Part shown: positions 1 to 64,000 of the stretch, piece by piece
How positions within the stretch are numbered: the stretch's first letter is position 1
Layout of the letters: every line of letters starts with the position of its first letter
Source of the DNA: Alphaproteobacteria bacterium
Lineage (GTDB): Bacteria; Pseudomonadota; Alphaproteobacteria; UBA9219
Length of the DNA: 64,000 nt
Reading direction: 5' to 3'
NCBI GenBank assembly: GCA_013286365.1
Contig: JABDFY010000006.1
Span: 1,881-65,880 of the forward strand
Translations under genes and position numbers: made by a program
Notes under the pieces: model-generated
Seen by the model: the letters and a program-made list of their open reading frames with translations, nothing else
Told to the model about the DNA's origin: nothing
The model's database searches: none

Positions 1-744
1 GGGCTTATCTTTTAAATAAGCAAAGGTCGTTTCATCGGGCGCAATCAGTCCAGCGCGCGCGCCCGCTTCAATCGACATATTGCAAATAGTCATGCGCCCT
101 TCCATCGACAGATTGCGAATGGTAGAGCCGGTATATTCGATCACATAACCCGTTCCCCCCGCCGTTCCGATTGTCCCTATGATGGCGAGGATCATGTCTT
201 TGGCTGTCACGCCAAGCGGCAACTCACCTTCGACGTTGACTTGCATGTTTTTAGATCGCCGCGCGATCAATGTTTGCGTTGCCAACACATGCTCAACCTC
301 AGATGTACCAATGCCAAAGGCCAAGGCACCGAAAGCGCCGTGCGTCGCTGTATGGCTGTCGCCACACACAATTGTCATCCCCGGCAAAGTAAAGCCCTGC
401 TCGGGCCCGATGATATGGACAATACCCTGGCGAATATCTTCCATCGAAAAATATTCTATTCCGAACTCAAGCGTATTTTGTTTAAGGGTCTCAACCTGAA
501 TGCGGGATTCTTCTTCCCTTATACCCTTAAGGCGGTCCGGTGAGGTCGGCACATTATGATCGGCCACAGCCAAAGTAGCATCGGGGCGGCGAACCTTGCG
601 ACCCGTTAAGCGCAAACCCTCAAAAGCTTGCGGACTTGTCACTTCATGTACCAGATGACGATCAATATAGAGTAGGCAAGTTCCATCATCCTGCTGATGA
701 ACCAAATGACTTTCCCATATCTTATCATAAAGCGTTTTCGGCAT
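1..744 (-). CDS. leuC: 3-isopropylmalate dehydratase large subunit, N-terminal 248 codons (gene runs off the window start)
   Basis: Absent from the ORF track because it is truncated by the window edge. My reverse-strand translation from ATG 744 reads [46 protein letters not shown]. At the window edge it reads [35 protein letters not shown]. Both are classic LeuC/aconitase-family segments. Confidence 0.9.
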
Positions 745-824
745 ATTCAATCCTTTCAGGACATTAACTTAACAAGATATGCCTGCTGAAAACAAGGACT
801 GAGGCAGATTTTTTTAATTGCAGC

Positions 825-1595
825 TCACCTGAGAGCAATCACCGAAATTAAGCTGCCGGCACGTTTTTCACCTGTTATACAGGCGCGGCGGTAACTGAAA
901 AAACGATCTTCATCGCTATAGGTGTCAGCGGGTGAGAACTCGATAAAACCGACTTTTGCGCACCGCAGCTTTGCTTCTATGTAGCCTGGTAGATTAAACA
1001 TGTAGTGATCGGAGCGAAAGGCTGGCCGAAAAAAACGGTCATGCTCGGGGTTCTCGGCTAGAAACGGCGCCGGAAATTCTGGCCCTACTTCATAAGAATT
1101 TTGCCAAATGCAAGGACCAATCGCCACATATATATGGGGAATGCGTGCACCGAGTTTTTCCATGGCTTCAAGTGTGTTTTCGATAATTCCACATAGCGCT
1201 CCCCGCCAACCCGCATGCGCAGCACCTATGACGCCACTTTTGGGATCGACAAAGAGTAACGGCCCACAATCTGCTGTCAAAATGCCAAGCCCAAGACCAG
1301 GCGTTTTGGTCACCATGGCATCGGCTTCAGGACGCGCGTTAGTCGTCCATGGTTCAGTTACCGTCACGACAGTCGGTGAATGAATTTGATAACAGCTCAG
1401 TAGATAATCTGTCTTGATGCCGAGATGATTGGCAACACGGCGACGGTTTTCTGTCGCATTTGAAAATTCTCCATCACCCGAAAAGCCACAATTAAGTGAA
1501 GCATAAATACCCGTGCTTACCCCGCCCTTGCGCGTGAAAAAACCGTGCCCTACAGAAGAAAAACTATTGAAACTTTCAGCCAACAGAACATCCAT
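825..1595 (-). CDS. pgeF: YfiH/PgeF-family laccase-domain protein (DUF152, peptidoglycan editing factor / purine nucleoside phosphorylase-like)
   Basis: 256-aa ORF with the family motifs QIHSPTVV, DAMVT, LTADCGPLLF and AHAGWRG. Confidence 0.8.
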   Translation of the reverse strand: MDVLLAESFNSFSSVGHGFFTRKGGVSTGIYASLNCGFSGDGEFSNATENRRRVANHLGIKTDYLLSCYQIHSPTVVTVTEPWTTNARPEADAMVTKTPGLGLGILTADCGPLLFVDPKSGVIGAAHAGWRGALCGIIENTLEAMEKLGARIPHIYVAIGPCIWQNSYEVGPEFPAPFLAENPEHDRFFRPAFRSDHYMFNLPGYIEAKLRCAKVGFIEFSPADTYSDEDRFFSYRRACITGEKRAGSLISVIALR

Positions 1596-1597
1596 AA

Positions 1598-2671
1598 TCA
1601 GAACCCAGCCATTGTTTCTTGTTTCTGTGATGCGATACCAAGCGTCTTGAAAAGACTTCCCATTTGCGAGGGGTCCGTCAATCTGTGCAAAGCTTGATCG
1701 ATCTCTTTGCTGTGCTCTTGAGATGCCGTGTGTTTGAGTTGAATGGCGCGCACTTCAATGCCAAGAGATTTGAGAAACTCGCCTTGCCCGAGAGGACCAA
1801 AAACCCGGACTTCGTTCGCTGATGCAATTTGCTTAAGTGCATGAAAATCAACATGGGCCGTAATATCGATCTCTCCCGGTCGCGACAACACATCGACAAA
1901 ATTATGCCCAGCGAGCGCCTGCAGTGTTCCTTGGCCCGCAAATGCGGCATAGCCATAATCGATGATCAAAGCAGCCCCGCCAAATCGAGAAATATGGGAT
2001 GCTAGCGTGCGTATTAGAGACAATGACGCCATGGAAAATTCGTATATGGCGCCTACATTAACTTCGCGGCGCTCTTCAGGTATCATCATAAGAAACGCCG
2101 GATCGGGTGCCGAAAGAGTGAAGACAAATCTATTCGCTTCCACTGCAACCAGCCTTTCACACCAGCCGTGGGCCGTTTTCTCAAACTGACGAACTGGCAA
2201 TGCATCAAAAAATTCGTTAGCCAGCACAATCGTCGGAAGCTCGGGTAAATTGCTAAGGCTATCGATATGCTTTGGACGATGCGATTTTAATCTATCGGAC
2301 TGCATTGATCGCAAAGCCGTGCTACTTTCGAGTAAGTAAAGCCGCATTGCTTGGTGTAATCCTTTGATTTTGATCGTTGCCCGCAGGGCATCTTCAAGCA
2401 ACGTTCCCCTACCTGGTCCAAGCTCGAGTAGAATAAATTCGGACGGGCTGTCTATTTGGTGCCAAACATCCGCCCACCACAGACCTATCATTTCACCGAA
2501 CATCTGGCTTATTTCAGGAGCGGTAATAAAATCGCCGCTTTTGCCGAGCGGGTCATGATGGCGATAATAGCCGTATTCGGGATGCTGCAGAGCTAATTCC
2601 ATATAGCGCGCAATGGATAGTGGGCCGTTCTTCTCTATCAGCTCTCGAATATAGTCACTAAGACCGCTCAT
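1598..2671 (-). CDS. Class I SAM-dependent methyltransferase, DUF185 / MidA-NDUFAF7 type
   Basis: Motifs FITAPEISQMFGE and LLELGPGRGTL. Start moved to ATG 2671 (MSGLSDYIRE), 1 nt after the lgt stop. The track ORF extends to 2728 and would overlap lgt. Confidence 0.75.
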   Translation of the reverse strand: MSGLSDYIRELIEKNGPLSIARYMELALQHPEYGYYRHHDPLGKSGDFITAPEISQMFGEMIGLWWADVWHQIDSPSEFILLELGPGRGTLLEDALRATIKIKGLHQAMRLYLLESSTALRSMQSDRLKSHRPKHIDSLSNLPELPTIVLANEFFDALPVRQFEKTAHGWCERLVAVEANRFVFTLSAPDPAFLMMIPEERREVNVGAIYEFSMASLSLIRTLASHISRFGGAALIIDYGYAAFAGQGTLQALAGHNFVDVLSRPGEIDITAHVDFHALKQIASANEVRVFGPLGQGEFLKSLGIEVRAIQLKHTASQEHSKEIDQALHRLTDPSQMGSLFKTLGIASQKQETMAGF

Positions 2672-2672
2672 T

Positions 2673-3479
2673 TTACTTAAGTCGAGACTTCGTTCGTTTC
2701 TCAGACCAGAGAATAATGTAAAGGCCAAATAACATCATTGGAACGCATAGCAGTTGGCCCATCGTTGTCCCACCATAGATAAAACCAAGCTGTTGATCCG
2801 GTTCACGAAAGAATTCAACCACACTACGAAAAAGGCCGTAGCAAAATAAAAAACTGCCGGAAATAAAACCAATACGAGCTCGTATTTTTGGTTTTCGTGA
2901 CAACCAAAATAGGATGAGGAACAGAACTATACCTTCTAAAAAAGCCTCATAGAGCTGACTGGGGTGGCGTGGTTGGTCACCCCCGCGTGGAAAGATAATT
3001 GCCCAGGAAACATTGGTGACGCGCCCGTATAGCTCGCCATTCACGAAATTGGCCAAACGGCCAAGAAATAGTCCGATCGGCGTAACGCAAGCGAGAATAT
3101 CCGTAAATGCAAAAAAACTCATTTTGTGGCGATTTGTGAATAGCCAAGCAGCTGCAATGACACCCAACATGCCACCATGAAATGACATGCCGCCATGCCA
3201 AACTTCAGCCATTTCTGTAGGATGCGAAAAATAATAATCAGGCTGATAAAAGAGGATGTAACCGATACGACCGCCAAGAACGACGCCGATAACCGCCCAA
3301 GTCAGAAATTCGTCATAGAGTTCTGCCGCAGGTCCTTTGGTGTTTTGGCGGGCAAGATAAAGACAATAGCGCCAGCCAATGATAAACCCGGCGAGATAAG
3401 CTAGTGCATACCAACGAATTACCAACGGCCCAAAAGAGGCGGCGACTGGATCAAGTGGTGGAAAAGCAAAAGCAAACAT
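2673..3479 (-). CDS. lgt: Prolipoprotein diacylglyceryl transferase
   Basis: Motifs IRWYALAYLAGF, WHGGMSFHGGMLG, GRLANFVNGELYGR and HPSQLYEA. Start moved to ATG 3479 (MFAFAFPP), which is preceded by GAGG. The track ORF extends to 3557. Confidence 0.9.
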   Translation of the reverse strand: MFAFAFPPLDPVAASFGPLVIRWYALAYLAGFIIGWRYCLYLARQNTKGPAAELYDEFLTWAVIGVVLGGRIGYILFYQPDYYFSHPTEMAEVWHGGMSFHGGMLGVIAAAWLFTNRHKMSFFAFTDILACVTPIGLFLGRLANFVNGELYGRVTNVSWAIIFPRGGDQPRHPSQLYEAFLEGIVLFLILFWLSRKPKIRARIGFISGSFLFCYGLFRSVVEFFREPDQQLGFIYGGTTMGQLLCVPMMLFGLYIILWSEKRTKSRLK

Positions 3480-3574
3480 GGATAGCCTCAATCGATAGAT
3501 GCAATGCGCTGCGGTGGATGCTATACTAAAGACGCTCATTATAGAAGGAGAAGTCACTGCCCAAAAATCAGACC

Positions 3575-3886
3575 TTGATTGAAGATGTTATGACGTTAGG
3601 CGGCAATATTCTTGGCAATATTCTCAGCGCACGCCATGATTTTAAGACAAACAGCAAACGCCGTATCGATCAAATAACGCGCCGACTAGATCTTGTCAGC
3701 CGCAGCGAATTTGATGCCGCCTTCGGGATGCTGGCTAAAGCGCGGGTCATGCAGGAACTACTCGACGAGCGTCTGGTGGCAATAGAGGCCAAAATTGGCG
3801 TGTCAAGCAAAAGATCGGCAAAGAATGAAGGCTCGCAAGGTTTACGAAGTGTTAAAAAGAAGGCGCACGGTAAAAGAGGCGCTTAA
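3575..3886 (+). CDS. ubiK: UbiK/YqiC (BMFP)-family accessory factor, coiled-coil
   Basis: The segment RLDLVSRSEFDAAFGMLAKARVMQELLDERLVAIEAKI resembles the UbiK family. The track start is TTG 3575; ATG 3590 is an alternative start. Confidence 0.6.
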   Translation: MIEDVMTLGGNILGNILSARHDFKTNSKRRIDQITRRLDLVSRSEFDAAFGMLAKARVMQELLDERLVAIEAKIGVSSKRSAKNEGSQGLRSVKKKAHGKRGA

Positions 3887-4058
3887 TCGATTCAAGACTC
3901 TGAAATGATTCAAAATATTGAGTCATTTGAATCCGTTAGCGGAATGAAAATAGATACCATAGTGTCAACGTTGTGTGACTCAAAAAACACTGAAGGCAAC
4001 AGAGTGAATCCGGGGATTCACAGACTCTTGCGGCGCAGTTGTAAAGTTTGATAGGTGA

Positions 4059-4592
4059 ATGTCCTCTACTCCCAAGGAGGCGCTCCACATGTCGTTCCTG
4101 TCGGCTCACGATCACGGACTTCAATCCAACCCTCTCGATATACTCGAAGACATCGTAACCGCTAATGAATGGCTGTTTGATCGCTCAAACGATGACGAGC
4201 TTATCGTTGAACTTGCTGGTCGTTGGTGCCATTACCGTATGTTCTTTGTCTGGCAACGCGAAATTGGAACCCTACAATTTTCCTGTCAGTTTGATATGCG
4301 CGTGCCCGACGCGAAACGTAGCGATGTGCATGACTTGCTTGCGATGCTCAACAATCGCTTATGGCTAGGACATTTCGACCTTGAGACGCAGCAAAATACC
4401 CCCCTCTTCCGCTACACGGTGCTTACACGTGGTGAGCGTATGCCAGGCGTTGAGATGCTAGAAGATCTGGTTGAAATCGCCCTAACTGAATGTGAGCGAT
4501 TCTATCCGGCATTTCAGTTTGTCATTTGGGGCGGTAAACGTCCTGGTGAGGCTATGGCGGCCTCGATGATAGATACCGCGGGACAAGCTTAG
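4059..4592 (+). CDS. YbjN-domain (putative sensory transduction/chaperone-like) protein
   Basis: 177 aa. The segment PLDILEDIVTANEWLFDRSNDDELIVELAGRW...FFVW resembles YbjN-domain proteins, which commonly lie next to proC in alphaproteobacteria (from memory). Confidence 0.5.
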   Translation: MSSTPKEALHMSFLSAHDHGLQSNPLDILEDIVTANEWLFDRSNDDELIVELAGRWCHYRMFFVWQREIGTLQFSCQFDMRVPDAKRSDVHDLLAMLNNRLWLGHFDLETQQNTPLFRYTVLTRGERMPGVEMLEDLVEIALTECERFYPAFQFVIWGGKRPGEAMAASMIDTAGQA

Positions 4593-4664
4593 CTTTTCCA
4601 TTTGGTCAAGACTCCAGCCGGATTCTTGTTTTCACAAGGATAGAGCTGATGCTAGTAACGATGC

Positions 4665-5465
4665 ATGGCAAAACTTCTCCTTATCGGTTGTGGCAAGATG
4701 GGTGGAGCGCTTCTAAAGCGTGCCGCAGGGGAAATTGCCACAGTCACGCACGTCGTAGACCCCCTTGCTCCAACGGATGATTTAAAGTCACTACCTGGCG
4801 TAAAATGGTATGCCACACTGGATAATTTAGACGCGGCGTTCATCCCTGATCTTGCCGTGATTGCCCTAAAACCGCAGGTCATGACCAAGACGCTTCCAGC
4901 CTATGGACGTTATAGCAGCACTCCCTTTTTATCTGTCGCAGCCGGGCAAACAATGGCTCGTCTTGCGACCCTCCTTGGCAATGACAATCATGCAATAGTT
5001 CGTGCGATGCCGAATTTAGCAGCCAGCGTCAACGCAAGTATGACGGTGGCGGTTGCCAATAAGAATGTCACTCAAACTCAAAGAGATCTGTGCGATGGAC
5101 TGTTGAGTTGTGTGGGTCAAGTGGCTTGGCTTAAGGATGAGGCGCTCATGGATGCGGTGACAGCTCTTTCTGGCAGTGGGCCTGCCTATGTGTTCGCTCT
5201 GGCTGAGGCCATGGCCGAGGCGGGTAAAAAATTGGGTCTAACCCATGAACTTTCAGAGCAGCTGGCGCGCCAAACTATTATTGGCAGCGGCGCCTTATTA
5301 GCCCAGTCATCTGAGAGTATGGCGGCTTTGCGTATGGCAGTGACCAGTCCAGGAGGTACGACCGAAGCAGCGCTTAAATACCTATTAGCAGATACTGGGC
5401 TAGGCAATTTAATTGAGATGGCTATGACCGCAGCCAGGCGCAGAGCAAAAGAGCTAGCAGAATAA
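4665..5465 (+). CDS. proC: Pyrroline-5-carboxylate reductase
   Basis: N-terminal Rossmann motif LIGCGKMGGAL and the signature VTSPGGTTEAAL. Confidence 0.9.
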   Translation: MAKLLLIGCGKMGGALLKRAAGEIATVTHVVDPLAPTDDLKSLPGVKWYATLDNLDAAFIPDLAVIALKPQVMTKTLPAYGRYSSTPFLSVAAGQTMARLATLLGNDNHAIVRAMPNLAASVNASMTVAVANKNVTQTQRDLCDGLLSCVGQVAWLKDEALMDAVTALSGSGPAYVFALAEAMAEAGKKLGLTHELSEQLARQTIIGSGALLAQSSESMAALRMAVTSPGGTTEAALKYLLADTGLGNLIEMAMTAARRRAKELAE

Positions 5466-5539
5466 TTCGGTTATAAACATTGATCTTAGAGCCAAGTGAT
5501 TATATCGTATCCTTATTCAAAATACGCTAAAGTAGCGAT

Positions 5540-6115
5540 ATGACAAAACAATCAATAGAAAAAAAGATCTGCGACGCGGCGTTAAAATTATCGGCAAGCC
5601 ATCACTGGCAAACTTTAACTTTGCAGCAAATTTCTAAAACCGCCAAAGTACCTCTCACAGAAACAAAAAAAATATTTACCAATAAGGCAGATATTCTTCC
5701 CGAAATCGTTCATCAAATCGATGATGAGGTTGTCCGGATTGGTAAAATTAATGCCCGCAATTCGCCTCATGACCGCCTTTTCGAAGTTATGATGGCACGT
5801 TTCGATATCTTACAGTCTCACCGTGAGGGAGTTTTGGCCATCTTTGCCGCGACCAAAAGAAGCCCTCCCTTGGCATTGCCGATATTGCAAGCGCAGTGGC
5901 AATCTATGCCAAAGATGCTTAAGCTAGCCCATCTCGTCCCCAAGGGTATTCCCTCTTCAGCCATGTGTTTCGGTTTACTTGCTATTTATCAACTGACGCT
6001 CTGCGTATGGCTCAAGGATGGGACAGTCGATATGTCAAAAACCATGGCCGTACTTGACCGCAGGCTGCGCTATGCAGGATATCTTTCTGAGTTTTTCTTT
6101 CACAATCACAACTAG
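5540..6115 (+). CDS. TetR/AcrR-family transcriptional regulator (tentative)
   Basis: 191 aa with an N-terminal HTH-like segment, ICDAALKLSASHHWQTLTLQQISKTAKVPL. The C-terminus is not recognisable. Confidence 0.45.
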   Translation: MTKQSIEKKICDAALKLSASHHWQTLTLQQISKTAKVPLTETKKIFTNKADILPEIVHQIDDEVVRIGKINARNSPHDRLFEVMMARFDILQSHREGVLAIFAATKRSPPLALPILQAQWQSMPKMLKLAHLVPKGIPSSAMCFGLLAIYQLTLCVWLKDGTVDMSKTMAVLDRRLRYAGYLSEFFFHNHN

Positions 6116-6285
6116 TTAGCTATAACTACCCTTACAAGCCTAAGTAATTATTTGTGCAATGCAAAAATACCGTGACAAAAGAAGAGGAAAGCGGCATATA
6201 TTAACCTTAAATAACGGCCAAGGACCGCGAAATTCCAATGGGCAAAGCGCCTAATTTTGTTATCCAAGAGCGAGAGGACACAACT

Positions 6286-6798
6286 ATGTCGAAGCCAGCC
6301 AGTAATCCATTCTTCGAAACAGATTTTTCGAAGCTTATGGACATGTCCAAAATGATGGACATGAGTAAAATGATGGACATGAGTAAGATGATGGATATGA
6401 GCAAAATGATGGGTGAATTTAAGATGCCTACATTTAACTTTGAATCGTTAATTGCTGCACAGCGACGCAACATTGAATTCATTACCGCCCTTAACCAGGC
6501 TGTATTTGAAAATGTTCAGGCCATAGGCCGTCGCCAAGCGGAATTAGTTAAACAAGGCTTTGAGGAAACCACGAACATGGTTAACGCCGTAATGTCCTCT
6601 GAAACTCCAGAAGATAAGGTTATCAAGCAAGCGGAAATGTCAAAAGCGGCTGTGGATAAGTGCATGTCCAACATCCGTGAGATAACCGAGGCCGTTACTA
6701 AGTGCAATTGCCAGACTATGGAAACTGTTAGCAATCGTATGAGCGAAGGACTGGAAGAGCTACGCGGTATTATCAAAAACGGCCGCGCCGCCGCATAA
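6286..6798 (+). CDS. Phasin-family (PHA granule-associated) protein with N-terminal MMDMSK repeats
   Basis: The segment FESLIAAQRRNIEFITALNQAVFENVQAIGRRQAELVKQGFEE is typical of alphaproteobacterial phasins. Start placed at ATG 6286, preceded by GAGAGGA. The track ORF starts at 6238. Confidence 0.7.
   Translation: MSKPASNPFFETDFSKLMDMSKMMDMSKMMDMSKMMDMSKMMGEFKMPTFNFESLIAAQRRNIEFITALNQAVFENVQAIGRRQAELVKQGFEETTNMVNAVMSSETPEDKVIKQAEMSKAAVDKCMSNIREITEAVTKCNCQTMETVSNRMSEGLEELRGIIKNGRAAA
6334..6423 (+). repeat. In-frame 18-bp tandem repeat, 4 good copies plus 1 degenerate, encoding (M/L)MDMSK
   Basis: Read directly: cttatggacatgtccaaa / atgatggacatgagtaaa / atgatggacatgagtaag / atgatggatatgagcaaa / atgatgggtgaatttaag. 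Confidence 0.95.
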
Positions 6799-6822
6799 TT
6801 TCTCTTTTATTTCACAAGAATT

Positions 6823-6848
6823 GGCGCGAGAAATCTCGCGCCTTTTTT
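6823..6848 (+). terminator. Rho-independent terminator after the phasin gene
   Basis: GGCGCGAG-aaat-CTCGCGCC forms a perfect 8-bp GC-rich stem and is followed by TTTTTT. Confidence 0.85.
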
Positions 6849-6863
6849 GTTGGAGATATACAG

Positions 6864-7202
6864 ATGGATACGATTGCCTATAGTGATTTCGAGAAAGTTG
6901 AGATCCGCGTCGGAACTATTATAAAAGTTGACCCTTTTCCTGAGGCACGCAAACCTGCTTATAAGTTGACGATCGATTTCGGGACAGATTTTGGCACCAA
7001 ACGGAGTTCTGCTCAAATTACGAAACACTATGCCCCAGAAGCTCTCCTTGGCCGCCAAGTTGCCGCTGTCGTTAATTTTCCGCCGCGCCAAATTGGGCCT
7101 TTTATGTCGGAAGTTTTAACTTTAGGTTTTCCCGACAGTGAAGGTGGCGTTGTCCTGATAAGTCCAACACTTGCTGTACCAAATGGTGGAAAATTATTCT
7201 AA
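6864..7202 (+). CDS. csaA: CsaA-type tRNA-binding domain protein
   Basis: 112 aa with FEKVEIRVGTI, KLTIDFG and GRQVAAVVNFPPRQIGPFMSEVL, typical of the tRNA_bind/CsaA family. GGAG lies upstream of the ATG. Confidence 0.8.
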   Translation: MDTIAYSDFEKVEIRVGTIIKVDPFPEARKPAYKLTIDFGTDFGTKRSSAQITKHYAPEALLGRQVAAVVNFPPRQIGPFMSEVLTLGFPDSEGGVVLISPTLAVPNGGKLF

Positions 7203-7203
7203 G

Positions 7204-8559
7204 CTATATCGGCAACCAAATCCTTGCCCTCAGGCCGCCCAAAGGACTGGTTTCAAGCACAACATCACCGCCATGATAGCGTGCAATATCGCGCGCGATG
7301 GTCAAACCTAGCCCTACGCCGCCGGTTGTCGGATTGCGAGATTCGTCAAGCCGCAAGAAGGGACGAAAGACTTCTTCGCGCTGTGAGACATCTATTCCTG
7401 GCCCATCATCATCAATCACAATATCAATGGCGTGATCACGCAAAGCAACGTTGACTAGCGCCTGTTTTCCATAACGCAAAGCATTACTAATCAGATTAAT
7501 CAGGCATCTCTTCATAGCGTGGCGGCGGACCATAATACTGACGCCCTCCGGAACATTCAAAATAATGTGCGGTTTTTGCCGATGCGTAAGTGAAACAATT
7601 TCTGCCAACAGCTCGCTAAGATTAACCTGAACAACAGGTTCAGCCTCCTCCCCGCGCGCAAAAGCGAGGTAAGCCTCGAGCATCGTCTCCATATCGGTTA
7701 TATCTGTTGTAAATTCCTGTTTTTCAGGACTATCTGGCATAAGCGCTAATTGTAACTTCATACGCGTCAGTGGCGTACGCAAATCATGAGATACGCCAGC
7801 TAACATCGCCGTTCGTTGCGTAATTTGACGTCGCAAACGGTCACGCATAACAAGAAGTGCAGCCGCAGCTTGCCGCACTTCTGCTGCACCTTCTGGTTTA
7901 AACCATGGCACTTCACGGCCCTTACCTATAGCTTCGGCCGCCTCGGCTAATCGACGGATCGGTTTGATTTGATTGCGCATAAACAATAAGGCAATGAGAG
8001 ATAGCAGCAAAGAACTGCTGATCATCCAAATGATAAAAACTTCCGTAGTCGGCGTGTAAATCCGACGCTCGGGTGATTGGATCGTATAAATACCTTCCGG
8101 CGTTTCTATACGTACAGCAATCATTTCTGGTGCTGCACGCATATCAATATTGTAGGGATATTTTATGCGATCGTCGAGAGCACGCTTCAACATATTTTCT
8201 AATGGATTAAGCGTATCGTGTTGTGTCTCGGATAAGAGCATCTTAGGAGAAAATGTTACAAAGAGATCCATTTTTTCCGAAGCCAAATTTACGATATAGG
8301 CTGTATTTTCTGGCGAATGGCTATGACGTATCAGCTCAACAATCGCTGCCATATCACCGGCTACCGCATAAGTCATGCGATGTGTAACTGTATACCAATG
8401 ACGATCAAAAAACACGAAAGTAGCCATAGCTAAAGCTAAGATCGTGGGCGTAACTACAATTAATAAGGTGCGGCCAAATAAACTGCGCGGCAGCATTCGC
8501 TTAAAACGCAATAGAATCGGAACCTTACGATTAATTGTTTGTGATGACGTATCAACCAT
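7204..8559 (-). CDS. EnvZ-like sensor histidine kinase
   Basis: Two TM segments, a HAMP-like region, the H-box SHDLRTPLT, and ATPase boxes NLISNALRYG, DDDGPGI and GGVGLGLTIA. The start overlaps the ompR-like stop by 1 nt. Confidence 0.85.
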   Translation of the reverse strand: MVDTSSQTINRKVPILLRFKRMLPRSLFGRTLLIVVTPTILALAMATFVFFDRHWYTVTHRMTYAVAGDMAAIVELIRHSHSPENTAYIVNLASEKMDLFVTFSPKMLLSETQHDTLNPLENMLKRALDDRIKYPYNIDMRAAPEMIAVRIETPEGIYTIQSPERRIYTPTTEVFIIWMISSSLLLSLIALLFMRNQIKPIRRLAEAAEAIGKGREVPWFKPEGAAEVRQAAAALLVMRDRLRRQITQRTAMLAGVSHDLRTPLTRMKLQLALMPDSPEKQEFTTDITDMETMLEAYLAFARGEEAEPVVQVNLSELLAEIVSLTHRQKPHIILNVPEGVSIMVRRHAMKRCLINLISNALRYGKQALVNVALRDHAIDIVIDDDGPGIDVSQREEVFRPFLRLDESRNPTTGGVGLGLTIARDIARYHGGDVVLETSPLGGLRARIWLPI

Positions 8560-9281
8560 TAATCGATATCCGGCATAAGCATGTAGCCCTCGCCTCTTAC
8601 TGTAATAAGGTAGCGCGGATTTTTGACGTCAGTTTCAATCTTGCGACGCAGTCGCGTAACTTGCACGTCAATGGTTCGGCCACTAACAGTACCTTTACTA
8701 CGCTCGCTCAGGGCTTCTCGGCTAATAACAACACCAGGCTCGGCCGCTAATACACGCATCAATCCAGCCTCCATGTCGGTCAATCTGATGGTTTCCTCGC
8801 CCGAGCGCAATTCATCACGCTGGAAATTATAGAACCAACGGCCCAGCTTAAGATCAGGCATAGCTATCGGCGGTTTAGGTATTCGTCGCAATATGGAATT
8901 GATGCGTAACAGTAATTCGCGCGGCTCAAAAGGTTTGGGTAGATAATCGTCAGCCCCGACTTCGAGGCCTATAATCCTATCGCTAGGCTCACCGCGCGCA
9001 GTTAAAAGAAGAATTGGTAATTGTTTGACCTGAGATTTGGTATCTTCGTGCAGCGAACGCGTTAGCTCTAAGCCAGTTTCCCCTGGCATCATAACGTCCA
9101 GCACCATTATATCGTAACTCAGATTTTTTAGCTTACCACGAGCGTCGGCAGCATTAGGCGCCGTCGTAACAATAAACCCCTGCTCAGCCAAATAACGGCG
9201 CAAAAGCTCGCGCAACCTGTCATCATCGTCGACAACCAGGATATGTGGTTTGAGCGCTGGCGTACGTATAGAATTTAGCAT
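8559..9281 (-). CDS. ompR: OmpR-family response regulator
   Basis: Receiver motifs HILVVDDD, LDVMMPG and LLTARG. The winged-helix C-terminus carries VQVTRLRRKIE and TVRGEGY. Confidence 0.85.
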   Translation of the reverse strand: MLNSIRTPALKPHILVVDDDDRLRELLRRYLAEQGFIVTTAPNAADARGKLKNLSYDIMVLDVMMPGETGLELTRSLHEDTKSQVKQLPILLLTARGEPSDRIIGLEVGADDYLPKPFEPRELLLRINSILRRIPKPPIAMPDLKLGRWFYNFQRDELRSGEETIRLTDMEAGLMRVLAAEPGVVISREALSERSKGTVSGRTIDVQVTRLRRKIETDVKNPRYLITVRGEGYMLMPDID

Positions 9282-9436
9282 CTAACCTTCGTGTTTCAGC
9301 TGTTCGATCCATTTAATCACAACCTTATGATCAACGATAGTCAGCACTTATCAGATCATTTACCCGCGCACACCGGCGAGATATGGCATCTTCCCTTGAC
9401 AGTAAATGTTTGGATCCTCATTAATGCACTGGAAAT

Positions 9437-9511
9437 GGGTGCGTAGCTCAGCGGCAGAGCATTACCTTCACACGGTAGGGGTCACAGGTTCAATCCCTGT
9501 CGCACCCACCA
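9437..9511 (+). tRNA. tRNA-Val (anticodon CAC), CCA encoded
   Basis: Cloverleaf folded by hand: acceptor GGGTGCG/CGCACCC, D arm GCTC-AGCGGCA-GAGC, anticodon arm TTACC-TTCACAC-GGTAG (anticodon CAC at 9469-9471), T arm ACAGG-TTCAATC-CCTGT, then ACCA. Confidence 0.95.
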
Positions 9512-10049
9512 CGCTTTTCAATGGGTTAGCTTTTTGAAGGAGGCTAAAAATTATTACAGATATCATAATCGGGTTCGAGTGTACGCCTTGGACAGCTGGA
9601 AGGGCTTCATCTAAGTCCGTCATTCACGTCAATCCTTGGCTAGGAGAGGCGCGCAAACTTCCGTCTAAACAATCTTTCCAGAGCCAGCTATTTATCTTTG
9701 ATAAAATAGACATTTTTATGAGCCTAAATAGAAATTAGTGTTATAATTCTAGAGACTAAACTATCAATTCGGTGAGCATGGACTTTGCCACGTAGGATGT
9801 AATATATCCATTCCGACTTCCCGACAGCCTCTTTCGGCTGAATAATTCCAATGGGCTTTACTATCTGTTTCTGGCTGTGATTAAGCTTTATATCTTATAT
9901 AAATCGCGGAAAAACGAGGCTAGAATTTACTATTATGGTTAAAATCGGAGGTATTGTTAACGCACCTCTGCCCCAATCATCATATTTGATTGTGAAAATA
10001 ATAACACCTTCTATACAGTATAAAAATATTCAAATTCGGAGGCTTATAT

Positions 10050-12017
10050 ATGCCTACAAGCGATGACGACAATAATGACGGTTGGTTTCGAAGAAATATT
10101 CTTCGGCATCTCAAACTCACAAATTTCACATACGTGGCCTTAGGTGCTTTCACACTTTTCAGCGTGGGAGATAGTATTCGTCGATGGGGTACAACACCTA
10201 ACTATAGTTATACCGAGCTAATGAACAGCGCCACAAGAAATCAGATTGATGATATAGTTATCGATGGTCGAAAAATTACTGGCTGGACAAGAAGCGGGCA
10301 GAAATTTGTCTCTACCCTTCCTGAGATTGCTGACGGCGGGGCTGTACTTAATAATTTTGTATCCCATGGCGTAAATGTAAAAAATGATTGGAACCTATTT
10401 GGCGCAATTTTCGACGCGCTCGAAATTGGCAGAACACAGGTTATTTTACTAGCACTGTGGCCGACTTACAGTGTCGGAAAATACATTGCGCGCAGCATTG
10501 GTAAAGCGAAGGGATTAGCAACACAAATAGGTAGTATCGATGATGATAGCGACGCCACTGTTGTTGGCCGCTTAAAAAGATTTAAGCGCAAGCGCTTTGA
10601 CCCAAAAGTTACATTTGATGACATCGTTGGGATTGATTCCGCTAAGGAAGAAATCATGGACGTCGTCGACATGCTCAAAAATCCTCAAAAGTACCGAGAT
10701 ATTGAAAAACAACCTCAAAGCAGCAAGAGCCTTCTTCCCAAGGGTATTCTCCTTGTTGGTCCGCCTGGTTGCGGAAAAACCCTCATCGCCCGCGCTATGG
10801 CGAATGAGGCTGGCGTCGCATTCTTTAGCATTAACGGCTCTGAATTTGATAGCAAATGGGTCGGTGAAGGCGCTGCGCGTGTACGCGAGGTATTTCAGAC
10901 CGCTAGGCGCAACAAACCTGCCATTATTTTTATTGACGAAATCGACGTCCTTGCCAGGGCCCGCAGCAATCGAGAAGATCGTTGGAGCATCCAAACGCTT
11001 ACTCAATTTCTTAAAGAAATTGACGGCTTCGAGTCTGAAGAAGGCATTACCCTTATCGGCGCCACAAACCGCCCTGATACACTAGATCCCGCGATACTTC
11101 GCCCCGGTCGCTTCAGCCGACATATAGAAGTTCCTCTGCCGGATTCTGCCGGTCGTAAAGCCCTTGCAGAATTTTATCTTGCAAAAAAACGAGTGTCAGA
11201 AGATGTCGACGCCAATGCCATCGCTAATGAAACCCCCGGTTTTTCACCAGCAGCAATTGAGAATCTCATTAACGAAGCTGCAATTCTAGCGATACGTAGT
11301 AAGCAGAAAGAAATACGTGCGGTGGATATATCTGAAGCTTATGACCGTAGTGTACGCGGGCTCGAACGAAAAGGTCTTGTTCAAACAGCTGCACAGATGC
11401 GACTTACGCGTTGGCACGAAGCTGGTCACGCTATACTTAAACTCTGTATTCCTGGTGCCACACCTCTTTCACGGGTTAGCGATATACCACGCGGAAACTC
11501 TCTAGGCGTAACCATTGGCCACATCGAAGGTGACAGTGCCGTTTACACACGCGATGAGATCGTTGCCGAAATGGTCGTTGCCAATGGTGGGCGAGAAGCT
11601 GAGAAAATAGCTACGTCTAATCCAGATTTTGTGTCGTCCGGCGCCAGTAGCGACATCGCCACTGTTACACGTATGGGTTACAGCATCGTCGCCGAACTTG
11701 GTATGGACCCTGCCATTGGCAATGTTCGTCTCAATCCCCTGCCCAACGGCGATGAAATTTTTACCGGTGGAGTATCTGAAGAAACGAACAGACTCGTTGT
11801 AAGTCGTGTGATGCAGTGGGCAAATGCAGCTAATGAATGTGCACGCAATGCCTTAAATGACAACATCAAGCCCCTGACAGCTTTAGCTGATGCACTAGAA
11901 AAACAAAGGACGCTTTCTGCCAAAGAAATACGAGAGATTGTCGACAAAGCTGGTGGGCTCAAATTAACCGAGCGGGTTCCGCAGGCACCGCAGATTCAAA
12001 CGTTAAAGGCTGCATAG
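10050..12017 (+). CDS. FtsH-like membrane AAA+ / M41 zinc metalloprotease, divergent paralog
   Basis: Two predicted TM segments flank an FtsH_ext-like region. Motifs present: Walker A GPPGCGKT, Walker B IIFIDEID, pore-loop-like [28 protein letters not shown], zinc site HEAGHAI, and downstream GGREAE and GASSDI. RBS GGAGG lies upstream. Confidence 0.8.
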
Positions 12018-12107
12018 AATCTGGCTGTCCGAGGATCAAATGATCGAGTTAACTGAGGCCTCTATATCTCAAATTGTTTCAGCCTGCGAGGGTCAGGTCC
12101 GATAGGA

Positions 12108-13235
12108 TCACGGTGTCAGCGCAATCCGCCCTCCTTCTGTAACGCCTCCGCAGAGGAAAATTGTGATCGGATGGGGATCGTTTGGATTCGTCCCGGGAGA
12201 ACTATTCCAAGCATAGTACAAAGCAGTTTGCACACGCCCTTCACGCGCAAGATCGCGAAAATCTTCCATCATGTGTTGGATCATCGGAATACGCAGGCTA
12301 TCATCCATGGGGCAAGAATTTGTCGGATTAATAACCCCCCATTCAGTTATCCAGCAGGGCTTGCTACCTTTCGGACCCGCTGACCCGCATTCAGTAACAA
12401 CATTATTACTCAAATTGATATCGACTTGCTGAAAACTACCTCCAGGGTAAAAATGGATGCCGTAACCGTCGACTAAATTGTCGAGCCCGTTTGCCCGCAA
12501 AAATTGGAGGGTTGCGTTGATCGCGACACCGTCTTCCATCTTCCCTGTTAGAACTCTCGCTCTTCCGGCCGGTGAGAGACCTGCGGAAATGATCGGTGTG
12601 TTCAGGTTCAGTCGCGAATGATCGCGAACATCCTTAAGAGCTGAAAGTATCTTCAAATATTGAAGAAATCCTTTGGCAATTTTTTGCCCTTCAGGGTCGT
12701 GGTAAAGATCTTCAAGGCTAAAAATCTTGCCTTCGCCAGGTAAGGGAAATTCTCCGTTGAATGCCGACCAATTGATCTCATTACCAAGCTCAATGCTGGC
12801 TAAAACCACTCCCTTCGCATCAAGTTGCGAGAGTAGAGTCTGGAAATAACTACGAGACATAGCCGGATCGGCATATGATAGCGGGTAGCTGGGATACATA
12901 TGGCTGTCGGGCGCATAGGGCGGTCGTACTGGGGTGTCGGGCAGGTACTGCGGATCGACGATAAGATTGATCTTAATGCCCTGCGCATAAAGCTGTGAAG
13001 CATATCCAGCGAGATCAGCAATATCTTTCCCAACAGGAAAACGAACAATGTGGACGCCTGCAGCTTTAAGTTGACTGATCACAGTTTGCCGGTCGGCAGA
13101 ACTAGCACGCGTTGCGTTCGGCACGTTCACTCCGGTTAATAACGTTTCGGCGTGTGCTGAGGCGATTAAATTAGACATCAGTAATGCGATAAGCAAAAAA
13201 GCAGAATAAATAGTGAGGTGAGCTGATTTTTTCAT
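12108..13235 (-). CDS. Secreted TIM-barrel glycoside-hydrolase-like protein (clan GH-A / GH5-like motifs), paralog 1
   Basis: Signal peptide MKKSAHLTIYSAFLLIALLMSNLIASAHA. ELGNEINW is an acid/base-like NE motif and CWITEWG is nucleophile-like, about 150 aa downstream. Start moved to ATG 13235; the track extends to 13295 and would overlap the upstream paralog. Confidence 0.5.
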   Translation of the reverse strand: MKKSAHLTIYSAFLLIALLMSNLIASAHAETLLTGVNVPNATRASSADRQTVISQLKAAGVHIVRFPVGKDIADLAGYASQLYAQGIKINLIVDPQYLPDTPVRPPYAPDSHMYPSYPLSYADPAMSRSYFQTLLSQLDAKGVVLASIELGNEINWSAFNGEFPLPGEGKIFSLEDLYHDPEGQKIAKGFLQYLKILSALKDVRDHSRLNLNTPIISAGLSPAGRARVLTGKMEDGVAINATLQFLRANGLDNLVDGYGIHFYPGGSFQQVDINLSNNVVTECGSAGPKGSKPCWITEWGVINPTNSCPMDDSLRIPMIQHMMEDFRDLAREGRVQTALYYAWNSSPGTNPNDPHPITIFLCGGVTEGGRIALTP

Positions 13236-13266
13236 AGGGTATACCTTGATTGTTGCGAGCAATTCG

Positions 13267-14412
13267 TCACATTGGCGAGATTGCCAAACGGCCACTTTCT
13301 GTCAACGCGCCACAGAGAAAAGCGCCAAACCGATCTTCCTTGGGCGCATGAATTTGACCTTGCCATGTGTAATAAAATATTGCTTTCAATCGCCCCTGTT
13401 GAGCGAATTGCGCAAAATCATCTCGCACTTCACGAACCAATGTTGTTCGATACGAATCATCGACCGGACAGGAATTTCCGGCAGCGCCAAAACCCCATTC
13501 CGTTAGCCAGCATGGCTTCCCAGACGAACTTCCGGCTGGGCGGCATTCGGTGAAAACAATGTTCTCGAGGCGTGACAAGCGGTTGGCGGCACCTTGGTTT
13601 GTGCCAGGCCCATTTCCAGGTGGATAGGTGTGAACGCCATAATAATCAACCAGATGATCAAGCCCGTTAACGCGAAGAAATTCTAGCGTCGCGTTGATGG
13701 CAACGCCGTCAACGCGTTTATCCCAGGAAGGGCCCGGCGGGTTATTGCCAATTGCAAGTCCGGCCGAAATAATCGGGGTATGCTGGTTCAGTTTTGAATG
13801 GTCCCGAATGTCTTTTAATACAGCAAGGCTTTTCATGTATTGGGTGAAACCCCTGGCAATCTGTTGTCCCTCAGGATCATGATACAGATCATCCAGTCCG
13901 AATATTTTTCCCTTACCGGGAAGAGGAAAATCGGCATTGGCCGTGAAATTGATCTCGTTCCCGAGCTCAAACCCAGCGAGCACAATTCCCTTGCTTTCAA
14001 GCTTTCCCAGCATGCTTTGAAAATAGGCTCTGAAGCTATCTGGATCAGACGTTGAAAGCGGAGGATTTCGCCAAAGGCCCATACCCGGTGGCGGTGTGGG
14101 AGCTTTCGTTCCTTTTGGCCATTGGAGATTGACAAGCCAGTCAATTTTGATCCCATGAGCGTAGACGCGCTCTGCAAAATTGATTCCCTTTTCATCCCCA
14201 TTTCTGTCAACATCAATGCCCATACGAATAACGCGTACACCCGCAGCTTGCATAGCGTTTAGAATGGATTCCTGCTCGTCGGGTGTCAGCTTATCCGGCG
14301 CATTCAATAAATTGACACCAACCACAACATTATCGGCATGGGCCAAAATTGGCATCAAAACCATGGCCAACAGTAAAGCCAAAAAAACTACAGGGCTGGT
14401 AAGTCTGTTCAT
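13267..14412 (-). CDS. Secreted TIM-barrel glycoside-hydrolase-like protein, paralog 2
   Basis: Signal peptide MNRLTSPVVFLALLLAMVLMPILAHA, with ELGNEINF and CWLTEWG. It aligns along its full length with the 12108-13235 product, for example FPLPGKGKIFGLDDLYHDPEGQQIARGF against FPLPGEGKIFSLEDLYHDPEGQKIAKGF. Confidence 0.5.
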   Translation of the reverse strand: MNRLTSPVVFLALLLAMVLMPILAHADNVVVGVNLLNAPDKLTPDEQESILNAMQAAGVRVIRMGIDVDRNGDEKGINFAERVYAHGIKIDWLVNLQWPKGTKAPTPPPGMGLWRNPPLSTSDPDSFRAYFQSMLGKLESKGIVLAGFELGNEINFTANADFPLPGKGKIFGLDDLYHDPEGQQIARGFTQYMKSLAVLKDIRDHSKLNQHTPIISAGLAIGNNPPGPSWDKRVDGVAINATLEFLRVNGLDHLVDYYGVHTYPPGNGPGTNQGAANRLSRLENIVFTECRPAGSSSGKPCWLTEWGFGAAGNSCPVDDSYRTTLVREVRDDFAQFAQQGRLKAIFYYTWQGQIHAPKEDRFGAFLCGALTESGRLAISPM

Positions 14413-14547
14413 AGGGAGAGGTTAAGTAGGACTCAAAACTTATTTAGATTATTACACTGTAATAAAATCTATGACAAACAATGGAATACTTGGGTTATTT
14501 GCATGAAACGGTGGTATCCAATGCGTTGATTGTGTTGACTCGAGGCG

Positions 14548-14594
14548 CCTTCACACGGTAGGGGTCACAGGTTCAATCCCTGTCGCACCCACCA
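14548..14594 (+). repeat. Perfect 47-bp copy of the tRNA-Val 3-prime end (anticodon loop to CCA); attR-like
   Basis: Base-for-base identical to 9465-9511. It is followed by a 10-bp-stem inverted repeat, TTTCAATGAT-ttagtg-ATCATTGAAA. Confidence 0.95.
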
Positions 14595-14695
14595 TTTCAA
14601 TGATTTAGTGATCATTGAAATGATTGAGAGAGCTACTTAAACCGAGTAGAAAACTTTACTGAAGTGTACCTGCTTTGGGTAGAAGGCTATCGCGT

Positions 14696-14986
14696 ATGAG
14701 TTATTCTGAAATCGATCCAGTTATTACCGCCTGGGCGCAGAGAAACTCACTGCATGTTTATACTCAATACCAAGAGAGTGAAGTTCGCTCAATCGATATT
14801 GTAAGTAAAATTGGCGAACGTTTTCAACTTTGGATTGATCGTCCATTTTCTGGACTAGTCGATATTCACGCATGGGATTACAGAAAAACAAAAAAAGACT
14901 GGCAGACACCAATCGACAAACTTAATGACGCCCTTGAAGAGGCCTTGCAAACTGTCGAATCTTGGATGAAAAAGAAACCGGCTTAG
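14696..14986 (+). CDS. Hypothetical protein (96 aa)
   Basis: ORF with ATG 14696 preceded by GAAGG. No recognisable motif. Confidence 0.35.
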   Translation: MSYSEIDPVITAWAQRNSLHVYTQYQESEVRSIDIVSKIGERFQLWIDRPFSGLVDIHAWDYRKTKKDWQTPIDKLNDALEEALQTVESWMKKKPA

Positions 14987-15184
14987 TTGATCCATCCTCT
15001 GGCACGCTGGGCGACAACTTCAGCCAACCTACAAACAACGCCCGCCAATGACTTAAAGTAACATTATGCGTTATGCCCTTGCTCTGCTGAGCTCGGGATT
15101 AATTGTCTTAAGAACAAAGCGACTTGATTAGTTGGGCATGGACTGATTAAGTCTATTCATAAATTGCCATATGGAGATTCTTTT

Positions 15185-18100
15185 ATGAAACAGTGGGTTG
15201 CAACTATCGCCTTTTGTCTTTTGCTTTCTCCTGTTTTTGCAGCGAATACGTCGCAACTGCCGGTTACAGCGAACAAGGTCGAAGGGCCAGTGAAAGGGCA
15301 ATTAACCGATCCAATCAAATTGAATGTTGAGAACCCCACTATTCTTCCGCGCGTGACGAACAAAGACGATCTGTCGGTAACTTTTTGTACCAATATGTAT
15401 TTCTCCAATGGGTTCTGGAGCATTCGCTCGTATTGCTCATCACCAGACCGTCAATTGCATTTAGCTGGGCGCCGGCAATTGACCGGCATTCATATGACGC
15501 CAGAAGTTGAAGGACAATGGCGTTGGGAGAGTGATTACAATTTAGTTTTCACACCTAAAAATACTTGGACTCCAGCGCAAGATTACAAAATACAATTCGA
15601 TCCGTCGATATTTCCGGACAATGTAAAGCTGGTGGATGGGAATTACCATTTTGCAGCCGAGACGTTAAACGCACACATCTCCAATATGGAGTTTTTTCAA
15701 GACCCTAACGATGTAGAAAAGCGTGGCGTTAACACAGTAATTACATTCAACACACCCGTTGATGCGCAGGTTGTGAAGGATCATATAAAATTTGTTTTAG
15801 ATGAATTGACGGATAACAACAATCCAACCCAACGCAAAACTATTTCCTCGGCTGAGAATTTACCGTTTGATTTAATAATGAATGATGATGGTACCGAAGC
15901 TACAATTGCAACCGCAATTAAGTCTCTACCAGACAAAGAACGGTTTCTGAAAGCGACGATACAACCCGGTTTAAAGGCTATTGCAGGCGGGGAGCCATTG
16001 GCAGTTGGCAAACCTGGCGAATTGGAACAGCGTGTGCGGATTCCCAGCCGTTATGATTATGCCTCGATCAGCCAGATTGAGCTGCATATGATTAAGAATG
16101 AACATTACGTACCGGAACAAATTCTGATCGTTCAAAGTAATGTACCCATCAGCAATGATGAGCTGACCAAGCATTTAAAAATCTATCAACTGCCCGCTGA
16201 TAAACCTTCTATCGCTAAAGACGAAAAGCCGATCAAGAATTATGCCTGGTCGAGCGCAACCGAAGTCACCGATGATATGTTGGCCCAAGCACCAGAGGTT
16301 AAATTCTCACTTAACCCTACGGCGGATAATGCCGCAACAATGCACAGCATTAAGCTCGATATTGAACCCGGCCATTGGTTGTATGTACGCGTTAGCAAAG
16401 GCCTAACGACAAAGGGCGATTATATTTTGGCGGATAACCACAATGACACCGTCAAAGCCCCTCAATATAGCAAAGAAGTAAAGATCCTGAGCGACGGTGG
16501 GTTACTCAGTTTAAGCGGCGACAAGAAAATATCGATCTACTCCCTAGGCGCGCAGAAGTTGCATTTTGAGATCGAGCGCGTTGAGAACGACGATATTAAT
16601 CATTTGGCCAGTCAAACAAGAGGGAATTTTGAGAATCCTTCTTTCGACAATTATAATTTTTCGTCTCACAATATTGCCGAAAATTTTAGCCAAGATGTTG
16701 ATGTACCATCAACCGACCTGCGCAAGCCACAATTTTTGGCATTCGACTTCGCGCCCTATTTGTCAAAAACTTCGGTCGACAGAAAACTCGATTATACCAG
16801 CGATCCGAAAGGCCACGGGCTATTTTTTCTGACCATTCAGGCGATGGCGAAGGACGATAAAGGTAAAGATACCATCGTCTCGGCTGACCATCGGTTTATA
16901 CTAGTATCGGATTTGGGTTTTGTGGTGAAGACATCCGCCAATGGCGCGCATGATGTGTTCGTGCAGTCGATCAAATCCGGAAAACCCGTTTCGAGTGCAA
17001 AGGTTGAAGTGCTGGGTTTAAACGGATTACCTATTGCTACCGTTGAGACGGACGGCAAAGGTCATGCCGTCCTGCCGAGTTTGCAGGGACTGACTGACGA
17101 CAAGCAACCCATAGCTTATGTCGTACGCGATGGCGACGATCTCGCTTTCATGTCCTATACGGCTTATGACCGCAAATTGAATTATTCTCAGTTTGATACC
17201 GAAGGACTAGAAGGCTCATCAGAGGATTTGCACGCTTATATGTTTTCCGACCGCGGCATCTATCGGCCAGGCGAAGAAGGACATATCGGAATCGTGGTCA
17301 AGCAAGGCGATTGGGCGAAGGATTTAAGCGGTGTGCCATTACAGCTGGAGGTTACTAATCCGCGCGGACAAGTCATCGATCAGCCGGTTATTAAATTAAA
17401 TGCTCAGGGTTTGGCTGAATATCATTTTGTAACGCAAGATACCTCACCGACGGGCACCTATAATTTTCGTCTGTCTATCGAGAAGGAAGAACAAACAGAT
17501 AATGATAATGCAGACGAAAGCGACAATGAAGAGAGCCGGCATGAAGGGCATAGAGGGCACCGGCAGGATGTATCACATCAAGAAATCAAAACAAGCCAAT
17601 TGGGTAGTACATCCGTACACGTTGAAGAATTTTTGCCAGATACTCTGAAGATTACGTCCCAGTTCAATAAACCAATTTCCAAGGGCTGGCTGTCACCGGA
17701 CGGACTCCGCGCCACAGTTAGTTTGCAGCATTTGTACGGCGCTCCTGCCGTTGATCATCGCATCAAGGCAAGCCTGAATATTGCACCCGACAGTTTCATC
17801 TTCAAAGAGTTTCCTGATTATCAATTCTTCGATCCGCTGAAACCCGCAAAAAACTTTGATCAGCCGATTGGCGAGGCACAGACCGACGCGGAAGGCAAGG
17901 CTTCATTCAACCTTAGCCTTACACAGTTTGGCACTTCGACGTATCGCCTGACGTTCCAAAGCGAAGGCTTTGCCCAAGACTCTGGACGGAGTGTGCACAC
18001 CGAGAATTCTGTTTTGATATCATCGCTGCCCTATGTCATCGGTATGAAAATCGATGGAAATTTAGGTTACATTAACAAATCCGAAAAACGCATCGTGCAG

Positions 18101-21100
18101 CTCATCGCCGTGAATAGTGATTTGACACAAATCGATGTGCCTGATGTGAAATTCAAACTTGCACAAGTCGAATATATTTCTACACTAATCAAGAACGAAA
18201 GTGGGGCTTATGAATATAGTTCTGTCCCAAAGGAAACCATAGTTTCGACTGGCAATTTGCCGGTTGCTGCAAAAGGCACAAGCACTGTTTTGGATAGCAG
18301 TAAACCTGGCAGCTTTGCGCTAATTTTAGTTGATGCAAAAGATACCATCCTGCAGCGCATCGATTACACCGTTGTGGGTGAAGGAAATCTTCTTGGGCAC
18401 GCAAAGAAAAATGCGATAATTAGCGTAAAACTAAACAAGACAAAATACGATACCGAAGACACGATCACGATGAATATCATCTCTCCTTATACCGGCACAG
18501 GTCTAATCACCCTGGAAACCGATAAGGTTTTGGCATTCAAATGGTTTAAGGCCGAGACCACCAGTACGATGCAATCCATTGAAATCCCAAAGGGTTTTAC
18601 CGGCAAGGGCTATGTGAATGTGCAGTTTGTGCGTTCCCTGGATTCGAAGGAAATTTTTACGACGCCGTTTGCCTATGATGTTGAGCCTTTTTTCGTCAAA
18701 ACGGACTCTATTGATAGTCAGATTGCCTTAACGGTGCCAGAAAATGCCAAGCCAGGTGATACATTTTCGATCGGTTACAAGACAAAGACTCCAGGAAAAA
18801 TTATCATTTACGGTGTCGATGAAGGCATTTTGCAATATGCACATTACCTAACGCCGGATCCGTTGAATTATTTCGTCGATCGACGCGCCTTGAACGTTGA
18901 GACCGCGCAAATTCTTGATCTCTTGATGCCTGAATATTCGATCTTGCAGTCACTATCTGCAACAGGTGGTGGCGGTGGAGAGGATGAGCTGCTGGGCAAG
19001 AGCCTCAATCCTTTCAAACGCAAATCGATTCCACCAGTAGCGTTCTGGTCTGGAATTATCGATTCCGATAGTACACTACGCGCGTTTCACTATACTGTGC
19101 CGGATTCTTTTAATGGCAGCTTACGAATCATGGCCATAGCTGTTTCAGATCAAACACTTGGCGCTTTCGAAAACAGGGAATATGTGAAGGGCGATATCAT
19201 CATTTCGCCGAACGTGCCGACATTCGCTGCGCCCGGGGATGAATTCACGGTTGGATTAAGCGTTGCCAATAATATTGTCGGCTCTGGTAAGGACGCAAAA
19301 ATTAAATTAACCGTCACACCGTCTGAGCATCTTGATGTCATCGAAGGTAAAAACAGCGAATTGGTCGTCGCCGAGAATGGCGAAGCCAAGGCAAATATTC
19401 GCGTCAAAGCCAAAGATGTTTTAGGTGGAGCAACTCTAACTTTCAACGCGACATCCGGCAAAGCAACGGCAAGAATTGATGAGACCCTTAGCGTCCGACC
19501 ACCCACACCAAACATGACTTCGCTATTAAGCGGTTACGCCGAAAATGGAGAAAAGCAAGTCAAACAGGACCGTGATTTGTATAAAGAATTTGCGACCGCG
19601 GATGCAGCCGTGTCGACATTGCCCATCAGTTTGATCCCCGGCCTCGCGCAATATCTCGATCAATTCCCCTATGGCTGCACCGAGCAAATTGTCAGCAAAG
19701 CATTCCCTGCTGTGATTTTGTCGGGACAGACAGAACTAGGTGCTGACGCCAAGGTTGTACAGGACAGTGTCGACCACACGATGCGTCATTTGCGTGAAGT
19801 ACAAAACGACAAGGGCGGTTTTGGCTATTGGTGGTACGGCGGTGATGCCGATGATTTCGTCAGCGTCTACGCGCTACATTACATGCTGATGGCCAAAGAA
19901 AAGCATTTGCCAGTGCCGGATGAAACGTTCCGCAAAGCGCAAGAGTACGTTAAAAATATGGTCAATCGAAGTCCATCCTCGTTAGATCAGGCGCGCAATC
20001 AGGCATACGGCATTTATATACTGACACGCAGTGGCGTGGTCACGGCGAATTATTTGCCCAATCTTTTACAATATCTGAATGATGCGCAAAAGGATGAATG
20101 GAAAAATGATCTAACCGCAGTCTATCTCGCGGCAGCTTATAAGCTAATGAAACTTGAACCAGAAGCCAATCAGTTGATGAATGAATTCACGCTTGGTGAT
20201 CCCGTCTATTGGAACACCCACCATTTTTACTTCAATCAATATCGCTTTTACAACAGCCTCAACCGTTACGCACAATATCTGGCTGTGATGTCGGATCATT
20301 TCCCTGAAATGCTGACAAAAATGGATCGCAATATCTTGTTTCGCATCGCGAATTTCATTGGCGACGGGAATTATAACACTTTGTCATCATCCTACGCGAT
20401 TATGGGCTTAAGCGCTTATGGTCAAGCATCGACGGCACTGGCCAAAGCCAATATGGCCATCAGCCAGCAGGATGAACATGGGGCTTGGAAACCCTTGGCT
20501 TTAACCGGCGAGCAAATTAAACGCGCGCAATTGGCCTTATCGCGCAGTGATGTCAAATTCTCAGGTGGTGGGGACATTGGTTTGTTCTATCAATTAGCAA
20601 CTGAGGGTTATGATCGCGTTCATGCGACCCAGCCGATTGAGGATGGTTTGGAGATCAAACGTGACTATCTCAACGCTGATCACAAGCCGGTAACAGACGT
20701 TAAGATCGGCGATACAGTCATTGTCGTCGTCACCATGCGCGCGCATGACAATAAGACGCTTGAAAATATGGCGATGGTTGACCTGCTGCCTTCCGGGTTT
20801 GAGGTCGTACCCGAAAGCATTACGCGACCTACTGCCGATGCTGCTGCCAATGAAAACAACAGCGATGAAGACGAAGGCAATGATGATAATAATATGGCTC
20901 AAAAAACTTCAGACAAGAATAATGCTGACGATAATTTCGCCGCACAAATCTGGTCTCCCGAAGCCGTCGATGCTCGTGAAGACCGCGTGATCGCCTTCGG
21001 CGCAGTACCATCGAATGACGTTATTTATCATTATAGAATTAAGGCCGTGAACGCTGGAACCTTCACCGTCCCACCTGCCTATGTCGAATCCATGTATGAA

Positions 21101-21148
21101 CGCTCGGTGAAAGCACGGGGCGTAACGGGAATGATCACGGTGCATTAG
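15185..21148 (+). CDS. Bacterial alpha-2-macroglobulin family protein with thioester motif (YfhM/ECAM-like)
   Basis: 1,987 aa from ATG 15185, with GGAG 9 nt upstream. Signal peptide MKQWVATIAFCLLLSPVFA. Thioester CTEQ in FPYGCTEQIVSKAFP at nt 19676-19687. Length and repeated beta-sandwich-like sequence fit the A2M family, and the gene is immediately followed by pbpC. Confidence 0.85.
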   Translation: MKQWVATIAFCLLLSPVFAANTSQLPVTANKVEGPVKGQLTDPIKLNVENPTILPRVTNKDDLSVTFCTNMYFSNGFWSIRSYCSSPDRQLHLAGRRQLTGIHMTPEVEGQWRWESDYNLVFTPKNTWTPAQDYKIQFDPSIFPDNVKLVDGNYHFAAETLNAHISNMEFFQDPNDVEKRGVNTVITFNTPVDAQVVKDHIKFVLDELTDNNNPTQRKTISSAENLPFDLIMNDDGTEATIATAIKSLPDKERFLKATIQPGLKAIAGGEPLAVGKPGELEQRVRIPSRYDYASISQIELHMIKNEHYVPEQILIVQSNVPISNDELTKHLKIYQLPADKPSIAKDEKPIKNYAWSSATEVTDDMLAQAPEVKFSLNPTADNAATMHSIKLDIEPGHWLYVRVSKGLTTKGDYILADNHNDTVKAPQYSKEVKILSDGGLLSLSGDKKISIYSLGAQKLHFEIERVENDDINHLASQTRGNFENPSFDNYNFSSHNIAENFSQDVDVPSTDLRKPQFLAFDFAPYLSKTSVDRKLDYTSDPKGHGLFFLTIQAMAKDDKGKDTIVSADHRFILVSDLGFVVKTSANGAHDVFVQSIKSGKPVSSAKVEVLGLNGLPIATVETDGKGHAVLPSLQGLTDDKQPIAYVVRDGDDLAFMSYTAYDRKLNYSQFDTEGLEGSSEDLHAYMFSDRGIYRPGEEGHIGIVVKQGDWAKDLSGVPLQLEVTNPRGQVIDQPVIKLNAQGLAEYHFVTQDTSPTGTYNFRLSIEKEEQTDNDNADESDNEESRHEGHRGHRQDVSHQEIKTSQLGSTSVHVEEFLPDTLKITSQFNKPISKGWLSPDGLRATVSLQHLYGAPAVDHRIKASLNIAPDSFIFKEFPDYQFFDPLKPAKNFDQPIGEAQTDAEGKASFNLSLTQFGTSTYRLTFQSEGFAQDSGRSVHTENSVLISSLPYVIGMKIDGNLGYINKSEKRIVQLIAVNSDLTQIDVPDVKFKLAQVEYISTLIKNESGAYEYSSVPKETIVSTGNLPVAAKGTSTVLDSSKPGSFALILVDAKDTILQRIDYTVVGEGNLLGHAKKNAIISVKLNKTKYDTEDTITMNIISPYTGTGLITLETDKVLAFKWFKAETTSTMQSIEIPKGFTGKGYVNVQFVRSLDSKEIFTTPFAYDVEPFFVKTDSIDSQIALTVPENAKPGDTFSIGYKTKTPGKIIIYGVDEGILQYAHYLTPDPLNYFVDRRALNVETAQILDLLMPEYSILQSLSATGGGGGEDELLGKSLNPFKRKSIPPVAFWSGIIDSDSTLRAFHYTVPDSFNGSLRIMAIAVSDQTLGAFENREYVKGDIIISPNVPTFAAPGDEFTVGLSVANNIVGSGKDAKIKLTVTPSEHLDVIEGKNSELVVAENGEAKANIRVKAKDVLGGATLTFNATSGKATARIDETLSVRPPTPNMTSLLSGYAENGEKQVKQDRDLYKEFATADAAVSTLPISLIPGLAQYLDQFPYGCTEQIVSKAFPAVILSGQTELGADAKVVQDSVDHTMRHLREVQNDKGGFGYWWYGGDADDFVSVYALHYMLMAKEKHLPVPDETFRKAQEYVKNMVNRSPSSLDQARNQAYGIYILTRSGVVTANYLPNLLQYLNDAQKDEWKNDLTAVYLAAAYKLMKLEPEANQLMNEFTLGDPVYWNTHHFYFNQYRFYNSLNRYAQYLAVMSDHFPEMLTKMDRNILFRIANFIGDGNYNTLSSSYAIMGLSAYGQASTALAKANMAISQQDEHGAWKPLALTGEQIKRAQLALSRSDVKFSGGGDIGLFYQLATEGYDRVHATQPIEDGLEIKRDYLNADHKPVTDVKIGDTVIVVVTMRAHDNKTLENMAMVDLLPSGFEVVPESITRPTADAAANENNSDEDEGNDDNNMAQKTSDKNNADDNFAAQIWSPEAVDAREDRVIAFGAVPSNDVIYHYRIKAVNAGTFTVPPAYVESMYERSVKARGVTGMITVH

Positions 21149-21157
21149 GCAAAGTCC

Positions 21158-23491
21158 ATGTCAATTTTATTGCGCCGCATAATCGGTTTTATTCTGATTA
21201 GTTGCGCTATTGTTTTTGTAAGCTTGACTGTGGCGTTCCTTGTTCACAAGCCGCCGTTGCTCGACAATATCAGCTTCTCCCGCGCGGTATATGACCGTCA
21301 TGGGCAATTGTTGCGCCTCACATTATCCACGGACCAAAAATACCGCCTCTTCACGTCGCTAAAGGATATTTCGCCACAGTTTCGTGAGGCTGTCTTGCTG
21401 CACGAAGACAAATATTTTTACAGCCACATCGGCGTCAACCCACTTTCGCTCATTCGCGCCACATGGCAAACCGCGACTGGTGGTCGCAAAATCGGGGCTT
21501 CAACGATCTCCATGCAATTAGCGCGGTTGGAGTATGGTATTCATAGCCATCATATAGCCGGCAAACTGATGCAAATTGCGCGCGCATTACAGCTCGAAGC
21601 ACATTACAGCAAAGGTGAATTGTTAGAAGCCTATCTCAATCGCGCGTCCTACGGCTACAATATTGAAGGTGTCGGCGCGGCAACGGCTATTTATTTCCAT
21701 AAAACGCCGCAACGTCTTACCCTGCCAGAAGCCCTTACGCTTGCCGTCATCCCGCAAAGTCCTTCACGCCGCAAGCCCAGTTCATATGCGCCAGACAAGC
21801 CTGCCTTGATTGATGCGCGTAATCGTTTGTTCGCTCAATGGCTCAATGCACATCCCTCTGACAGAATTCAACAAGCCTATTTCGCTTTACCTCTCATGGT
21901 TTTTGGTCGCAGTGATTTACCATTTGCTCTGCCGCAACTGACCCATGATCTGCTGACAAGAAATCGACATGATCAACACATCACGGCCTCTGTAGATCTT
22001 GATACGCAAGACTTATTGACCGATATTTTGCGAAAATATGTTGGCGATCATCATGAGATTGGCATTCGCAACGCTAGCGCATTGCTAGTCGATACACTCA
22101 ATATGCATGTGATTGCCAGCATCGGCTCGGTTGATTTCGCCAATGCAGAAATTAATGGACAAGTCGATGGTACGCGTGCGAAACGTTCGCCGGGTTCGAC
22201 ATTGAAGCCATTTATTTATGCGCTGGCGATCGATCAAGGGCTAATTCATCCGCTCAGCATTCTTTATGATGTACCAGTTAATTTTGGTAGTTATGCGCCC
22301 GACAATTATGACAAGGACTTTCGCGGCCCTATTTCGGCACGTGATGCCTTGCGCCTCAGTCGTAATATTCCGGCCCTCAGACTGGCCGCCGAAATTCAGA
22401 AGCCTGATTTGTATGACTTCATCAAGAACGCCGGAATCACAGGCCTTCGTGATCGTGCGCAGTATGGTTTATCGCTGGTTTTGGGAGGCGCTGAAGTCAC
22501 CATGCGTGAACTGGCAACGCTCTATGCCATGCTTGCGAATGACGGCGTGCTAAAACCACTGATCACCGATGTCGACAATGCCACACTTGATAAACCTCGG
22601 CGCCTTCTTAGTCCTGAAGCTAGTTTCATGACATTGGATATGCTGGCGACACGACCGAAAGAATACACAACTTCACGTGACCGCGTCGTTTATTGGAAAA
22701 CCGGCACATCCAACGGTTTTCATGATGCCTGGACAGCCGGAGTCTTCGGACATTATGTGTTGGTGGTATGGGTCGGTAATTTCAATGGCTCTAATAATCC
22801 GGCTTTTGTGGGCGCACGTGCTGCTGCACCGGTTTTCTTCCAAATGATTGATGCGGTAAATGCAAGTGAGTCTAACCACGATATAATTGCATCAAAAGCG
22901 CAACATTTGCGTCTGCGTAAAATAGATGTCTGCGCTACGACAGGTGATGTTTCGCTCGAAAATTGTCCGGCATCGGACAAAGGATGGTTTATTCCAGGGG
23001 TCTCACCCATTCACAATCATGATATCTATCGCAAGATTCTAGTCGATCTCCGTACCGGCGAACGCGCATGCTATTTTCAATCAGGTATCACAGACTATCG
23101 TACCTTTGAAATCTGGCCGACCGAATTGCAACACACCCTGGAAAGCGCGGGTATTCACAAAACACCGTTACCGCAATGGCAGAAAAGCTGTTCTGAATCT
23201 GCCGATGCAGAAACAATAAATGACGGTCAAAAACCTACTATCACCTCGCCGCAATCTGGCATCGAATATCATGCACATGTTAATGATACGAACGACACCG
23301 TACCCTTCATCGCCAATGCCGACGGCGATGCGCAAACGATGCATTGGTTTCTGAACAATAAGTATCTAGGTGCATCCAAACCCGCTGAACCCTTTTCTTG
23401 GCACCCCGAACCTGGACAATATTACGTCCGCGTCGTCGATGATCGGGGTCGTTCCAACACCACGAATTTACTGGTTGTGTCGATGCCATAG
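21158..23491 (+). CDS. pbpC: Penicillin-binding protein 1C (GT51 transglycosylase + transpeptidase)
   Basis: GT51 motifs EDKYFYSHIGVNP and GASTISMQLAR. Transpeptidase motifs SPGSTLKP (SxxK), SRN and KTGTS. Starts 9 nt after the A2M stop. Confidence 0.9.
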   Translation: MSILLRRIIGFILISCAIVFVSLTVAFLVHKPPLLDNISFSRAVYDRHGQLLRLTLSTDQKYRLFTSLKDISPQFREAVLLHEDKYFYSHIGVNPLSLIRATWQTATGGRKIGASTISMQLARLEYGIHSHHIAGKLMQIARALQLEAHYSKGELLEAYLNRASYGYNIEGVGAATAIYFHKTPQRLTLPEALTLAVIPQSPSRRKPSSYAPDKPALIDARNRLFAQWLNAHPSDRIQQAYFALPLMVFGRSDLPFALPQLTHDLLTRNRHDQHITASVDLDTQDLLTDILRKYVGDHHEIGIRNASALLVDTLNMHVIASIGSVDFANAEINGQVDGTRAKRSPGSTLKPFIYALAIDQGLIHPLSILYDVPVNFGSYAPDNYDKDFRGPISARDALRLSRNIPALRLAAEIQKPDLYDFIKNAGITGLRDRAQYGLSLVLGGAEVTMRELATLYAMLANDGVLKPLITDVDNATLDKPRRLLSPEASFMTLDMLATRPKEYTTSRDRVVYWKTGTSNGFHDAWTAGVFGHYVLVVWVGNFNGSNNPAFVGARAAAPVFFQMIDAVNASESNHDIIASKAQHLRLRKIDVCATTGDVSLENCPASDKGWFIPGVSPIHNHDIYRKILVDLRTGERACYFQSGITDYRTFEIWPTELQHTLESAGIHKTPLPQWQKSCSESADAETINDGQKPTITSPQSGIEYHAHVNDTNDTVPFIANADGDAQTMHWFLNNKYLGASKPAEPFSWHPEPGQYYVRVVDDRGRSNTTNLLVVSMP

Positions 23492-23614
23492 AGGCCACTG
23501 CTTTTCACAAGAAGCACGTTACACTCTTATGCAAAATGTGTGAAAGCCTGAAAAGTTTGCTTTTTCACTTGTATTCTTAGGTAGCTAATACATTGGTTCC
23601 AGAGGCACTCAAAA

Positions 23615-23660
23615 CCTTCGCGCGGTAGAGGTTACAGGTTAGATCCCTGTCGCGCCACCA
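23615..23660 (+). repeat. Degenerate copy of the tRNA-Val 3-prime end
   Basis: ccttcgcgcggtagaggttacaggttagatccctgtcgcgccacca differs from the 47-bp core at about 8 positions, including one deletion, by my manual alignment. It is followed by tttttttgaagga, which resembles the flank of the intact tRNA. Confidence 0.7.
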
Positions 23661-23868
23661 TTTTTTTGAAGGAACCAGATAATCACCTTGTTATTTAGCT
23701 CACCTATCCACTATTATCTGACGACGTACATATATGGATATGCCAAGCATAGAGCAGGGCTATAATGCTTTATGATTGTTTCACCGGATTGACATAAAAA
23801 CTCTACCCCGCACAATTTCCAGATGCTAGATTTCTAAGAATAGCCATTCACTTAATTGGACAAAAACC

Positions 23869-24150
23869 ATGCGCTCACCTGAAAAACTTGAAAAATTACT
23901 GCATGAAGTTCTATTAGCGGCGGGGATCAAGGTTGCTTCGATCCGGGTTGTCGAAAAACCCAACCCGAGAATTACTTTTGAACTTTATTATCAGCCGGAA
24001 GGTTTTTTTGCCGATAGAAAAAACAAAGGTTCCATGGAAGACAAAGTGCTCAATTCTCTTCTAGACTACGATAAAGCAAACCCCGGTAATGAATGGAGCC
24101 TTTGGCCAGAAGATACCGAATATCACTATGTATTCACTCGCGGCCCATGA
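23869..24150 (+). CDS. Hypothetical protein (93 aa)
   Basis: ORF only; no motif recognised. Confidence 0.3.
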   Translation: MRSPEKLEKLLHEVLLAAGIKVASIRVVEKPNPRITFELYYQPEGFFADRKNKGSMEDKVLNSLLDYDKANPGNEWSLWPEDTEYHYVFTRGP

Positions 24151-24382
24151 GAAACCTAAAAGCTCTTGGCAAATCCAGCGCAACCTGCTTCAGCACCGCT
24201 ACGGTCTGCTCAGCTATGAACCTTTTCTTCTACAGGACACCTCGTCTCTTAGCTTGTTTTTCTTTTCCTCTGACTTCATATGATCATTAAGATGCCCCCA
24301 AAGAAGCGGGTCGTCCTTTCGGTGATTGAAGCTTTGGCATAACAGCAGAAATGAGAAATATATTCTCCAAAAGAGCAACCTC

Positions 24383-25015
24383 ATGCGCACATTATATCAA
24401 ATAATCTTTGGCGTATTTTTGACAGCGACCTTTACACTGCTATCATTGAACGTGCAGGCACAAGAATGTAAGTTAAATCAACACCCCGTCATTCCCGATT
24501 GCGTGAAAGGTTTCGGTTGCAAACCTGAAACAGGGACATTGATTTGCATTCAGGGGGGAAAACCTTTGGGGGAGTGGAAAATGGTGCAGGGTAAGCATAT
24601 TGGGTATGAAAAAACGTATGATTACATGGGAGGTTACACCGAACAAACCGTTGACGAAAACGGTAAGATTGACGGTTTATCCAAACGATACTCGGCGCAG
24701 GGCATGATGCTTTCTGAGCGAGAATACAGTCATGATCAATTGAACGGCAAATCACATGACTATTTTTCAGATGGTAAACCCAAAAGTGTTTCGTGGTGGG
24801 AGCACGGCACGCGGAAATTTGACGTTGATTACACACAGACAGGTGACATTATAAATCTTATGTGCGGTAAACAGCACTATATGGAGGAAGATATAGCTCT
24901 CTGCGGCTTTGGCGGTAAACCCGCCACAAACACCTTGACCGTAATACTCAATGGAACGAAAGACGTGACCTATCTGAACGGCGCGCTTATCAGTACGGTT
25001 TATCATCCGAAGTAA
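24383..25015 (+). CDS. Secreted MORN-variant / YwqK-like repeat protein (tentative)
   Basis: Signal peptide MRTLYQIIFGVFLTATFTLLSLNVQA from ATG 24383. Contains G-x-x-G...Y...nG-type repeats, for example DENGKIDGLSKRYSAQGMMLSEREYSHDQLNGKSHDYFSDGKPK. Confidence 0.4.
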   Translation: MRTLYQIIFGVFLTATFTLLSLNVQAQECKLNQHPVIPDCVKGFGCKPETGTLICIQGGKPLGEWKMVQGKHIGYEKTYDYMGGYTEQTVDENGKIDGLSKRYSAQGMMLSEREYSHDQLNGKSHDYFSDGKPKSVSWWEHGTRKFDVDYTQTGDIINLMCGKQHYMEEDIALCGFGGKPATNTLTVILNGTKDVTYLNGALISTVYHPK

Positions 25016-25120
25016 TGATCGTCCACGTGCATGTAGCGCATCGACATAATCTGCGGAAGAGGTGGGGACAACATAAATGAGTGGGATTAACCCTCGATTA
25101 ATGCCCCTTATGCTAGGAAA

Positions 25121-26026
25121 TTGTTAATCAAGAAATGGGCTTATCGCGATATCCCCACCGTTGCTCTGTCCTTATCGCCAAATGCAGAAATGGTCTCAAA
25201 TTGGAAGGACCCGGGTATGGAAAAAATAAAAATCTATTCTCCCGGACAGATAGGCGGTGCTTCATTTTGGGCAGGCCCTCTTGCGGGCATATATTTGCTT
25301 AAAAAGAATTTCGACGCTCTCGGCAACAAGATATGGGCAAAGAAAACCATTATTTGGGGAACTATTTATACCGCGGGCATGTTTCTTCTCATTTTTCTGG
25401 TTCCCAAGGAAGCAGGCCTACCCTTGGAACTAGTTAACGTAAACATTGCCTGGCAGCTTGCACGTCGATATCAAATGACGAAAAAAGATATTCAATGTTC
25501 TGAACAATATGGATTTCAGTCTAATTGGAAAGTTTTCTGGACCGTGGTTGTTTCCGCAATTGTGACGATAGCCATAATTGCCGTGATAGTCATATTTACC
25601 CCAGCGTCGCTAAGTATCATAAAACAGGATGCACAGCGCGGCGATGCGGAGTCGCAATACGAGCTTGGCATGTTCTATTATGAAGGGGATATGGGGCTGA
25701 AGGAAGACAAGACCGAAGCCGTTAAATGGTTACGCAAATCCGCCGATCAAGGAATGCCTGAAGCGCAGCATAATCTTGGTGTCGCTTATCATGAAGGTTC
25801 TGGCGGATTACCGCAAGATGAGGCAGAAGCCTTTAAATGGTGGCGCAAAGCAGCCGATCAAGGTTTTGCCGAATCCCAGTATAATCTCGGAATAATCTAC
25901 AGTTCGGGTGTCATCGTTAAACCGGACATACAAGAGGCCAAAAAATGGTTCCAGAAAGCTGCCGACCAAGGGGACGAAGATGCAAAAGAGGAATTGAAAA
26001 AACTTCAAGTGCGAAAAGCCGACTAG
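25121..26026 (+). CDS. Membrane-anchored Sel1-like (SLR/TPR-type) repeat protein
   Basis: Hydrophobic N-terminal half, then three to four Sel1 repeats: GDAESQYELGMFYYEG...AVKWLRKSADQGMPEAQHNLGVAYHEG...AFKWWRKAADQGFAESQYNLGIIY...AKKWFQKAADQGDEDA. The start is uncertain: TTG 25121, ATG 25190 or ATG 25217. Confidence 0.75.
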   Translation: MLIKKWAYRDIPTVALSLSPNAEMVSNWKDPGMEKIKIYSPGQIGGASFWAGPLAGIYLLKKNFDALGNKIWAKKTIIWGTIYTAGMFLLIFLVPKEAGLPLELVNVNIAWQLARRYQMTKKDIQCSEQYGFQSNWKVFWTVVVSAIVTIAIIAVIVIFTPASLSIIKQDAQRGDAESQYELGMFYYEGDMGLKEDKTEAVKWLRKSADQGMPEAQHNLGVAYHEGSGGLPQDEAEAFKWWRKAADQGFAESQYNLGIIYSSGVIVKPDIQEAKKWFQKAADQGDEDAKEELKKLQVRKAD

Positions 26027-26188
26027 GGTTGAAGGAAATGAATGGCTTGTGAGCTGCCTCGGTATCCAAGTACTGCAATTCAGCATTTCTTGCATATATA
26101 CATGTCCCATTGGGTACGCTGAAGTTTGCTTTTTTAATAAATCCTCTTTACGTTGCCATCCCCTGCTCATCTATCCATAAAGAAATAT

Positions 26189-26713
26189 ATGCATAGCCAT
26201 AAAACTTTCTTGATTAGTTTTCTTCTTGCCGCAATTGTATTTAATAATATTGCGTTAGCTGCCAATGACCCTGGCGTAAAGGCAGTATTAGACAAGATTG
26301 AGATTGTCCCGGGCGCGTCTCTCGGCGACATTAAGCTGAATGCCACGGAAGCTGATCTTTTGGCGTTAGGCTTTACGCGAGACTCGCTGCGTCTGGCAAA
26401 GGATTACACATATTTTGTTAAACCACCTTTTTTGACCCGTGTGAAAGGCAACAGCGTGGTAGAAATCTGGCTTGAACATATCGGAAGTCTCAGAAATCGT
26501 CTTGTTTACAACGGGCAGACACTTCCTCGAGAACTGTCAGAGTCGTCCATCAGACAATTCTTTCTGGGCTGCCAACGAAAAGATGAATCCGGTGGATATG
26601 AGCTCTATTGTAACCATGCAGAAATCAGGGTGTCGTACTCTTACGGTACAAAGGACTGGTCCCTTGGCGTCCTATCAGATGGCAAGATGATGTTAAATTC
26701 GGAAGCCCCATGA
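26189..26713 (+). CDS. Secreted hypothetical protein
   Basis: Signal peptide MHSHKTFLISFLLAAIVFNNIALA from ATG 26189. No other motif. Confidence 0.4.
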   Translation: MHSHKTFLISFLLAAIVFNNIALAANDPGVKAVLDKIEIVPGASLGDIKLNATEADLLALGFTRDSLRLAKDYTYFVKPPFLTRVKGNSVVEIWLEHIGSLRNRLVYNGQTLPRELSESSIRQFFLGCQRKDESGGYELYCNHAEIRVSYSYGTKDWSLGVLSDGKMMLNSEAP

Positions 26714-27143
26714 CGCATTTGGTTAGATGTCTTGTCGTTTCATTGAAATAAGGATACTGGCCTAGGCGCTGCTTACGAAGCGACACAACACAAACATCGT
26801 TCTGATATCAGCTAAGTCCTGGCTTTCAACGTTGCGTTAGCAACGACTCCGAGGCGGACAAGTGTTGATCGCATAAAGATCGCGATCCACGCGAGCAAGA
26901 GGACGAAGATAAAATTTGGGGCTACTCCATCTAAGGCGGCCTGCTAAGATGGAAAATATGGCAGTCATTGATCCAAAATAATTTCTGGCTCATAGGTTAC
27001 CTTCGTAAGCCTTTGAATTATAAAAATTCAGTTGGGTATAGAGCCTCATATTAACAATTAATATAGTATTAATATATGCATTGGTAAGTTTCAGGCGTCA
27101 GCATCTGCGGTAGTTGCGTCTTTCGTCTGAAAAAGAATTCCTC

Positions 27144-27629
27144 ATGAAAAAATTCTCTTTAATCCTAAGCAACGTTTTGGTGGCAATGTTTCTTGCTTTG
27201 GCGGCCTCGACAGCGCAAGCAACTGAAGCTGAGACACGCGACGCTCTATACGAACTGTCGGCAAAACACTGCATTTATCACTCCAAAGCCACCGTTCAAC
27301 CCGCAGTTCAAGCATTGACGGCTGAAACTTTGCAAATTCTTCCGAAACGCCAAATCGTCTTCTGCCCTAATCCTAAACTTGGCAGTAACCTGGCTGTGGT
27401 TTGGTATGGCGAGCACAAGTCGATTGTTTGGAACCCTGAAGTTCAAGGTGCCGTCGAGCTTTTGGCCAAAAAGCTGGATGAAATGTCGCGCAATGATCAG
27501 TTTCCTCCGGGCGTTGAACCTTGGTATGCCGATGGTACGCAACCCAAACCAGGCACGAATGTTCCTGGTTTTGATTATGCGATAAAGTTCGATTGGCAGG
27601 ATCAACGTGGTTGGTATGATAACGAGTGA
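27144..27629 (+). CDS. Secreted hypothetical protein
   Basis: Signal peptide MKKFSLILSNVLVAMFLALAASTAQA from ATG 27144. Confidence 0.4.
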   Translation: MKKFSLILSNVLVAMFLALAASTAQATEAETRDALYELSAKHCIYHSKATVQPAVQALTAETLQILPKRQIVFCPNPKLGSNLAVVWYGEHKSIVWNPEVQGAVELLAKKLDEMSRNDQFPPGVEPWYADGTQPKPGTNVPGFDYAIKFDWQDQRGWYDNE

Positions 27630-27668
27630 CGGTATTGATTTCTTCCTCATCTTAGCTTGGAGTAAAAC

Positions 27669-28235
27669 ATGAAAAAGTTAGTTCTTTCGACAGTCGGACT
27701 CGTTCTTACCCTATCAAATATTGCGTTTGCTCAAAATATGCAGGAACTGGGTCGAATACCAGTACCACCCGTAACTACGGTTGCCCCACAAGCCCTTACT
27801 ACTGTGTCTACTGGCTTAAGCCTTGCGGATCGCGAAACTCTTAGTGGTGTTGAAACAGCAGCTAATCAATCAGCCGCCGCAGTGCAAGCCGCATGCGGTA
27901 ATTCATCGTTTGTGTTTAATTACAACTGGGCAGCCTATGACCAAGTCGATTACAAGCTAGCTATGGACCCGAACGTCACAAAAATCCAATTCATGAGCCG
28001 CGCGTCCATGTTTTCAAGCGATGTGTCTAAAGCCTTGGTCCAGATTTGTGCCAACCCCGCAGGCAGAACGGCGGTAGCGCAATTGACTGGGGTTAATCTG
28101 ACGCCTCGTCCCGACAACACCAAAGGCTTCGGTATGCATGTCGTCAAAAATGGCACGATATTGGATGCCGATTACTACCCTTTCGGCCGTAGCGGGTCGC
28201 AGGATTTAGCGGCGGATATTAAGAAGGCATTGTAA
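27669..28235 (+). CDS. Secreted hypothetical protein
   Basis: Signal peptide MKKLVLSTVGLVLTLSNIAFA. No other motif. Confidence 0.4.
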   Translation: MKKLVLSTVGLVLTLSNIAFAQNMQELGRIPVPPVTTVAPQALTTVSTGLSLADRETLSGVETAANQSAAAVQAACGNSSFVFNYNWAAYDQVDYKLAMDPNVTKIQFMSRASMFSSDVSKALVQICANPAGRTAVAQLTGVNLTPRPDNTKGFGMHVVKNGTILDADYYPFGRSGSQDLAADIKKAL

Positions 28236-28334
28236 GCCAGCAGTCTCAGGAAAGCTGGTGAAAAACCCTTTTCTTATAAATTCTCAGGCTACTACTCAGA
28301 CTCAACACCATGTAACTGAGAAAATTATTTCCTC

Positions 28335-28589
28335 ATGAAAAACTTAATAATGTTGATCTGTTGCCTTTTAGGCGCCGCCCCCGTTTACGCGGACACGGAT
28401 AATTTTTGTTTGAATGGCTGTCTACAAAAAGGCACGGCCTATGAATTGTGCGAAAAGGATTGTTCCTACGACGCAAACGGGCAGTCGTCTCCGTCATCAA
28501 CTACAATTCAGATTGATGACAAATGCATGGTCGAGTGCGCAAAGCAAGGGTACTTGGACGATCTATGCAAGAAGAAATGTTCGTATTGA
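28335..28589 (+). CDS. Small secreted cysteine-rich protein with duplicated twin-CX3C module
   Basis: Signal peptide MKNLIMLICCLLGAAPVYA, then CLNGC-x9-CEKDC-SY and CMVEC-x9-CKKKC-SY. Confidence 0.5.
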   Translation: MKNLIMLICCLLGAAPVYADTDNFCLNGCLQKGTAYELCEKDCSYDANGQSSPSSTTIQIDDKCMVECAKQGYLDDLCKKKCSY

Positions 28590-28767
28590 TGATGCATGAG
28601 GACTACTCGGTTAACGTTATTGGCCAATCCCCGATATTGAGTCCGTGTACCAATAAGCTTGGCGACCGTGCCACAAAAAAATAGACAATCAAGATGGGGT
28701 AACTTTGGGGCAGCTAAAAAACGTTGAGCAAATTCATTCTTTTCTCTTCAATGTAATAGGCTTTCTT

Positions 28768-28789
28768 TTCAATCCATGTCGCACCACCA
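28768..28789 (+). repeat. Short degenerate copy of the tRNA-Val T-arm/acceptor end plus homologous downstream flank
   Basis: ttcaatccatgtcgcaccacca against ttcaatccctgtcgcacccacca. The following flank, actttttcaaagagttagcaattttagggagg, aligns with the flank of the intact tRNA, cgcttttcaatgggttagctttttgaaggagg. Confidence 0.6.
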
Positions 28790-29055
28790 ACTTTTTCAAA
28801 GAGTTAGCAATTTTAGGGAGGAGCACAGTCTTTGACATTAATAGAATGGTCGCTAGCTCTCATCCACTGCGAGAAGCTCAATAGGGTTTTGGCTAATGAA
28901 GCCAACCAAAGCGCGAAGGTTCAGATCAATCGGAATGCTATAAAAAACAAAGCATGGTGCTTAAAAGAAATTTTGAAGTTTGCATAAAACACGCGGGCCA
29001 CGTATATCAATATCAGTTTTTTATGCGCTAAAATTAACAAATAAATGGCGTTGCC

Positions 29056-30291
29056 ATGACAGATTTGAATGAACTCCTCTTTCAAAGAAACTCTATTCCT
29101 GCAATAAAATTTTCTCGTCGCTTAAGCAGAGCATTGGGACGGGTTGTCGCCGTCATTGATGAGGGCGACCTTCCATATACACCTACCGACTCCTTGTATG
29201 TTGATTTGAATGATGAACAACTTAGGGAAAGAGCTCTTTTTGTTAAAAAACGAATTGAAGAAACATTCCCAAGTGTCATCCAGCAAATTGAAGCTGCGGA
29301 CGCAGAACAGTGGAAAGAATTTTGGGAAAAACGTAAAGGCGTAAAAGTTGGAACAATGCATGGTGCTATCCATGTGTTTCCAACATCTCAAGATACCCAC
29401 CCTCAAATGTTTCGTTTAAAAGGCAGTCATTTTATAAAATTCGGGTTCATACTTGCACCCAGCGGGCAGCATACCCCCATAGTTCAATGGAGAGACCTGA
29501 CGGGTTTAGGTTCAAATCTTGAATATTTTCCCGAAGGTAATTTTATAGCCGATTATAAGTTTATTCATGAAGTCGCTCATCTGCTTCAAGCGTACAATTT
29601 CGGTATTGAAGGCGACGTATATTGGAGGTGGCATAAAGAACGCAACGCGGACATTTTATCCCATGAACAAATGGAAATTAGAGCTGAAGAGATCAAAATC
29701 TCAGAGCCTCAAGACGCTATACGTATTCGAGATACTGTAATGGCGGCTAAACAAGCCAGAGTTTTGAGAAGTTTCTTAAAACCTTATGAAGGGCATATGG
29801 TTTTTTCTGATCTTTATGCAAACGCCAGAATTACATTGCCAGAAGGCATTAATGTTCATCGCCATAACGTGATCGCTCTGGCTAGCTTCATCTCAAATAC
29901 TGAACTTAGGCTACGAACCATTGCTCGGCTTCAGGGAGCCAAGATATTGCAAACATCAAGTGATTTACAGTCGGATATTACAAGGTACAATCGAGCGCAA
30001 GACCTTCAGACTGTTGACCCAGATGTTCGTCCTTTTTTTGCTGTTATTGGGACAAAGATCAGCAAGAACTCAAATGACGATCCTCGAGATTTTCTTCCAG
30101 CTTTAAGAGATGTTGTTACCTCAAGAGAGGCAGACTTACCATTTACACAGCAGCATGGTGAATTAATATTGAAAGCTGTGCGTCGATTTGGCCCTTCACT
30201 GCTTTCTCTTCCGTCTCCCTTCCCTCATCCGCCTCTATATGATAGCCCTAGTTCGGATACGCCCTATCGCCTGTTTAAGCCAGATTGCTAG
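29056..30291 (+). CDS. Hypothetical protein with HExxH motif (possible zinc metallopeptidase/effector)
   Basis: 411 aa with FIHEVAHLLQAYNFGIEGD. No signal peptide, and nothing else I recognise. Confidence 0.3.
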   Translation: MTDLNELLFQRNSIPAIKFSRRLSRALGRVVAVIDEGDLPYTPTDSLYVDLNDEQLRERALFVKKRIEETFPSVIQQIEAADAEQWKEFWEKRKGVKVGTMHGAIHVFPTSQDTHPQMFRLKGSHFIKFGFILAPSGQHTPIVQWRDLTGLGSNLEYFPEGNFIADYKFIHEVAHLLQAYNFGIEGDVYWRWHKERNADILSHEQMEIRAEEIKISEPQDAIRIRDTVMAAKQARVLRSFLKPYEGHMVFSDLYANARITLPEGINVHRHNVIALASFISNTELRLRTIARLQGAKILQTSSDLQSDITRYNRAQDLQTVDPDVRPFFAVIGTKISKNSNDDPRDFLPALRDVVTSREADLPFTQQHGELILKAVRRFGPSLLSLPSPFPHPPLYDSPSSDTPYRLFKPDC

Positions 30292-30461
30292 ATTTAATTT
30301 AGGACTAACGGGTTTCGAAATTTATCAGGATCAATTTATGCGAACACTGCTTCTTATTGTTGTTGGATGCTACTTTCCCTGAAAGTATTAAGAAAAAATA
30401 TAGCATTTAATAATATGTTAAAGTGAGCCAATTTACATGCGTCTGATAATTTAGAGGTAGT

Positions 30462-31115
30462 ATGTCGAGGAGTTATTTACGTCATGATCCTTTGGAGCGT
30501 GCTGCACAAGAGATGGCAGTATTGCTGAATGAAGTGACGGGAGAATGTTTTCCTGACCATGAGTGGGCAGTTTGTTACGATGGCTATAGCTACTCTATTC
30601 AGATGGTGGGGACGGGTGACAAAAGTGATAAATCTTTATCTGAAACCGTTGTGGTAAATATTGGTGGGCAGAACCACCATGTTAAGAAGATATATGCAGA
30701 CAGTGAGAATTCCTCAACTGAAATTAGCCCAGAAGCCTATCACTCGCTAAGACATGCATTTGCATCGCTAGGTATATTAAGCACGGAAGAGAGACGCAGT
30801 CCTTTGACGAAACACCTAGCTAGATTTTTAATTACTGCATTTAAAAGCCACTACCCGAACTTCAGGTTAGGTGTTCGTATAAGTAGTAACATTTCGGACA
30901 TGACAAGAGACATACAGTGGCTCAATGAAAACAAAGGCGGACTGAGACGTTCGGTTTTCAGCCATACTCGTGGGTTTGCTTATCACCGACGAAAAATCAC
31001 TTCACCTATTGCTAGGCGAATTGGTAATAGTAGATATCGCTGGTGGAAAACAAGAAACTTAGTTCGCTCAGTTGTAATTAAGAGGTGGAAATCAGCTTTC
31101 TCTGATCCTAAATAG
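30462..31115 (+). CDS. Hypothetical protein with basic C-terminus
   Basis: 217-aa ORF. The C-terminal tail is R/K-rich: HRRKITSPIARRIGNSRYRWWKTRNLVRSVVIKRWK. Confidence 0.3.
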   Translation: MSRSYLRHDPLERAAQEMAVLLNEVTGECFPDHEWAVCYDGYSYSIQMVGTGDKSDKSLSETVVVNIGGQNHHVKKIYADSENSSTEISPEAYHSLRHAFASLGILSTEERRSPLTKHLARFLITAFKSHYPNFRLGVRISSNISDMTRDIQWLNENKGGLRRSVFSHTRGFAYHRRKITSPIARRIGNSRYRWWKTRNLVRSVVIKRWKSAFSDPK

Positions 31116-31343
31116 CAATCAGGCTATTCCAAGCAAGGGCCATAAGGCTTTCATGTGGAGTGCCGACAAATGCCAGCCCGCACGCAGTAATGCTATTAAT
31201 ACAATGCAAACCATCATCAAGTATCGCAAATTAGCGAGAATTTTGAAAATCTTACGCATGGTCCGCACAATATTAATATCAAAGATCTGGTTTGTTGCTA
31301 TCATTGGACAAAATCAGCTAATTTTCTATCAAGCACCCTGCAA

Positions 31344-32036
31344 TCATTGCTCAAATAAGTTTTTTTCATTAATCGTCACATCCGTCACAAAGATGGTTTG
31401 ACAATCAGGTTTGTTGTCACCCCACTTGGTAAAATAGTTGCCCGAAGGCGTTAGGGCTGTCTTCCATATCCACCCCGGTTGCTCCGACCATTCAACATCT
31501 ACCAGGTAACCTCGCAAGCGGACAATATCGCCGGTATTGGCGCGCCATAATTTCAAGAAAATTTCCATATTTGCTGGGATCAGATGATTGTTCGATTTAA
31601 TGCTGGTATCGCCCATGGCGGCGATATATTCGGGCGGAGTATCCGCGTTCCAATGATATTTGAAGGTATAATACCGGCCGATAGCATGAACGCCGTGATG
31701 ATCGAAACTCATATAGGGGCGGATAATGTTAAGATCGGACATGCTTTTCCAGCCCAGCGCGAAATCGTACGGGATAATATCGCCGAAAAACCCATTCGTA
31801 AAATATTGCCGCTTATGCAACACACGACCAGAAATGTCATAGGTCATGCGAGGTTCAATGAGAAAGGTTCGCGGAAATAGCGCGTATGAGGTGAATGGAA
31901 ATGACGCAAGCTTGGTTTCGGTTTCTATCGGCTCCTGAGAAACAATACCCGGCTTGGCAAATCGAAAAGGATCAAATACGCCCCATAACCAATAGCCTAT
32001 CAAACAAACGACAACTATTTTTACGAAGTAGCGCAT
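31344..32036 (-). CDS. Hypothetical membrane-anchored protein
   Basis: N-terminal TM MRYFVKIVVVCLIGYWLWGVF from ATG 32036. The track ORF starts at GTG 32081. Confidence 0.35.
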   Translation of the reverse strand: MRYFVKIVVVCLIGYWLWGVFDPFRFAKPGIVSQEPIETETKLASFPFTSYALFPRTFLIEPRMTYDISGRVLHKRQYFTNGFFGDIIPYDFALGWKSMSDLNIIRPYMSFDHHGVHAIGRYYTFKYHWNADTPPEYIAAMGDTSIKSNNHLIPANMEIFLKLWRANTGDIVRLRGYLVDVEWSEQPGWIWKTALTPSGNYFTKWGDNKPDCQTIFVTDVTINEKNLFEQ

Positions 32037-32131
32037 AATTGATTTGCCCATTTGCATATCCGGCGGCACTTTAAGGCACAAAAAGACGCGATAAATCTCT
32101 GAATTGCCAGCGCATACTGATTTCCTATGTT

Positions 32132-32174
32132 TTCACACGGTAGATGTCATAGGTTCAATGCCTTTCCATCACCA
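32132..32174 (+). repeat. Degenerate copy of the tRNA-Val 3-prime end plus about 100 bp of flank homologous to the 14595 flank
   Basis: ttcacacggtagatgtcataggttcaatgcctttccatcacca, followed by attcaatgatttagccgccactgaaatgatcgag. Compare tttcaatgatttagtgatcattgaaatgattgag at 14595. Confidence 0.65.
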
Positions 32175-32364
32175 ATTCAATGATTTAGCCGCCACTGAAA
32201 TGATCGAGAATCCTACCTAATGCCGGTAAAGTTTGATAGTAAACTATACATGCCTTAGGCAGAGGTCGCTGAATTCATTAGATCAAACAAAACTCAAACT
32301 GATACTCTTTTAAAGAAAGCAACGCACTTCTCGCAAGAGTTATACTTTCTAGTCTGCCATTTCA

Positions 32365-33564
32365 ATGGGCTCGATCACAACCATGCGCATAGAACGCAAT
32401 CTGAAACTCATCGGGTTCTTTACAGTTTGCGGTAGCATGCTGTTTCTTATCCCGGTCATATTACCTTATTACAGCGAGGTGATAGGCCTTGGGTACAGAG
32501 AGTTTTTATATGGAGAGACAGCATATGCCGCAGCTATTGTGCTTTTTGATGTTCCGACAGGCTGGATATCTGATGTGTGGAAGCGCAAACACACTTTAGC
32601 ACTTGGCTACATTCTCAATATGATCGGGTGGTGCATACTTTTAATTGCCCATAGTCTCTGGCAAGCCATTTTAGCCCAAACCTTTCTTGGGCTTTGTTAC
32701 AGTCTGTTGTCAGGATCTAACACTGCTCTCCTTTATGATTCACTACTTTCCGTAGATCGCAAAAATGAATATCGCAAAAAGGAAGGCAAACGAATGGCGT
32801 TGTCGCTTTATGCCATAGCTGGGGCCAGCGTTGTGGGTGGTTTTCTGTATTCAATTAATCGGTATCTTCCTATTTATACGACACTAATTGCAAACTTTAT
32901 TGCCCTCATCGCGGTTCTTATGATAGATGAGCCCGAGCGTCATAAAAGGATAGGACAGAAGCATCCTGTGGCCGATATAATCGAGACAATAAAGTATGCT
33001 CTGCATGGTCATGCTGAAGTGGGCTTTATTATCATTTTTACTGCCGTGCTGTTTTGTTCTACCAAACTCATCATGATATCGCAGCAGCCTTATTACATGG
33101 CGCTCAATTTTCCAAAGGCTGCTTTTGGCATACTGATTGCCGTCGGATTCTTTTTAGGCGGCGCATCAAGCCATTGGGCGCACCTTCTTGACGGCAAGAT
33201 TAATACCTTTCGGGCCTTGATGTTTGCTTGGGCCTTGGCGTTTTTTGTCTGCGTCGGTGCTGGACTACATATTGGACTATCTGGGGTGGCTTTATTGATG
33301 GTAGGCGGAAGCTGCATTTATGGAGCTGCAGCTCCACGTGTGAATGAAGCCATCAATCGGCTTGTCGGGTCTGAAAGACGAGCTACGATCCTTTCGACAC
33401 TCAGTTTTATGACGTCTCTGCTCGCAATACCCATGAGTGCCCTTATAGGGTGGATATCGGGTATTGGTGGCGTTCAATTATCTCTTTTTGGAATAGCTTT
33501 ATGGCTTTGTTTGTCTGGCGCATGCCTTGTTGCATGGAAAATGGGGCGGACCCAGGCCACTTAA
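32365..33564 (+). CDS. MFS-type transporter
   Basis: 399 aa with about 12 hydrophobic segments and a central loop, DRKNEYRKKEGKR, in an MFS-like arrangement. Confidence 0.6.
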   Translation: MGSITTMRIERNLKLIGFFTVCGSMLFLIPVILPYYSEVIGLGYREFLYGETAYAAAIVLFDVPTGWISDVWKRKHTLALGYILNMIGWCILLIAHSLWQAILAQTFLGLCYSLLSGSNTALLYDSLLSVDRKNEYRKKEGKRMALSLYAIAGASVVGGFLYSINRYLPIYTTLIANFIALIAVLMIDEPERHKRIGQKHPVADIIETIKYALHGHAEVGFIIIFTAVLFCSTKLIMISQQPYYMALNFPKAAFGILIAVGFFLGGASSHWAHLLDGKINTFRALMFAWALAFFVCVGAGLHIGLSGVALLMVGGSCIYGAAAPRVNEAINRLVGSERRATILSTLSFMTSLLAIPMSALIGWISGIGGVQLSLFGIALWLCLSGACLVAWKMGRTQAT

Positions 33565-33618
33565 GGTATTCGGCTTCTTGCTATATCAGTCATGTGGATG
33601 AAATAGATCGGGTTCACT

Positions 33619-34893
33619 TCAGGGGATAAAATTGTTGTCTTTGATTAGAACCATAACCGCATGAGATACGCAAATACCATCATTGCCTAACTTCGGACTA
33701 TTCGTGATTGCATTGCCTGTTATCGTAACGTCTCTAATCTGTGGGCCACCTGCGTCTAGAGCATTGCCATCGACTTCAATTGGGCATTGCTTTGTACCAG
33801 AAACCTGATTGCCGCTAATTTTACCATCGGACGCGTTTTGAACAAGAATTCCTTCACCCCATCTCGGGTTTTGATTAGAAAGAACGTTTTCAACTACATT
33901 GTCGCTAATATCGAAACCTACCGATGGTGTTGGATTGCCGTTCGGCCACCCGGAAATCTCGATGGCAGTGATTGCCGTGTTGTGAGCGATATTTTTGGTG
34001 ATGATGATGTTTGTTCCTGCAAAATGAATGGCGTGCCCCATTTGGTTGATAATACCATTATCTTCAATTGTATTTTCCGTAATCACGATGTCCTTGTTGT
34101 TAGGGCTATATCCGTTGATATCGAGGCCATTATGGCTAACGTAATTCTTCGAAATATTAACATTCTCTACCCCTGCTGAAGCTTGGGCACCTGGATCACT
34201 CGCTCCTCCATCGCCGTTGCCTGCGATAATTGTCATGGGGGACAAAGCGCAGTCTTCAATGTGGTTGTCATGGAAATAAAGATCATGTGCCTGTTCTGTT
34301 ATGTAATCGACGGCGATGCCGTGGCGGCCGGTATGCACTATCCGATTATTGGCTATTTCCCAGTTGGCATCTCCGCTGGAAAGCTCTACGGCACTCAACG
34401 GAATATCATGAAAATATATATTGTTCAGAAGCACGTCTGTCACATGACCGCTCGAAACGATGCTGCTTATCTTGGTAAATTGCGTAAGAACATTTGAACG
34501 ACCGTCGATTTCAAGTCCATCAATTTGAATATTTTTGGAATATTTAGGTATCGATAAAATCGGTGTGCCATCAATAGCGTTTCCGCCGAGCACTAGCTTT
34601 GCGCCGGTCGCAAATATGTTGACGCCATTTTTCGGCATAGCGAGGGAAGTGACAGTGTAGGTGCCCCCGGGCAATATAAGCCTTTTACCTCCGGCCTCAT
34701 TCAAAGCCGCCTGCAAGGCGTTAGTGCTATCGGCAGCGCCGGTTGGGTCAAGTCCAGGAAAATTTTTGGCAATCGCGATAATTGTGAAGTTGTTAAAGCC
34801 AGATGGCTGGCTATATGCATAGTCTGTACTCAGAAAAAGAAAAAATAGCACAGTCAGCGCAGATACACAGATGCCGACACCATATTTCCGCAT
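33619..34893 (-). CDS. Secreted right-handed parallel beta-helix (pectin-lyase-fold) protein
   Basis: Signal/TM MRKYGVGICVSALTVLFFLFLS from ATG 34893. The N-terminal DPTGAADSTNALQAALNEAGGKRLILPGGTYTV is typical of the Pectate_lyase_3 type. Periodic segments such as NITI.GN...N run through the rest of the protein. Confidence 0.6.
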   Translation of the reverse strand: MRKYGVGICVSALTVLFFLFLSTDYAYSQPSGFNNFTIIAIAKNFPGLDPTGAADSTNALQAALNEAGGKRLILPGGTYTVTSLAMPKNGVNIFATGAKLVLGGNAIDGTPILSIPKYSKNIQIDGLEIDGRSNVLTQFTKISSIVSSGHVTDVLLNNIYFHDIPLSAVELSSGDANWEIANNRIVHTGRHGIAVDYITEQAHDLYFHDNHIEDCALSPMTIIAGNGDGGASDPGAQASAGVENVNISKNYVSHNGLDINGYSPNNKDIVITENTIEDNGIINQMGHAIHFAGTNIIITKNIAHNTAITAIEISGWPNGNPTPSVGFDISDNVVENVLSNQNPRWGEGILVQNASDGKISGNQVSGTKQCPIEVDGNALDAGGPQIRDVTITGNAITNSPKLGNDGICVSHAVMVLIKDNNFIP

Positions 34894-35150
34894 TAAACGA
34901 GTTATATCTTTTGTTCCAAATTTCACAATAAGCTTTCCTGAAAATATCAGTTGCTTTACTTCTTCGTACTCACCTACCAGACATACAATGGAAGTCAAAG
35001 AAAAAACATGGTAAATTTATTTTCAACTAAAAATGAAAAAATAGGCCTATGAGTTCTCAAAATGTACCTGGCTTTGCCGGAAGTCATTGATTAACCGTAC
35101 TTTACCACGTGGCTTAACAATAAAGTTTAAGTGTGTTTCCTTATATACGC

Positions 35151-37964
35151 TTACCTGATCGTTACGTTTGTATGAGACTGGTAACGACTATTGTTGATTG
35201 TGTAATAGCGACCCTTGTCAGTAACAATCTCCCATATATCCGGGCGTTCCTGAGAAATACGATTGACCCAGTCATCGACTAGTTTATGACAAACCTGACG
35301 TTGTCCGTGGAATTCAATAAGCGGACCCACCGGATCAAAATATATTCCCAGTTTTGCCAAAAGATCGATGAGGAATGGCTCCATCTCCGCGCACCACTGT
35401 TTCACGTTATGTTGTTTGGCGAGCAAAAAGAGCATGCTTATGAGACCAAGAGACATCGCCGGAATGATACGCGCCCGATCAAAGGCTAATTCCTCTTCTG
35501 TATAGCCAGACCCTCTCAATGTATCGGCCACACGGCGACGTAATTCCCGAGAAATACAAAATCTGGAAATTTCTGCCATATTTTTCAAAGGCACTAATTG
35601 TGGTATCTGAAGATTATTTTCAGTGCAGATTTTATGGACAGGAAACACTCCGGTTGTCGCATTTTCTGGATGCAGAATGAGCCTGACCGTGCCGATGAAA
35701 AGACCTGTTTCTCGATGACGTAATAGAGCATGTACGGAATGCGTATCATACTCGTCTTTCTCAAGTTGGGCTGAGTTGAATTTATTGCTATTTTTTTGCC
35801 AATCATATTCGAGACAATAGACCTTGTACCTCAGCTTATAGCATTCGTTGCGAAGAGCATCCGTATCGGCAATAACAGAATCGAAAATGCTATGATAATA
35901 ATCGTAAAGAGAAGGTTTGGTTTTAGCAGGAGCTTCTTTTGCATAAAGCGCCGTTAAAGGTAGGCGCACAGAACGGCTGCTAGAGCGCTGTTTTCTGGGA
36001 TAGCCGATCCGCCCAATAAAGGCGATTTGGGATGGTTTTTTGCCGATCTGGTTCATAAGCCTCTGGCCAAGGCGCACAGATTTTAGAAGCATATTGCTAT
36101 CGTTTGTGAAGACATCTTTTCGTTGTCCGAACAGACTAAACATATGTGTTGCCGTGTTTGGCTGCATCACAAGGCCCATCGACGTCGCCGTGAGCCAGAA
36201 ACGTTGCATGGTTTGACCCATTTGCAAGTATTTTTGGGATGTAACCACGTCTTGTTCTCTATAATAAATGATAAAATGGCTGGAGCAGAACAAACCGGGC
36301 AACAACCCCATTTCTAATTGGGCAATAAGGGTTCCACCACCAAATCGGTTCATGAAATCGATACGTCGCCAGTCCTTCATCAACCAGTGCATAAGTTTAC
36401 ATGTCATCCAGTCGAGGCCTGTGGCCCAGATTGGAACTTTTGCAAGGCTGAATTTCTGTGTCCAATCCAAGATCGCCATGTGGGTTTTAAAAGCCTCAGG
36501 AATACGTAGACGGATATCCGTTGCCATCGCGTTGTTGATGGCTTGCTGCCAGCGCTCTAAAAAGGTTTCATGCCAACTTATAGAAAACTCGTCCCCAAGC
36601 GTAAGCATAAGAGCTCGTTTTTGCTCATCCGATAAAGGTGTCGTGCGATATAGATCGCGATTGACTGATCGGGTTGAGATAAAATTTGCCAGCTTATCGG
36701 CCTTGAGTGTAGGATTTTTAGGCAAGTTTACAACGAGCCGATAAACACCGTTCTCCTCGCTATCCAGAGACCAAGTGAAGTCACGATGATGACACGTTGC
36801 CGCAATCCGGATGGATTCGAGAAGACCGCCTCCGGCCAACAAGGTTGGTACTCCATTATCGAAATCGTAGAAATCTTCTATAGATCTAGCTTTTGCCGTT
36901 GCCAGATAAATAATGGCATGGCTGTCATCGATAATCTCAAAACGCCAAGGCTGCGTATTATCTCCACTTGGGGCCCAGCGCGCCTGATCAAAAATGGCTT
37001 CGATAGCGCGACTATGTACAGGAAGTGGTGGATGATCTGCGTTGCTTAGACGCTCAAACTGACGGTGAGTAATTGCAATTTTGAAGCGCTGGAGAAGATT
37101 TGCATTCCCACCTACCAACCTTGCTCGTTTCCATTTGCACTTATAGGCATCAAAATGATGATACCAGGGCGCGGCATAAATCGGACCACGTTTGAGGAGT
37201 AGTTTCAAGATTTGTGCAGCTGCAACACCAGCGCATAATTCGCAGGAAAGACCTGTCGAAGGCACGCGTTGATTTTTAATATCAAAACGTGTTTTATCAA
37301 CCAAATAGGAACGATGTAGCCCGGCCGGGGTTAGCCCCAAAAGAAAATGAACCATCTGCTTATCTTTTGGAAAATCGCGCATGCAGAAATAATCTTCGAA
37401 ACTCATTCCGTCTTTTGTGAAAACAAGATAGGCAGCCCCCATACCAGCAGGCGCTGCTGTGACGGCTGGAATCCCAAGTTCATGACAAAGGGAAAAAATC
37501 TTGCGTCGTGTATCGAGAACAAAAAAGTCGAGCCCGTCGAGATAGACATCGACCCCTTCAAGAAATGAGTTGATGTTATTATCCGTAACGCCGTCCTTAA
37601 ACTTCCTAATATCGAGTTCAGGGTTAATAGTGCGTGCCATCTCGGCCATCGTATCGGCTTTTGATTTGCCGATAGATGATAGCGATGCGCCAGCCTGCCG
37701 ATTGAAGTTTGCCAGCTCAAAATTGTCAAAATCGGCAATATTAAAGGCGCCAATGCCAAGCCTGGTCAGCGTCAGAAGATGTGAACCGCCAACGCCTCCC
37801 ATTCCAGCAATGGCTATACGCTTATAACGGAGTTCTTGTTGTTCGAAAGCGGTGACCCATCCGAGATTGCGGCTAAAGGCTTCGTCATAAGAAAATAATG
37901 GAGCGTCAGGCGTTTCGCGCAATTTTTCAGATTCCATTAGATGCGACCAATTGGATGAGGCCAA
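35151..37964 (-). CDS. Tri-domain fusion: E1/ThiF-like adenylyltransferase + nitroreductase-like (tandem) + N-acyl amino acid synthase (LuxI-related, TIGR03694-like)
   Basis: The 937-aa ORF is uninterrupted. ThiF motifs, aa ~45-265 (nt ~37170-37832): IAGMGGVGG, DFDNFELANFNRQ, INPELDI, LDGLDFF. Nitroreductase motifs, aa ~315-665 (nt ~35970-37022): ARWAPSGDNTQPWRFEII, FISTRSVNRDLY. NAS motifs, aa ~690-905 (nt ~35250-35897): CYKLRYKVYCLEYDW, EKDEYD, GTVRLIL, AEISRFCIS. Confidence 0.7.
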   Translation of the reverse strand: MASSNWSHLMESEKLRETPDAPLFSYDEAFSRNLGWVTAFEQQELRYKRIAIAGMGGVGGSHLLTLTRLGIGAFNIADFDNFELANFNRQAGASLSSIGKSKADTMAEMARTINPELDIRKFKDGVTDNNINSFLEGVDVYLDGLDFFVLDTRRKIFSLCHELGIPAVTAAPAGMGAAYLVFTKDGMSFEDYFCMRDFPKDKQMVHFLLGLTPAGLHRSYLVDKTRFDIKNQRVPSTGLSCELCAGVAAAQILKLLLKRGPIYAAPWYHHFDAYKCKWKRARLVGGNANLLQRFKIAITHRQFERLSNADHPPLPVHSRAIEAIFDQARWAPSGDNTQPWRFEIIDDSHAIIYLATAKARSIEDFYDFDNGVPTLLAGGGLLESIRIAATCHHRDFTWSLDSEENGVYRLVVNLPKNPTLKADKLANFISTRSVNRDLYRTTPLSDEQKRALMLTLGDEFSISWHETFLERWQQAINNAMATDIRLRIPEAFKTHMAILDWTQKFSLAKVPIWATGLDWMTCKLMHWLMKDWRRIDFMNRFGGGTLIAQLEMGLLPGLFCSSHFIIYYREQDVVTSQKYLQMGQTMQRFWLTATSMGLVMQPNTATHMFSLFGQRKDVFTNDSNMLLKSVRLGQRLMNQIGKKPSQIAFIGRIGYPRKQRSSSRSVRLPLTALYAKEAPAKTKPSLYDYYHSIFDSVIADTDALRNECYKLRYKVYCLEYDWQKNSNKFNSAQLEKDEYDTHSVHALLRHRETGLFIGTVRLILHPENATTGVFPVHKICTENNLQIPQLVPLKNMAEISRFCISRELRRRVADTLRGSGYTEEELAFDRARIIPAMSLGLISMLFLLAKQHNVKQWCAEMEPFLIDLLAKLGIYFDPVGPLIEFHGQRQVCHKLVDDWVNRISQERPDIWEIVTDKGRYYTINNSRYQSHTNVTIR

Positions 37965-38061
37965 TTTGAGAATTTTTGGCGTAACTCATTGTCTTGGCTT
38001 AGAAATTAATACGTAACCAAACTGGATATCTATGATTAAATTGCCTATATAATTACCTATA

Positions 38062-38078
38062 TTGCATATTTTATGCAA
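38062..38078. promoter_or_regulatory. Perfect 17-bp palindrome (TTGCATA-TTT-TATGCAA) in the divergent intergenic region; candidate operator
   Basis: Read directly. It lies 23 bp upstream of the XRE regulator ATG at 38102 and about 100 bp upstream of the tri-domain gene start at 37964. A direct repeat, cctatat-aatta-cctatat, sits next to it at 38044-38062. Confidence 0.4.
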
Positions 38079-38101
38079 ACCTAGCCCCATGGAACGCTAC
38101 G

Positions 38102-38821
38102 ATGATTGCTATTGAACAAATACGCGCCGCACGCGCCATGGTGAACTGGTCACAGCGTCAATTGGCTGCAGCGGCAGGTCTCTCATTGCGCAACATCCAT
38201 AACATCGAAGCGGGATTAGTCGTCCCAAGACTTGAGACCATTAAGGCAATAAAAACTGCCCTAGAAAAAGCTAACATCGAATTTGGCGATGACTGCACAG
38301 TAACGTTGCGTCGCGAAGTATTCGACATAGAAAAACGCGAAGGGGAAGGTGCGCTCGAATCTTTAGTGCGAGATTTTATGGAAGCCTATCGTCAAGGCAC
38401 TAAGGAACTATTGCTATGTAATACAATAGAAAAAAAATGGGTTGAGATGGTAACCAGCGCCATGAACGAAGAATATAACAAAAGCTTGATGCGCTTTGGC
38501 GTGAAAGAACGCTGTTTAATCGCTCACGGTGACAAGACGATGTTTGGCTATCCTACATTCTATCGCTGGATGCCTAAAGAATATTTTAGAGAAGTTTCCT
38601 ATGCGGTATATGGAACTACATTAGCTCTAATCATATGGTCTCCGACTGTGCGAATTGCCATAATTCGTAACACGCATATTGCCGATAGTTACCGCCGCCA
38701 TTTCGAGTTCATCTGGGAACGTTCAGAAATTCCGCCTGTAGCCGAGCTAGCACAACGACACCCTCGTCGCGATGAACCTGAGATTTGGCAGATCGAAAAT
38801 GGTGCCCGCGTCTCAGATTGA
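38102..38821 (+). CDS. XRE-family helix-turn-helix regulator with uncharacterised ~170-aa C-terminal domain
   Basis: N-terminus IRAARAMVNWSQRQLAAAAGLSLRNIHNIEAG is a typical HTH_XRE. The remainder is not recognisable. Confidence 0.65.
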   Translation: MIAIEQIRAARAMVNWSQRQLAAAAGLSLRNIHNIEAGLVVPRLETIKAIKTALEKANIEFGDDCTVTLRREVFDIEKREGEGALESLVRDFMEAYRQGTKELLLCNTIEKKWVEMVTSAMNEEYNKSLMRFGVKERCLIAHGDKTMFGYPTFYRWMPKEYFREVSYAVYGTTLALIIWSPTVRIAIIRNTHIADSYRRHFEFIWERSEIPPVAELAQRHPRRDEPEIWQIENGARVSD

Positions 38822-38895
38822 AGACGTAGACTTCTTCTTGAAGTGCGGCCTATTGTATTTGGAAAAAGAGCGCAGTTGCTGTTTTTGAGATTATA

Positions 38896-39993
38896 TTAAA
38901 AACCAAATCCTTGGTTTGTTGCTGCACCAGTAGATACATTCATGCATTGCTGTTCGATAGTCGGCCGGCATGGATGATCAAGGAACCCCATTTGGCTTGG
39001 GTTTCCCGCTGCCTTTAAGGCCGTGCGAGGGGCTAGCGCACAAAGCAGCCATGCATGCCGATGAAATTTATTGTAACCTTCCATAACCCATTGATGCGCC
39101 ATTCGCGGATTTCTTGCGCACGTAATGCCAAGATTGACCCCCTCCAGCATAGCCTTAGCATGTTCTGGTTCAGCAACCAGATGATCGAGCACATATTGGC
39201 TTTGAGGAAGCTGTTTATTAAATACATTATACTCAACTGTGCCTCTGGTTTCCAAAGCCAGCATATAACCGAGCAGCTTGTATATCTTTCTATCGGTAAC
39301 TCTCCCACGAATACACAAAGTGTTGGTCATGCTCCTGCCAATACTTCGTAGCCATAGAGGTGTCTTAACAATATGTGGATCGGTTGAAGTGATCCCCGCT
39401 TTCTCCATAGCAGCGGCTTGCCACTCCTGACCCAACACAATATGCCCTGCCCCTACAAAATCATCCGCCATAGCCAGAAATATTTTGCCAGCGATGTCTG
39501 TAGAGCGATCGCCGGATTGCCCTGGCTGGTTGCGATCTTGAAACAATCCCTGCCTAAACGAAAGTGAGATCCTACTTAATGCACCAGCGCTCGCCCCTGG
39601 CGCCGTGCGATTGAATTTCAAAACATATGAAATCAAATAAGCAGTCGCTCGATCATCTCCTTTGACCAAGCCACACATATTCCAGAACAAGTCACGGTAA
39701 TCACTCTCTGAATGCGCGCGATTTAAATCTGCTTCCGTTATTCGCCAGTCAGTACGAATATTATTTAGTTTCTGCAAATAATCTTCGAAAAAATCACCAA
39801 AAAGCATAGCCCCCACTGATCTGGGCCTAAATAACAATATCAAAGGATTACTTAATACGATCCCTAATGCTGTCCGAGGATAGTATTCAGAATAACCAAA
39901 ACCAAAATCAGGGATAATTCTTTCCAGACACCTATCGGTTGCTACGGCTAAATTATACCTGGTTGATTCGCGGACGTAAAACGCAGAGAACAT
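38896..39993 (-). CDS. Hypothetical protein, possibly heme-oxygenase-like di-iron (iron-containing redox enzyme) fold
   Basis: Candidate ligand-type motifs spaced as in HDO/Haem_oxygenase_2 proteins: MADDFVGAGH, LALETRG and LDHLVAEPEHA. This is weak, motif-level evidence only. Confidence 0.3.
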   Translation of the reverse strand: MFSAFYVRESTRYNLAVATDRCLERIIPDFGFGYSEYYPRTALGIVLSNPLILLFRPRSVGAMLFGDFFEDYLQKLNNIRTDWRITEADLNRAHSESDYRDLFWNMCGLVKGDDRATAYLISYVLKFNRTAPGASAGALSRISLSFRQGLFQDRNQPGQSGDRSTDIAGKIFLAMADDFVGAGHIVLGQEWQAAAMEKAGITSTDPHIVKTPLWLRSIGRSMTNTLCIRGRVTDRKIYKLLGYMLALETRGTVEYNVFNKQLPQSQYVLDHLVAEPEHAKAMLEGVNLGITCARNPRMAHQWVMEGYNKFHRHAWLLCALAPRTALKAAGNPSQMGFLDHPCRPTIEQQCMNVSTGAATNQGFGF

Positions 39994-40406
39994 GCATCGA
40001 TCCTATTTATCAAATTGAATGCTCAACCTTCAATATATGGAAGCTCTAATTAACTAACATATGCCGAATATTATTGCCACCATATGTGGTTGAGGGCAAG
40101 GCCGCATGTAAGTTAATAGCATGACATTAACCTTGTTGGCTTTGATCCTTTACATGGCGAATGCAGACAACTAAAAAATATCTACTGAGACGCTTCCTTA
40201 ATCTATCAGAGTTATTGCACTTGCTTTACTTGATGCTTTAAGACTTCCGCAAAGGGTCGCTGTAGCTCTCAACTTAGCAAATTATTTAGCGCATATTTTA
40301 ATCAACATTATAGTTTTAACCTGAATTTAGGGAAAAATAGCTAAAATTGCCATCACCCAAAAATATACAGAAATAAATCCGTCTTAAACGCGGAGATCAT
40401 GTCATC

Positions 40407-41228
40407 ATGACCATAGGCAATGTAACTAATTCATTTTCTCTGCAGTCAAGCTTGACGGCACTAGCCAACAATGAACAGCAATTGAAGACAACAGAGCAAC
40501 AGTTGTCTACTGGTAAATCCGTTAATTCGCCCTCGGACAACGCGACGGCATTTTACGCTTCGCAGAATTTTCTTCAGCAGGCAAATGACCTCGCGAGCCT
40601 AAAGGACAATCTCGCAACCTCTTTGGCGACTGTAAATTCAACCACGAGTTCGATTTCAGATGTCACCCAAGTCGTTCAACAGCTTCAAGGAATAACTGCC
40701 CAAGCAGCCGGCACCACGGATACGACCACCCGGGCCAATTTAGCAACACAATATAACGCGCTGCTTCCCCAGCTCGATCAGCTGGTCAATGACGCAACAT
40801 TTAACGGCACTAATTTGATCAATAACACATCAACAAGTCTCACAGTGAACTTCAATGCCAACAATACATCGGGAGTGACAATTCCCAGCGTTAACGTCAC
40901 ATCAAGCGGTCTCAACATCACCAGTGTATCGAACGGTTTTGCGACGACAGCCGACATTAATGCAGCCAACTCACAATTACAGAGTGCATTGTCGACATTG
41001 AATGCCAACGCCGCTAGCTTCGGTGATAACGCTACATTGATCCAAACCAATCAGGATTTTACATCCAATTTGATCAATAACCTTCAAACGGCGTCAGATA
41101 ACCTGACTTTGGCGGACACCAATCAGGAAGCCGCAAGCCTTCTGGCACTCCAGGCACAGAACCAATTAAGTGTTGCGTCGCTGGGTATATCAGGCCAACT
41201 GTCACAAGCCGTTCTAAAGTTATTTTAA
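40407..41228 (+). CDS. Flagellin (short alphaproteobacterial type, 273 aa)
   Basis: N-terminal QQLSTGKSVNSPSDNATAFYAS, central FNGTNLIN, and C-terminal ADTNQEAASLLALQAQNQLSVASLGISGQLSQAVLKLF. This is the conserved flagellin D0/D1 pattern, and the length matches Caulobacter-type flagellins. GGAG lies upstream. Confidence 0.8.
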   Translation: MTIGNVTNSFSLQSSLTALANNEQQLKTTEQQLSTGKSVNSPSDNATAFYASQNFLQQANDLASLKDNLATSLATVNSTTSSISDVTQVVQQLQGITAQAAGTTDTTTRANLATQYNALLPQLDQLVNDATFNGTNLINNTSTSLTVNFNANNTSGVTIPSVNVTSSGLNITSVSNGFATTADINAANSQLQSALSTLNANAASFGDNATLIQTNQDFTSNLINNLQTASDNLTLADTNQEAASLLALQAQNQLSVASLGISGQLSQAVLKLF

Positions 41229-41336
41229 ATAGGCCATAAGCTCAGACGGAAAGATTCTTCTCATAGGATATTGAAAGACATTTCTTGCAACATCCTCTCC
41301 TCTTGAATTGACTCTCGGTGTATTTCGCACACGTTC

Positions 41337-41798
41337 CTATCGCGTAGCTCTCAATAATTGCCGCCAACCACCGCGTCGATTGACACCCGTCTGCGTAAGA
41401 GCGCCCAGGGCGAGTGTCGCGACAGCGGCAGCACCTGCTAATTCTGTATTTGGAAACCTACGTTGTGTGACAGCCGTTATAGCGGCACTCGTTAGTGTCA
41501 TCAAAACGTTACCTGCCGTTCTGATGCGATTGGCATGTCGTCGAACATTACAATCAATTCCATAATGCTGTAAAATATTGCCGTCCCAATTTTGAGCGTT
41601 TCGCGCTAGTTTATTCATATATAAACCTGTTGTGATCAAGCTAGCCTCGACAAACTCTAAAGGAAGTCCCTTATAAGCAACATAAGCTGCAATACAAGTA
41701 CCCAACGCCGCAGCCAAGGAAGCAATCGGTAACTTATCCTCCAACGGCATGAGCAATCTCGCACCATAGGCCTTAAATAATATCGATAACCTATTCAT
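41337..41798 (-). CDS. Hypothetical membrane protein
   Basis: 153-aa ORF with hydrophobic segments. No motif recognised. Confidence 0.3.
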   Translation of the reverse strand: MNRLSILFKAYGARLLMPLEDKLPIASLAAALGTCIAAYVAYKGLPLEFVEASLITTGLYMNKLARNAQNWDGNILQHYGIDCNVRRHANRIRTAGNVLMTLTSAAITAVTQRRFPNTELAGAAAVATLALGALTQTGVNRRGGWRQLLRATR

Positions 41799-41874
41799 AA
41801 AATACCCTTTCGTTTTATATAAACACTACATCCAGTAGACGATATTATTCTTATCGCCTTTCAGATTAATCCGC

Positions 41875-42510
41875 TTAATAACCTTTTGTCTTTGCATAAT
41901 CAATCATCCAGAGCTTACGAGGTCCACGAAAATGAATAAGTGCGGCCTCATCCAAATTATCTTGCTGTTTGTCAGGTGTTCGACAATAGGTATCGTAATC
42001 AAGTTCTTTTATAGTTAAACTTGTATCGATCGTCGCGCGTAGAAATGCCGTTTGTCCGCCTTCCCAGCCATCCTTGACACGAAACGACTGATAAACGGCC
42101 AAGGCCTGATTAAATATCTCTCCGCCGCCTGGTTTTATGAAATCAACGTCGCCGCAAAATGCATTGTCATTTCTATCTTTTGCCGGATACCGGCAAGCGG
42201 CAACATGAAAGTCGTCATTAAATACGTCTCTCACATTCTTACAAACCAATACATCCGTCGCAATTTGCAGGATGTTTTCCGGCCGCTCACAGAGCTTAAT
42301 CATGGCCCCAAACCCCCACATAATAAAATCCCCTCTATAAGGGTGGCGCAGCACTTCGTCGACCCCTTCGATACCAGGAAAAGTGTCATTTGACAGTTGC
42401 ACTATCTTAGCGCCTGGAATGTTTTTGCGTACCGAGCCTATGGTATATCGCGCACGTTCGACCGAGGAGACTTCCCCAGTATCTTCTTGTAGGCAGAATG
42501 TCACAATCAT
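41875..42510 (-). CDS. Hypothetical protein, possibly GT-A-fold nucleotide-sugar transferase
   Basis: Start moved to ATG 42510 (MIVTFCLQED), preceded by AGGA. The track ORF starts at TTG 42588. The segment QIATDVLVCKNVRDVF loosely resembles the GT8 region around the DxD motif. Weak evidence. Confidence 0.25.
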   Translation of the reverse strand: MIVTFCLQEDTGEVSSVERARYTIGSVRKNIPGAKIVQLSNDTFPGIEGVDEVLRHPYRGDFIMWGFGAMIKLCERPENILQIATDVLVCKNVRDVFNDDFHVAACRYPAKDRNDNAFCGDVDFIKPGGGEIFNQALAVYQSFRVKDGWEGGQTAFLRATIDTSLTIKELDYDTYCRTPDKQQDNLDEAALIHFRGPRKLWMIDYAKTKGY

Positions 42511-42681
42511 CGGCAATATCCTGATTACTGCAGGTCCACTTTCAAAAGTGATTTTATCGGATATGCAACCATATAGCCATCCTCCCAATCAATATCGGCA
42601 TGCCATTCGATTTAAATTTTTGCTTCGCAATCTAGGCGCTAGCGTCTAAGGTCAAAGACGTACAAGTTTATAGAGGATCCA

Positions 42682-43716
42682 TTGACAGAGCCGTCATCTG
42701 AGGACCCCGTTTCTGGCGCTGAAACGCCATCGCCATCCCAGCCTAAGTTGAGGTTGGGACGTATTATAGCCTTGCTAACCGTCATCATTTTGTTGCCCAT
42801 CGGCCTCAGCGCAGCGGCAATTCTAAGTCCTGGGCCTGTCACAGATACGAAAACACTCGTGATATCGCACGGCATGCGTTCCCCTGAAATCGGCGCCATG
42901 CTCGAGAGTGAGCAAATTATTCCCAACCAAGTCATGTTCCATCTCGCTGTCAAGATTTTGGCAAACGGCGCCCTTCAAGCTGGCGAATATGAGTTCACGC
43001 CGCATCAAAGTTTAGCCGATATCGTGCTGATGATGCATGAAGGACATTCCGTTGTACGTCTTTATACGGTGGCCGAAGGATTAACTTCAGTTGAGATTGT
43101 TGATTTGCTTAAAAATAATTCGACCTTTATGGGTGATGTTACGACTATTCCTGCCGATGGCTCGTTGCTGCCAGAAAGCTATCGCTACAGTTATGGCGAC
43201 ATGCGATCGACCATTATTGAAAGAATGCAAAAAGCAATGCAAGAAACACTTCACCAACTATGGGCCGACCGCGACACAAGCATTCCCTTAAAAACGCCCG
43301 ACGAGGCCTTGGTGATGGCATCCATCATAGAGAAAGAAACTGGAAAGCCACAAGAACGTCCGCGCATCGCTGGTGTATTTTATAATCGTTTGCAGAAAAA
43401 TATGCGTCTGCAATCAGATCCAACCGTCATCTATGCCGTAACACACGGTCAGGGACCTCTGGACCGTGAATTGACGCATGACGATCTTACTTTCCCCTCC
43501 CCCTATAATACTTATACAAATGATGGATTACCGCCGAAATCCATTTGTAATCCGGGACGCGCTTCGATCGAAGCTGCCTTACATCCTGAAAACAATGACT
43601 ATTTGTATTTTGTTGCCGATGGAACTGGCGGTCATGTCTTCGCAAAAGATCTTAGCGAGCACAATCAAAACGTTGCGAAATTGGTGAGTTTAAAAAAAGC
43701 GCAATCCATACAGTGA
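42682..43716 (+). CDS. mltG: Endolytic murein transglycosylase (YceG-like)
   Basis: N-terminal TM, then ASIIEKETG, GVFYNRL, LQSDPTVIY and YNTYTNDGLPPKSICNPG. TTG start in the track. Confidence 0.85.
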   Translation: MTEPSSEDPVSGAETPSPSQPKLRLGRIIALLTVIILLPIGLSAAAILSPGPVTDTKTLVISHGMRSPEIGAMLESEQIIPNQVMFHLAVKILANGALQAGEYEFTPHQSLADIVLMMHEGHSVVRLYTVAEGLTSVEIVDLLKNNSTFMGDVTTIPADGSLLPESYRYSYGDMRSTIIERMQKAMQETLHQLWADRDTSIPLKTPDEALVMASIIEKETGKPQERPRIAGVFYNRLQKNMRLQSDPTVIYAVTHGQGPLDRELTHDDLTFPSPYNTYTNDGLPPKSICNPGRASIEAALHPENNDYLYFVADGTGGHVFAKDLSEHNQNVAKLVSLKKAQSIQ

Positions 43717-43741
43717 CTAAATAAATTATAACCAATACGTA

Positions 43742-44197
43742 TCACGCATCATTGGACTTATTTTTCCACCCCTCTTCTCCTTGCTGCCAATAGCTTAGCT
43801 CGTGGCCGCCAGCCTTGTATTTTGCCCAATTCTGTCGAGCGGAAGCAATGGCAGCATCGTCGTTGCCATTAAATATTTCACAGACCCTTTGGTAATCGCC
43901 AATATTGTCTGATCCTGCTCCATCAGTTAGAAAAAGGAGGGCCGCATTATTGGGACGTTCATCTGTTGACGTAAGCCATATGGGCTGCTCTTCGGCATGA
44001 CCATCTTTAGCGCTGCCGTGTGGCAGAAAACTATCGGGTCGATAGGTCCAGAGATGTTGTGCCAGCGCCTCGACACGTTCTTGCGAGCCAGCCATCACGA
44101 CTGCACGCCAACCACGTTCGAGTGTTTTTTCTAATAACTCGGGCAATGCTTCTTCAAGCGATTTACGCGTCAGATGATAAAACCGAATTTCGCTCAT
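43742..44197 (-). CDS. holC: DNA polymerase III subunit chi
   Basis: 151 aa beginning RFYHLTRKSLEEALPELLEKTLERGWRAVV, with LWTYRPDSFLPHG. Overlaps the pepA stop, the usual pepA-holC arrangement. Confidence 0.8.
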   Translation of the reverse strand: MSEIRFYHLTRKSLEEALPELLEKTLERGWRAVVMAGSQERVEALAQHLWTYRPDSFLPHGSAKDGHAEEQPIWLTSTDERPNNAALLFLTDGAGSDNIGDYQRVCEIFNGNDDAAIASARQNWAKYKAGGHELSYWQQGEEGWKNKSNDA

Positions 44198-45702
44198 TTG
44201 CCTTCGATATTATCGCTCACAAAGCGATCAAGCAAGCGAACGCCATAGGCGGTGGCGCCTTTGGGCACGACGGGCTTGTCTCTATTCTGCCAAGCCATGC
44301 CGGCGATATCGAGATGCGCCCAGGGTGTGCCTTTTTTGACGAATCGATAAATAAACTGTGCCGCCGTTATGCTGCCGGCTCCACGACCTGAACCAATATT
44401 GCGCATATCTGCTGCTGGCGAATCAATATCCTTGTCATAAGCATCACCCATTGGAAATCGCCATAACTCTTCCTCAACTTTTTTGCCGGCTGCTATTAAC
44501 TGACTGGAAAGCGTATCGTCGTTACTGAATAGGCCCGCATACTCATGGCCAAGAGAAATTATTATTGCACCGGTGAGCGTTGCCAAATCAATCAGACATC
44601 TTGGGTTAAATTTTTCTTGTGCGTACCAAATGGCATCACACAAAACAAGACGGCCTTCGGCATCAGTATTAATCACCTCAACCGTTTGCCCAGACATTGA
44701 TGTAACGATATCACCAGGACGTTGCGCCGTACCGGATGGCATATTTTCAACCAAACCAACAATACCGACGACATTCGCTTTTGCCTTGCGTCCTGCCAGG
44801 GCTTTCATAGCACCGATGACAGCGCCTGCGCCTCCCATATCCCATTTCATATCTTCCATGCCAGCCGCAGGTTTGATGGAGATGCCACCTGTATCAAACG
44901 TCACGCCCTTACCGATGAAGGCCACCGGCCGTTTGTCCTTAGCAGAAGCATTACCTTGCCAACTGAGCGTGACGAGACGACCCGGTTTGGCGCTCCCTTG
45001 GGCCACGCCAAGTAGGGCTCCCATACCCAATTTCTTCATCTGTTTTTCGTCTAAAATCTCAACTTTAACTCCCAAAGATTTCAAGGTGTTGCATTGTTGA
45101 GCCAATGTTTCAGGATAAATGATGTTGGGTGGCTCTGAAACCAGATCGCGCGTAAGAAATACGCCATCTGCAATACAATCAAGTGACAAATAGGCCTTGC
45201 GCGCCTTAACGGCATGGGCACTGGCAACCGTGAGTGTTTTAAGATGTTCCTTTTGATCCGGTTTTAATTTAGTGCGGTATTTGTCGAAGCGATAGGAACG
45301 TAGTCGAGCGCCGAAGGCAGCCTGTGCCACGGCCTCGCCTTCCGGCAATGACGATCCCTTGAACTCATCAACAAGCAAAATTGCATGTGTATCCTTGTTG
45401 CCCTGAAGCGCTGCCATGGCCGTGCCCCCAATGCGTTGCATGACGACATCTGACGCCTTAATCGGATCACCAAGGCCTACTAAGATGAGACGCGACAACC
45501 GCGATTTGGCTGGCGCCACTATGGTCAGCAACTGTTCTTTGGCGCCTGAAAAAGTGCTGGCAGCCATCGCCTTCTTCAAAACACCGCCTAATTTACGATC
45601 GAGCCTCAGACCTTCTTCGCCCAACTTCTGCCCGGTAGCAACCGTGAGAACCAAGACACCTCTATTTGGCAGTGTGGCGGGCGAGAATACAATTTTGAGC
45701 AT
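44194..45702 (-). CDS. pepA: Leucyl aminopeptidase (M17)
   Basis: Motifs VGKGVTFDTGGISIKP, MKWDMGGAGA and NTDAEGRLVLCD. Confidence 0.9.
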   Translation of the reverse strand: MLKIVFSPATLPNRGVLVLTVATGQKLGEEGLRLDRKLGGVLKKAMAASTFSGAKEQLLTIVAPAKSRLSRLILVGLGDPIKASDVVMQRIGGTAMAALQGNKDTHAILLVDEFKGSSLPEGEAVAQAAFGARLRSYRFDKYRTKLKPDQKEHLKTLTVASAHAVKARKAYLSLDCIADGVFLTRDLVSEPPNIIYPETLAQQCNTLKSLGVKVEILDEKQMKKLGMGALLGVAQGSAKPGRLVTLSWQGNASAKDKRPVAFIGKGVTFDTGGISIKPAAGMEDMKWDMGGAGAVIGAMKALAGRKAKANVVGIVGLVENMPSGTAQRPGDIVTSMSGQTVEVINTDAEGRLVLCDAIWYAQEKFNPRCLIDLATLTGAIIISLGHEYAGLFSNDDTLSSQLIAAGKKVEEELWRFPMGDAYDKDIDSPAADMRNIGSGRGAGSITAAQFIYRFVKKGTPWAHLDIAGMAWQNRDKPVVPKGATAYGVRLLDRFVSDNIEGK

Positions 45703-45983
45703 TTTCTAAACCTTCAAGTAAGAGAGACCCTTGGACATATTTGTTATCTGATAGTAGGCGCAAAGGTCAATGTCAGGACAAATATCAGTATGGCATGAAC
45801 GAAACTTTTATCTAGCTAGGCTCTGGTTGACTGTCCACTATATCAGACCGAAAGGCTCGGGTGACATGTTTTGCTTATAAAACGCAAATTATCTTTGGAA
45901 TACCTTATTTATCAAGGTAAATGGCTGACCCCAGAAGCATCAAAAGTTGCTGTATGGACCCAAACCTATTAAGAACAATGCCC

Positions 45984-47117
45984 ATGACCAATCGCCTCGG
46001 CCTCTATTTGTTTCGGCAATTGCTAACCGCCTTTCTCTTTGCGGGCGTGGCTGTGACTATTGTTGTCCTGTTTACTCAAATGTTCCGGCTTTTGTCCTTG
46101 GTCATCGATAACTCTTCAACTTTATGGATCTTTTTCCAGCTCATGGGACTATCGGTGCCAACATTTCTACCCTTGGTATTGCCACTGGGCTTGGCGGTTG
46201 GAGTAACATTTGTCTATCACAAGCTCGCCATCGACAGCGAGCTGGTAATCTTACGGGCCGCTGGCATTAGCCCCATGCGTCAAGCTATGCCAGCGCTTGT
46301 GCTTGCCACTATTGTCATGATCATTTGCTATGCCCTGACATTATGGCTAACGCCGGCAGCTAACCGTGAACTTGTAGCGTTGCAGTATTCGGTGCGCGAT
46401 AATTTCTCTGTGTTTCTAGCACGACCTGGAAATTTTAACGACATCACCGATGGCTTAACTTTTTATGCGCGGGAGCGCGGCAGCAATGGCGAGCTTCAGG
46501 GTATTTTGCTTCACGATGTGCGCAAGCCGGATAACACAGTTACAATCATGGCCGATAAAGGTCAGATGCTCGTCGTCAACGGCCAGCCGCAGATCGTCGT
46601 TTTCAATGGTAAACGGCAGGAAATGGACCGCACAACAGGACATTTGGATCAGCTGACATTCGACCGCTACGTATTAGATTTACAAGCCCTGCGCGGCGCC
46701 GAGACACTTCGTTTGCCAGACCCGCGCGAGCAAACTCTTCAAGAGCTACTTAATCCGTCTCTACAGATGCTCAAGAACCGAGCCTCGCCAGAGCGTCTCA
46801 TGGCCGAACTCCAGCAACGTTTAGCAACCCCCTTATTGGCCATATCGTACGCGCTTATCGGACTTACCACCATTCTCGCCGGTGAGTTCAATCGGCGCGG
46901 TATGAGTAAGCGTATTCTCATAGCTGCCTTGTCTGTTACCATTGTCCAAGCGGCAACGCTTTCGACGACAAGTCTTATCACCAAGGAAAGCTGGTTGGCT
47001 TTGGTGCTTTATATAGTTGTCCTAGCCCCGACACCGCTTTGTTTGATACTGCTTAATTCAAAAATTCTCCGCAAACCTGTTCCAGCAACAGCGTTAGCAG
47101 CAGCGGCCACGACATGA
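45984..47117 (+). CDS. lptF: LPS export ABC permease LptF
   Basis: YjgP/YjgQ-family membrane protein paired with lptG. Start placed at ATG 45984 (MTNRLGLYLFRQLL). The track starts at 45921. Confidence 0.8.
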   Translation: MTNRLGLYLFRQLLTAFLFAGVAVTIVVLFTQMFRLLSLVIDNSSTLWIFFQLMGLSVPTFLPLVLPLGLAVGVTFVYHKLAIDSELVILRAAGISPMRQAMPALVLATIVMIICYALTLWLTPAANRELVALQYSVRDNFSVFLARPGNFNDITDGLTFYARERGSNGELQGILLHDVRKPDNTVTIMADKGQMLVVNGQPQIVVFNGKRQEMDRTTGHLDQLTFDRYVLDLQALRGAETLRLPDPREQTLQELLNPSLQMLKNRASPERLMAELQQRLATPLLAISYALIGLTTILAGEFNRRGMSKRILIAALSVTIVQAATLSTTSLITKESWLALVLYIVVLAPTPLCLILLNSKILRKPVPATALAAAATT

Positions 47118-48205
47118 TCCAACATTGGACCCTCACACGATATTTTGGGCGCATGTATCTGCTGTGGTTTTTGATATTCTTGACATCCCTTGCTGGCGTA
47201 ATTTTTTTATTCGAAGTAGCCGAACTGTTGCGCCGCGCCGCAGACAGACCTGACACGACATTTTTGCTCGTTGTCAAAATGGGTGTTTTTAAACTGCCTG
47301 AAACGATAGAAAAAATTCTTCCGTTTGTTGTTCTTTTTTCGGGGATGTTTACCTTCTGGCGACTAACCAGAAGTCAGGAGTTGATTGTTGCCCGCGCGGC
47401 CGGAATTTCTGCCTGGCAATTCCTTGCACCTGCGCTCCTTATCACGCTGCTCTTTAGCTTCTTTAATGTAACGATGATCAATCCTGTTGGCGCAACGCTC
47501 AACGCTAAATACAAAGAACTTGAGCTGCATTATCTGCAAAGAGTTCCAACACTCGAATTGACCGGCGCCGGGTTGTGGCTACGCCAGCATGATGCCGACA
47601 GACGTTATCTACTCCATGCCGACCATGTTGAATTAAATCCACTGACGCTAACACCACTGATGGCATTTATATACGATACAAATGATCATTATTTGGGTCG
47701 TATAGACGCACCTCAGGCAGTCTTGCAAAATGGCTACTGGCAAATTGATAATGCCTGGTTCAATTGGGATGAAAAAGCTCCCGAAGCTGTCGAGCATTAT
47801 CAGCTAAAAACCGCACTGACACTTAACAAAATCCAAGAGAGTATGGCAGCTCCAGAGACTATTTCATTTTGGCAACTGCCTGGCTTTGTGCGTGCCCTTA
47901 AGGCTATCGGTCTGCCGCCAGGAAGACACGAGTTAGCCTTTCAGACCTTGCTCGCGCAACCTATGCTCCTTTGTGCCATGGTGTTTTTTGCAGCCGCCTT
48001 TTCCTTACGCATGAGCCGGCGCGGCGGTATTATGGTAACGGTACTAGCTGGATTCTTCATAGGTAGTCTGATCTATTCGCTCAATAATGTGGTCACCGCC
48101 ATGGGGTCAAACGAAACTCTGCCCGTGTTTCTCTCGGCTTGGGCCATCCCGGTTGCCGCACTAACGCTTGGTAATGCAGCCTTACTCTACTTGGAAGATG
48201 GCTGA
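47114..48205 (+). CDS. lptG: LPS export ABC permease LptG
   Basis: YjgP/YjgQ family. N-terminus TLTRYFGRMYLLWFL. Overlaps the lptF stop by 4 nt. Confidence 0.8.
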   Translation: MIQHWTLTRYFGRMYLLWFLIFLTSLAGVIFLFEVAELLRRAADRPDTTFLLVVKMGVFKLPETIEKILPFVVLFSGMFTFWRLTRSQELIVARAAGISAWQFLAPALLITLLFSFFNVTMINPVGATLNAKYKELELHYLQRVPTLELTGAGLWLRQHDADRRYLLHADHVELNPLTLTPLMAFIYDTNDHYLGRIDAPQAVLQNGYWQIDNAWFNWDEKAPEAVEHYQLKTALTLNKIQESMAAPETISFWQLPGFVRALKAIGLPPGRHELAFQTLLAQPMLLCAMVFFAAAFSLRMSRRGGIMVTVLAGFFIGSLIYSLNNVVTAMGSNETLPVFLSAWAIPVAALTLGNAALLYLEDG

Positions 48206-48230
48206 CGCTCGTTCAATGAGGAAAGCACCC

Positions 48231-48632
48231 ATGAAACTTGACCAGATGAAGTGGAATTTTCTGAAGAATTTCATTCTTTTTGTCGTGTTGATATTGTCAT
48301 ACCCCATCATACAAAGAGAATTCATGGTTGTAACCAACCCCCAAACGCTTAATACGCTCCTGCTATTCGTAGGCCTCGTTATTGTCGCACCTTTATTTGC
48401 TTGCTTCCAGTTTAGTTACCAATTCTCAATTAAATCCAACCAGAGCAACCTACTTGTCTCGCATATCGCTACATTTCTATCGATGCTAGTTTGTGGGCTT
48501 CTGATTGCTATGATAGATGTCATTTTTGTACGCCTCGTTGGTGATATATTTATTTTTCGTTTAACGCTTTTTCTTTTCCTTGTTTGCCTGGTAGTCTGGG
48601 ATTTCTGGGATTTCTGGCGAATTCAAAAATAG
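48231..48632 (+). CDS. Hypothetical integral membrane protein
   Basis: ATG 48231 preceded by GAGGAA, with four hydrophobic segments. The track ORF starts at 48168, inside lptG. Confidence 0.35.
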   Translation: MKLDQMKWNFLKNFILFVVLILSYPIIQREFMVVTNPQTLNTLLLFVGLVIVAPLFACFQFSYQFSIKSNQSNLLVSHIATFLSMLVCGLLIAMIDVIFVRLVGDIFIFRLTLFLFLVCLVVWDFWDFWRIQK

Positions 48633-48690
48633 ATATATCAGGACACCGTGATCAGCATGACATATTTCATATTATCTGTTAGCACATAGC

Positions 48691-49992
48691 ATGCGTTATA
48701 TCCTGTCTGCATTTTTCCTTCTGGCTATCGCTGCCATACCATCCGTTGTGTGGGCGCAGCGCATTGATCAATTGCCAGCAGCGGCGGCTCCCACAACAGG
48801 TGCAATTGATGAACACATTGCCGTCGTGGTCAATGACAGCATCATATCAACCTCAGATGTGCGGGAACGGATTGCTATGGGTTTACTGTCATCTGGTTTC
48901 CCTGATAACGAGCAAATCAGGCAGAAAATATTGCCACAAATTTTACATACGCTGATCGACGAACAGCTGGAGATGCAAGAAGCAAAAAAACAAGAGATAA
49001 CGGTTTCACAAGATGAGATCGATCAAGCTTTGGCAAGAATTGCCGAGGAAAATCATATTCCTGGCGATATGAAGACTTATGTCACGCAACATGGCGTGTC
49101 TGCCGACGCCCTGATTTCTCAGGTGCGCGCCGGTATTGCCTGGAACAAGGTCGTACAACGTGAATTGCGTCCGCGCGTGGATGTAGGCGATGATGAAGTT
49201 GATGCCGCCGTCGAACGCATACGCGCCAATGCCGGCAAGGAAGAGTTTCTCGTTAGCGAAATCTTTCTTGCGGTAGATAACCCCAAGGAAGAAGATCAGG
49301 TCAAACAATTTGCCGAAAATCTAGTGCAGCAATTAAAAAGCGGCGGCAACTTTGGCGAAATTGCACGGCAATTCTCGCAAAGCACTGGTGCTGCTACGGG
49401 TGGCGATATTGGCTGGATACAAGAAGGACAATTATCACCCGAACTGAATAAAGCTTTGGTTGCAACGCAAACTGGGGAAGTCGTTGGCCCTATTCGAGCA
49501 TCAAACGGCTACCATATTCTCGGCGTGCGCGAAAAGCGGACTATTGCGCTTGGTGATGTCAAAGATATGTCCATCAATCTTCAGCAGGCCTTTCGGCCAT
49601 TTGGTAACAATCCCAACAAAGAGGCTCTACTAAGAGAATCTGATCAGCTGCGTTCGTCAATTACGGACTGCAACAATTTGTCAACTAAACTTGCACAACA
49701 ATTTCCACTTTGGCATTGGCAAGATTTGGGGGAAGTTAAACTCGACAAGGCGCCATCATGGCTGGTCAATAAAGTACGCGATTTGCCCGTCAACAAGTCG
49801 AGCGACGCCATGGCCACGGATAAGGGAGCTTTGATCCTTTTCGTCTGCGGTCGCAAGATACCAGACAACATAGACCGCACTGCCATTTTAAATTCCATAG
49901 GCACTGAAAAACTTGAACTGCAAGCGCGGCGATTACTACGAGACTTGCGCCGCGAGGCCTACTTGGATGTCAAATTAACAACGGTTCCATGA
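48691..49992 (+). CDS. surA: Periplasmic chaperone / peptidyl-prolyl isomerase SurA
   Basis: Signal peptide, a SurA_N-like region and a parvulin domain (GGDIGWIQEGQLSPELNKAL, GYHILGVREKR). Sits in the conserved lptFG-surA-rsmA context. Confidence 0.8.
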   Translation: MRYILSAFFLLAIAAIPSVVWAQRIDQLPAAAAPTTGAIDEHIAVVVNDSIISTSDVRERIAMGLLSSGFPDNEQIRQKILPQILHTLIDEQLEMQEAKKQEITVSQDEIDQALARIAEENHIPGDMKTYVTQHGVSADALISQVRAGIAWNKVVQRELRPRVDVGDDEVDAAVERIRANAGKEEFLVSEIFLAVDNPKEEDQVKQFAENLVQQLKSGGNFGEIARQFSQSTGAATGGDIGWIQEGQLSPELNKALVATQTGEVVGPIRASNGYHILGVREKRTIALGDVKDMSINLQQAFRPFGNNPNKEALLRESDQLRSSITDCNNLSTKLAQQFPLWHWQDLGEVKLDKAPSWLVNKVRDLPVNKSSDAMATDKGALILFVCGRKIPDNIDRTAILNSIGTEKLELQARRLLRDLRREAYLDVKLTTVP

Positions 49993-50010
49993 TGGTCCAA
50001 CCTCGAGATT

Positions 50011-50829
50011 ATGCCCGCACTTGAAATGCTTCCGCCCCTACGCGAGGTTATTAAGCGTTATGAGCTTATGGCCAAGAAGTCATTGGGACAACATTTTCTC
50101 TGCGATCTTAATCTGACGCGCCGAATTGCCGAATTAGCTGGTGATTTAAGCGACTGCACTGTTTTTGAAATCGGCCCAGGGCCTGGTGGGCTGACACGTT
50201 CCTTACTCCACACCCGCGCGAAAAAGATCATCGCCATCGAGAAAGACCGTCGTTGCCTTGCAGCGTTGGAAGAACTCGTTAATATTTCAGAAAATCGCCT
50301 TGAAGTCCTTATGGCAGACGCTCTTGAAATAAACCTAGCGGACCTAGCTAATGCGCCGCGTGCGATTGTAGCCAATTTGCCTTACAATATTGCAACCCCT
50401 CTCCTTTTGAACTGGCTTCATCATATGAGCGATTTCCGTAGTATGACACTGATGTTTCAAGCCGAAGTAGCAGACAGACTTATAGCCAAACCCAGCAACA
50501 AAGCCTATGGACGTTTATCCGTTATTACGCAGTTTTGTTGCCATGTTAAGCGCGTGATAAATATTCCCGCACGCGCCTTCACACCACCACCCAAAGTCGA
50601 TTCGAGCGTTGTTCATCTGGTACCTCGCCAGCAAAGGCAACACGACGTCCCACTTGAGAAGTTGGAAATGGTAACAGCCGCGGCGTTTGGTCAACGCAGA
50701 AAAATGCTGCGCTCCAGCCTGCAAGCGCTCGGTGGTGAGGCACTCCTGATACGCGCAAGACTAGATCCAACACTACGTGCTGAAGATTTATCTGTAGAAG
50801 ATTTTGAGAATTTAGTGCGAAAGCTTTAG
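50011..50829 (+). CDS. rsmA: 16S rRNA (adenine1518/1519-N6)-dimethyltransferase
   Basis: Motifs KKSLGQHFLCD, VFEIGPGPGGLT and VANLPYNIATP. Confidence 0.9.
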   Translation: MPALEMLPPLREVIKRYELMAKKSLGQHFLCDLNLTRRIAELAGDLSDCTVFEIGPGPGGLTRSLLHTRAKKIIAIEKDRRCLAALEELVNISENRLEVLMADALEINLADLANAPRAIVANLPYNIATPLLLNWLHHMSDFRSMTLMFQAEVADRLIAKPSNKAYGRLSVITQFCCHVKRVINIPARAFTPPPKVDSSVVHLVPRQQRQHDVPLEKLEMVTAAAFGQRRKMLRSSLQALGGEALLIRARLDPTLRAEDLSVEDFENLVRKL

Positions 50830-50849
50830 GGGCTAGCCAAAAAGTTCGC

Positions 50850-51500
50850 TTAATGTCCTTCTTTTAGACCTTTGACAAATTCTGCAAGGCCAATTTGACG
50901 ACGACGCTTGAGCCGTTCGCTATTTAAAATTTCTTTCACAGCAGCAACGCTTTGATTGATATCACGATTAATGATTACATAATCATATTCGGCCCAGTGG
51001 CTCATTTCATCGGAGGCTTTGGCCATGCGGCGATTTATTTCGGATGGCTCATCCTGCGCTCTCGTATGGAGCCGACGCTCTAACTCACGCCATGAAGGCG
51101 GAAGAATAAACACACTAACCAGATCATCGCGCGCTTTTTCTGCAAGCTGTTGCGTACCTTGCCAGTCAATATCGAATAACACGTCACGACCCTCAGTCAG
51201 CGTATTTTCTACCGGCAACCGCGGCGTGCCATAGTAGTTACCAAATACTTTGGCATGCTCCAAAAGTTGTTCACGATTGACCATAAGATTAAAATCGACG
51301 AGATCAACGAAACGGTAATCCCGGCCATCGACCTCGTTTTTACGCGGGGCGCGCGTCGTAACCGATACGGAAAGCATTATATTGGGATCAGAGCTGAGCA
51401 AATGCCGTGAAATTGTTGTCTTGCCGGCGCCTGACGGCGATGACAAGACCATCATCAAGCCACGGCGTTGGATATCGCCAAATGCATAACGCTCATCCAT
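50850..51500 (-). CDS. gmk: Guanylate kinase
   Basis: P-loop SSPSGAGKTT, with TTRAPRKNEVDGRDYRFV and FDIDWQG. Confidence 0.9.
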   Translation of the reverse strand: MDERYAFGDIQRRGLMMVLSSPSGAGKTTISRHLLSSDPNIMLSVSVTTRAPRKNEVDGRDYRFVDLVDFNLMVNREQLLEHAKVFGNYYGTPRLPVENTLTEGRDVLFDIDWQGTQQLAEKARDDLVSVFILPPSWRELERRLHTRAQDEPSEINRRMAKASDEMSHWAEYDYVIINRDINQSVAAVKEILNSERLKRRRQIGLAEFVKGLKEGH

Positions 51501-51619
51501 AGATTCTGTTTTATCCCCATAGTGCGCCAGGGTGTGTCATTTAACGAGGTGCGCCAATTTAACGAGGCGAGTTGATTTGGGCTAGTGTTTTGTCAATTCA
51601 GCTAGCAATATGCCATTCC

Positions 51620-52381
51620 ATGCAATACCCCAAACATATAGCCATTACTGGTGCTTCGAGCGGTATAGGTGCCGCATTGGCCGAACGCTACGCTATGCCT
51701 GGCATACACCTGTCTCTCCATGGCCGAGACCCAATCCGACTGACCAAAACGGCAACGCGTGCCGAGCGCCAAGGCGCCATCGTCACGACAAAATGTGGCG
51801 AAGTCACCGATACTAAGACAGTCGCTAGCTGGATCGAAAGTTGTGATGCCATAGAACCGCTCGATCTCATTATAGCCAATGCTGGTATCTCAGCTGGTAC
51901 TGGCAGAGGATATGAAAGTGATGACCAATCACGTGCCATATTCAATACGAACGTTACGGGTGTTTTGAATACCATCCAGCCGGCAATGCCGATCATGATG
52001 CGGCGGCGACGGGGACAAATTGCAATCATGAGTTCGTTAGCCGGCTTTCGCGGGATACCAGGGGCACCCTCTTATGCTGCCAGCAAGGCAGCGGTGCGTA
52101 TCTATGGTGAAGCTTTGCGCAACGAAATGGCCCATTTTGACGTAGAGGTAAATGTTATTTGTCCCGGCTTCATCAAGACGCCCATGACAGAGGTGAACCG
52201 TTTCGCCATGCCTTTTATCATGCCAGCTGCACGCGCAGCTCAAATCATAAAAGAGGGATTAGCCAAGAATAAAGCGAGGATTGCTTTTCCCTTTCCGATG
52301 TATGCGCTCGTCAGACTTATGGCGGCACTCCCTTTATCTTGGACCGACCCTCTTCTTAGACATATGCCCAAAAAATCCTGA
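51620..52381 (+). CDS. Short-chain dehydrogenase/reductase (SDR)
   Basis: ITGASSGIGAAL, NAG and YAASKAA (YxxxK). Start at ATG 51620; the track starts at 51572. Confidence 0.8.
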   Translation: MQYPKHIAITGASSGIGAALAERYAMPGIHLSLHGRDPIRLTKTATRAERQGAIVTTKCGEVTDTKTVASWIESCDAIEPLDLIIANAGISAGTGRGYESDDQSRAIFNTNVTGVLNTIQPAMPIMMRRRRGQIAIMSSLAGFRGIPGAPSYAASKAAVRIYGEALRNEMAHFDVEVNVICPGFIKTPMTEVNRFAMPFIMPAARAAQIIKEGLAKNKARIAFPFPMYALVRLMAALPLSWTDPLLRHMPKKS

Positions 52382-52507
52382 TTGCAGCAAGTCTGTTTTG
52401 AGAACAAATATAATTGCTATGGCAAGTCCTAAGCGTAACACGCCCTTGCACATACATTATTCCCCGTCTATAACCCCGCTCATTCCTTTCATTTCAGGAG
52501 TTAGATT

Positions 52508-52930
52508 ATGGCTGTCCAGCGGACGCTTTCTATCATTAAACCAGATGCTACGCGTCGCAACTTAACTGGCAAAATCAACGCCAAGTTTGAGGAATCTGGT
52601 TTGCGCATTATAGCGCAAAAACGCTTAAGGTTAAGCCGTGAACAAGCAGAAGGTTTCTATGACGTCCATAAGGCGCGGCCTTTTTTTAAAGATCTATGCG
52701 CTTTTATGTGTTCAGGCCCAGTTGTTGTTCAAGTGCTTGAAGGGGAAAATGCTGTCGCACGCAACCGCGAAATAATGGGAGCAACCAATCCCGCCAACGC
52801 CGATGCAGGCACCATCCGCAAAGAATTTGCTGAAAGTATAGAGGCTAATTCAGTGCATGGTTCAGACAGTCCTGAAAACGCAGCAACCGAAATCGCCTAC
52901 TTCTTCAAGCAAGAAGAAATTGTTGGTTAG
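52508..52930 (+). CDS. ndk: Nucleoside-diphosphate kinase
   Basis: Motifs [20 protein letters not shown] and NSVHGSDS. Confidence 0.95.
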
Positions 52931-53103
52931 TAGATAACTTTAAAAAATAACAGCATCAAAAGAAGAAAGCCGGCGATAGCAACGCAGTTGATAACGATAA
53001 ACTTTGTGAAGGCGTTCCATCCCGCGAGGCGCTCTTTAACGAGTGCCGTCGGTACTTGCATTTCGGCGGACGAATTTGGTTGTGAATTCGACTTGCTACT
53101 CAT
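52927..53103 (-). CDS. Small membrane protein (58 aa), possibly aa3-type cytochrome oxidase subunit IV-like family
   Basis: Not in the track because it is under 60 aa. My translation is [64 protein letters not shown] lies 7 nt upstream of ATG 53103. The W-x2-F-x-K plus single C-terminal TM pattern resembles the COX4_pro_2 family (from memory). Confidence 0.5.
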
Positions 53104-53183
53104 GTAGTTATCTCCTTATGTTGTGAGATGCTTATAAGCCTGCCCTAAGACGTCACGCAAGATCAGCTGAATGAGGCCCCATA

Positions 53184-53831
53184 TCATATGGGGTTAATTG
53201 ATGATTCCCTTGGCGGAACTGAGTCCGCTATAAAAACGCGTTCCTGATATACATTGACCCGGCCTTCTGCGATAGCCAAAACGGTATCTGGATATATCCG
53301 GTGCTCAATTTTAAGCACCCTGGCAGCCAACGTCTCCTCACTGTCGTCTGGGTAAACAGGTACAGCTGCTTGAATAATGATAGGGCCATGGTCCATTTCA
53401 GCGCGGACAAAATGTACCGTACAACCTGCAAATTTAACACCTTCTGCTATCGCCCGTTTATGCGTATCGAGACCAGGGTACGACGGCAACAAGGAAGGAT
53501 GAATATTTATGAGTTTATCCCGCCAACGCTCGACGAACCAAGGCGTCAGCAAGCGCATAAAGCCAGCCAAACATATAAGCTCAGCACCAAAATCCTTAAG
53601 TCTTTTATCTAGCTCATGTTCAAATAGTTCACGGTTTTTAAAATCTCGGTGATTGACTATGGCGATGGGGATGTTGTTTTTACTGGCTTTCGTTAGCCCC
53701 TCGGCCTCGGCGAGGTTTGAAATAACACATACAATTTTTGCCGGATAACCCGGTTGATGTGCGGCATCAATTAACGCCTGCATATTACTACCGCGTCCAG
53801 AAATTAATATTGCGACCTTTAGCACGGCCAT
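53184..53831 (-). CDS. purN: Phosphoribosylglycinamide formyltransferase
   Basis: Motifs [19 protein letters not shown] and [15 protein letters not shown]. Confidence 0.9.
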
Positions 53832-54988
53832 ACGCTATCTGCGCCCTCTAGTGTTACGCGCTGTTCAGAACGGTTAAGCTCGACTTCGCCGATGCGAAAA
53901 ACTTTCTCACCAGCAGATGTCAGAATTTTTATGATCTCTTCGGCATGTTCGCTAGCTACGATGGCAACAAGACCAATACCGCAATTGAATGTCCTCGCCA
54001 TTTCCATTGGATCGATAGCGCCACTGCTCGCGAGCCACCGAAAAACTGAGGGTGCTGTCCAACTTGTAGCACCAAGCCAAACACCCATACCTTCTGGCAA
54101 AACGCGCGGAATATTTTCAAGCAAACCACCACCCGTAATATGTGCCATGGCCTTGACATGTCCCGAGCGTACAGCCTGCAGAGCAGCCTTCACGTAAATG
54201 CGCGTCGGCTCAAGGAGAACCTCACCTAAGGTCTTTGATGCATCGAACGGTGCTGGCGCACTTAAGGATAGTTTTTCCTGGGCAGCAATTTTACGCACCA
54301 AGGAAAGCCCGTTACTGTGAACACCGCTTGAAGCAAGACCAAGAACAATGTCCCCGACAGATATGTTGTTATGGGGAAGAATTCTATCGCGCTCAACCGC
54401 TCCCAGAGCAAACCCAGCCAAATCATAATCGCCAGCGGCATACATACCCGGCATTTCTGCAGTTTCACCACCAACCAAGGCACAGCCAGCCTGTTTACAG
54501 CCCTCGGCAATTCCAGCAATTATTCGTTTGCCAGCTGAAACATCGAGTTTACCCGTGGCGTAGTAATCAAGAAATAACAGAGGCTCAGCCCCTTGCACGA
54601 TTAAATCATTGACGCACATTGCCACGAGATCAATGCCAACCGTATCGTGCTGATTGCAATCAATGGCGACTTTAAGCTTCGTACCAACACCGTCCGTCGT
54701 TGTAACGAGTATTGGATCGTGAAAGCCGGCTGCCTTGAGATCGAATAAGGCGCCAAACCCGCCCAACCCAGCATCAGCCCCTCTGCGAGCCGTAGCCTTA
54801 GCCAAGGGCTTGATAGCCTCAACTAGAGCGTTTCCGGCATCAATATCAACCCCTGCCTCTGCATAGGGACGGCGTGTACCGGATAGGATCGAATTTCTGC
54901 TTATGGTAACCTCCCGTAAGGTTGGGTATAACGGCCCTCTAAACTTGGTCTGAAGATAGCCGAAACGGATTACTTTGCAATGCGACAC
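53819..54988 (-). CDS. purM: Phosphoribosylformylglycinamidine cyclo-ligase (AIR synthetase); N-terminus uncertain
   Basis: Motifs [26 protein letters not shown] and NCGIG. The only canonical in-frame start is GTG 54988, which would overlap the divergent neighbour. See the finding on ATA 54904. Confidence 0.85.
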
Positions 54989-56056
54989 CTAGGGGTTCTT
55001 TTTTTGCTGTTTAGCATCATTTGCTCAACAGCATATGCGCAAAGTGGCGACGACAGTTCAATTTATCAAATCACCGATATAGCTGCCGATGTAACGGCCG
55101 ACAATGCGGCTCATGCCCGAGATCAAGCTATTGCTCAGGCTCAGCGTACGGGCTTTATTCAGCTCTTGCAAAGACTAGGAGCCGATGTGAACCTAGCCAC
55201 AAAATTAGATGATAACGCGGTTGCCGATCTCGTACAGGCTTTTGAGGTTCAACAAGAACATACCTCCTCCGTGCGTTATATCGGCACATTTACTGTGCAA
55301 TTCAAACCAAATGCCATACGTGACTTACTTAACAAAAATGGTGCCAATTTTACCGAAACGCGAAGCCGCCCAATTGTTATCCTGCCCGTCGTGAATAACA
55401 ACGGCCACATGGTGTTATGGGAAGAACAAACAAAATGGCGAACGGCCTGGGAGGACGCCTCGAGCAACAACGGGCTTGTTCCTATTGTTATACCAACGGG
55501 TGACCTTGATGATATTGCGCTCCTCAGCGCTCAGGAAGCAATCGCGGGGAAACCTGACGCCATCAGAGCCATCATCGACAAATATCAAGCTGGCGGCGCA
55601 ATTATTGCCCTACTCCAGGGAAATAGTGATACGGCTTCGGCAGAATTAAAAGTTATTGCCGTTCGCTATGACATCAACGGTAAGGGTAGCGATCCATCAC
55701 AATGGACTTTACAGGCCCCACCCGATTTCGCCCAAGCGATTAAGCAAATTAAAGACACATTGGAAACAAGCTGGAAACAGGTGACCAAAGCGCCTAAAGA
55801 ACCTATTGAGCGTCTTCCCGTTGTCGTACCGATTAACACATTGGCGGATTGGGCTGCAATTAAACGTAAACTTGGCAATGTATCTGGGATCAATAAAACA
55901 AATGTGATTACCGTAACCCGTGGTAACGCCAATATTGAAATAGAGTTTCGTGGCGATATCACTCAACTGCAGGCGTCCTTAGCACCACAGAATCTTTCGC
56001 TCGAGCAGAACAATACAACTGGCGCCTGGACACTCATATCAGGCCGTTCACCTTAA
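54980..56056 (+). CDS. Secreted DUF2066-like protein
   Basis: Signal peptide [20 protein letters not shown]. The position between purM and the AI-2E transporter/hdaA matches the alphaproteobacterial context I remember for DUF2066. Confidence 0.5.
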
Positions 56057-56068
56057 GGGGATAGCATC

Positions 56069-57142
56069 ATGTCTAATTCAAGCATACAGCTACGCTTTTG
56101 GATATTTCTCGTCATTTTGCTGGCGCTCATCATATGGCAACTTCACCAAATGCTCCTGCCTTTTGTCGCCGGTATGACATTGGCCTATTTTCTCAATCCC
56201 GTCGTCAACCAACTAACGAAACGCAAAGTTCCCCGTTGGCTAAGCACATTCGTGGTTCTAGCCGGCTTCATCCTCATAGTTATCAGCATTTTTACGCTCA
56301 TTCTACCGCTCATGCGTAATCAGATCGCTGCCTTGCTTGCGGCCTTACCTGGCTACATCGACACCTTCCGTACGCGTGGTATTCCATGGCTTGAGCAATA
56401 TACCTCGCAATTCTCGCCGGACGATGTCAGTAAATTTCATGAAGCCGCTGCCCAATATGCTGGCAAAGCCCTAAGTGCTATTGGCGAAATTGTACAAAAT
56501 ATTGTTACAAGCGGTGTTGCTTTATTCGACATTATCGCGCTTACCATCATCACACCCATTGTTGCTTTTTATCTGCTGCGTGACTGGCCAAAATTAACCG
56601 CAGCGATTAACTCACTCTTGCCCCGCCGCTACTACAAAACTATTCATGGCGTCATGGATAATATTGATTCCGCGCTTTCCGGTTTTATCCGCGGTCAGGC
56701 GCTTGTCTGTTCGACGCTGGGATTTCTTTACAGCACAGGATTATCCATCATCGGCTTAAAATACGGCGTGGCCATTGGCGTTATCGCTGGATTACTTTCG
56801 TTCATACCTTATGTCGGCACAGGTTTTGGCTGGATCAGTAGCGTACTCTTGGCACTCGTCCAGTTTGACGATCCCTTACGCGTTGGCATGGTTTTATGTG
56901 TGTTTATCGTCGGGCATATCTTGGAGGCTTATTTATTGGCGCCGCGTCTTATCGGCCATCGCGTTGGTTTACATCCTATGTGGATCTTATTTGCGATCCT
57001 ATCTGGTGCCACACTGTTTGGCTTCAGCGGCGTCTTGATTGCTGTTCCAGTCGCGGCGATCATTGGCGTCTTAATTCGATTTGGGATTACCCAATACAAG
57101 AGCAGCTCAATTTATAAAGATGTGAGCTCTAAATCGGCATGA
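56069..57142 (+). CDS. AI-2E family (PerM-like) transporter
   Basis: 357 aa with about 8 TM segments. Family-like segments LLPFVAGMTLAYFLNP and FIPYVG. Confidence 0.7.
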   Translation: MSNSSIQLRFWIFLVILLALIIWQLHQMLLPFVAGMTLAYFLNPVVNQLTKRKVPRWLSTFVVLAGFILIVISIFTLILPLMRNQIAALLAALPGYIDTFRTRGIPWLEQYTSQFSPDDVSKFHEAAAQYAGKALSAIGEIVQNIVTSGVALFDIIALTIITPIVAFYLLRDWPKLTAAINSLLPRRYYKTIHGVMDNIDSALSGFIRGQALVCSTLGFLYSTGLSIIGLKYGVAIGVIAGLLSFIPYVGTGFGWISSVLLALVQFDDPLRVGMVLCVFIVGHILEAYLLAPRLIGHRVGLHPMWILFAILSGATLFGFSGVLIAVPVAAIIGVLIRFGITQYKSSSIYKDVSSKSA

Positions 57143-57834
57143 CCAGTCAATATCCGTTACCACTCCCGCATCATGAAGCTATGGAAAGTGATGACTTCAT
57201 GGTTACGAGCAGTAACCGTGAAGCGGCCGCGTGGATTGATAACTGGCCAGATTGGCTTGCTCATTGTTTGATCATTTATGGTCCTTCCGGAGCCGGCAAA
57301 ACTCATCTAGCACATGTTTGGCAACATCGCAGCAAAGGCAAAATAATTACATCAGATGATTTAATTAATGATACTGCAAGCGCCATTGTTATGAGCAATC
57401 GCTTTATCGCCATTGATGACGCCGAGACTATCGCGCGTGACGGATCTAGGGAACAGACACTCTTTCATTTATTTAATATGCTACGCGAAGCTAAAGGTTT
57501 TTTGCTTCTAACGGCGAAATCAGCACCAGCACAATGGCCTATATTGCTAGCAGACTTACGTTCACGTCTATCAGCTAGCCCTGCAGTTGCCCTAACTTCA
57601 CCTGATGATAGACTGATGTCGGCTTTATTAATTAAGCAGTTTAGAGACAGACAACTTGACGTCAGAACTGATGTTCTTGATTTCTTACTTCCGCGCATTG
57701 AACGTACATCAAGTGCCATCCGCCAGCTCGTCGGAGCACTTGATCGAGCTTCCTTGGCTGAGGGACGAAGAATTACAATAACTTTAGCTAAACGCGTTAT
57801 TGAAACCTCTGTCCTTCCTAAGGACGTTATGTGA
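57139..57834 (+). CDS. hdaA: DnaA-related regulatory inactivator (HdaA-like)
   Basis: 231 aa with IYGPSGAGKTHL (Walker A) and IAIDD, the length of a DnaA domain III fragment. The start overlaps the upstream stop by 4 nt. Confidence 0.65.
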   Translation: MTSQYPLPLPHHEAMESDDFMVTSSNREAAAWIDNWPDWLAHCLIIYGPSGAGKTHLAHVWQHRSKGKIITSDDLINDTASAIVMSNRFIAIDDAETIARDGSREQTLFHLFNMLREAKGFLLLTAKSAPAQWPILLADLRSRLSASPAVALTSPDDRLMSALLIKQFRDRQLDVRTDVLDFLLPRIERTSSAIRQLVGALDRASLAEGRRITITLAKRVIETSVLPKDVM

Positions 57835-57883
57835 CGCTAGTATAACCATAAGCCCATCAACAGATCTTTGTGAGTTTACATTT

Positions 57884-58465
57884 ATGCTACGGCACATTGC
57901 TTGGTTTAACGAAGCACCCGTGGAATTAAAGCGCGATGGCGGCCTTACCTCGCCACATGAGGGCGTACGTAAGCGCTGCTTGGCACCGGCGCGTGAGCTG
58001 GAAAAATTGGGCGTCGAATGTGCTGTATTTGGCAACCTTCATGACGCAGACCCATCACAAGTAAGCCAGCATTTACAAAAATTAAATATCGACATAGTCA
58101 TCGTTGGTAAGATGATAAGTCCTTCCCTTGTAAAATTAGCGCGAACCGCTAAGCACCTTGGTTGCTATATCGTTGCAGATTTATGTACGGAAGACATTGC
58201 TAATCCCGAACTTACGCCACACTGGCATCATCTTGTCGAGCTGGCAGATGAAGTTGTAGCTGCCACAGAGGCAGTCGCCGCTCAAATCATGAAAGAGACC
58301 AATGTAACAGCTTTGGTGATTGTAGATGCAGATGAGGAAAACGATGTAAATTCAAAAACATCAGATGTTGCGATTGCCAAACAATGGTTTGAATGTTTGA
58401 AGCACCTCAAACTAAAGCCACCTCACTGTGCCAATACAAACGAGCCTTTAGAAAAGAAGACATAG
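57884..58465 (+). CDS. Hypothetical protein
   Basis: ORF from ATG 57884 (MLRHIAWFNE). The track ORF from 57800 overlaps hdaA. No motif recognised. Confidence 0.3.
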   Translation: MLRHIAWFNEAPVELKRDGGLTSPHEGVRKRCLAPARELEKLGVECAVFGNLHDADPSQVSQHLQKLNIDIVIVGKMISPSLVKLARTAKHLGCYIVADLCTEDIANPELTPHWHHLVELADEVVAATEAVAAQIMKETNVTALVIVDADEENDVNSKTSDVAIAKQWFECLKHLKLKPPHCANTNEPLEKKT

Positions 58466-58467
58466 AA

Positions 58468-59055
58468 CTATCTTAAAACAAACCAAAACCCTAATATGAT
58501 GGCCGCAAGAACAGCCAAGGCCACCCAACTAAGATAGCGTTCGATAAATTCCCTAATTGGAGCACCGAAGCGCCGTACCAGCCATGCAATAAAAAAGAAA
58601 CGTGCGCCACGCGTCAGCGCACACGACAAGACAAAAGCAATTAGATTAAGACTTGCTACGCCACTCGCGATTGTGACCAGCTTAAATGGAATTGGCGTCA
58701 GTCCTTTAGCGAGTATAATCCAAACCCCCCATCTATTGAACTGGTCGTGAAAGTGCTGAAATGCATTTTCTAAATGATAGGTCGCGATAATCCATTGGCC
58801 CAATGTCGCCATTGCCAAGGCGCCTATTGCATAACCCAATAATCCACCTAGTACCGAACCCATCGTACAAATGCCTGCCAAACGATAGGCCTTGTCGCGC
58901 TTTGCGATAGCCATAGGTAAAAGCAGAATATCCGGGGGCAATGGAAAAACTGAGGCCTCAGCAAAAGCGATCATGAATAAGATCCACGATGCGTAAGGCT
59001 GTTCAGACTGTTTAAGCGTCCAATTGTAGAGAGGGCGAAGACCTGGGATCTGCAA
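58468..59055 (-). CDS. YqaA/DedA-superfamily membrane protein
   Basis: The segment FAEASVFPLPPDILLLPMA is typical of YqaA/SNARE-associated DedA-type proteins. 195 aa with 4-5 TM segments. Confidence 0.65.
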   Translation of the reverse strand: MQIPGLRPLYNWTLKQSEQPYASWILFMIAFAEASVFPLPPDILLLPMAIAKRDKAYRLAGICTMGSVLGGLLGYAIGALAMATLGQWIIATYHLENAFQHFHDQFNRWGVWIILAKGLTPIPFKLVTIASGVASLNLIAFVLSCALTRGARFFFIAWLVRRFGAPIREFIERYLSWVALAVLAAIILGFWFVLR

Positions 59056-59057
59056 AG

Positions 59058-60152
59058 CTATTGATCCCCTAGCGGTACATAAGTACCCTTGGTCCAGCGA
59101 TAAATGATGTAATCAGGCTTTTTAACGTCGCCCTTATCATCAAATTCTATGTCCCCCAGAACGGTCGAGTAAGTACCTTGATGCATGACGGCGGTGATTT
59201 TCTTAAGATCTGTCGATCCCGCACGCTTTACGGCTTCGGCCATTACCTGCACAGCTGCATAGGTGTAGAGCGTGTAGCCTTCCGGCTCAAAACCCGAAGC
59301 ACGAAGGCGTTTTACGGCGTCAGCTGCTTCCGGTTTTTTACGTGGATCAGGATTAAAGCTCATCAACGTACCGTCACCTGCCTCACCCGTAATTGACCAA
59401 AACTCGGTCGTCGTTAAGCCTTCGCCACCGATTAAAACTGTTTTCATCCCTTGGCCACGCATCTGGCGAACGATTAGACCAGCTTCGGGGTGATAACCGC
59501 CGAAAAATAGAATATCAATATTGTTTTCTTTTAGCTTCGACACAAGAGATGAATAATCGCGCTCACCGCGAGAAATAGATTCGTATAGTTTCTCCTGAAT
59601 GCCGAGGTGATTGAGGTCTTTTTTCACCTCATCAGCAAGGCCCTGCCCGTAGGCAGTTTTATCATGGACAATGGCAACGTTTTTTCCTTTGTATTTTTTA
59701 TTAATAAAGTCGGCGACGACAATGCCTTGCTGATCATCACGGCCACAGACGCGAAAGACATTGTCGAAACCTTGTTCTGTGAAAAGAGGGCTCGTAGCGT
59801 CAGGAGAAATCATCAGTATTCCCTCTTCATTATACACCTTTGACGCTGGTATGGCTGATCCAGAACACATATGCCCAATAACAGCGAGTGTGTTTTCACC
59901 GCTAAGCTCATTTGCAATGGCAACAGCCTGTTTAGGATCACAAGCATCATCCTTTATCGTAAGATGCAATTTCTGTCCCAAGACACCACCGGCATCATTG
60001 ATAGCCTCAACAGCCGCCTCAGCACCACGCTGCATCTGCTCGCCTGTTGTTGCATCTTGACCCGTAATAGGACCAACAGCGGCGATATTAATATCGGCAT
60101 AGGCTGAAAACGAAACCAGTGTAAGCGCGGCAAGAACGAGAAAAAATCGCAT
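59058..60152 (-). CDS. Branched-chain amino acid ABC transporter substrate-binding protein (LivJ/K-like), copy 2
   Basis: Signal peptide MRFFLVLAALTLVSFSAYA from ATG 60152, with DDACDPKQAV, VIGHMCSGS and GERDYSSL. Paralogous to the 60154-61248 product. Confidence 0.85.
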   Translation of the reverse strand: MRFFLVLAALTLVSFSAYADINIAAVGPITGQDATTGEQMQRGAEAAVEAINDAGGVLGQKLHLTIKDDACDPKQAVAIANELSGENTLAVIGHMCSGSAIPASKVYNEEGILMISPDATSPLFTEQGFDNVFRVCGRDDQQGIVVADFINKKYKGKNVAIVHDKTAYGQGLADEVKKDLNHLGIQEKLYESISRGERDYSSLVSKLKENNIDILFFGGYHPEAGLIVRQMRGQGMKTVLIGGEGLTTTEFWSITGEAGDGTLMSFNPDPRKKPEAADAVKRLRASGFEPEGYTLYTYAAVQVMAEAVKRAGSTDLKKITAVMHQGTYSTVLGDIEFDDKGDVKKPDYIIYRWTKGTYVPLGDQ

Positions 60153-60153
60153 A

Positions 60154-61248
60154 TTATTCTCCGATCTCTTTGTATTTCCCGTCATGCCAACGATAGAGAA
60201 CATAGGCAGGTCCAATAATATCACCTTTAGCATCAAAGCTTAATGTACCAAGTACCGTCTTAGTTTGAGATTTTCGTAAATCAGCAGCAACTTTCATGGG
60301 ATCTGGGCTACCCACCCTACGGATACCTTCTGCTACCGCCTGAACTGCTGCGTAGGTATAAAGTGTGTAGCCTTCTGGTTCATAGCCACTTTTACGAAGT
60401 GTATCCAAAGCTGTCTTCGCATCCGGTCTATTACGTGGATCAGGACCAAATGTCATCAACACACCTTCACCTGCAGGGCCGGAAATCGACCAAAATTCGT
60501 CAGTCATCAAGGCATCGCCCCCAATAATCTGAATATGAGCACCCTGCTCTTTCAACTGACGCGCAATAAGTCCGGTCTCAGTGTGATAACCGCCGATGAG
60601 GAGCACTTGGGCGTCAACTTGTTTGAGCTTGGAAATTAGTGAAGAATAATCGCGCTCACCTGGTGTGTAGGCTTCAAAAGCGACCTCATTTATGCCACCT
60701 GCGTTGAGTACTTTCTTTGTTTCTTCCGCAAGACCATGGCCATAGGCAGAATTGTCATGTGCAATGGCAACTTTCTTATCATGAAAGTGCTGAAGCACAT
60801 AGTTGCCGAGGACGCTGCCCTGTCGATCATCGCGGCCACAGACGCGGAAAATAAGATCTTTGGCATCATCAGTTAGCTTTGGATTGGTGGCTGCCGGCGA
60901 AATATAGAGCATGCCTTCTTCCATATATACTTTGGAAGCCGGTATAGCTGAGCCAGAGCAATAATGTCCTATCACAAATTTTACGCCGTTGCTCGCCATC
61001 TGGTTAGCGACCGTCACGGCCTGTTTTGGGTCACAGGCATCATCAGCGCTGTGCAAGACCAGCTTTTCACCGTTTACCCCACCCATGGCATTGATATCAG
61101 CAACGGCTTGCTCGGCACCGCGTCGCATTTGTTCGCCAAACACGGCATACTGGCCAGTCAAAGGTCCTACCAATCCAATGGCTATATCAGCATGTGCTGG
61201 TAGAGTCATAAATAAAATTGCCGCAAAGACGAACAAGAACTTTTTCAT
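60154..61248 (-). CDS. Branched-chain amino acid ABC transporter substrate-binding protein (LivJ/K-like), copy 1
   Basis: Signal peptide MKKFLFVFAAILFMTLPAHA, with DDACDPKQAV, VIGHYCSGS and GERDYSSL. Confidence 0.85.
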   Translation of the reverse strand: MKKFLFVFAAILFMTLPAHADIAIGLVGPLTGQYAVFGEQMRRGAEQAVADINAMGGVNGEKLVLHSADDACDPKQAVTVANQMASNGVKFVIGHYCSGSAIPASKVYMEEGMLYISPAATNPKLTDDAKDLIFRVCGRDDRQGSVLGNYVLQHFHDKKVAIAHDNSAYGHGLAEETKKVLNAGGINEVAFEAYTPGERDYSSLISKLKQVDAQVLLIGGYHTETGLIARQLKEQGAHIQIIGGDALMTDEFWSISGPAGEGVLMTFGPDPRNRPDAKTALDTLRKSGYEPEGYTLYTYAAVQAVAEGIRRVGSPDPMKVAADLRKSQTKTVLGTLSFDAKGDIIGPAYVLYRWHDGKYKEIGE

Positions 61249-61258
61249 AAGAAACTCC

Positions 61259-61975
61259 CTATGCAGCCACGCCGCCTTCTAGATAGGCCGCACGTACTTC
61301 AGGATTGGCAAGAAGATCTGCACCGCTGCCAGAAAGAACGATGCGCCCATTGAGAAGCACGTAACCGCGATTAGCTAAGCGTAGCGCAAGATGTGCGTTC
61401 TGCTCTACAACAAAGATAGTCACACCATCTTTGGTATTGATTTCGGCCAACTTGGCGAATATTTGCTTTACAACAATGGGCGCCAAGCCAAGTGAAGGTT
61501 CATCAAGCAGCAATAGCTTGGGGCGGCTCATCAGCGCACGAGCGATTGCCAACATTTGCTGTTCGCCGCCAGATAGCGTGCCACCACGCTGATAGAGGCG
61601 TTCTTTAAGTCGTGGGAACATTGAGCAAACACGCTCAAGATCGTTAATAAAGTATTTGTTATCAGCGACAAGTCCCCCAAGTTGTAAATTTTCAAATACG
61701 GTCATGCGGCTAAAAATCCGACGTCCTTCCGGTACCAAAGCGACGCCGAGACCCACGATTTCATCTGTGGGTAAAGACGTTATTTCGGTACCGTTAAATC
61801 GAACATGACCACTCGTAGCTCGCGGCTGACCGCAAATTGTCATCATTAAAGTTGTTTTACCGGCCCCATTCGCCCCAATAAGCGTAACTATTTCTCCTGT
61901 TTTTACCTCAAGATCAACGCCACACAGAGCTTCAATCGCGCCATAGCGGGCAGATATCTTTTCAAGCCTTAGCAT
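61259..61975 (-). CDS. livF: Branched-chain amino acid ABC transporter ATP-binding protein LivF
   Basis: Motifs GANGAGKTT, LSGGEQQMLAIARAL and LLLDEPSLGLAP, with AYLEG near the C-terminus. Confidence 0.85.
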   Translation of the reverse strand: MLRLEKISARYGAIEALCGVDLEVKTGEIVTLIGANGAGKTTLMMTICGQPRATSGHVRFNGTEITSLPTDEIVGLGVALVPEGRRIFSRMTVFENLQLGGLVADNKYFINDLERVCSMFPRLKERLYQRGGTLSGGEQQMLAIARALMSRPKLLLLDEPSLGLAPIVVKQIFAKLAEINTKDGVTIFVVEQNAHLALRLANRGYVLLNGRIVLSGSGADLLANPEVRAAYLEGGVAA

Positions 61976-62802
61976 TAAGCAACTTCTCCTTCAGGCTCAC
62001 CTAAATACGCACGAATGACATCTGGATTATTACGAATACTCTCTGGATTGCCGTCAGCAATGCATTTTCCATAATCAAGGACAATTATATGATCGGAGAT
62101 TTCCATAACCACACTCATATTATGTTCAATGAGCAATATGCCTATATTATACTCATTGCGTATGTTTATAAGAGCTGCACGCAATTCTATAGATTCACGT
62201 GGATTCAATCCTGCTGCTGGTTCATCAAGGCAGAGTAAACACGGACCCGTGCACATACCACGTGCAATCTCAAGCCGACGCTGCATGCCATAAGGTAATC
62301 CTCCAGCTGCACGATCAGCCATCGCGGTTAGCCCCATTCGTTCTAGCCACATTCTTGCCTTATCAAGCGCCTTTTTTTCTGCCTGTTGATAGATCGGAAA
62401 CTTAAGTAATCCAGCAAAACTAAACCCAGAAGCTTTCATCAAAGGAAGATGTTGGGCTACGAGTAAATTCTCAAGTACCGTCATATTTGAGAAGAGACGA
62501 ATATTTTGAAATGTTCGAGCTATGCCTAGCTCGGCAATTTTATGGACAGGCAACGAAGTAAGAGATTTTTTTTTATCATCTCGGAATAACGTCATCGTTC
62601 CTGAGGTGGGTTGATAAAACCCGGTTAGGCAATTAAACAAAGTTGTTTTACCGGCGCCATTCGGACCTATGATTGCTGTAATTTGTTTATCAACGGCCTG
62701 AAAAGAGATATCGTCCACAGCTGTCAGGCCACCAAAACGCATAGTGAGATGCGCTACATCGAGCAAAACAGGCTTACTATTCTGGTTATTCATATTGCCC
62801 AT
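61975..62802 (-). CDS. livG: Branched-chain amino acid ABC transporter ATP-binding protein LivG
   Basis: Motifs GPNGAGKTT, LPYGMQRRLEIARGM and LCLDEPAAGLNP, with C-terminal AYLGE. The start is uncertain: ATG 62802 or 62793, or 62865 in the track. Confidence 0.85.
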   Translation of the reverse strand: MGNMNNQNSKPVLLDVAHLTMRFGGLTAVDDISFQAVDKQITAIIGPNGAGKTTLFNCLTGFYQPTSGTMTLFRDDKKKSLTSLPVHKIAELGIARTFQNIRLFSNMTVLENLLVAQHLPLMKASGFSFAGLLKFPIYQQAEKKALDKARMWLERMGLTAMADRAAGGLPYGMQRRLEIARGMCTGPCLLCLDEPAAGLNPRESIELRAALINIRNEYNIGILLIEHNMSVVMEISDHIIVLDYGKCIADGNPESIRNNPDVIRAYLGEPEGEVA

Positions 62803-63023
62803 GCCACGCTGCTGATTCCTCGATTTGCAAACTCCCTTATTTCCTAAAAGCAAGAATGGGGTCAAGCATTGCTACTTGAATGGTGGTTTTCTGTCCAAAA
62901 CACCACAAAAAGCTCGTGCGGAGTACTTAGAATGTTGAGAATGGCGCTGATGTGTAGGTAAAACTTGATTCGGAAGCCAAGCTCGTCTAACTCTCCGGTC
63001 GCACAAGTGGGTGCCATACGTCT

Positions 63024-63099
63024 GTCCCCTTCGTCTAGAGGCCTAGGACATTACCCTTTCACGGTAGTAACACGGGTTCGAATCCCGTAGGGGACGCCA
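63024..63099 (+). tRNA. tRNA-Glu (anticodon UUC), CCA encoded
   Basis: Acceptor GTCCCCT/AGGGGAC, anticodon loop CTTTCAC (TTC), T arm CGGGTTCGAATCCCG, then GCCA. Confidence 0.9.
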
Positions 63100-63257
63100 A
63101 TAAAATCAACTACTTAATGAGATAAATATTAATTTTTTTTAACTTGTTACCTAAATTTTACCTAATAAACGGTGCGAAATTCCCTGGTACAATGCTCTTT
63201 TTCCGAAGAACGAATTGAAGGGGTAATGCCACTCATCGGGAAGGACTAAAGCTCCGA

Positions 63258-63908
63258 CTAATGAGATACAGGGTTGTTCATTTCCCATAATTCTAGCCGC
63301 TCCTTAAGTTGCCACGCCGCTGATATTACGTTCTTGAGATGTCCAATCAAGGCCCCACCCTTAAGTTCACCAGCAACCCCAGCAGACTCAAGAGCGGAAG
63401 AAAGTACATCGACCATTGCCTGCAAGTGCGTCGCGGCTGGCATAATACCAGTATCTCTAAAATCTTCTACACCAACCTTATTCAATATATCCCGCGCTTT
63501 TATGTGATACGGCGCGATGTTAACATCAATCGGTATGTCACCCTGGGCTACGTAGCGACTTTCGGCAATCAATAATCTGTCGCGTGCTAAGCGATCAAGG
63601 CGGGCAGATTCAGTCGCCAGAGCACAAACAATCTCAACCCTTTCTCTCCTTTGTAAATCTGCGATTTCATGGTTCCGCTCTTCGAGTTGCTGTTTAAGTA
63701 CTTGTACTTGAGCCACTGAATCCACATGTGCTTGGTTTTTTTGCTCAAGAATTGCGCTCACCTGGGCTACTGCGCCTTTTTTGGTTTCCGAAGCCTGTAT
63801 GCGCCCTGCGACGTATGCAAGCACGCCGGCGCTCAATGTTAGAAGACCAGCAATAAAGCTGCCTTGATCTTGAAGGAATTGGTATAAACACGAATGCAAT
63901 GTCATCAT
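63258..63908 (-). CDS. Hypothetical protein with N-terminal TM segment and coiled-coil region
   Basis: 216-aa ORF with TM GSFIAGLLTLSAGVLAYVAG and heptad-like VQVLKQQLEERNHEIADLQRRE. No family recognised. Confidence 0.3.
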   Translation of the reverse strand: MMTLHSCLYQFLQDQGSFIAGLLTLSAGVLAYVAGRIQASETKKGAVAQVSAILEQKNQAHVDSVAQVQVLKQQLEERNHEIADLQRRERVEIVCALATESARLDRLARDRLLIAESRYVAQGDIPIDVNIAPYHIKARDILNKVGVEDFRDTGIMPAATHLQAMVDVLSSALESAGVAGELKGGALIGHLKNVISAAWQLKERLELWEMNNPVSH

Positions 63909-64000
63909 TTCTGGTTAGCACAATTGCACGTACAGTCAAAAACCAGGACTATGTATATTGATAATTATCGCTTTTCAGCTTCTTTAAGAAGCTCACTTAA

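Follow-up and report, generated by a model that had tools for sequence, protein, structure and literature searches.

Tandem accretion of genomic islands, and integrase-less islands that retain their att sites, have been described previously (PMC5704250, PMC3146451), and genome growth by stacked tRNA islands is already well known. In the Islander survey, arrays of three or more accounted for only 4 of 3919 islands, and some fragments were described as 'damaged' by a small deletion located 3 bp before the discriminator (PMC4383910). Here we analyzed a 64-kb stretch of DNA from an uncultured alphaproteobacterium (the window). We conclude, with a probability of roughly 0.8, that the region from 9512 to approximately 40 kb consists of four or five genomic islands stacked in tandem, which arose by serial site-specific integration at tRNA-Val(CAC). 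Serial accretion had already been suggested in a first-pass annotation of the sequence, and this reading was supported by relatives whose site is nearly empty or filled with different cargo, by integrases that adjoin the same tRNA fragment at other loci, and by conserved ends of the segment next to the tRNA (E1). The tRNA-Val stack is a fresh example of a known phenomenon; its only unusual point is that no batch keeps its insertion enzyme.

The intact tRNA-Val(CAC) gene is located at 9437-9511 on the plus strand (ARAGORN; Rfam tRNA, 65.4 bits), and its last 47 nt (copy c1, 9465-9511) represent the predicted attachment-site core. The window was searched with an nhmmer profile of this core and 30 nt of trailer. 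The profile was constructed from 36 unrelated metagenomic junctions of tRNA-Val, contained no window sequence and identified exactly five sites in the 64 kb: c1 (E = 1.6e-23); c2 at 14548-14594, a perfect fragment (47/47, E = 1.9e-21); c3 at 23615-23660, a degenerate fragment with 7 substitutions and one 1-nt deletion (E = 1.3e-10); c4 at 28768-28789, which retains the final 23 tRNA positions, starting at the T loop, with 1 substitution and one missing C (E = 2.6e-8); and c5 at 32132-32174, a degenerate 45-position fragment with approximately 6 substitutions and 2 deletions (E = 6.6e-10). The next best match had an E value of 2.4. The ungapped pieces alone were also detected by blastn-short in the 64-kb window (E = 5e-4 for c5, 2e-3 for c3 and 7e-3 for c4). 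All copies are on the plus strand, and c2 to c5 lie in the intergenic gaps 14413-14674, 23492-23868, 28590-29055 and 32082-32364; no further tRNA-Val fragment was found on either strand in the other 41 kb. These results bear out the first-pass description of co-oriented, intergenic copies, which listed c2 as perfect, c3 with about 8 differences, c4 as recognizable over about 22 nt and c5 with many substitutions. The accompanying claim that identity drops with distance from the tRNA does not hold strictly, as c5 is better kept in length than c4. The repeat was correctly equated with the tRNA 3' end, but it does not stop there and runs approximately 20 nt past the end of the tRNA.

Upstream of the copies, no significant match to the first 28 nt of the tRNA was detected (shuffle P = 0.13-0.72), which argues that the copies are 3' fragments and not decayed whole genes. 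In c2, as in 12 metagenomic and 7 proviral partial copies, identity begins at TTCACAC in the anticodon loop or 1-2 nt earlier, and in c4 it begins at the T loop; the fragment edges fall at the canonical crossover sublocations of Islander (anticodon loop or T loop). Copies c3, c4 and c5 have lost the same nucleotide, one C from the CCC that immediately precedes the discriminator base, and as a counterpoint to the stack reading this common loss suits a shared origin better than independent decay.

A TTTCAANGNNTTAG-like motif directly follows all five copies, in degenerate form at c3. At 2 or fewer mismatches, this trailer motif was found in the 64 kb only after c1 (TTTCAATGGGTTAG, 9516-9529), c2 (TTTCAATGATTTAG, 14595-14608), c4 (TTTCAAAGAGTTAG, 28794-28807) and c5 (ATTCAATGATTTAG, 32175-32188). 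The element-side flank after c1 (9512-9570, plus strand), which also contains the palindrome ATTATTACAGCTGTAATAAT in degenerate form (9550-9569), is homologous to flanks that follow tRNA-Val or its fragments in L102, L115, L105, L104, L126, L128 and L109. At the other end of E1, just upstream of c2, lies a right-end arm (14478-14547, plus strand; ATGGAAT...CCAATGCGTTGATTGTGTTGA). Together with the core, this arm aligned over 94-115 nt with the junctions at the partial copies of L115, L128 and L109, at 81-85% identity. The left and right arms of E1 were conserved (80-95%) in L102, L105, L109, L115 and L128, loci with different cargo. Arm-core-arm junctions were seen in the short metagenomic contigs L109, L115 and L128, so tandems with E1-type arms exist elsewhere, and within the window the flanks of c5 and c2 are alike by eye for approximately 100 nt (unscored). 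The c1-type flank and trailer motif were absent at the empty site of L083, and the motif was missing from 9 of 10 proviral tRNA-Val ends, with a near-match in the remaining one. In L093, L101 and L118, the sequence after an integrase-adjoining partial copy equals that after full tRNAs in other contigs, so the motif could be partly native and not purely element-borne. The IHF consensus is WATCAANNNNTTR; TTTCAANGNNTTAG agrees with it at 12 of 13 positions right after the core and is a putative IHF site. Two direct repeats, for example GTAAGCnCCATGTAAGC or GGGCTACCATCGGGCTACCAT, follow the motif in many related junctions, where arm sites would lie. A hairpin with the motif as its 5' strand can form in a subset of junctions and was significant in only 7 of 39. 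We infer a role for the trailer motif in integration.

Comparison with related genomes, a check proposed in the first-pass annotation, revealed a near-empty site in L083 and L084 and other cargo in L100 and L102. The left synteny of L083 and L084 is that of the window (proC-TetR-phasin-CsaA-HK-RR-tRNA-Val), and a DUF202 gene lies within 20 bp of tRNA-Val, followed by YceG/holC/pepA/lptFG, which in the window begin again at 42682. The syntenic loci L100 and L102 contain 3.1 and 4.2 kb of different cargo, respectively, between tRNA-Val and YceG; both carry the trailer motif but have no detectable distal fragment, which counts against the stack reading. At the DNA level, only the att regions are common to the window islands and these relatives. 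All of these relatives are distant (HK approximately 70-73% identical), and the right junction of the empty site is not base-precise. Because even the closest syntenic relatives are this distant (HK approximately 73%), the empty site demonstrates variability of the locus and not a recent gain.

The fragments bound four segments. E1 (9512-14547, 5.0 kb), enclosed by perfect 47-nt direct repeats, encodes an FtsH-like AAA/M41 protease (10050-12017, plus strand) and two GH5-like ORFs on the minus strand (12108-13295 and 13267-14412), all assigned by Pfam; a 381-aa ORF of E1 belongs to a widespread family found in unrelated contexts and is 55% identical to a Bacteroidota (Mucilaginibacter) protein. 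E2 (14595-23614, 9.0 kb) contains a small ORF (14675-14986) and, by Pfam, a bacterial alpha-2-macroglobulin (15164-21148) and a PBP1C-type penicillin-binding protein (21158-23491). E3 (23661-28767, 5.1 kb), analyzed with Pfam, PHROGs and NCBIfam, carries a Sel1-repeat protein (25121-26026) and small orphan ORFs. E4 (28790-32131, 3.3 kb) has the lowest GC (0.42) and orphan ORFs at 29056-30291, 30462-31115, 31153-31401 and 31344-32081 (minus strand), none with a family match. A probable fifth, older segment (E5, 32175-40000) begins with the element-type trailer motif and is absent from L083, L100 and L102; its cargo comprises an MFS transporter, a beta-helix protein, a ThiF-nitroreductase-GNAT fusion, an XRE-type regulator (38102-38821) and a 365-aa orphan, and a homologue of the XRE protein adjoins a partial tRNA-Val copy in L109. 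No right-hand boundary fragment of E5 was found in the window, another point against the stack reading. The variable region reaches approximately 40 kb, beyond the limit of 32174 initially given for the array, and the probable native right flank (40407-43716) consists of a flagellin, two orphan ORFs and YceG. The flagellin (40407-41228) is 70% identical to one directly beside the response regulator in L089, and YceG (42682-43716), holC, pepA and lptFG are syntenic with L083, L090, L100 and L102.

The segments hold 3-7 genes on both strands, and the cargo genes are orphans or members of patchily distributed families. E2 to E5 differ in composition from the core, with lower GC and deviating tetranucleotide usage (z = 3.5-6; 5.4, 4.0, 6.0 and 3.5, respectively), and the segments also differ among themselves in both measures. 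E1 is not distinct from the core (z = 1.4), which counts against the stack reading.

A partial copy of the same 45-47 nt, whose left boundary falls at the anticodon loop, was identified at no fewer than 12 metagenomic and 7 proviral sites. In three contigs it lies directly beside P4-type tyrosine integrases; those of L093 and L101 contain Phage_integrase and Arm-DNA-bind_3 domains, and that of L118 was identified by tblastn similarity to the L093 integrase. Matches of the L093 integrase by tblastn also adjoin the partial copy in the proviruses L135 and L138, and in L116 a truncated integrase lies 3 kb beyond the tRNA. Analysis of the window ORFs from 9.5 to 48 kb revealed no Pfam match to an integrase, excisionase or transfer gene, as the first-pass annotation had noted for the array; comparison of the segment orphans with PHROGs and NCBIfam identified no recombination or transfer genes, and no integrase remnant was detected in the whole window by tblastn with the L093 and L101 integrases (best E = 0.15). 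As a further counterpoint to the stack reading, the catalyst is unseen in the searched region. Lacking any detected integrase or integrase remnant, the segments are similar to "cis-mobilizable" islands that have decayed. An integron cassette array was rejected on the basis of the missing integrase, the 3-7 genes on both strands, tRNA-fragment repeats that are not attC-like and the scarcity of significant hairpins (7/39).

In the mechanism we propose, the attachment site of an incoming circular element would comprise the 3'-terminal 45-47 nt of the tRNA (anticodon loop through CCA) and approximately 20 nt of trailer carrying TTTCAANGNNTTAG. A P4-type tyrosine integrase, with an arm-binding and a catalytic domain, would exchange strands, most likely in the anticodon loop; the exchange would rebuild a working tRNA from the element copy and push the earlier 3' end, and all behind it, downstream. 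E1, with its perfect repeat and both arms intact, would be the newest insertion, and the decayed outer fragments would be older. The integrase genes may have been lost later, or may never have been carried and been supplied in trans, and the remainder would be islands of the 'cis-mobilizable element' type.

Alternatively, the stack may have been assembled elsewhere and arrived as one composite island, or an old composite of E2-E5 may have arrived first, followed by E1. Such composites would form when integrase-less islands accrete and are excised together with a functional element, and co-transfer of tandem CIME-ICE composites has been documented (PMC5704250). The 1-nt deletion common to c3, c4 and c5, the similarity by eye of the c2 and c5 flanks and the arm-core-arm junctions in L109, L115 and L128 are consistent with this history. 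However, repeat preservation varies widely (100% versus approximately 75-80%), which argues for at least two ages; GC and tetranucleotide usage differ between segments, and no copy of the composite was found in any locus compared. We consider arrival as a composite unlikely. We are similarly doubtful that the segments are a living family of integrase-less cassettes, with arms under selection and an integrase elsewhere in the genome that still moves them, which would make tRNA-Val a cassette-collecting platform. The c1 and c2 repeats are perfect, and the E1 arms are conserved in at least five other metagenomic loci with different cargo and no integrase visible in the available DNA; most of these comparison contigs, however, are 1-5 kb, and integrases may sit just outside. 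In addition, the decayed outer repeats would be poor substrates, and no excised-circle or restored-site junction was seen. If such cassettes were still inserted and excised by a P4-type integrase acting in trans, tRNA-Val in this alphaproteobacterial clade would be an integron analogue built on a tRNA gene, with multi-gene cassettes.

The conserved sequence beyond the tRNA, and the hairpin that a subset of copies can form, would also suit a dispersed tRNA-derived repeat family (MITE or SINE-like) clustered here by chance. This alternative, raised in the first-pass annotation, went unsupported and is very improbable: the other 41 kb of the window contain zero copies on either strand, every copy is downstream of the tRNA and co-oriented, the fragment adjoins integrases elsewhere, and the hairpin is rarely significant. 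It is extremely improbable that old local duplications of tRNA-Val decayed to pseudogenes with unrelated DNA gathering between them, since the weak 5' similarity upstream of c3 (GTAGCT...CAGAG) was not significant (P = 0.13), and the boundary of c2 at the anticodon region is sharp and matches that of independent partial copies in other organisms.

Serial integration at tRNA-Val remains our preferred reading. As in the tandem tRNA/tmRNA islands of Islander and TIGER, where tandem arrays are recognized, an intact tDNA is followed by displaced, co-oriented 3' fragments that mark island ends (four here, all downstream on the plus strand), and the site is of the anticodon-loop-centred class. The loss of one C in each of c3 to c5 is like that of the 'damaged' Islander fragments. 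In contrast to Islander islands, for which an integrase is required in each, no tyrosine integrase lies within any segment, and whereas that survey had few arrays of three or more, this stack has four bounded segments and a probable fifth. The order of the core, a putative IHF-like TTTCAANGNNTTAG and direct repeats resembles a lambda-type attP (core, IHF site, arm-type repeats); unlike attP, the motif may belong to an identity block common with the native tRNA trailer, and it is a hairpin strand in some junctions. The Dehalococcoides ssrA islands (PMC3146451) likewise comprise many tandem islands behind one small-RNA gene, each bounded by its 3'-end direct repeat with extra conserved sequence around it, and several, without integration modules, were proposed to be cis-mobilizable. 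Those islands differ in their serine recombinase, tmRNA target and 20 bp repeat, whereas the window has a 45-47 nt tRNA repeat and the integrases in related contigs are tyrosine recombinases. The CIMEs and ICESt1 family of Streptococcus thermophilus (PMC5704250) keep attL and attR in tandem at the 3' end of the target gene without integration or transfer genes, and their proposed history is also one of integration, decay and next integration. The window differs in its host (an uncultured alphaproteobacterium) and target (tRNA-Val), has no functional partner element in the stack, and retains intact att sites only in E1. With perfect repeats and conserved arms in E1, degenerate repeats around E2 to E4 and no recombination or transfer genes, the window segments resemble, as judged from their sequence, CIME-type islands of putative mobility.

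A tRNA-Val(CAC) gene was identified at 9437-9511 (+) by ARAGORN and Rfam, and its 3' end recurs at four places downstream. The nearest copy (c2, 14548-14594, +) is a perfect repeat of the last 47 tRNA nucleotides (c1). The other three are degenerate: c3 (23615-23660, +) carries 7 substitutions and one 1-nt deletion, c4 (28768-28789, +) represents the last 23 tRNA positions with one substitution and one deletion, and c5 (32132-32174, +) covers 45 positions with approximately 6 substitutions and 2 deletions. Every copy lies on the + strand in an intergenic gap, confirming the shared orientation and intergenic position reported in the first-pass annotation. Ungapped pieces alone of the degenerate copies gave blastn-short E values of 5e-4, 2e-3 and 7e-3 in the 64-kb window. 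A nhmmer profile was built from 36 tRNA-Val junctions on unrelated metagenomic contigs, with the window sequence excluded. This profile matched exactly five places in the window (E = 1.6e-23 to 2.6e-8), with the next best match at E = 2.4. Taken together, ARAGORN, Rfam, blastn-short and the profile confirmed the perfect and degenerate copies at all four places where they had been claimed. The 28 nt at the 5' end of the tRNA were also sought upstream of each copy, with no significant match (P = 0.13-0.72 versus shuffles); thus the copies are 3' fragments and not decayed whole genes, and the idea of whole-tRNA pseudogenes was rejected. One C of the CCC preceding the discriminator base is missing in c3, c4 and c5 (23652-23660, 28781-28789 and 32166-32174) and present in c1 and c2; a small deletion 3 bp upstream of the discriminator has been described in the displaced fragment of certain islands (PMC4383910). 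Local alignment, a profile search and comparison with the metagenomic locus L109 revealed neither a sixth fragment nor a right boundary between 32 and 43 kb. The window contains a second tRNA gene, tRNA-Glu(TTC), at 63024-63099, where no fragments of that tRNA, adjoining integrase or long ORF were found.

The extent of the variable region was examined by comparing gene order in relatives. The histidine kinase to the left of tRNA-Val has many relatives in metagenome-assembled genomes (65-81% identity); the adjacent OmpR-type response regulator was at most 65% identical to species representatives among the matches listed, these being paralog-level matches with no synteny. The closest syntenic relatives, L083 and L084, are distant (histidine kinase 73% identical). 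Both keep the left-hand order proC-TetR-phasin-CsaA-histidine kinase-response regulator-tRNA-Val, with an identical tRNA 3' half. A DUF202 gene lies within 20 bp of the tRNA end, and next come YceG, holC, pepA and lptFG, the genes that resume at 42682 in the window. Two further relatives carry the kinase, regulator and tRNA-Val followed by different genes before YceG: 3.1 kb encoding a methyltransferase and a nicotianamine-synthase-like protein in L100, and 4.2 kb encoding a nucleotidyltransferase and a kinase-like protein in L102. Beyond the last accessory genes, the window encodes a flagellin (40407), two orphans and YceG (42682); in the relative L089, a flagellin 70% identical to this one directly adjoins the response regulator. 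From the gene order in these relatives, the native right flank probably resumes at approximately 40.0-40.4 kb. The copies do occupy the originally proposed array (9437-32174), but the variable region is probably approximately 30 kb and not 22.7 kb. At the DNA level, the island region and these relatives have only att sites in common.

The repeat runs past the tRNA end. After each of the five copies, 0-5 nt are followed by a TTTCAANGNNTTAG-like motif, degenerate at c3, which at two or fewer mismatches has no other occurrence in the window. CGCTTTTCAATGGG lies in the downstream flank of c1, and GATTGTGTTGACTCGAGGCG in the right arm of E1 (the segment between c1 and c2), upstream of the c2 core; excision of E1 would join the full tRNA-Val to the c2 flank (...CACCCACCATTTCAATGATTTAGTGATC). 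The 70 nt upstream of c2 (ATGGAAT...CCAATGCGTTGATTGTGTTGA) have homologues upstream of the partial copies in three metagenomic loci (L109, L115 and L128), and the downstream flank of c1 (motif plus ATTATTACAGnTnTnATAAT) is homologous to flanks in the same three and in L102, L104, L105 and L126. Both ends of E1 therefore carry sequences characteristic of a recurrent element family, whose arms are conserved across loci carrying different cargo. The trailer motif matches the IHF consensus WATCAANNNNTTR at 12 of 13 positions and is a candidate IHF site. Paired direct repeats follow the motif in many related junctions, where arm-type sites would lie; the core would then be followed by an IHF site and arm sites in lambda-like order. 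A 20-nt palindrome (ATTATTACAGCTGTAATAAT or AACATTACAGCTGTAATGTT) recurs approximately 35-45 nt past the att core in eight loci whose cargo is unrelated (window 9550-9569, L102, L104, L105, L109, L115, L126 and L128), and probably serves this element family as a binding site for a protein.

Two other structures at the junctions were rejected as general features. L102 and c2 form strong hairpins that include the tRNA CCA end: in L102 the tRNA 3' end and trailer (3114-3153) form a perfect 16-bp stem (CCACCACGCTTTTCAA / TTGAAAAGCGTGGTGG) with the loop AGAGTTAG, and c2 has a 10-bp stem at 14592-14621. A significant stem was present in only 7 of 39 junctions, so a general hairpin or terminator was not retained. 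An inverted repeat bracketing the core (CATTGA...TCAATG) was likewise not general.

A metagenome scan for the tRNA end plus trailer motif identified 40 loci, comprising approximately 28 full tRNA-Val genes and 12 partial copies. Identity in the partial copies starts at, or 1-2 nt before, the anticodon loop TTCACAC. In L093 and L101, integrases (Phage_integrase plus Arm-DNA-bind_3) directly adjoin the partial copies. The copy in L118 directly adjoins a region that matches the L093 integrase by tblastn, and L116 contains a truncated integrase 3 kb past the tRNA. In L093, L101 and L118, the partial copy is followed by the same sequence as full tRNAs in other contigs, and the motif may thus belong to an identity block common with the native trailer. 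L128 contains two partial copies 4.5 kb apart (82-4698), which enclose a 400-aa orphan and an IS66 TnpB gene; it is a further tandem of this site family. We also examined proviral contigs chosen without use of the trailer motif. Of the 10 matches, seven were partial copies that begin at the same left boundary, and integrase homologues adjoin two of these seven. A near-motif was present in only one of the 10, indicating that the motif is not general to tRNA-Val trailers. Two proviral contigs, L140 and L142, carry a partial and a full tRNA-Val whose shared sequence extends 37 nt past the tRNA end and takes in a GCAG-AAAA-CTGC stem with a T run behind it; the att identity block of this element family is predicted to carry the tRNA terminator. 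Neither the junction pattern nor the E1 arm had any match in scans of viral contigs.

No integrase, excisionase or transfer genes were found among the island genes by Pfam searches of the ORFs or by PHROGs and NCBIfam searches of the orphans, and tblastn of the whole window with two P4-type integrases gave a best E of 0.15; the absence of such genes from the array, as first described, was borne out. Orphans beside the repeats were also considered as hidden recombinases (12108-13295, 13267-14412, 31344-32081, 38896-39993 and the 400-aa ORF of L128) and rejected, since none matched a recombinase or other family in Pfam, PHROGs or NCBIfam, a weak GH5 match aside. PDB searches with 12108-13295, 13267-14412 and the L128 ORF gave a best E of 0.19, and the L128 ORF had no similarity to the L093 integrase.

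These data are best read as a series of site-specific integrations at tRNA-Val, carried out by tyrosine integrases. The variable site in relatives, the integrases beside the same fragment elsewhere and the arms of E1 support the proposal of the first-pass annotation that elements accreted at one tRNA site. The constant left boundary suggests that crossover would occur in the anticodon loop, with the attachment site of each element supplying a new tRNA 3' half and displacing the old one. E1 would be the youngest segment, given its perfect repeat and intact arms, and the outer fragments would be older. The short c4 may be a heavily decayed 47-mer or the product of a T-loop-using integrase.

The segments carry diverse cargo. 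E1 (9512-14547) encodes an FtsH-like protease and two adjacent orphans on the - strand (12108-13295 and 13267-14412) that overlap by 29 nt. Both are weakly glycoside-hydrolase-like: 13267-14412 matches Pfam GH5 at E = 0.007, and each of the two matches a PDB mannanase at E = 0.5-0.8. In PDB, 12108-13295 is closest to GlcNAc-binding protein A (E = 0.19), and homologues of 13267-14412 give faint GH5 (PF00150) matches. The family of 13267-14412, a 381-aa ORF, is widespread across phyla, including a Mucilaginibacter protein with 55% identity, and the contexts examined for E1 cargo homologues were unrelated to tRNA-Val. E2 (14595-23614) contains a small ORF and a bacterial alpha-2-macroglobulin/PBP1C pair bounded exactly by c2 and c3, so the pair forms a discrete att-bounded unit. 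E3 (23661-28767) encodes small orphans and a Sel1-repeat protein, whose gene contains a 76-nt direct repeat (25704-25890; 76% identity, 111-nt spacing) reflecting the repeat units of the protein. E4 (28790-32131) encodes orphans. After c5 lie genes for an MFS transporter, a beta-helix protein, a 937-aa ThiF-nitroreductase-GNAT/N-acyl-synthase fusion (35151-37964, -) adjoining these two, an XRE-type regulator (38102-38821) and an orphan; the fusion, beta-helix and MFS genes look like a small biosynthetic or modification cluster. The XRE-type protein has a homologue in L109 (803-1423; 27% identity over 208 aa, E = 5e-26), and 130 nt separate the end of that homologue from a partial tRNA-Val copy downstream of it; in the window, the XRE gene is not followed by such a copy. 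Tetranucleotide usage deviates from the flanking core in E2-E5 (z = 3.5-6.0; GC 0.42-0.46 versus 0.47), E5 being the probable older segment after c5, and is not different in E1 (z = 1.4).

These data describe a clean, precisely bounded case in which a single tRNA gene was the site where an uncultured alphaproteobacterium gained accessory genes, approximately 30 kb in all, and the E2 unit suggests a concrete vehicle for transfer of the alpha-2-macroglobulin/PBP1C pair between genomes. The 45-47-nt tRNA-Val fragment plus TTTCAANGNNTTAG trailer provides a reusable metagenome signature that detects such islands even after integrase loss, namely those skipped by integrase-dependent island finders. 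No new mechanism is revealed. Displaced tDNA fragments that mark where islands end are standard, as are tandem arrays and sites centred on the anticodon (PMC4383910). Cis-mobilizable elements keep their att sites, have lost integration and transfer genes and build tandems by accretion (PMC5704250), and Dehalococcoides carries many tandem islands behind ssrA, some without integration modules (PMC3146451). By this comparison, the tRNA-Val stack fits a known kind of tandem or cis-mobilizable island. It departs from an integron in every defining feature, and the integrase demanded by Islander (PMC4383910) is the only point on which it falls outside that definition. Arrays of three or more account for only 4 of 3919 Islander islands (PMC4383910), compared with four bounded segments and a probable fifth here. 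The stack is thus mildly unusual in its number of segments, its complete absence of integrases and the conservation of its arms across different cargo.

Follow-up and report, generated by a model that had tools for sequence, protein, structure and literature searches.

Two-enzyme and related systems that make oxazolone lipids have been described in several bacteria. The OxzA/OxzB oxazolone synthetase was reported in Pseudoalteromonas rubra and other proteobacteria (de Rond, Asay & Moore; bioRxiv 10.1101/2020.06.11.147165), and work from 2020 to 2025 showed that OxzB and OxzA together make N-acyl tyrazolones, phenazolones and tryptazolones. The TyzACB system has also been described (PMC10404671). 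In TrzAS, ATP-dependent cyclisation is followed by O2-dependent desaturation, and the D217A variant of TrzS is cyclase-dead (PMC12856293).

The locus considered here lies in a 64-kb stretch of alphaproteobacterial DNA (the window). A first-pass annotation had described five adjacent genes in it as a compact biosynthetic/signalling cluster built around a tri-domain enzyme. All five ORFs are present with the domain calls then made (Table 1), and, as claimed, no housekeeping gene lies between them. The synthase does belong to small-molecule biosynthesis and is of the OxzB/OxzA type. It is likely, in our view, that this single gene encodes a complete N-acyl-oxazolone pathway and that the other genes are not part of a conserved cluster around it. 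The pathway is already known; what is new is the OxzB–OxzA architecture in one polypeptide.

Table 1. Features of the locus, with positions in the window
Feature	Position	Strand	Basis or remark
Degenerate tRNA-Val 3' fragment	32130..32175	+	37/45 bases identical to tRNA-Val 9467-9511
MFS transporter, 399 aa	32365..33564	+	PF07690 MFS_1, E 5e-20; multiple hydrophobic segments
Secreted right-handed beta-helix protein, 424 aa	33619..34893	-	PF13229, E 4e-14
ThiF-nitroreductase-NAS fusion ORF	35151-37964	-	937 aa from TTG
OxzA-like N-acyl amino acid synthase domain	35154..35909	-	fusion residues ~686-937; TIGR03694, PF13444
Linker, ~10-12 residues, YAKEAPAKTKPS	35910..35945	-	between OxzB and OxzA homology
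Nitroreductase-superfamily flavin-dependent desaturase domain (OxzB C-terminal half)	35946..37034	-	fusion residues ~311-673; PF00881
ThiF/E1-like adenylating cyclase domain (OxzB N-terminal half)	37035..37895	-	fusion residues ~24-310; PF00899; start ATG 37937 or TTG 37964
Perfect inverted repeat TTGCATA-N3-TATGCAA	38062..38078		24 nt upstream of XRE start; candidate XRE operator
XRE-family regulator, 239 aa	38102..38821	+	HTH_3 PF01381, E 2e-8, N-terminal
Putative heme-oxygenase-like di-iron oxidase/oxygenase, 365 aa	38896..39993	-	predicted fold and invariant residues

The fusion protein and its proposed chemistry

The public gene call for the fusion starts at the ATG and comprises 928 aa. 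The tri-domain architecture first proposed for it is correct: Pfam matches to ThiF (E 6e-44), Nitroreductase and Acetyltransf_5 (E 5e-17) lie in one ORF, and the acyltransferase part passes the NCBIfam model TIGR03694 (223 bits, cutoff 112). The ThiF-like part matches NF006077 (423 bits, cutoff 266), NF011424/PRK14851 spans residues 27-632, and matches to the Rv1355c family (E 2e-41) and the Acg family span residues 314-671. Against the full-length NCBIfam models the protein stays short of the curated cutoffs (377 vs 1170 bits for PRK14851; 142 vs 476 for the Rv1355c family) and is thus a divergent member. The best PDB relatives of the ThiF part are TcdA, an oxazolone-forming tRNA dehydratase, and ThiF. 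E. coli ThiF aligns at the nucleotide loop (G54-G60), R89, K102 and D146, the last of which matches its catalytic CTD Asp; none of these loop, Arg/Lys and Asp positions varies among the aligned homologues. The desaturase part has invariant blocks at R329-F342, R432-R436 and R664-R667 (alignment A1). Sequence comparison establishes the domain content, the intact catalytic-type residues and the OxzB/OxzA homology of the protein.

The chemistry proposed for the fusion is drawn from published enzymology. The C-terminal OxzA-type domain would condense an acyl-CoA with an amino acid, which is aromatic in the characterised systems, to give an N-acyl amino acid. The N-terminal ThiF-like domain would adenylate the carboxylate of this intermediate, and the amide oxygen would close the oxazolone ring. 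The central nitroreductase-type flavin domain would desaturate the C-alpha/C-beta bond with O2, and the expected product is a 4-arylidene-oxazol-5-one lipid of the tyrazolone, phenazolone or tryptazolone type, whose hydrolysis would yield an N-acyl-dehydroamino acid. Having the domains fused in this order might change how the enzyme works or handles its substrates.

The fusion has 1870 homologues, and among the matches listed the two-domain ThiF–nitroreductase proteins are 46-60% identical to it; relatives include proteins of Pseudoalteromonas (L070, 42% identity) and Pseudocolwellia (L062). In the closest two, L001 and L093 (~60% identity), oxzB is followed by a separate, adjacent oxzA, at a distance of 240 and 387 bp, respectively. 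In the fusion, OxzB homology stops at residue 673 and OxzA homology begins at 676-685, and the linker stands in place of the stop codon and 240-390 bp intergenic region of the relatives. These alignments show an in-frame joining of OxzB and OxzA with a clean junction, and descent from an oxzB-then-oxzA operon that lost its spacer and the stop codon between the genes.

Neighbouring genes and genomic setting

The MFS protein is weakly similar to TetA(P)/multidrug MFS proteins and could act as an exporter. The beta-helix ORF is open to 34998, and its public gene call is 435 aa long. From Met36 its N-terminus reads MRKYGVGICVSALTVLFFLFLSTDYAYS/QP; the single hydrophobic segment of the protein, at residues 5-23, resembles a Sec signal when inspected by eye. 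The protein resembles carbohydrate-active or tailspike enzymes (PHROG tail-spike match, E 2e-7; PF12708, sub-threshold), and no PDB sequence match was found for it. Its gene follows the fusion gene at a distance of 257 bp and reads in the same direction. On current comparisons the MFS and beta-helix genes appear to be lineage-specific neighbours without a demonstrated link to the pathway.

The 365-aa protein has no Pfam or NCBIfam match and belongs to a very rare family, with only four relatives among 1.84 billion representative proteins. D177, H184, E248, E254, H271, E275 and H278 are invariant in this family, which carries a D-x6-H ... E ... H-x3-E-x2-H set; this resembles the three-His/three-carboxylate pattern of the heme-oxygenase-like di-iron enzymes (HDOs). 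An AF2 model from a five-sequence alignment (core 82-332 at pLDDT 70-91, pTM 0.67) has PolF, HrmI, BesC, a CADD-like protein, UndA, PqqC and TenA among its top Foldseek matches, with probability 1.0 and target TM 0.52-0.66, and one homologue (P0227) has a sub-threshold match to PF14518. The predicted fold and the invariant ligand-type motif support the initial guess that this is a heme-oxygenase-like di-iron protein.

The C-terminal domain of the XRE regulator is conserved, of ~170 aa, and has no assigned function. Full-length homologues occur in L089 (73% identity), L095 (35%) and L092 (27%), and in the first two the pair recurs: the 365-aa homologue is 34% identical in L089 and remote in L095/L096. 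In L089 the sequence past the XRE gene falls in a scaffold gap, where linkage to oxz may exist. In L095/L096 the setting is housekeeping, and ThiF, nitroreductase and acyltransferase genes are absent within 13.6 kb. This distribution suggests that the XRE and 365-aa genes are a separate, rare two-gene module, partnered with each other rather than with oxz. The divergent XRE and fusion genes share an intergenic region of 164 bp containing the perfect inverted repeat, which has one exact copy in the window, 3-mismatch copies being at chance level. A block, ATATTGCATATT..TGCAAA, is kept upstream of the XRE gene of L089. The XRE protein probably binds this candidate operator and regulates at least its own gene; it possibly also regulates the fusion gene.

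The tRNA-Val fragment marks the left edge of the locus and is the upstream island's old att-type repeat; a perfect 41-bp copy lies at 14554-14594. On the other side lie the core genes mltG, holC, pepA, lptF and lptG. The DNA had been called horizontally acquired-looking, a label with weak support (GC 45.3-46.0% in the five genes vs 46-51% in the flanking core genes); the position between the tRNA fragment and core genes, together with few homologues or none, is the better argument.

Conservation of the neighbourhood and alternative readings

Neighbours were compared across 80 species-level loci and the metagenomic relatives L001, L085, L086 and L093/L094, all with a ThiF–nitroreductase homologue, by tblastn and phmmer, which detect sequence homology to these particular four proteins. 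For the MFS, beta-helix, XRE and 365-aa proteins alike, the 80 loci and five metagenomic relatives gave no homologue; the sole matches came from records of the same organism. Only the acyltransferase gene, here already part of the fusion, is a conserved partner. It adjoins the ThiF–nitroreductase gene in 51/84 loci, and the arrangement varies: the usual one is a separate oxzA, immediately upstream of oxzB in 25/84 and divergent in 15/84, and L002 has a NAS–ThiF fusion with a separate nitroreductase.

The five-gene cluster of the first-pass annotation is therefore not borne out by its neighbours, and we regard it as unlikely. In such a cluster the fusion would make a scaffold, the MFS protein would export it, the XRE protein would regulate, and the HDO-like enzyme would tailor the scaffold or provide a precursor in the form of a modified amino acid or fatty acid; the beta-helix protein may join. 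Tight packing (gaps of 54-257 bp), uniform GC and the lack of any terminator-like site found between the fusion and beta-helix genes fit this idea, as do the ligands of the structurally similar HDOs PolF, BesC, AetD and UndA, which, going by PDB entry titles, are amino acids or fatty acids, the substrate classes used by OxzA. The proposed exporter and regulator links stand in part: exporters non-homologous to this MFS adjoin or sit inside the oxz operons of L001, L085 and L086, and the regulator shares its intergenic region, with the conserved repeat, with the fusion gene. However, exporter-type genes lie within 4 kb of oxz in just ~9/84 loci, and no copy of the operator motif turned up in front of the MFS, beta-helix or 365-aa gene. 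L095/L096 carry the XRE and HDO-like genes away from oxz, and oxzAB alone was enough in published heterologous expression.

An XrtA/PEP-CTERM exopolysaccharide locus is the usual setting of OxzB homologues: 27 of 83 comparison loci have PrsT within 5 kb, and other recurrent neighbours are PrsK, PrsR, PepA and the TIGR03013 glycosyltransferase. TIGR03694 is itself named for a PEP-CTERM/exosortase system-associated acyltransferase. The fusion might thus serve an exosortase, exopolysaccharide/floc system elsewhere in the genome, its lipid being a signal or component and its neighbours irrelevant, but this is improbable: such neighbours are absent around the nearest relatives (L001, L085, L086 and L093), and none of the 40 window ORFs scanned matches a PEP-CTERM, PrsK/R/T or exosortase family. 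Least credible of all is that the ORF arose through an error of assembly or sequencing, or is an inactive fusion pseudogene. Its architecture is unique, in that a word-indexed search of 5.8 billion protein clusters found no other protein spanning the OxzB–OxzA junction, and the JGI, Logan and NCBI records that hold the identical fused ORF may share the same reads. Yet the JGI and Logan assemblies were independently built, so the fusion is not peculiar to this copy, and a single-base error cannot delete a 240-390 bp spacer while leaving both domains whole and in frame. Every residue invariant across 22 homologues is kept, and the acyltransferase domain is 53-66% identical, over its full length, to intact free-standing enzymes of ~260 aa. 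A self-contained oxazolone pathway in the fusion remains the preferred reading.

Comparison with known systems

The 365-aa protein shares a predicted helical HO-like fold with the HDOs (UndA, BesC, PolF, HrmI, CADD; PF14518), but differs from them in its lack of a Pfam match, its 9-16% identity to solved members and its family of about four detectable relatives, consistently paired with an XRE-family regulator. The C-terminal domain of the fusion resembles the long-chain N-acyl amino acid synthases of TIGR03694 in passing their cutoff; it differs in being part of a fusion, and PEP-CTERM system genes are absent among the window ORFs scanned.

The N-acyl-2,3-dehydrotyrosine clusters co-locate the same three enzyme types, and their products are what ring-opening of the oxazolone would yield. 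In contrast to the fusion, they consist of three separate genes with extra methyltransferases, which are absent from this locus, and no oxazolone was observed. The M. tuberculosis TrzA/TrzS (Rv1356c/Rv1355c) and TyzACB systems likewise combine a ThiF-like cyclase, a flavin-dependent oxidase and an N-acyltransferase, and the ThiF adenylation Asp is kept in the fusion. However, the fusion falls far under the Rv1355c-family cutoff, on the proteobacterial OxzB branch, and in these actinobacterial systems the acyltransferase is a separate gene.

The closest match is OxzA/OxzB. Both have the same modules (NAS-type N-acyltransferase, ThiF-like cyclase and nitroreductase-type desaturase), with the ThiF–nitroreductase fusion common to both and the acyltransferase tightly linked genetically. 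Compared via family relatives, including those of Pseudoalteromonas and Pseudocolwellia, identity is 40-60% within the same protein family. The difference is that here OxzA is joined to the C-terminus of OxzB in one 928-aa protein.

The locus and its genomic setting

The five ORFs listed in the first-pass annotation are present as it described them, and its domain calls were confirmed with Pfam and NCBIfam for all but the 365-aa ORF. In public records, the largest of these genes encodes a protein of 928 aa, with an ATG at 37937, nine codons downstream of the start of the 937-aa ORF. JGI 3300020656, the Logan assembly of SRR8422468, and one NCBI record all contain the same locus. The region around it is variable and has a tRNA-Val island remnant on one side and, on the other, the core genes mltG, holC, pepA, lptF, lptG, and surA, which start again at 42682. 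GC content is uniform across the five genes (45.3–46.0%) and slightly higher in the core flank (46–51%).

Features of the locus and its surroundings, in window coordinates
Feature	Position	Strand	Assignment or remark
tRNA-Val	9437-9511		
Perfect 41-bp copy of the tRNA-Val 3' end	14554-14594		
Degenerate tRNA-Val 3' fragment	~32130-32175		
MFS transporter	32365-33564	+	Pfam/NCBIfam
Right-handed beta-helix protein	33619-34893/34998	-	Pfam/NCBIfam; signal-peptide-like N-terminus
Tri-domain ORF, 937 aa	35151-37964	-	ThiF, Nitroreductase, GNAT/N-acyl-amino-acid-synthase
Perfect inverted repeat TTGCATA-N3-TATGCAA	38062-38078		24 nt upstream of the XRE gene
XRE-type HTH protein	38102-38821	+	Pfam/NCBIfam
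365-aa ORF	38896-39993	-	no Pfam/NCBIfam family match
Flagellin, 273 aa	40407-41228		Flagellin_N and Flagellin_C domains
ORF	41337-41798		no family match
ORF	41875-42588		no family match

The two copies of the tRNA-Val 3' end, one perfect and one degenerate, suggest two tandem islands within 9437–32175. The first contains an FtsH-like AAA/M41 protease and two ORFs without family match, and the second a 1994-aa alpha-2-macroglobulin together with a PbpC-type PBP, and a Sel1-repeat protein; no integrase family match was obtained among the island ORFs scanned. On the other side of the locus, the flagellin gene stands alone between the 365-aa ORF and two ORFs without family match, and no further flagellar genes were seen among the scanned ORFs that neighbor it.

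An OxzB–OxzA fusion protein

In the oxazolone pathway, N-acylation of tyrosine or phenylalanine by OxzA is followed by cyclisation and desaturation, both by the ThiF-nitroreductase OxzB, which yields tyrazolones or phenazolones (bioRxiv 10.1101/2020.06.11.147165). Equivalent chemistry is performed by TyzACB and TrzAS of M. tuberculosis (PMC10404671, PMC12856293), and in the case of TrzS, ATP-dependent cyclisation comes first and O2-dependent desaturation second (PMC12856293). In addition, N-acyl-dehydrotyrosine natural products derive from the same gene trio (PMC12479983). By match with this literature, the acyltransferase, ThiF, and nitroreductase parts of the tri-domain protein are predicted to constitute an oxazolone pathway.

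The first of these parts is a ThiF/E1-like domain (PF00899, E 6e-44; NF006077, 423 bits vs a cutoff of 266) with a nucleotide-binding loop and an adenylation Asp. The loop (G54–G60), R89, K102, and D146 are invariant in the alignment of fusion homologues and align with the motifs of E. coli ThiF, the catalytic CTD aspartate included. All residues invariant across 22 homologues are kept in the fusion, and the solved structures nearest to its ThiF part are the oxazolone-forming tRNA dehydratase TcdA and ThiF. The nitroreductase domain (PF00881), of the superfamily of flavin-dependent oxidases, is in frame with ThiF, as in most homologues; PRK14851 aligns to residues 27–632, and Acg/Rv1355c-type matches cover residues 314–671. 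Fused to these is an OxzA-type N-acyl amino acid synthase, which at residues 688–920 passes the cutoff of TIGR03694, the family of PEP-CTERM/exosortase-associated acyltransferases (223.2 bits vs a cutoff of 111.95). The equivalog cutoff of NF005901 (TrzS/Rv1355c family; 476 bits) is not reached by the fusion (142 bits), and the protein is kin of this actinobacterial family, not a member of it.

When 5.8 billion protein clusters were searched with the fusion, 1870 homologues were retrieved; among the matches listed, nearly all are two-domain ThiF-nitroreductases of ~670 aa that share 46–60% identity with it. The fusion is missing from its own matches because its public 928-aa protein (P0122) is represented, in its 90%-identity cluster, by a 50-aa fragment. 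In the closest relatives, the metagenomic loci L001 and L093 (~60% identity), the ThiF-nitroreductase and the acyltransferase (~260 aa) are encoded by separate genes, in that order. Within the fusion, OxzB homology stops at residue 673, 4–5 residues short of the natural C-terminus of the relatives, and OxzA homology starts at residues 676–685; a linker of ~10 residues joins the two parts, where the relatives have instead a stop codon and a spacer of 240–390 bp. The matches of a junction-spanning query were all either acyltransferases that stand alone (up to 66% identity) or ThiF-nitroreductase/nitroreductase proteins, none covering both sides, and the fused architecture is absent from all 80 species-level genome loci compared. 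The layout of the junction, the separate genes in the relatives, and the lack of any other junction-spanning protein argue that the fusion is lineage-specific and descended from an oxzB-then-oxzA operon. A sequencing artefact could also give rise to a fused ORF; this is unlikely here, since a base error cannot delete the spacer and yet leave both domains complete and in frame.

Other arrangements of these domains were also encountered. In contig L002 (10001–12860), the acyltransferase is instead joined to the ThiF N-terminus in a 580-aa protein, and a separate 374-aa nitroreductase gene follows. The NCBIfam model PRK14852 (989 positions) matches the ThiF and nitroreductase part at positions 311–738. 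The 5.5-kb contig L087 (2893–5272) encodes an acyltransferase that ranks among the closest of the free-standing ones (64% identity to the C-terminal domain of the fusion) and holds no ThiF-nitroreductase neighbor. On one side of the acyltransferase gene is a gene for a 368-aa protein, on the other a MAPEG-family gene; a fragment of a T4SS coupling protein is nearby, and this setting suggests a mobile element. The 368-aa protein was compared with both the 365-aa protein and the nitroreductase domain and is a homologue of neither.

The neighboring genes

On the basis of proximity, the five genes had been proposed to form a single biosynthetic cluster. The MFS, beta-helix, XRE, and 365-aa proteins were therefore used as tblastn and phmmer queries in a gene-neighborhood check that covered the 80 species-level genome loci and the metagenomic loci L001, L085, L086, and L093/L094. 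Homologues of the four proteins were found in 0 of the 80 species loci and 0 of the 5 metagenomic relatives; matches were confined to the source organism's own records. Similarly, an HMM of the family of the 365-aa protein had no match in oxzB loci. Since these families do not co-localise across oxzB genomes, and since the XRE/365-aa pair occurs elsewhere without oxz genes, the proposed cluster is unsupported, and proximity by itself over-called it. A better reading divides the locus into three units, namely the oxz fusion, an independent module of the XRE gene and the 365-aa ORF, and two unlinked lineage-specific genes. Two other readings of the locus are unsupported: for a defense system, a PADLOC scan gave generic E1 and HTH similarity only, and for a prophage, a PHROGs scan gave only a weak tail-spike match for the beta-helix protein and generic repressor matches.

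The 365-aa protein had been tentatively labeled a heme-oxygenase-like di-iron protein and was compared here with the heme-oxygenase-like di-iron oxidases/oxygenases (HDOs). A word-indexed protein search returned only the query itself, and exhaustive HMMER against 1.84 billion representative proteins was required to detect its relatives, which number only four. In the resulting five-sequence alignment, D177, H184, E248, E254, H271, E275, and H278 are invariant (spacing D-x6-H and H-x3-E-x2-H), and these His and carboxylate residues are a candidate metal-ligand set of the three-His/three-carboxylate type. AlphaFold2 gave no usable model from the single sequence (pLDDT 35); with the five-sequence alignment it predicted a heme-oxygenase-like helical fold (core pLDDT 70–91, pTM 0.67). 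The top 21 Foldseek matches of this model are all heme-oxygenase-like proteins (PolF, HrmI, BesC, CADD-like), with UndA, PqqC, and TenA within the top 50; the probability is mostly 1.0 and the target TM 0.5–0.66, with an E-value of only 3.5e-3. Nearly all of the best PDB matches have heme-oxygenase-like folds, and most are di-iron enzymes. PDB sequence and profile searches gave nothing significant, and the expected PF14518 match is absent from the protein itself, while its best relative, P0227, scores below threshold (20.8 bits vs a gathering score of 28.9). The predicted fold, the PDB matches, the invariant residues, and the sub-threshold score of P0227 thus support the tentative label at the level of fold and motif.

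The HDO-like gene and the XRE gene recur together. P0227 is encoded convergently with an XRE protein 73% identical to that of the window (contig L089, 477–2948), and P0228, a remote relative, directly follows a full-length XRE homologue at 35% identity (contig L095, 7148–8951), in a housekeeping context with no ThiF, nitroreductase, or acyltransferase gene within 13.6 kb. Because the pair recurs with P0227 and, without oxz genes, with P0228, the two genes form a module of their own, and this very rare, predicted regulator/di-iron-enzyme pair deserves separate study. The XRE family (L089, L095, and L092 46–672) has a conserved C-terminal domain of ~170 aa, and regulators with this domain repeatedly adjoin the very rare heme-oxygenase-like family. 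The HDO-like protein of L089 carries an additional N-terminal region of 340 aa. All the sample identifiers come from neighboring series of JGI/SRA accessions, suggesting a single project or habitat. A partial gene past the L089 XRE gene was considered as a ThiF N-terminus and rejected; it lies across a scaffold gap and is P450-like by eye.

The inverted repeat is kept upstream of the L089 XRE orthologue. A search for an XRE regulon found one exact site in the window, with mismatched sites at chance level. The repeat lies in the 164-bp region common to the XRE gene and the divergent fusion gene, so the fusion may be co-regulated. Neither the upstream regions of the two HDO-like genes nor that of the L095 XRE gene showed a shared motif.

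A more speculative reading, which we consider improbable, is that the XRE/HDO-like module was recruited alongside the fusion into a lineage-specific signaling unit. The di-iron enzyme would act on the oxazolone or on one of its precursors (amino acid or acyl), and the result would be an oxazolone or dehydro-N-acyl amino acid of a new kind. The XRE C-terminal domain would sense the modified molecule and act via the inverted repeat at 38062–38078 as candidate operator, and the MFS transporter would export it. If true, this unit would give oxazolones a defined producer–sensor pair.

Comparison with known oxazolone systems

The discovery of oxazolone lipids dates only to 2020–21. Their physiological role is considered a major unresolved question by the authors of the M. 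tuberculosis study (PMC12856293). Of 84 loci, 51 have the acyltransferase gene next to that of the ThiF-nitroreductase; it is directly upstream on the same strand in 25 of the 84, on the opposite strand in 15, where it is mostly adjacent and divergent, and fused to ThiF in L002. Clustering of all neighboring ORFs identified the XrtA/PEP-CTERM system as the typical context, with PrsT within 5 kb of oxzB in 27 of 83 comparison loci; PrsK, PrsR, the TIGR03013 glycosyltransferase, PepA, and a macrolide-type glycosyltransferase are also recurrent neighbors. Proteobacterial ThiF-nitroreductase genes (L005–L084) usually sit in XrtA/PEP-CTERM exopolysaccharide/floc loci, a link that may hint at the biological role of the pathway. 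PEP-CTERM is mentioned neither by de Rond et al. (bioRxiv 10.1101/2020.06.11.147165) nor in the Tyz paper (PMC10404671), and a scan of 40 window ORFs found no family of the XrtA/PEP-CTERM system.

Exporters are sporadic, occurring within 4 kb in only ~9 of 84 loci. An MFP and an EmrB-like MFS follow oxzA in L001, and in two metagenomic relatives with 54–55% identity (L085 4110–10016 and L086 3648–9755), a MacB/FtsX permease, an ABC ATPase, and a membrane-fusion protein are encoded between oxzA and oxzB, a gene order that would imply dedicated product export in this lineage. The acyltransferase, exporter, and ThiF-nitroreductase genes of L085 and L086 form one apparent operon. The exporters of these three loci have no homology to the window MFS.

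The pathway itself is already known and biochemically characterised; what is new is the single-polypeptide OxzB–OxzA architecture. As a predicted natural one-polypeptide oxazolone pathway, the fusion is a ready-made construct for biocatalysis, and it is suited to testing whether joining the enzymes channels the N-acyl amino acid intermediate and whether it imposes the cyclise-then-desaturate order of TrzS. The fusion is 41–42% identical to homologues of Pseudoalteromonas ardens (L070) and Pseudocolwellia agarivorans (L062); P. ardens is a congener of P. rubra, the source of a characterised OxzB, and Pseudocolwellia is, judging by its name, presumably close to Colwellia. The OxzAB system consists of two proteins, whereas in the window the same pathway is predicted in one polypeptide.

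Follow-up and report, generated by a model that had tools for sequence, protein, structure and literature searches.

We predict that the gene described here, located on the minus strand of a 64-kb window (the whole stretch of DNA that was analyzed), encodes a self-contained three-module N-acyl-oxazolone synthase, which arose as a natural fusion of an OxzB-type didomain with an OxzA-type N-acyltransferase. We put the probability of this reading at about 0.77. Because the three activities together make up a characterized pathway, their combination is expected rather than mysterious, and the fusion gene, though genuine, varies that pathway only modestly, in its architecture and with no new chemistry. 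The proposed OxzB/OxzA-type assignment is based on matches to family models, on the domain architecture and gene context, and on published descriptions of validated enzymes. The coordinates of the gene, its modules and its neighbors are given in Table 1.

Table 1. Features of the oxzB-oxzA fusion locus in the 64-kb window.
Feature	Coordinates	Strand	Basis or detail
oxzB-oxzA fusion gene	35151..37937	minus	928 aa from ATG 37937; stop codon 35151-35153
ThiF-type adenylating/cyclase module, aa 23-310	37035..37898	minus	Pfam, PRK08223, AF2
Flavin-dependent oxidase module, nitroreductase superfamily, Acg-like double-NTR fold, aa 311-673	35946..37034	minus	Pfam, NCBIfam, AF2
Fusion linker YAKEAPAKTKP, aa 674-684	35913..35945	minus	Between end of OxzB homology and start of NAS homology
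N-acyl amino acid synthase (NAS) module, OxzA/TyzA-like, TIGR03694 family, LuxI-related, aa 685-925	35190..35912	minus	TIGR03694, Pfam, AF2
Divergent intergenic (putative promoter) region, fusion gene/HTH regulator	37938..38101	.	Position between divergent genes
XRE-family HTH protein, 239 aa, divergent from fusion gene	38102..38821	plus	Pfam HTH_3
Right-handed beta-helix protein, 435-459 aa, downstream same-strand gene	33619..34998	minus	Pfam Beta_helix

Three systems built from these enzyme types are known to produce N-acyl oxazolones. OxzA and OxzB (a ThiF-nitroreductase protein) of Pseudoalteromonas rubra and four other proteobacteria make these compounds (de Rond et al., bioRxiv 10.1101/2020.06.11.147165), TyzA, TyzB and TyzC constitute the tyrazolone pathway of M. 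tuberculosis (PMC10404671), and TrzA (Rv1356c) and TrzS (Rv1355c, "MoeY") form the route to N-acyl tryptazolones in M. tuberculosis, M. smegmatis and Rhodococcus (PMC12856293). Production of N-acyl oxazolones by the OxzA/OxzB, TyzA/B/C and TrzA/TrzS systems has been demonstrated both in vitro and in vivo (bioRxiv 10.1101/2020.06.11.147165; PMC10404671; PMC12856293), with aromatic amino acids as the substrates in all characterized cases. The pathway appeared in a preprint in 2020, its discovery is dated to 2021 in a review (PMC12596934), and it was extended in 2023 and 2025. The fusion protein has in common with OxzA/OxzB an N-acyltransferase, a ThiF-like ATP-dependent cyclase and a nitroreductase-family oxidase, the latter two in the same order, and both are of the proteobacterial-type family, in which most genomes carry the acyltransferase gene next to the didomain gene. 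However, oxzA stands as a gene of its own that usually lies upstream of oxzB, whereas in the window the acyltransferase forms a covalent C-terminal extension of the OxzB-like part. TrzA/TrzS likewise consist of a NAS and a ThiF-FDO fusion enzyme; TrzS carries out ATP-dependent cyclization followed by O2-dependent desaturation, and its oxidase domain is closest to PDB entry 2YMV (PMC12856293), as is the oxidase module of the fusion protein. This system differs in belonging to an actinobacterial subcluster and in having trzA as a separate upstream gene. TyzA/B/C share the chemistries and the enzyme superfamilies, but are three separate proteins with another gene arrangement.

The longest ORF extends over 35151..37964 on the minus strand and encodes 937 aa from the first TTG (37964), with no stop or frameshift in the ORF listing. 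The true start is most likely ATG 37937 (Met10 of the 937-aa ORF), giving a protein of 928 aa, since the homolog alignments open at residue ~23-24 and two public gene calls use this ATG. The first-pass annotation had described a single uninterrupted ORF carrying ThiF, nitroreductase and NAS signature sets. This description is borne out by the ORF listing together with profile and structural support for all three domains: the Pfam ThiF, Nitroreductase and Acetyltransf_5 matches each exceed the gathering score, and NCBIfam profiles match as well. The motifs that it had quoted are correct, as are the domain junctions that it had placed near 37060 and 35930, which we refine to ~37034/37035 and 35913-35945. 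The 928-aa protein, with Nitroreductase, ThiF and Acetyltransf_5 domains, has been called in the JGI and Logan assemblies. The idea that the gene is missing or split in public records, as its absence from the 5.8-billion clustered-protein results might imply, was rejected, given the existence of this call; the 90% cluster of the fusion protein has been given, in error, a 50-aa YjbR fragment with no relation to it as its representative, which is a database artifact.

The N-terminal module matches Pfam ThiF over aa 32-283 (E = 6e-44) and NCBIfam PRK08223, the model of the ThiF-type module of this clade, over aa 23-310 with 423 bits against a cutoff of 266. Its ATP-binding and adenylation motifs (GxGxxG, DxD, NxxRQ, Lys and the catalytic Asp) are intact, occurring as GMGGVGG, DFD, NFNRQ, K102 and D143/D146. 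Residues G54/G56/G57, D78/D80, N88-R89-Q90, K102 and D143/D146 are invariant among 12 relatives, and they align with those of TcdA and ThiF, the nearest relatives with solved structures by sequence. The AF2 model of the module has a pLDDT above 90 and a TM score of 0.8 to ThiF, MoeB and AclA. The best of the solved-structure sequence relatives, the tRNA ct6A dehydratase TcdA, also closes an oxazolone ring via ATP-dependent cyclodehydration (review PMC12596934), but its substrate is tRNA and it lacks an oxidase or acyltransferase module.

The central module contains the motifs RWAPSGDNTQPW and RSVNR, matches Pfam Nitroreductase from aa 316 (E = 1e-11) and the Rv1355c and Acg NCBIfam families over aa 314-671, and has 21 residues that are invariant across 90 sequences. 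It was poorly modeled in the full-length AlphaFold prediction because of the mixed alignment, and was rescued by separate modeling, which gave one Acg-like double-nitroreductase fold (AF2 pLDDT 92.9, pTM 0.92) with 2YMV as the top PDB match (E = 5.9e-11, TM 0.74). The "second half" of the nitroreductase region noticed in the first pass is therefore real and belongs to this single fold. Both the profiles and the model place a monomeric Acg-like flavin-dependent oxidase, fused C-terminally to the ThiF-type module, as in the OxzB/TrzS didomain. The fusion protein scores 142 bits with the Rv1355c family model (cutoff 476) and 377 bits with PRK14851, a ThiF-nitroreductase didomain model of 679 positions (cutoff 1170), with aa 27-632 aligned to profile positions 23-635. 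These scores under the cutoffs identify it as a divergent member; its nearest homologs, P0001 and P0002, likewise fall under the PRK14851 cutoff.

The C-terminal module matches TIGR03694 with 223 bits against a cutoff of 111.95 (aa 688-920 to profile positions 2-239 of 241) and Pfam Acetyltransf_5 over aa 711-813 (E = 5e-17), while the FeeM and Autoind_synth Pfam families match the fusion protein weakly. It is modeled by AF2 with a pLDDT above 90 and shares 53-68% identity with stand-alone NAS proteins. The single sequence of the module gave no match in the PDB, and a profile search was needed to reach the AHL synthases: the NAS family profile detects BjaI (1e-6), TofI, RpaI and LasI. The NAS invariants, in module numbering, are R33, E56, D58, D61, R82 and E119-S121-R122, and the conserved Arg, Glu/Asp and ExSRF motifs of the LuxI-family AHL synthases, TIGR03694 and FeeM-type NAS are present in the module too. 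An earlier assignment to the PEP-CTERM/exosortase-associated NAS holds with respect to TIGR03694 membership; the PEP-CTERM/exosortase label is only the name of that family. Neither exosortase genes nor PEP-CTERM tails were found among the ORFs of the 64-kb window, the part of the genome covered here.

By analogy with the characterized homologs, the C-terminal NAS would take a fatty acyl group from acyl-CoA or acyl-ACP and attach it to the alpha-amino group of a free amino acid. The N-terminal ThiF module would adenylate the resulting N-acyl amino acid at its carboxylate, using ATP, and attack by the amide oxygen would close the oxazol-5(4H)-one ring. In a further step, the central FMN-dependent oxidase would use O2 to desaturate the C-alpha/C-beta bond, yielding a 4-alkylidene/arylidene oxazolone of the tyrazolone, phenazolone or tryptazolone type that may hydrolyze to an N-acyl-2,3-dehydroamino acid. 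The product is likely to be an N-acyl 4-alkylidene/arylidene-oxazol-5-one or the ring-opened N-acyl-dehydroamino acid. The chemistry suggested by the first-pass annotation, which combines acyl transfer to the nitrogen of an amino acid with ATP-dependent activation of a carboxylate and with flavin redox chemistry to reach a modified lipo-amino acid or a possible signal, is supported by analogy, the same steps being experimentally established in OxzA/OxzB, TyzA/B/C and TrzA/TrzS.

In the two closest relatives (53-61% identity) the modules are encoded by adjacent genes, ThiF-nitroreductase and then NAS. In one of them (L001), the ThiF-nitroreductase protein shares 60% identity over aa 24-673, and the gene for a distinct NAS, with 53% identity over aa 660-920, comes after a gap of 240 nt; the other (L087/L088) has the same arrangement with a gap of 388 nt. 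The host is Gram-negative and flagellated, and its nearest oxz relatives belong to the Proteobacteria. We therefore conclude that the window gene is a fusion of oxzB with oxzA, and these comparisons show, at the level of sequence, its descent from an adjacent oxzB/oxzA gene pair. The linkage to NAS that is typical of the OxzB/TrzS didomain takes the form of fusion in the window and of adjacency in L001 and L087; more broadly, a NAS gene is present in the flank of 50 of the 82 related loci, where both its strand and its distance vary. All 37 relatives found for the NAS module are stand-alone proteins of 212-372 aa. Seven loci (L007, L010, L029, L063, L071, L077 and L081) considered as same-frame fusions of NAS and ThiF-nitroreductase were rejected, as stops lie between the genes.

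No other ThiF-nitroreductase-NAS protein was found when 5.8 billion clustered proteins were searched with the full-length sequence, when 1.84 billion representatives were searched exhaustively with HMMER and every match above 850 aa was checked, when the NAS module served as the query, among the 80 best of the 571 relatives from GTDB species genomes, or in a metagenome scan. The survey for this three-domain order proposed earlier thus located it nowhere else in the protein sets and GTDB loci searched, and the accompanying statement that no characterized protein joins all three domains still holds across everything searched. What is without parallel in these searches, however, is only the order of the modules: the enzyme set is that of the known N-acyl-oxazolone pathway, and NAS-ThiF-nitroreductase proteins exist in databases. 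The latter, exemplified by P0255 (982 aa) and P0204 (870 aa), are uncharacterized tri-domain proteins matched by the curated model PRK14852 (NCBIfam NF011425, "hypothetical protein", 989 positions), and carry NAS (FeeM), ThiF and nitroreductase on one polypeptide. They differ from the fusion protein in having an N-terminal, FeeM-type acyltransferase and a ThiF-nitroreductase part that is only 35% identical. The fusion protein scores 289 bits with PRK14852 against a cutoff of 1337, and only its ThiF-nitroreductase portion matches (profile positions 311-738). The window fusion and the PRK14852-type fusion are independent events.

It is very improbable that the single ORF is an assembly chimera, an indel artifact or a recent non-functional read-through of genes that are really separate. 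Such an origin would agree with the occurrence of the ThiF-nitroreductase-NAS order in no other sequence searched and with the two genes of the nearest relatives. Against it, the DNA of the gene (2,787 nt) is identical across the window (NCBI-derived), L090 and L091, which are three public assemblies from different pipelines, including JGI and Logan, and this makes an artifact unlikely, although all sightings may trace to one sample, so that the support does not come from independent populations. The junction region, where 11 residues of the Ala/Pro/Lys type join native termini and are modeled with low pLDDT in the full-length prediction, contains no homopolymer run of 5 or more and lacks an ATG, and stops interrupt the two other frames; moreover, no internal ATG or SD-preceded start is present for the NAS part. 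A single indel cannot produce this anatomy, because the 240-388-nt spacer and the variable N-terminal NAS extension of the relatives are absent from the fusion gene and are replaced by the compact linker. The domain E-values and the 2.8-kb open frame, with both alternative frames stopped at the junction, are far beyond chance.

Two further alternatives concern function. It is conceivable, if unlikely, that the same enzyme serves physiologically to make a ring-opened N-acyl-2,3-dehydroamino acid lipid of the thalassotalic acid, kyonggic acid or stieleriacine type, with the oxazolone as a transient. Producers of dehydroamino acid lipids have NAS, ThiF and nitroreductase genes, and some yielded only N-acyl-dehydrotyrosines and no oxazolones (PMC12479983); in addition, oxazolones hydrolyze within hours at pH 8 (bioRxiv 10.1101/2020.06.11.147165). 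On the other hand, oxazolones have been isolated or detected upon expression of oxzAB (done in E. coli), tyzACB and trzAS and in several native hosts, and the sequence offers nothing to tell one outcome from the other. We give hardly any credence to the ThiF module being a sulfur-carrier/ubiquitin-like activator (MoeB/ThiF/MoeZ) or part of a RiPP/TOMM-like azoline system, with an E1-like protein and an McbC-like dehydrogenase. The source annotations of homologs read "molybdopterin/thiamine biosynthesis adenylyltransferase", and the ThiF fold and ATP motifs are common to ThiF, MoeB, MccB and PaaA, but the fusion protein scores far under every cutoff of the ThiF, MoeB and MoeZ equivalog models (NCBIfam), and no ThiS/MoaD, YcaO or precursor-peptide genes are found nearby. 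In addition, the ThiF module is covalently joined to an Acg-like oxidase and an N-acyltransferase, a domain combination for which activity on small N-acyl amino acids has been demonstrated.

If active, the predicted oxazolone synthase would represent the most compact known N-acyl-oxazolone pathway, in which one gene leads from an acyl thioester and an amino acid to an oxazolone lipid, and would be a handy single-gene tool for heterologous production. The fusion also provides a natural test of whether covalent joining imposes an order on cyclization and desaturation or channels intermediates, a question explicitly posed in the TrzS study (PMC12856293). It adds a second independent tri-domain event, of B-A order beside the catalogued A-B order, and the two events are classic Rosetta-stone evidence that the three activities act as one unit across Proteobacteria. 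The fusion does not address the main question of the field, namely what oxazolones are for.

Downstream of the fusion gene, the beta-helix gene is possibly co-transcribed with it, as no terminator-like site was found between the two; its position next to oxz genes is not conserved elsewhere. A 365-aa unannotated ORF at 38896-39993 was considered as kin of the positionally similar ORFs of L083/L085 and was rejected as unrelated. The divergently transcribed XRE-family HTH protein is a possible regulator of the locus, and shares 64% identity with a protein that is likewise encoded divergently beside a stand-alone NAS in L083/L089. A general regulator-synthase coupling was rejected, since apart from the window and L083/L089 the HTH gene has no NAS neighbor, as seen in its other homologs (L101-L104). 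That the fused synthase and the HTH protein form a LuxI/LuxR-like signaling cassette, with a labile N-acyl oxazolone or dehydro-acid as the autoinducer and the ~170-residue C-terminal domain of the HTH protein as its receptor, is a speculative and improbable proposal; if true, the fusion would channel the intermediates and release the final signal only. The intergenic region between the two divergent genes contains a perfect 7-3-7 palindrome, TTGCATA-N3-TATGCAA, at 38062-38078.

The minus-strand fusion gene is an open reading frame of 937 codons without a stop when counted from the first TTG (residues are numbered from this codon throughout), and is thus unbroken, as the first-pass annotation had reported. 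No obvious ribosome-binding site precedes the TTG at 37964, homologue alignments start at residue 23-24, and two public gene calls on the same DNA begin at the ATG at 37937 (Met10 of the ORF), giving a 928-aa product. The three domain sets claimed for this single ORF were each backed by profile searches against Pfam and NCBIfam, with additional weak Pfam matches to FeeM and Autoind_synth.

Features of the fusion gene, the window and related loci
Feature	Position	Strand	Remark
Fusion gene ORF	35151..37964	-	first TTG to stop
ThiF (Pfam)	aa 32-283		E 6e-44, above gathering score
Nitroreductase (Pfam)	from aa 316		E 1e-11, above gathering score
Acetyltransf_5 (Pfam)	aa 711-813		E 5e-17, above gathering score
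PRK08223 (NCBIfam)	aa 23-310		423 bits, cutoff 266
Rv1355c family and Acg family FMN oxidoreductases (NCBIfam)	aa 314-671
TIGR03694 'PEP-CTERM/exosortase system-associated acyltransferase' (NCBIfam)	aa 688-920		223 bits, cutoff 112
XRE-family HTH protein gene	38102-38821	+	divergent, upstream of fusion gene
Palindrome TTGCATA-AAA-TATGCAA	38062-38078		perfect 7-3-7, 24 nt upstream of HTH gene ATG
Unannotated 365-aa ORF	38896-39993	-	convergent with HTH gene
MFS transporter gene	32365-33564
Alpha-2-macroglobulin and penicillin-binding protein 1C genes	15164-23491	+
Tandem 395-aa and 381-aa ORFs	12108-14412	-	slight overlap
HTH homologue, locus L083	1421-2197	-
365-aa ORF homologue, locus L101	1430-3205
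365-aa ORF homologue, locus L102	1516-3186
RND and MFS genes, locus L001	9421-12023		directly after oxzB, oxzA
Stand-alone NAS region, loci L085/L086	4077-5272

All three modules are present and intact. The ThiF module retains all of the ATP-binding and adenylation motifs (GMGGVGG, DFD, NFNRQ, Lys102, Asp143/Asp146); these residues are identical throughout 12 relatives and line up with TcdA and ThiF, the nearest solved relatives by sequence. In a full-length AlphaFold model this module was predicted with pLDDT >90 and gave TM ~0.8 against ThiF, MoeB and AclA. The central module was poorly modelled in that first run, which used a mixed alignment; a separate model of it, built on an alignment with 89 relatives of two-domain type, had pLDDT 92.9 and pTM 0.92, and its top PDB match by a wide margin was 2YMV (the Acg homologue from M. 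smegmatis; E 5.9e-11, TM 0.74, 376 columns). The module is thus predicted to adopt a monomeric double-nitroreductase fold, which accounts for the nitroreductase "second half" starting FISTRSVNRDLY that had been noticed in the sequence. The C-terminal module was also modelled with pLDDT >90, and a profile built from it and 36 stand-alone relatives found the AHL synthases BjaI, TofI, RpaI and LasI in the PDB. Its description as LuxI-related was correct.

The ThiF, NR and NAS trio is the enzyme set of a characterised pathway. [quoted passage not shown] In M. tuberculosis this chemistry is divided among three individual proteins, TyzA, TyzB (a ThiF homologue) and TyzC (a nitroreductase-superfamily flavin-dependent oxidase) (Grigg et al., PMC10404671), and Rv1356c/Rv1355c (TrzA/TrzS) produce N-acyl tryptazolones (Kleetz et al., PMC12856293). 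TrzS is a ThiF-oxidase fusion, the nearest structure to its oxidase domain is 2YMV, and its ATP-dependent cyclisation obligatorily precedes O2-dependent desaturation, an order unlike that of TyzBC (PMC12856293). [quoted passage not shown] The acyl transfer, carboxylate activation and flavin redox step that had been proposed for the window protein are essentially the chemistry of OxzAB, TyzABC and TrzAS. By analogy with these homologues, the NAS module would N-acylate a free amino acid, the ThiF module would adenylate the carboxylate with ring closure to the oxazolone, and the FMN oxidase would desaturate the C-alpha/C-beta bond with O2; hydrolysis of the oxazolone might then yield an N-acyl-dehydroamino acid. 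Since TrzS and TyzBC differ in order, cyclisation and desaturation could occur in either order in the window protein.

Among the matches listed, those nearest to residues 1-673 are ThiF-NR didomain proteins 650-700 aa long, with 50-60% identity. For the closest, P0002 in locus L001 (60% identity over aa 24-673), the next gene has the same orientation, begins after 240 nt and encodes a separate 259-aa NAS, which shares 53% identity with the window protein over aa 660-920; the second closest locus, L087/L088, has the same arrangement (P0001, then P0271) with a gap of 388 nt. Elsewhere NAS usually precedes ThiF-NR or is encoded on the other strand: across 82 surveyed loci (L001-L082) it was upstream and adjacent in 28, upstream and distant in 5, on the opposite strand in 15, downstream and distant in 1, fused to ThiF ahead of a separate NR in 1, and absent from the flank in 31. 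Because its two closest relatives share the rarer order, the window gene is a fusion that arose from an oxzB-then-oxzA arrangement. OxzB homology extends to Leu673, which is no more than about 4 residues from the homologues' C-termini (...RSVRLPLEKLLET, ...RSIRLPLEELLIRR), and NAS homology begins at Ser685 (SLYDYYHSIF...), the start of the conserved core, which in stand-alone NAS proteins follows a variable N-terminal extension of 5-36 residues. The intervening YAKEAPAKTKP is an Ala/Pro/Lys linker of the typical flexible kind.

The fusion gene is real. One indel cannot turn the gene arrangement of the relatives into this anatomy, because their entire spacer and the N-terminal extension of NAS have both gone. 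Homopolymer runs of at least 5 are absent from the junction, stops shut both other reading frames, and no ATG lies within it, the sole alternative start being a GTG without a Shine-Dalgarno sequence. An identical 2,787-nt gene is found in the window (from an NCBI contig of 70 kb), in JGI metagenome assembly 3300020656 (L090) and in the Logan assembly of SRR8422468 (L091); as these three assemblies may share reads, their identity excludes an assembler artefact and does not establish population-level independence.

Within the proteins and genomes searched, the ThiF-NR-NAS order was found only in the window gene. No other example was present among the best 120 matches from 5.8 billion clustered proteins, in the best 150 matches when 1.84 billion representatives were searched exhaustively with HMMER (where a three-module match would rank above two-module ones, and every match >850 aa was inspected), or in the best 80 of 571 relatives in GTDB species genomes plus one metagenome locus. 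All 37 NAS relatives found were stand-alone, with none fused as in the window. The window protein itself was missing from the 5.8-billion-protein results owing to a database clustering artefact: its 90%-identity cluster is represented by P0318, an unrelated 50-aa YjbR-like fragment. Other permutations include NAS-ThiF with a separate NR after it (P0108/L002, P0121), NR-ThiF (P0187, P0195, P0208), ThiF-NR-NR (P0263), methyltransferase-ThiF-FeeM (P0250) and a tri-domain NAS(FeeM)-ThiF-NR (P0255, 982 aa; P0204, 870 aa). The oxazolone modules are generally plastic in fusion, and the many permutations indicate repeated independent fusions. P0255 fits NCBIfam PRK14852 over its full length, and three modules on one chain are therefore already catalogued, albeit uncharacterised. 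PRK14852-type proteins carry a FeeM-type NAS at the N-terminus, whereas the window protein carries a TIGR03694-type NAS at the C-terminus; only this order is new. The earlier statement that no characterised protein joins all three modules stands for everything searched. A tri-domain enzyme is not mentioned in the papers searched on this pathway. The window gene represents a previously unseen fusion order within a pathway that is already known and has been characterised experimentally.

The nearest stand-alone NAS relatives (L085/L086 and L084; 64-68% identity) come without ThiF-NR on their short contigs, so coupling to oxazolone formation does not hold for every member of this NAS clade; a MAPEG-family membrane protein gene follows one of them and overlaps it, and another adjoins a Fic gene. 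No exosortase or PEP-CTERM proteins were found in the window. Downstream of the fusion gene lie a beta-helix protein gene on the same strand and, beyond it, the MFS gene, neither with conserved adjacency to oxz genes in other loci. In L001, an RND membrane-fusion protein and an MFS transporter are encoded directly after the oxz genes, which suggests product export; the window and L001 MFS proteins showed no homology at the threshold used.

The divergent HTH protein has a ~170-aa uncharacterised C-terminal domain and just 14 homologues among 5.8 billion clustered proteins. A homologue with 64% identity holds the equivalent divergent place beside a stand-alone NAS in another metagenome (L083/L089); other homologues have no NAS neighbour. 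Beside such NAS-less HTH genes, L101 and L102 encode longer homologues (556-591 aa, 28-33% identity) of the 365-aa ORF in the same convergent place, so that HTH plus the 365-aa-type protein, instead of HTH plus the synthase, may be the pair that is conserved. The palindrome is a candidate operator, although it is short and L083 does not keep it as a palindrome.

Around the fusion gene, some 18 kb (~24000-42000) hold mostly family-less ORFs and have a slightly lower GC content (0.43-0.45 versus 0.46-0.49 in the flanks); this region may be variable or have been acquired. Blocks of ordinary chromosomal housekeeping genes flank it: flagellin, YceG, pepA, lptFG, surA and purMN on one side and, on the other, a 1994-aa bacterial alpha-2-macroglobulin (MG2, bMG3/5/6/10, bait region, A2M) with penicillin-binding protein 1C (TIGR02073, 750 bits) encoded immediately after it. 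The two tandem ORFs have zero Pfam or NCBIfam matches and alike C-terminal tails (...FLCGGVTEGGRIALTP / ...FLCGALTESGRLAISPM), and probably form a paralogous pair within an undescribed family.
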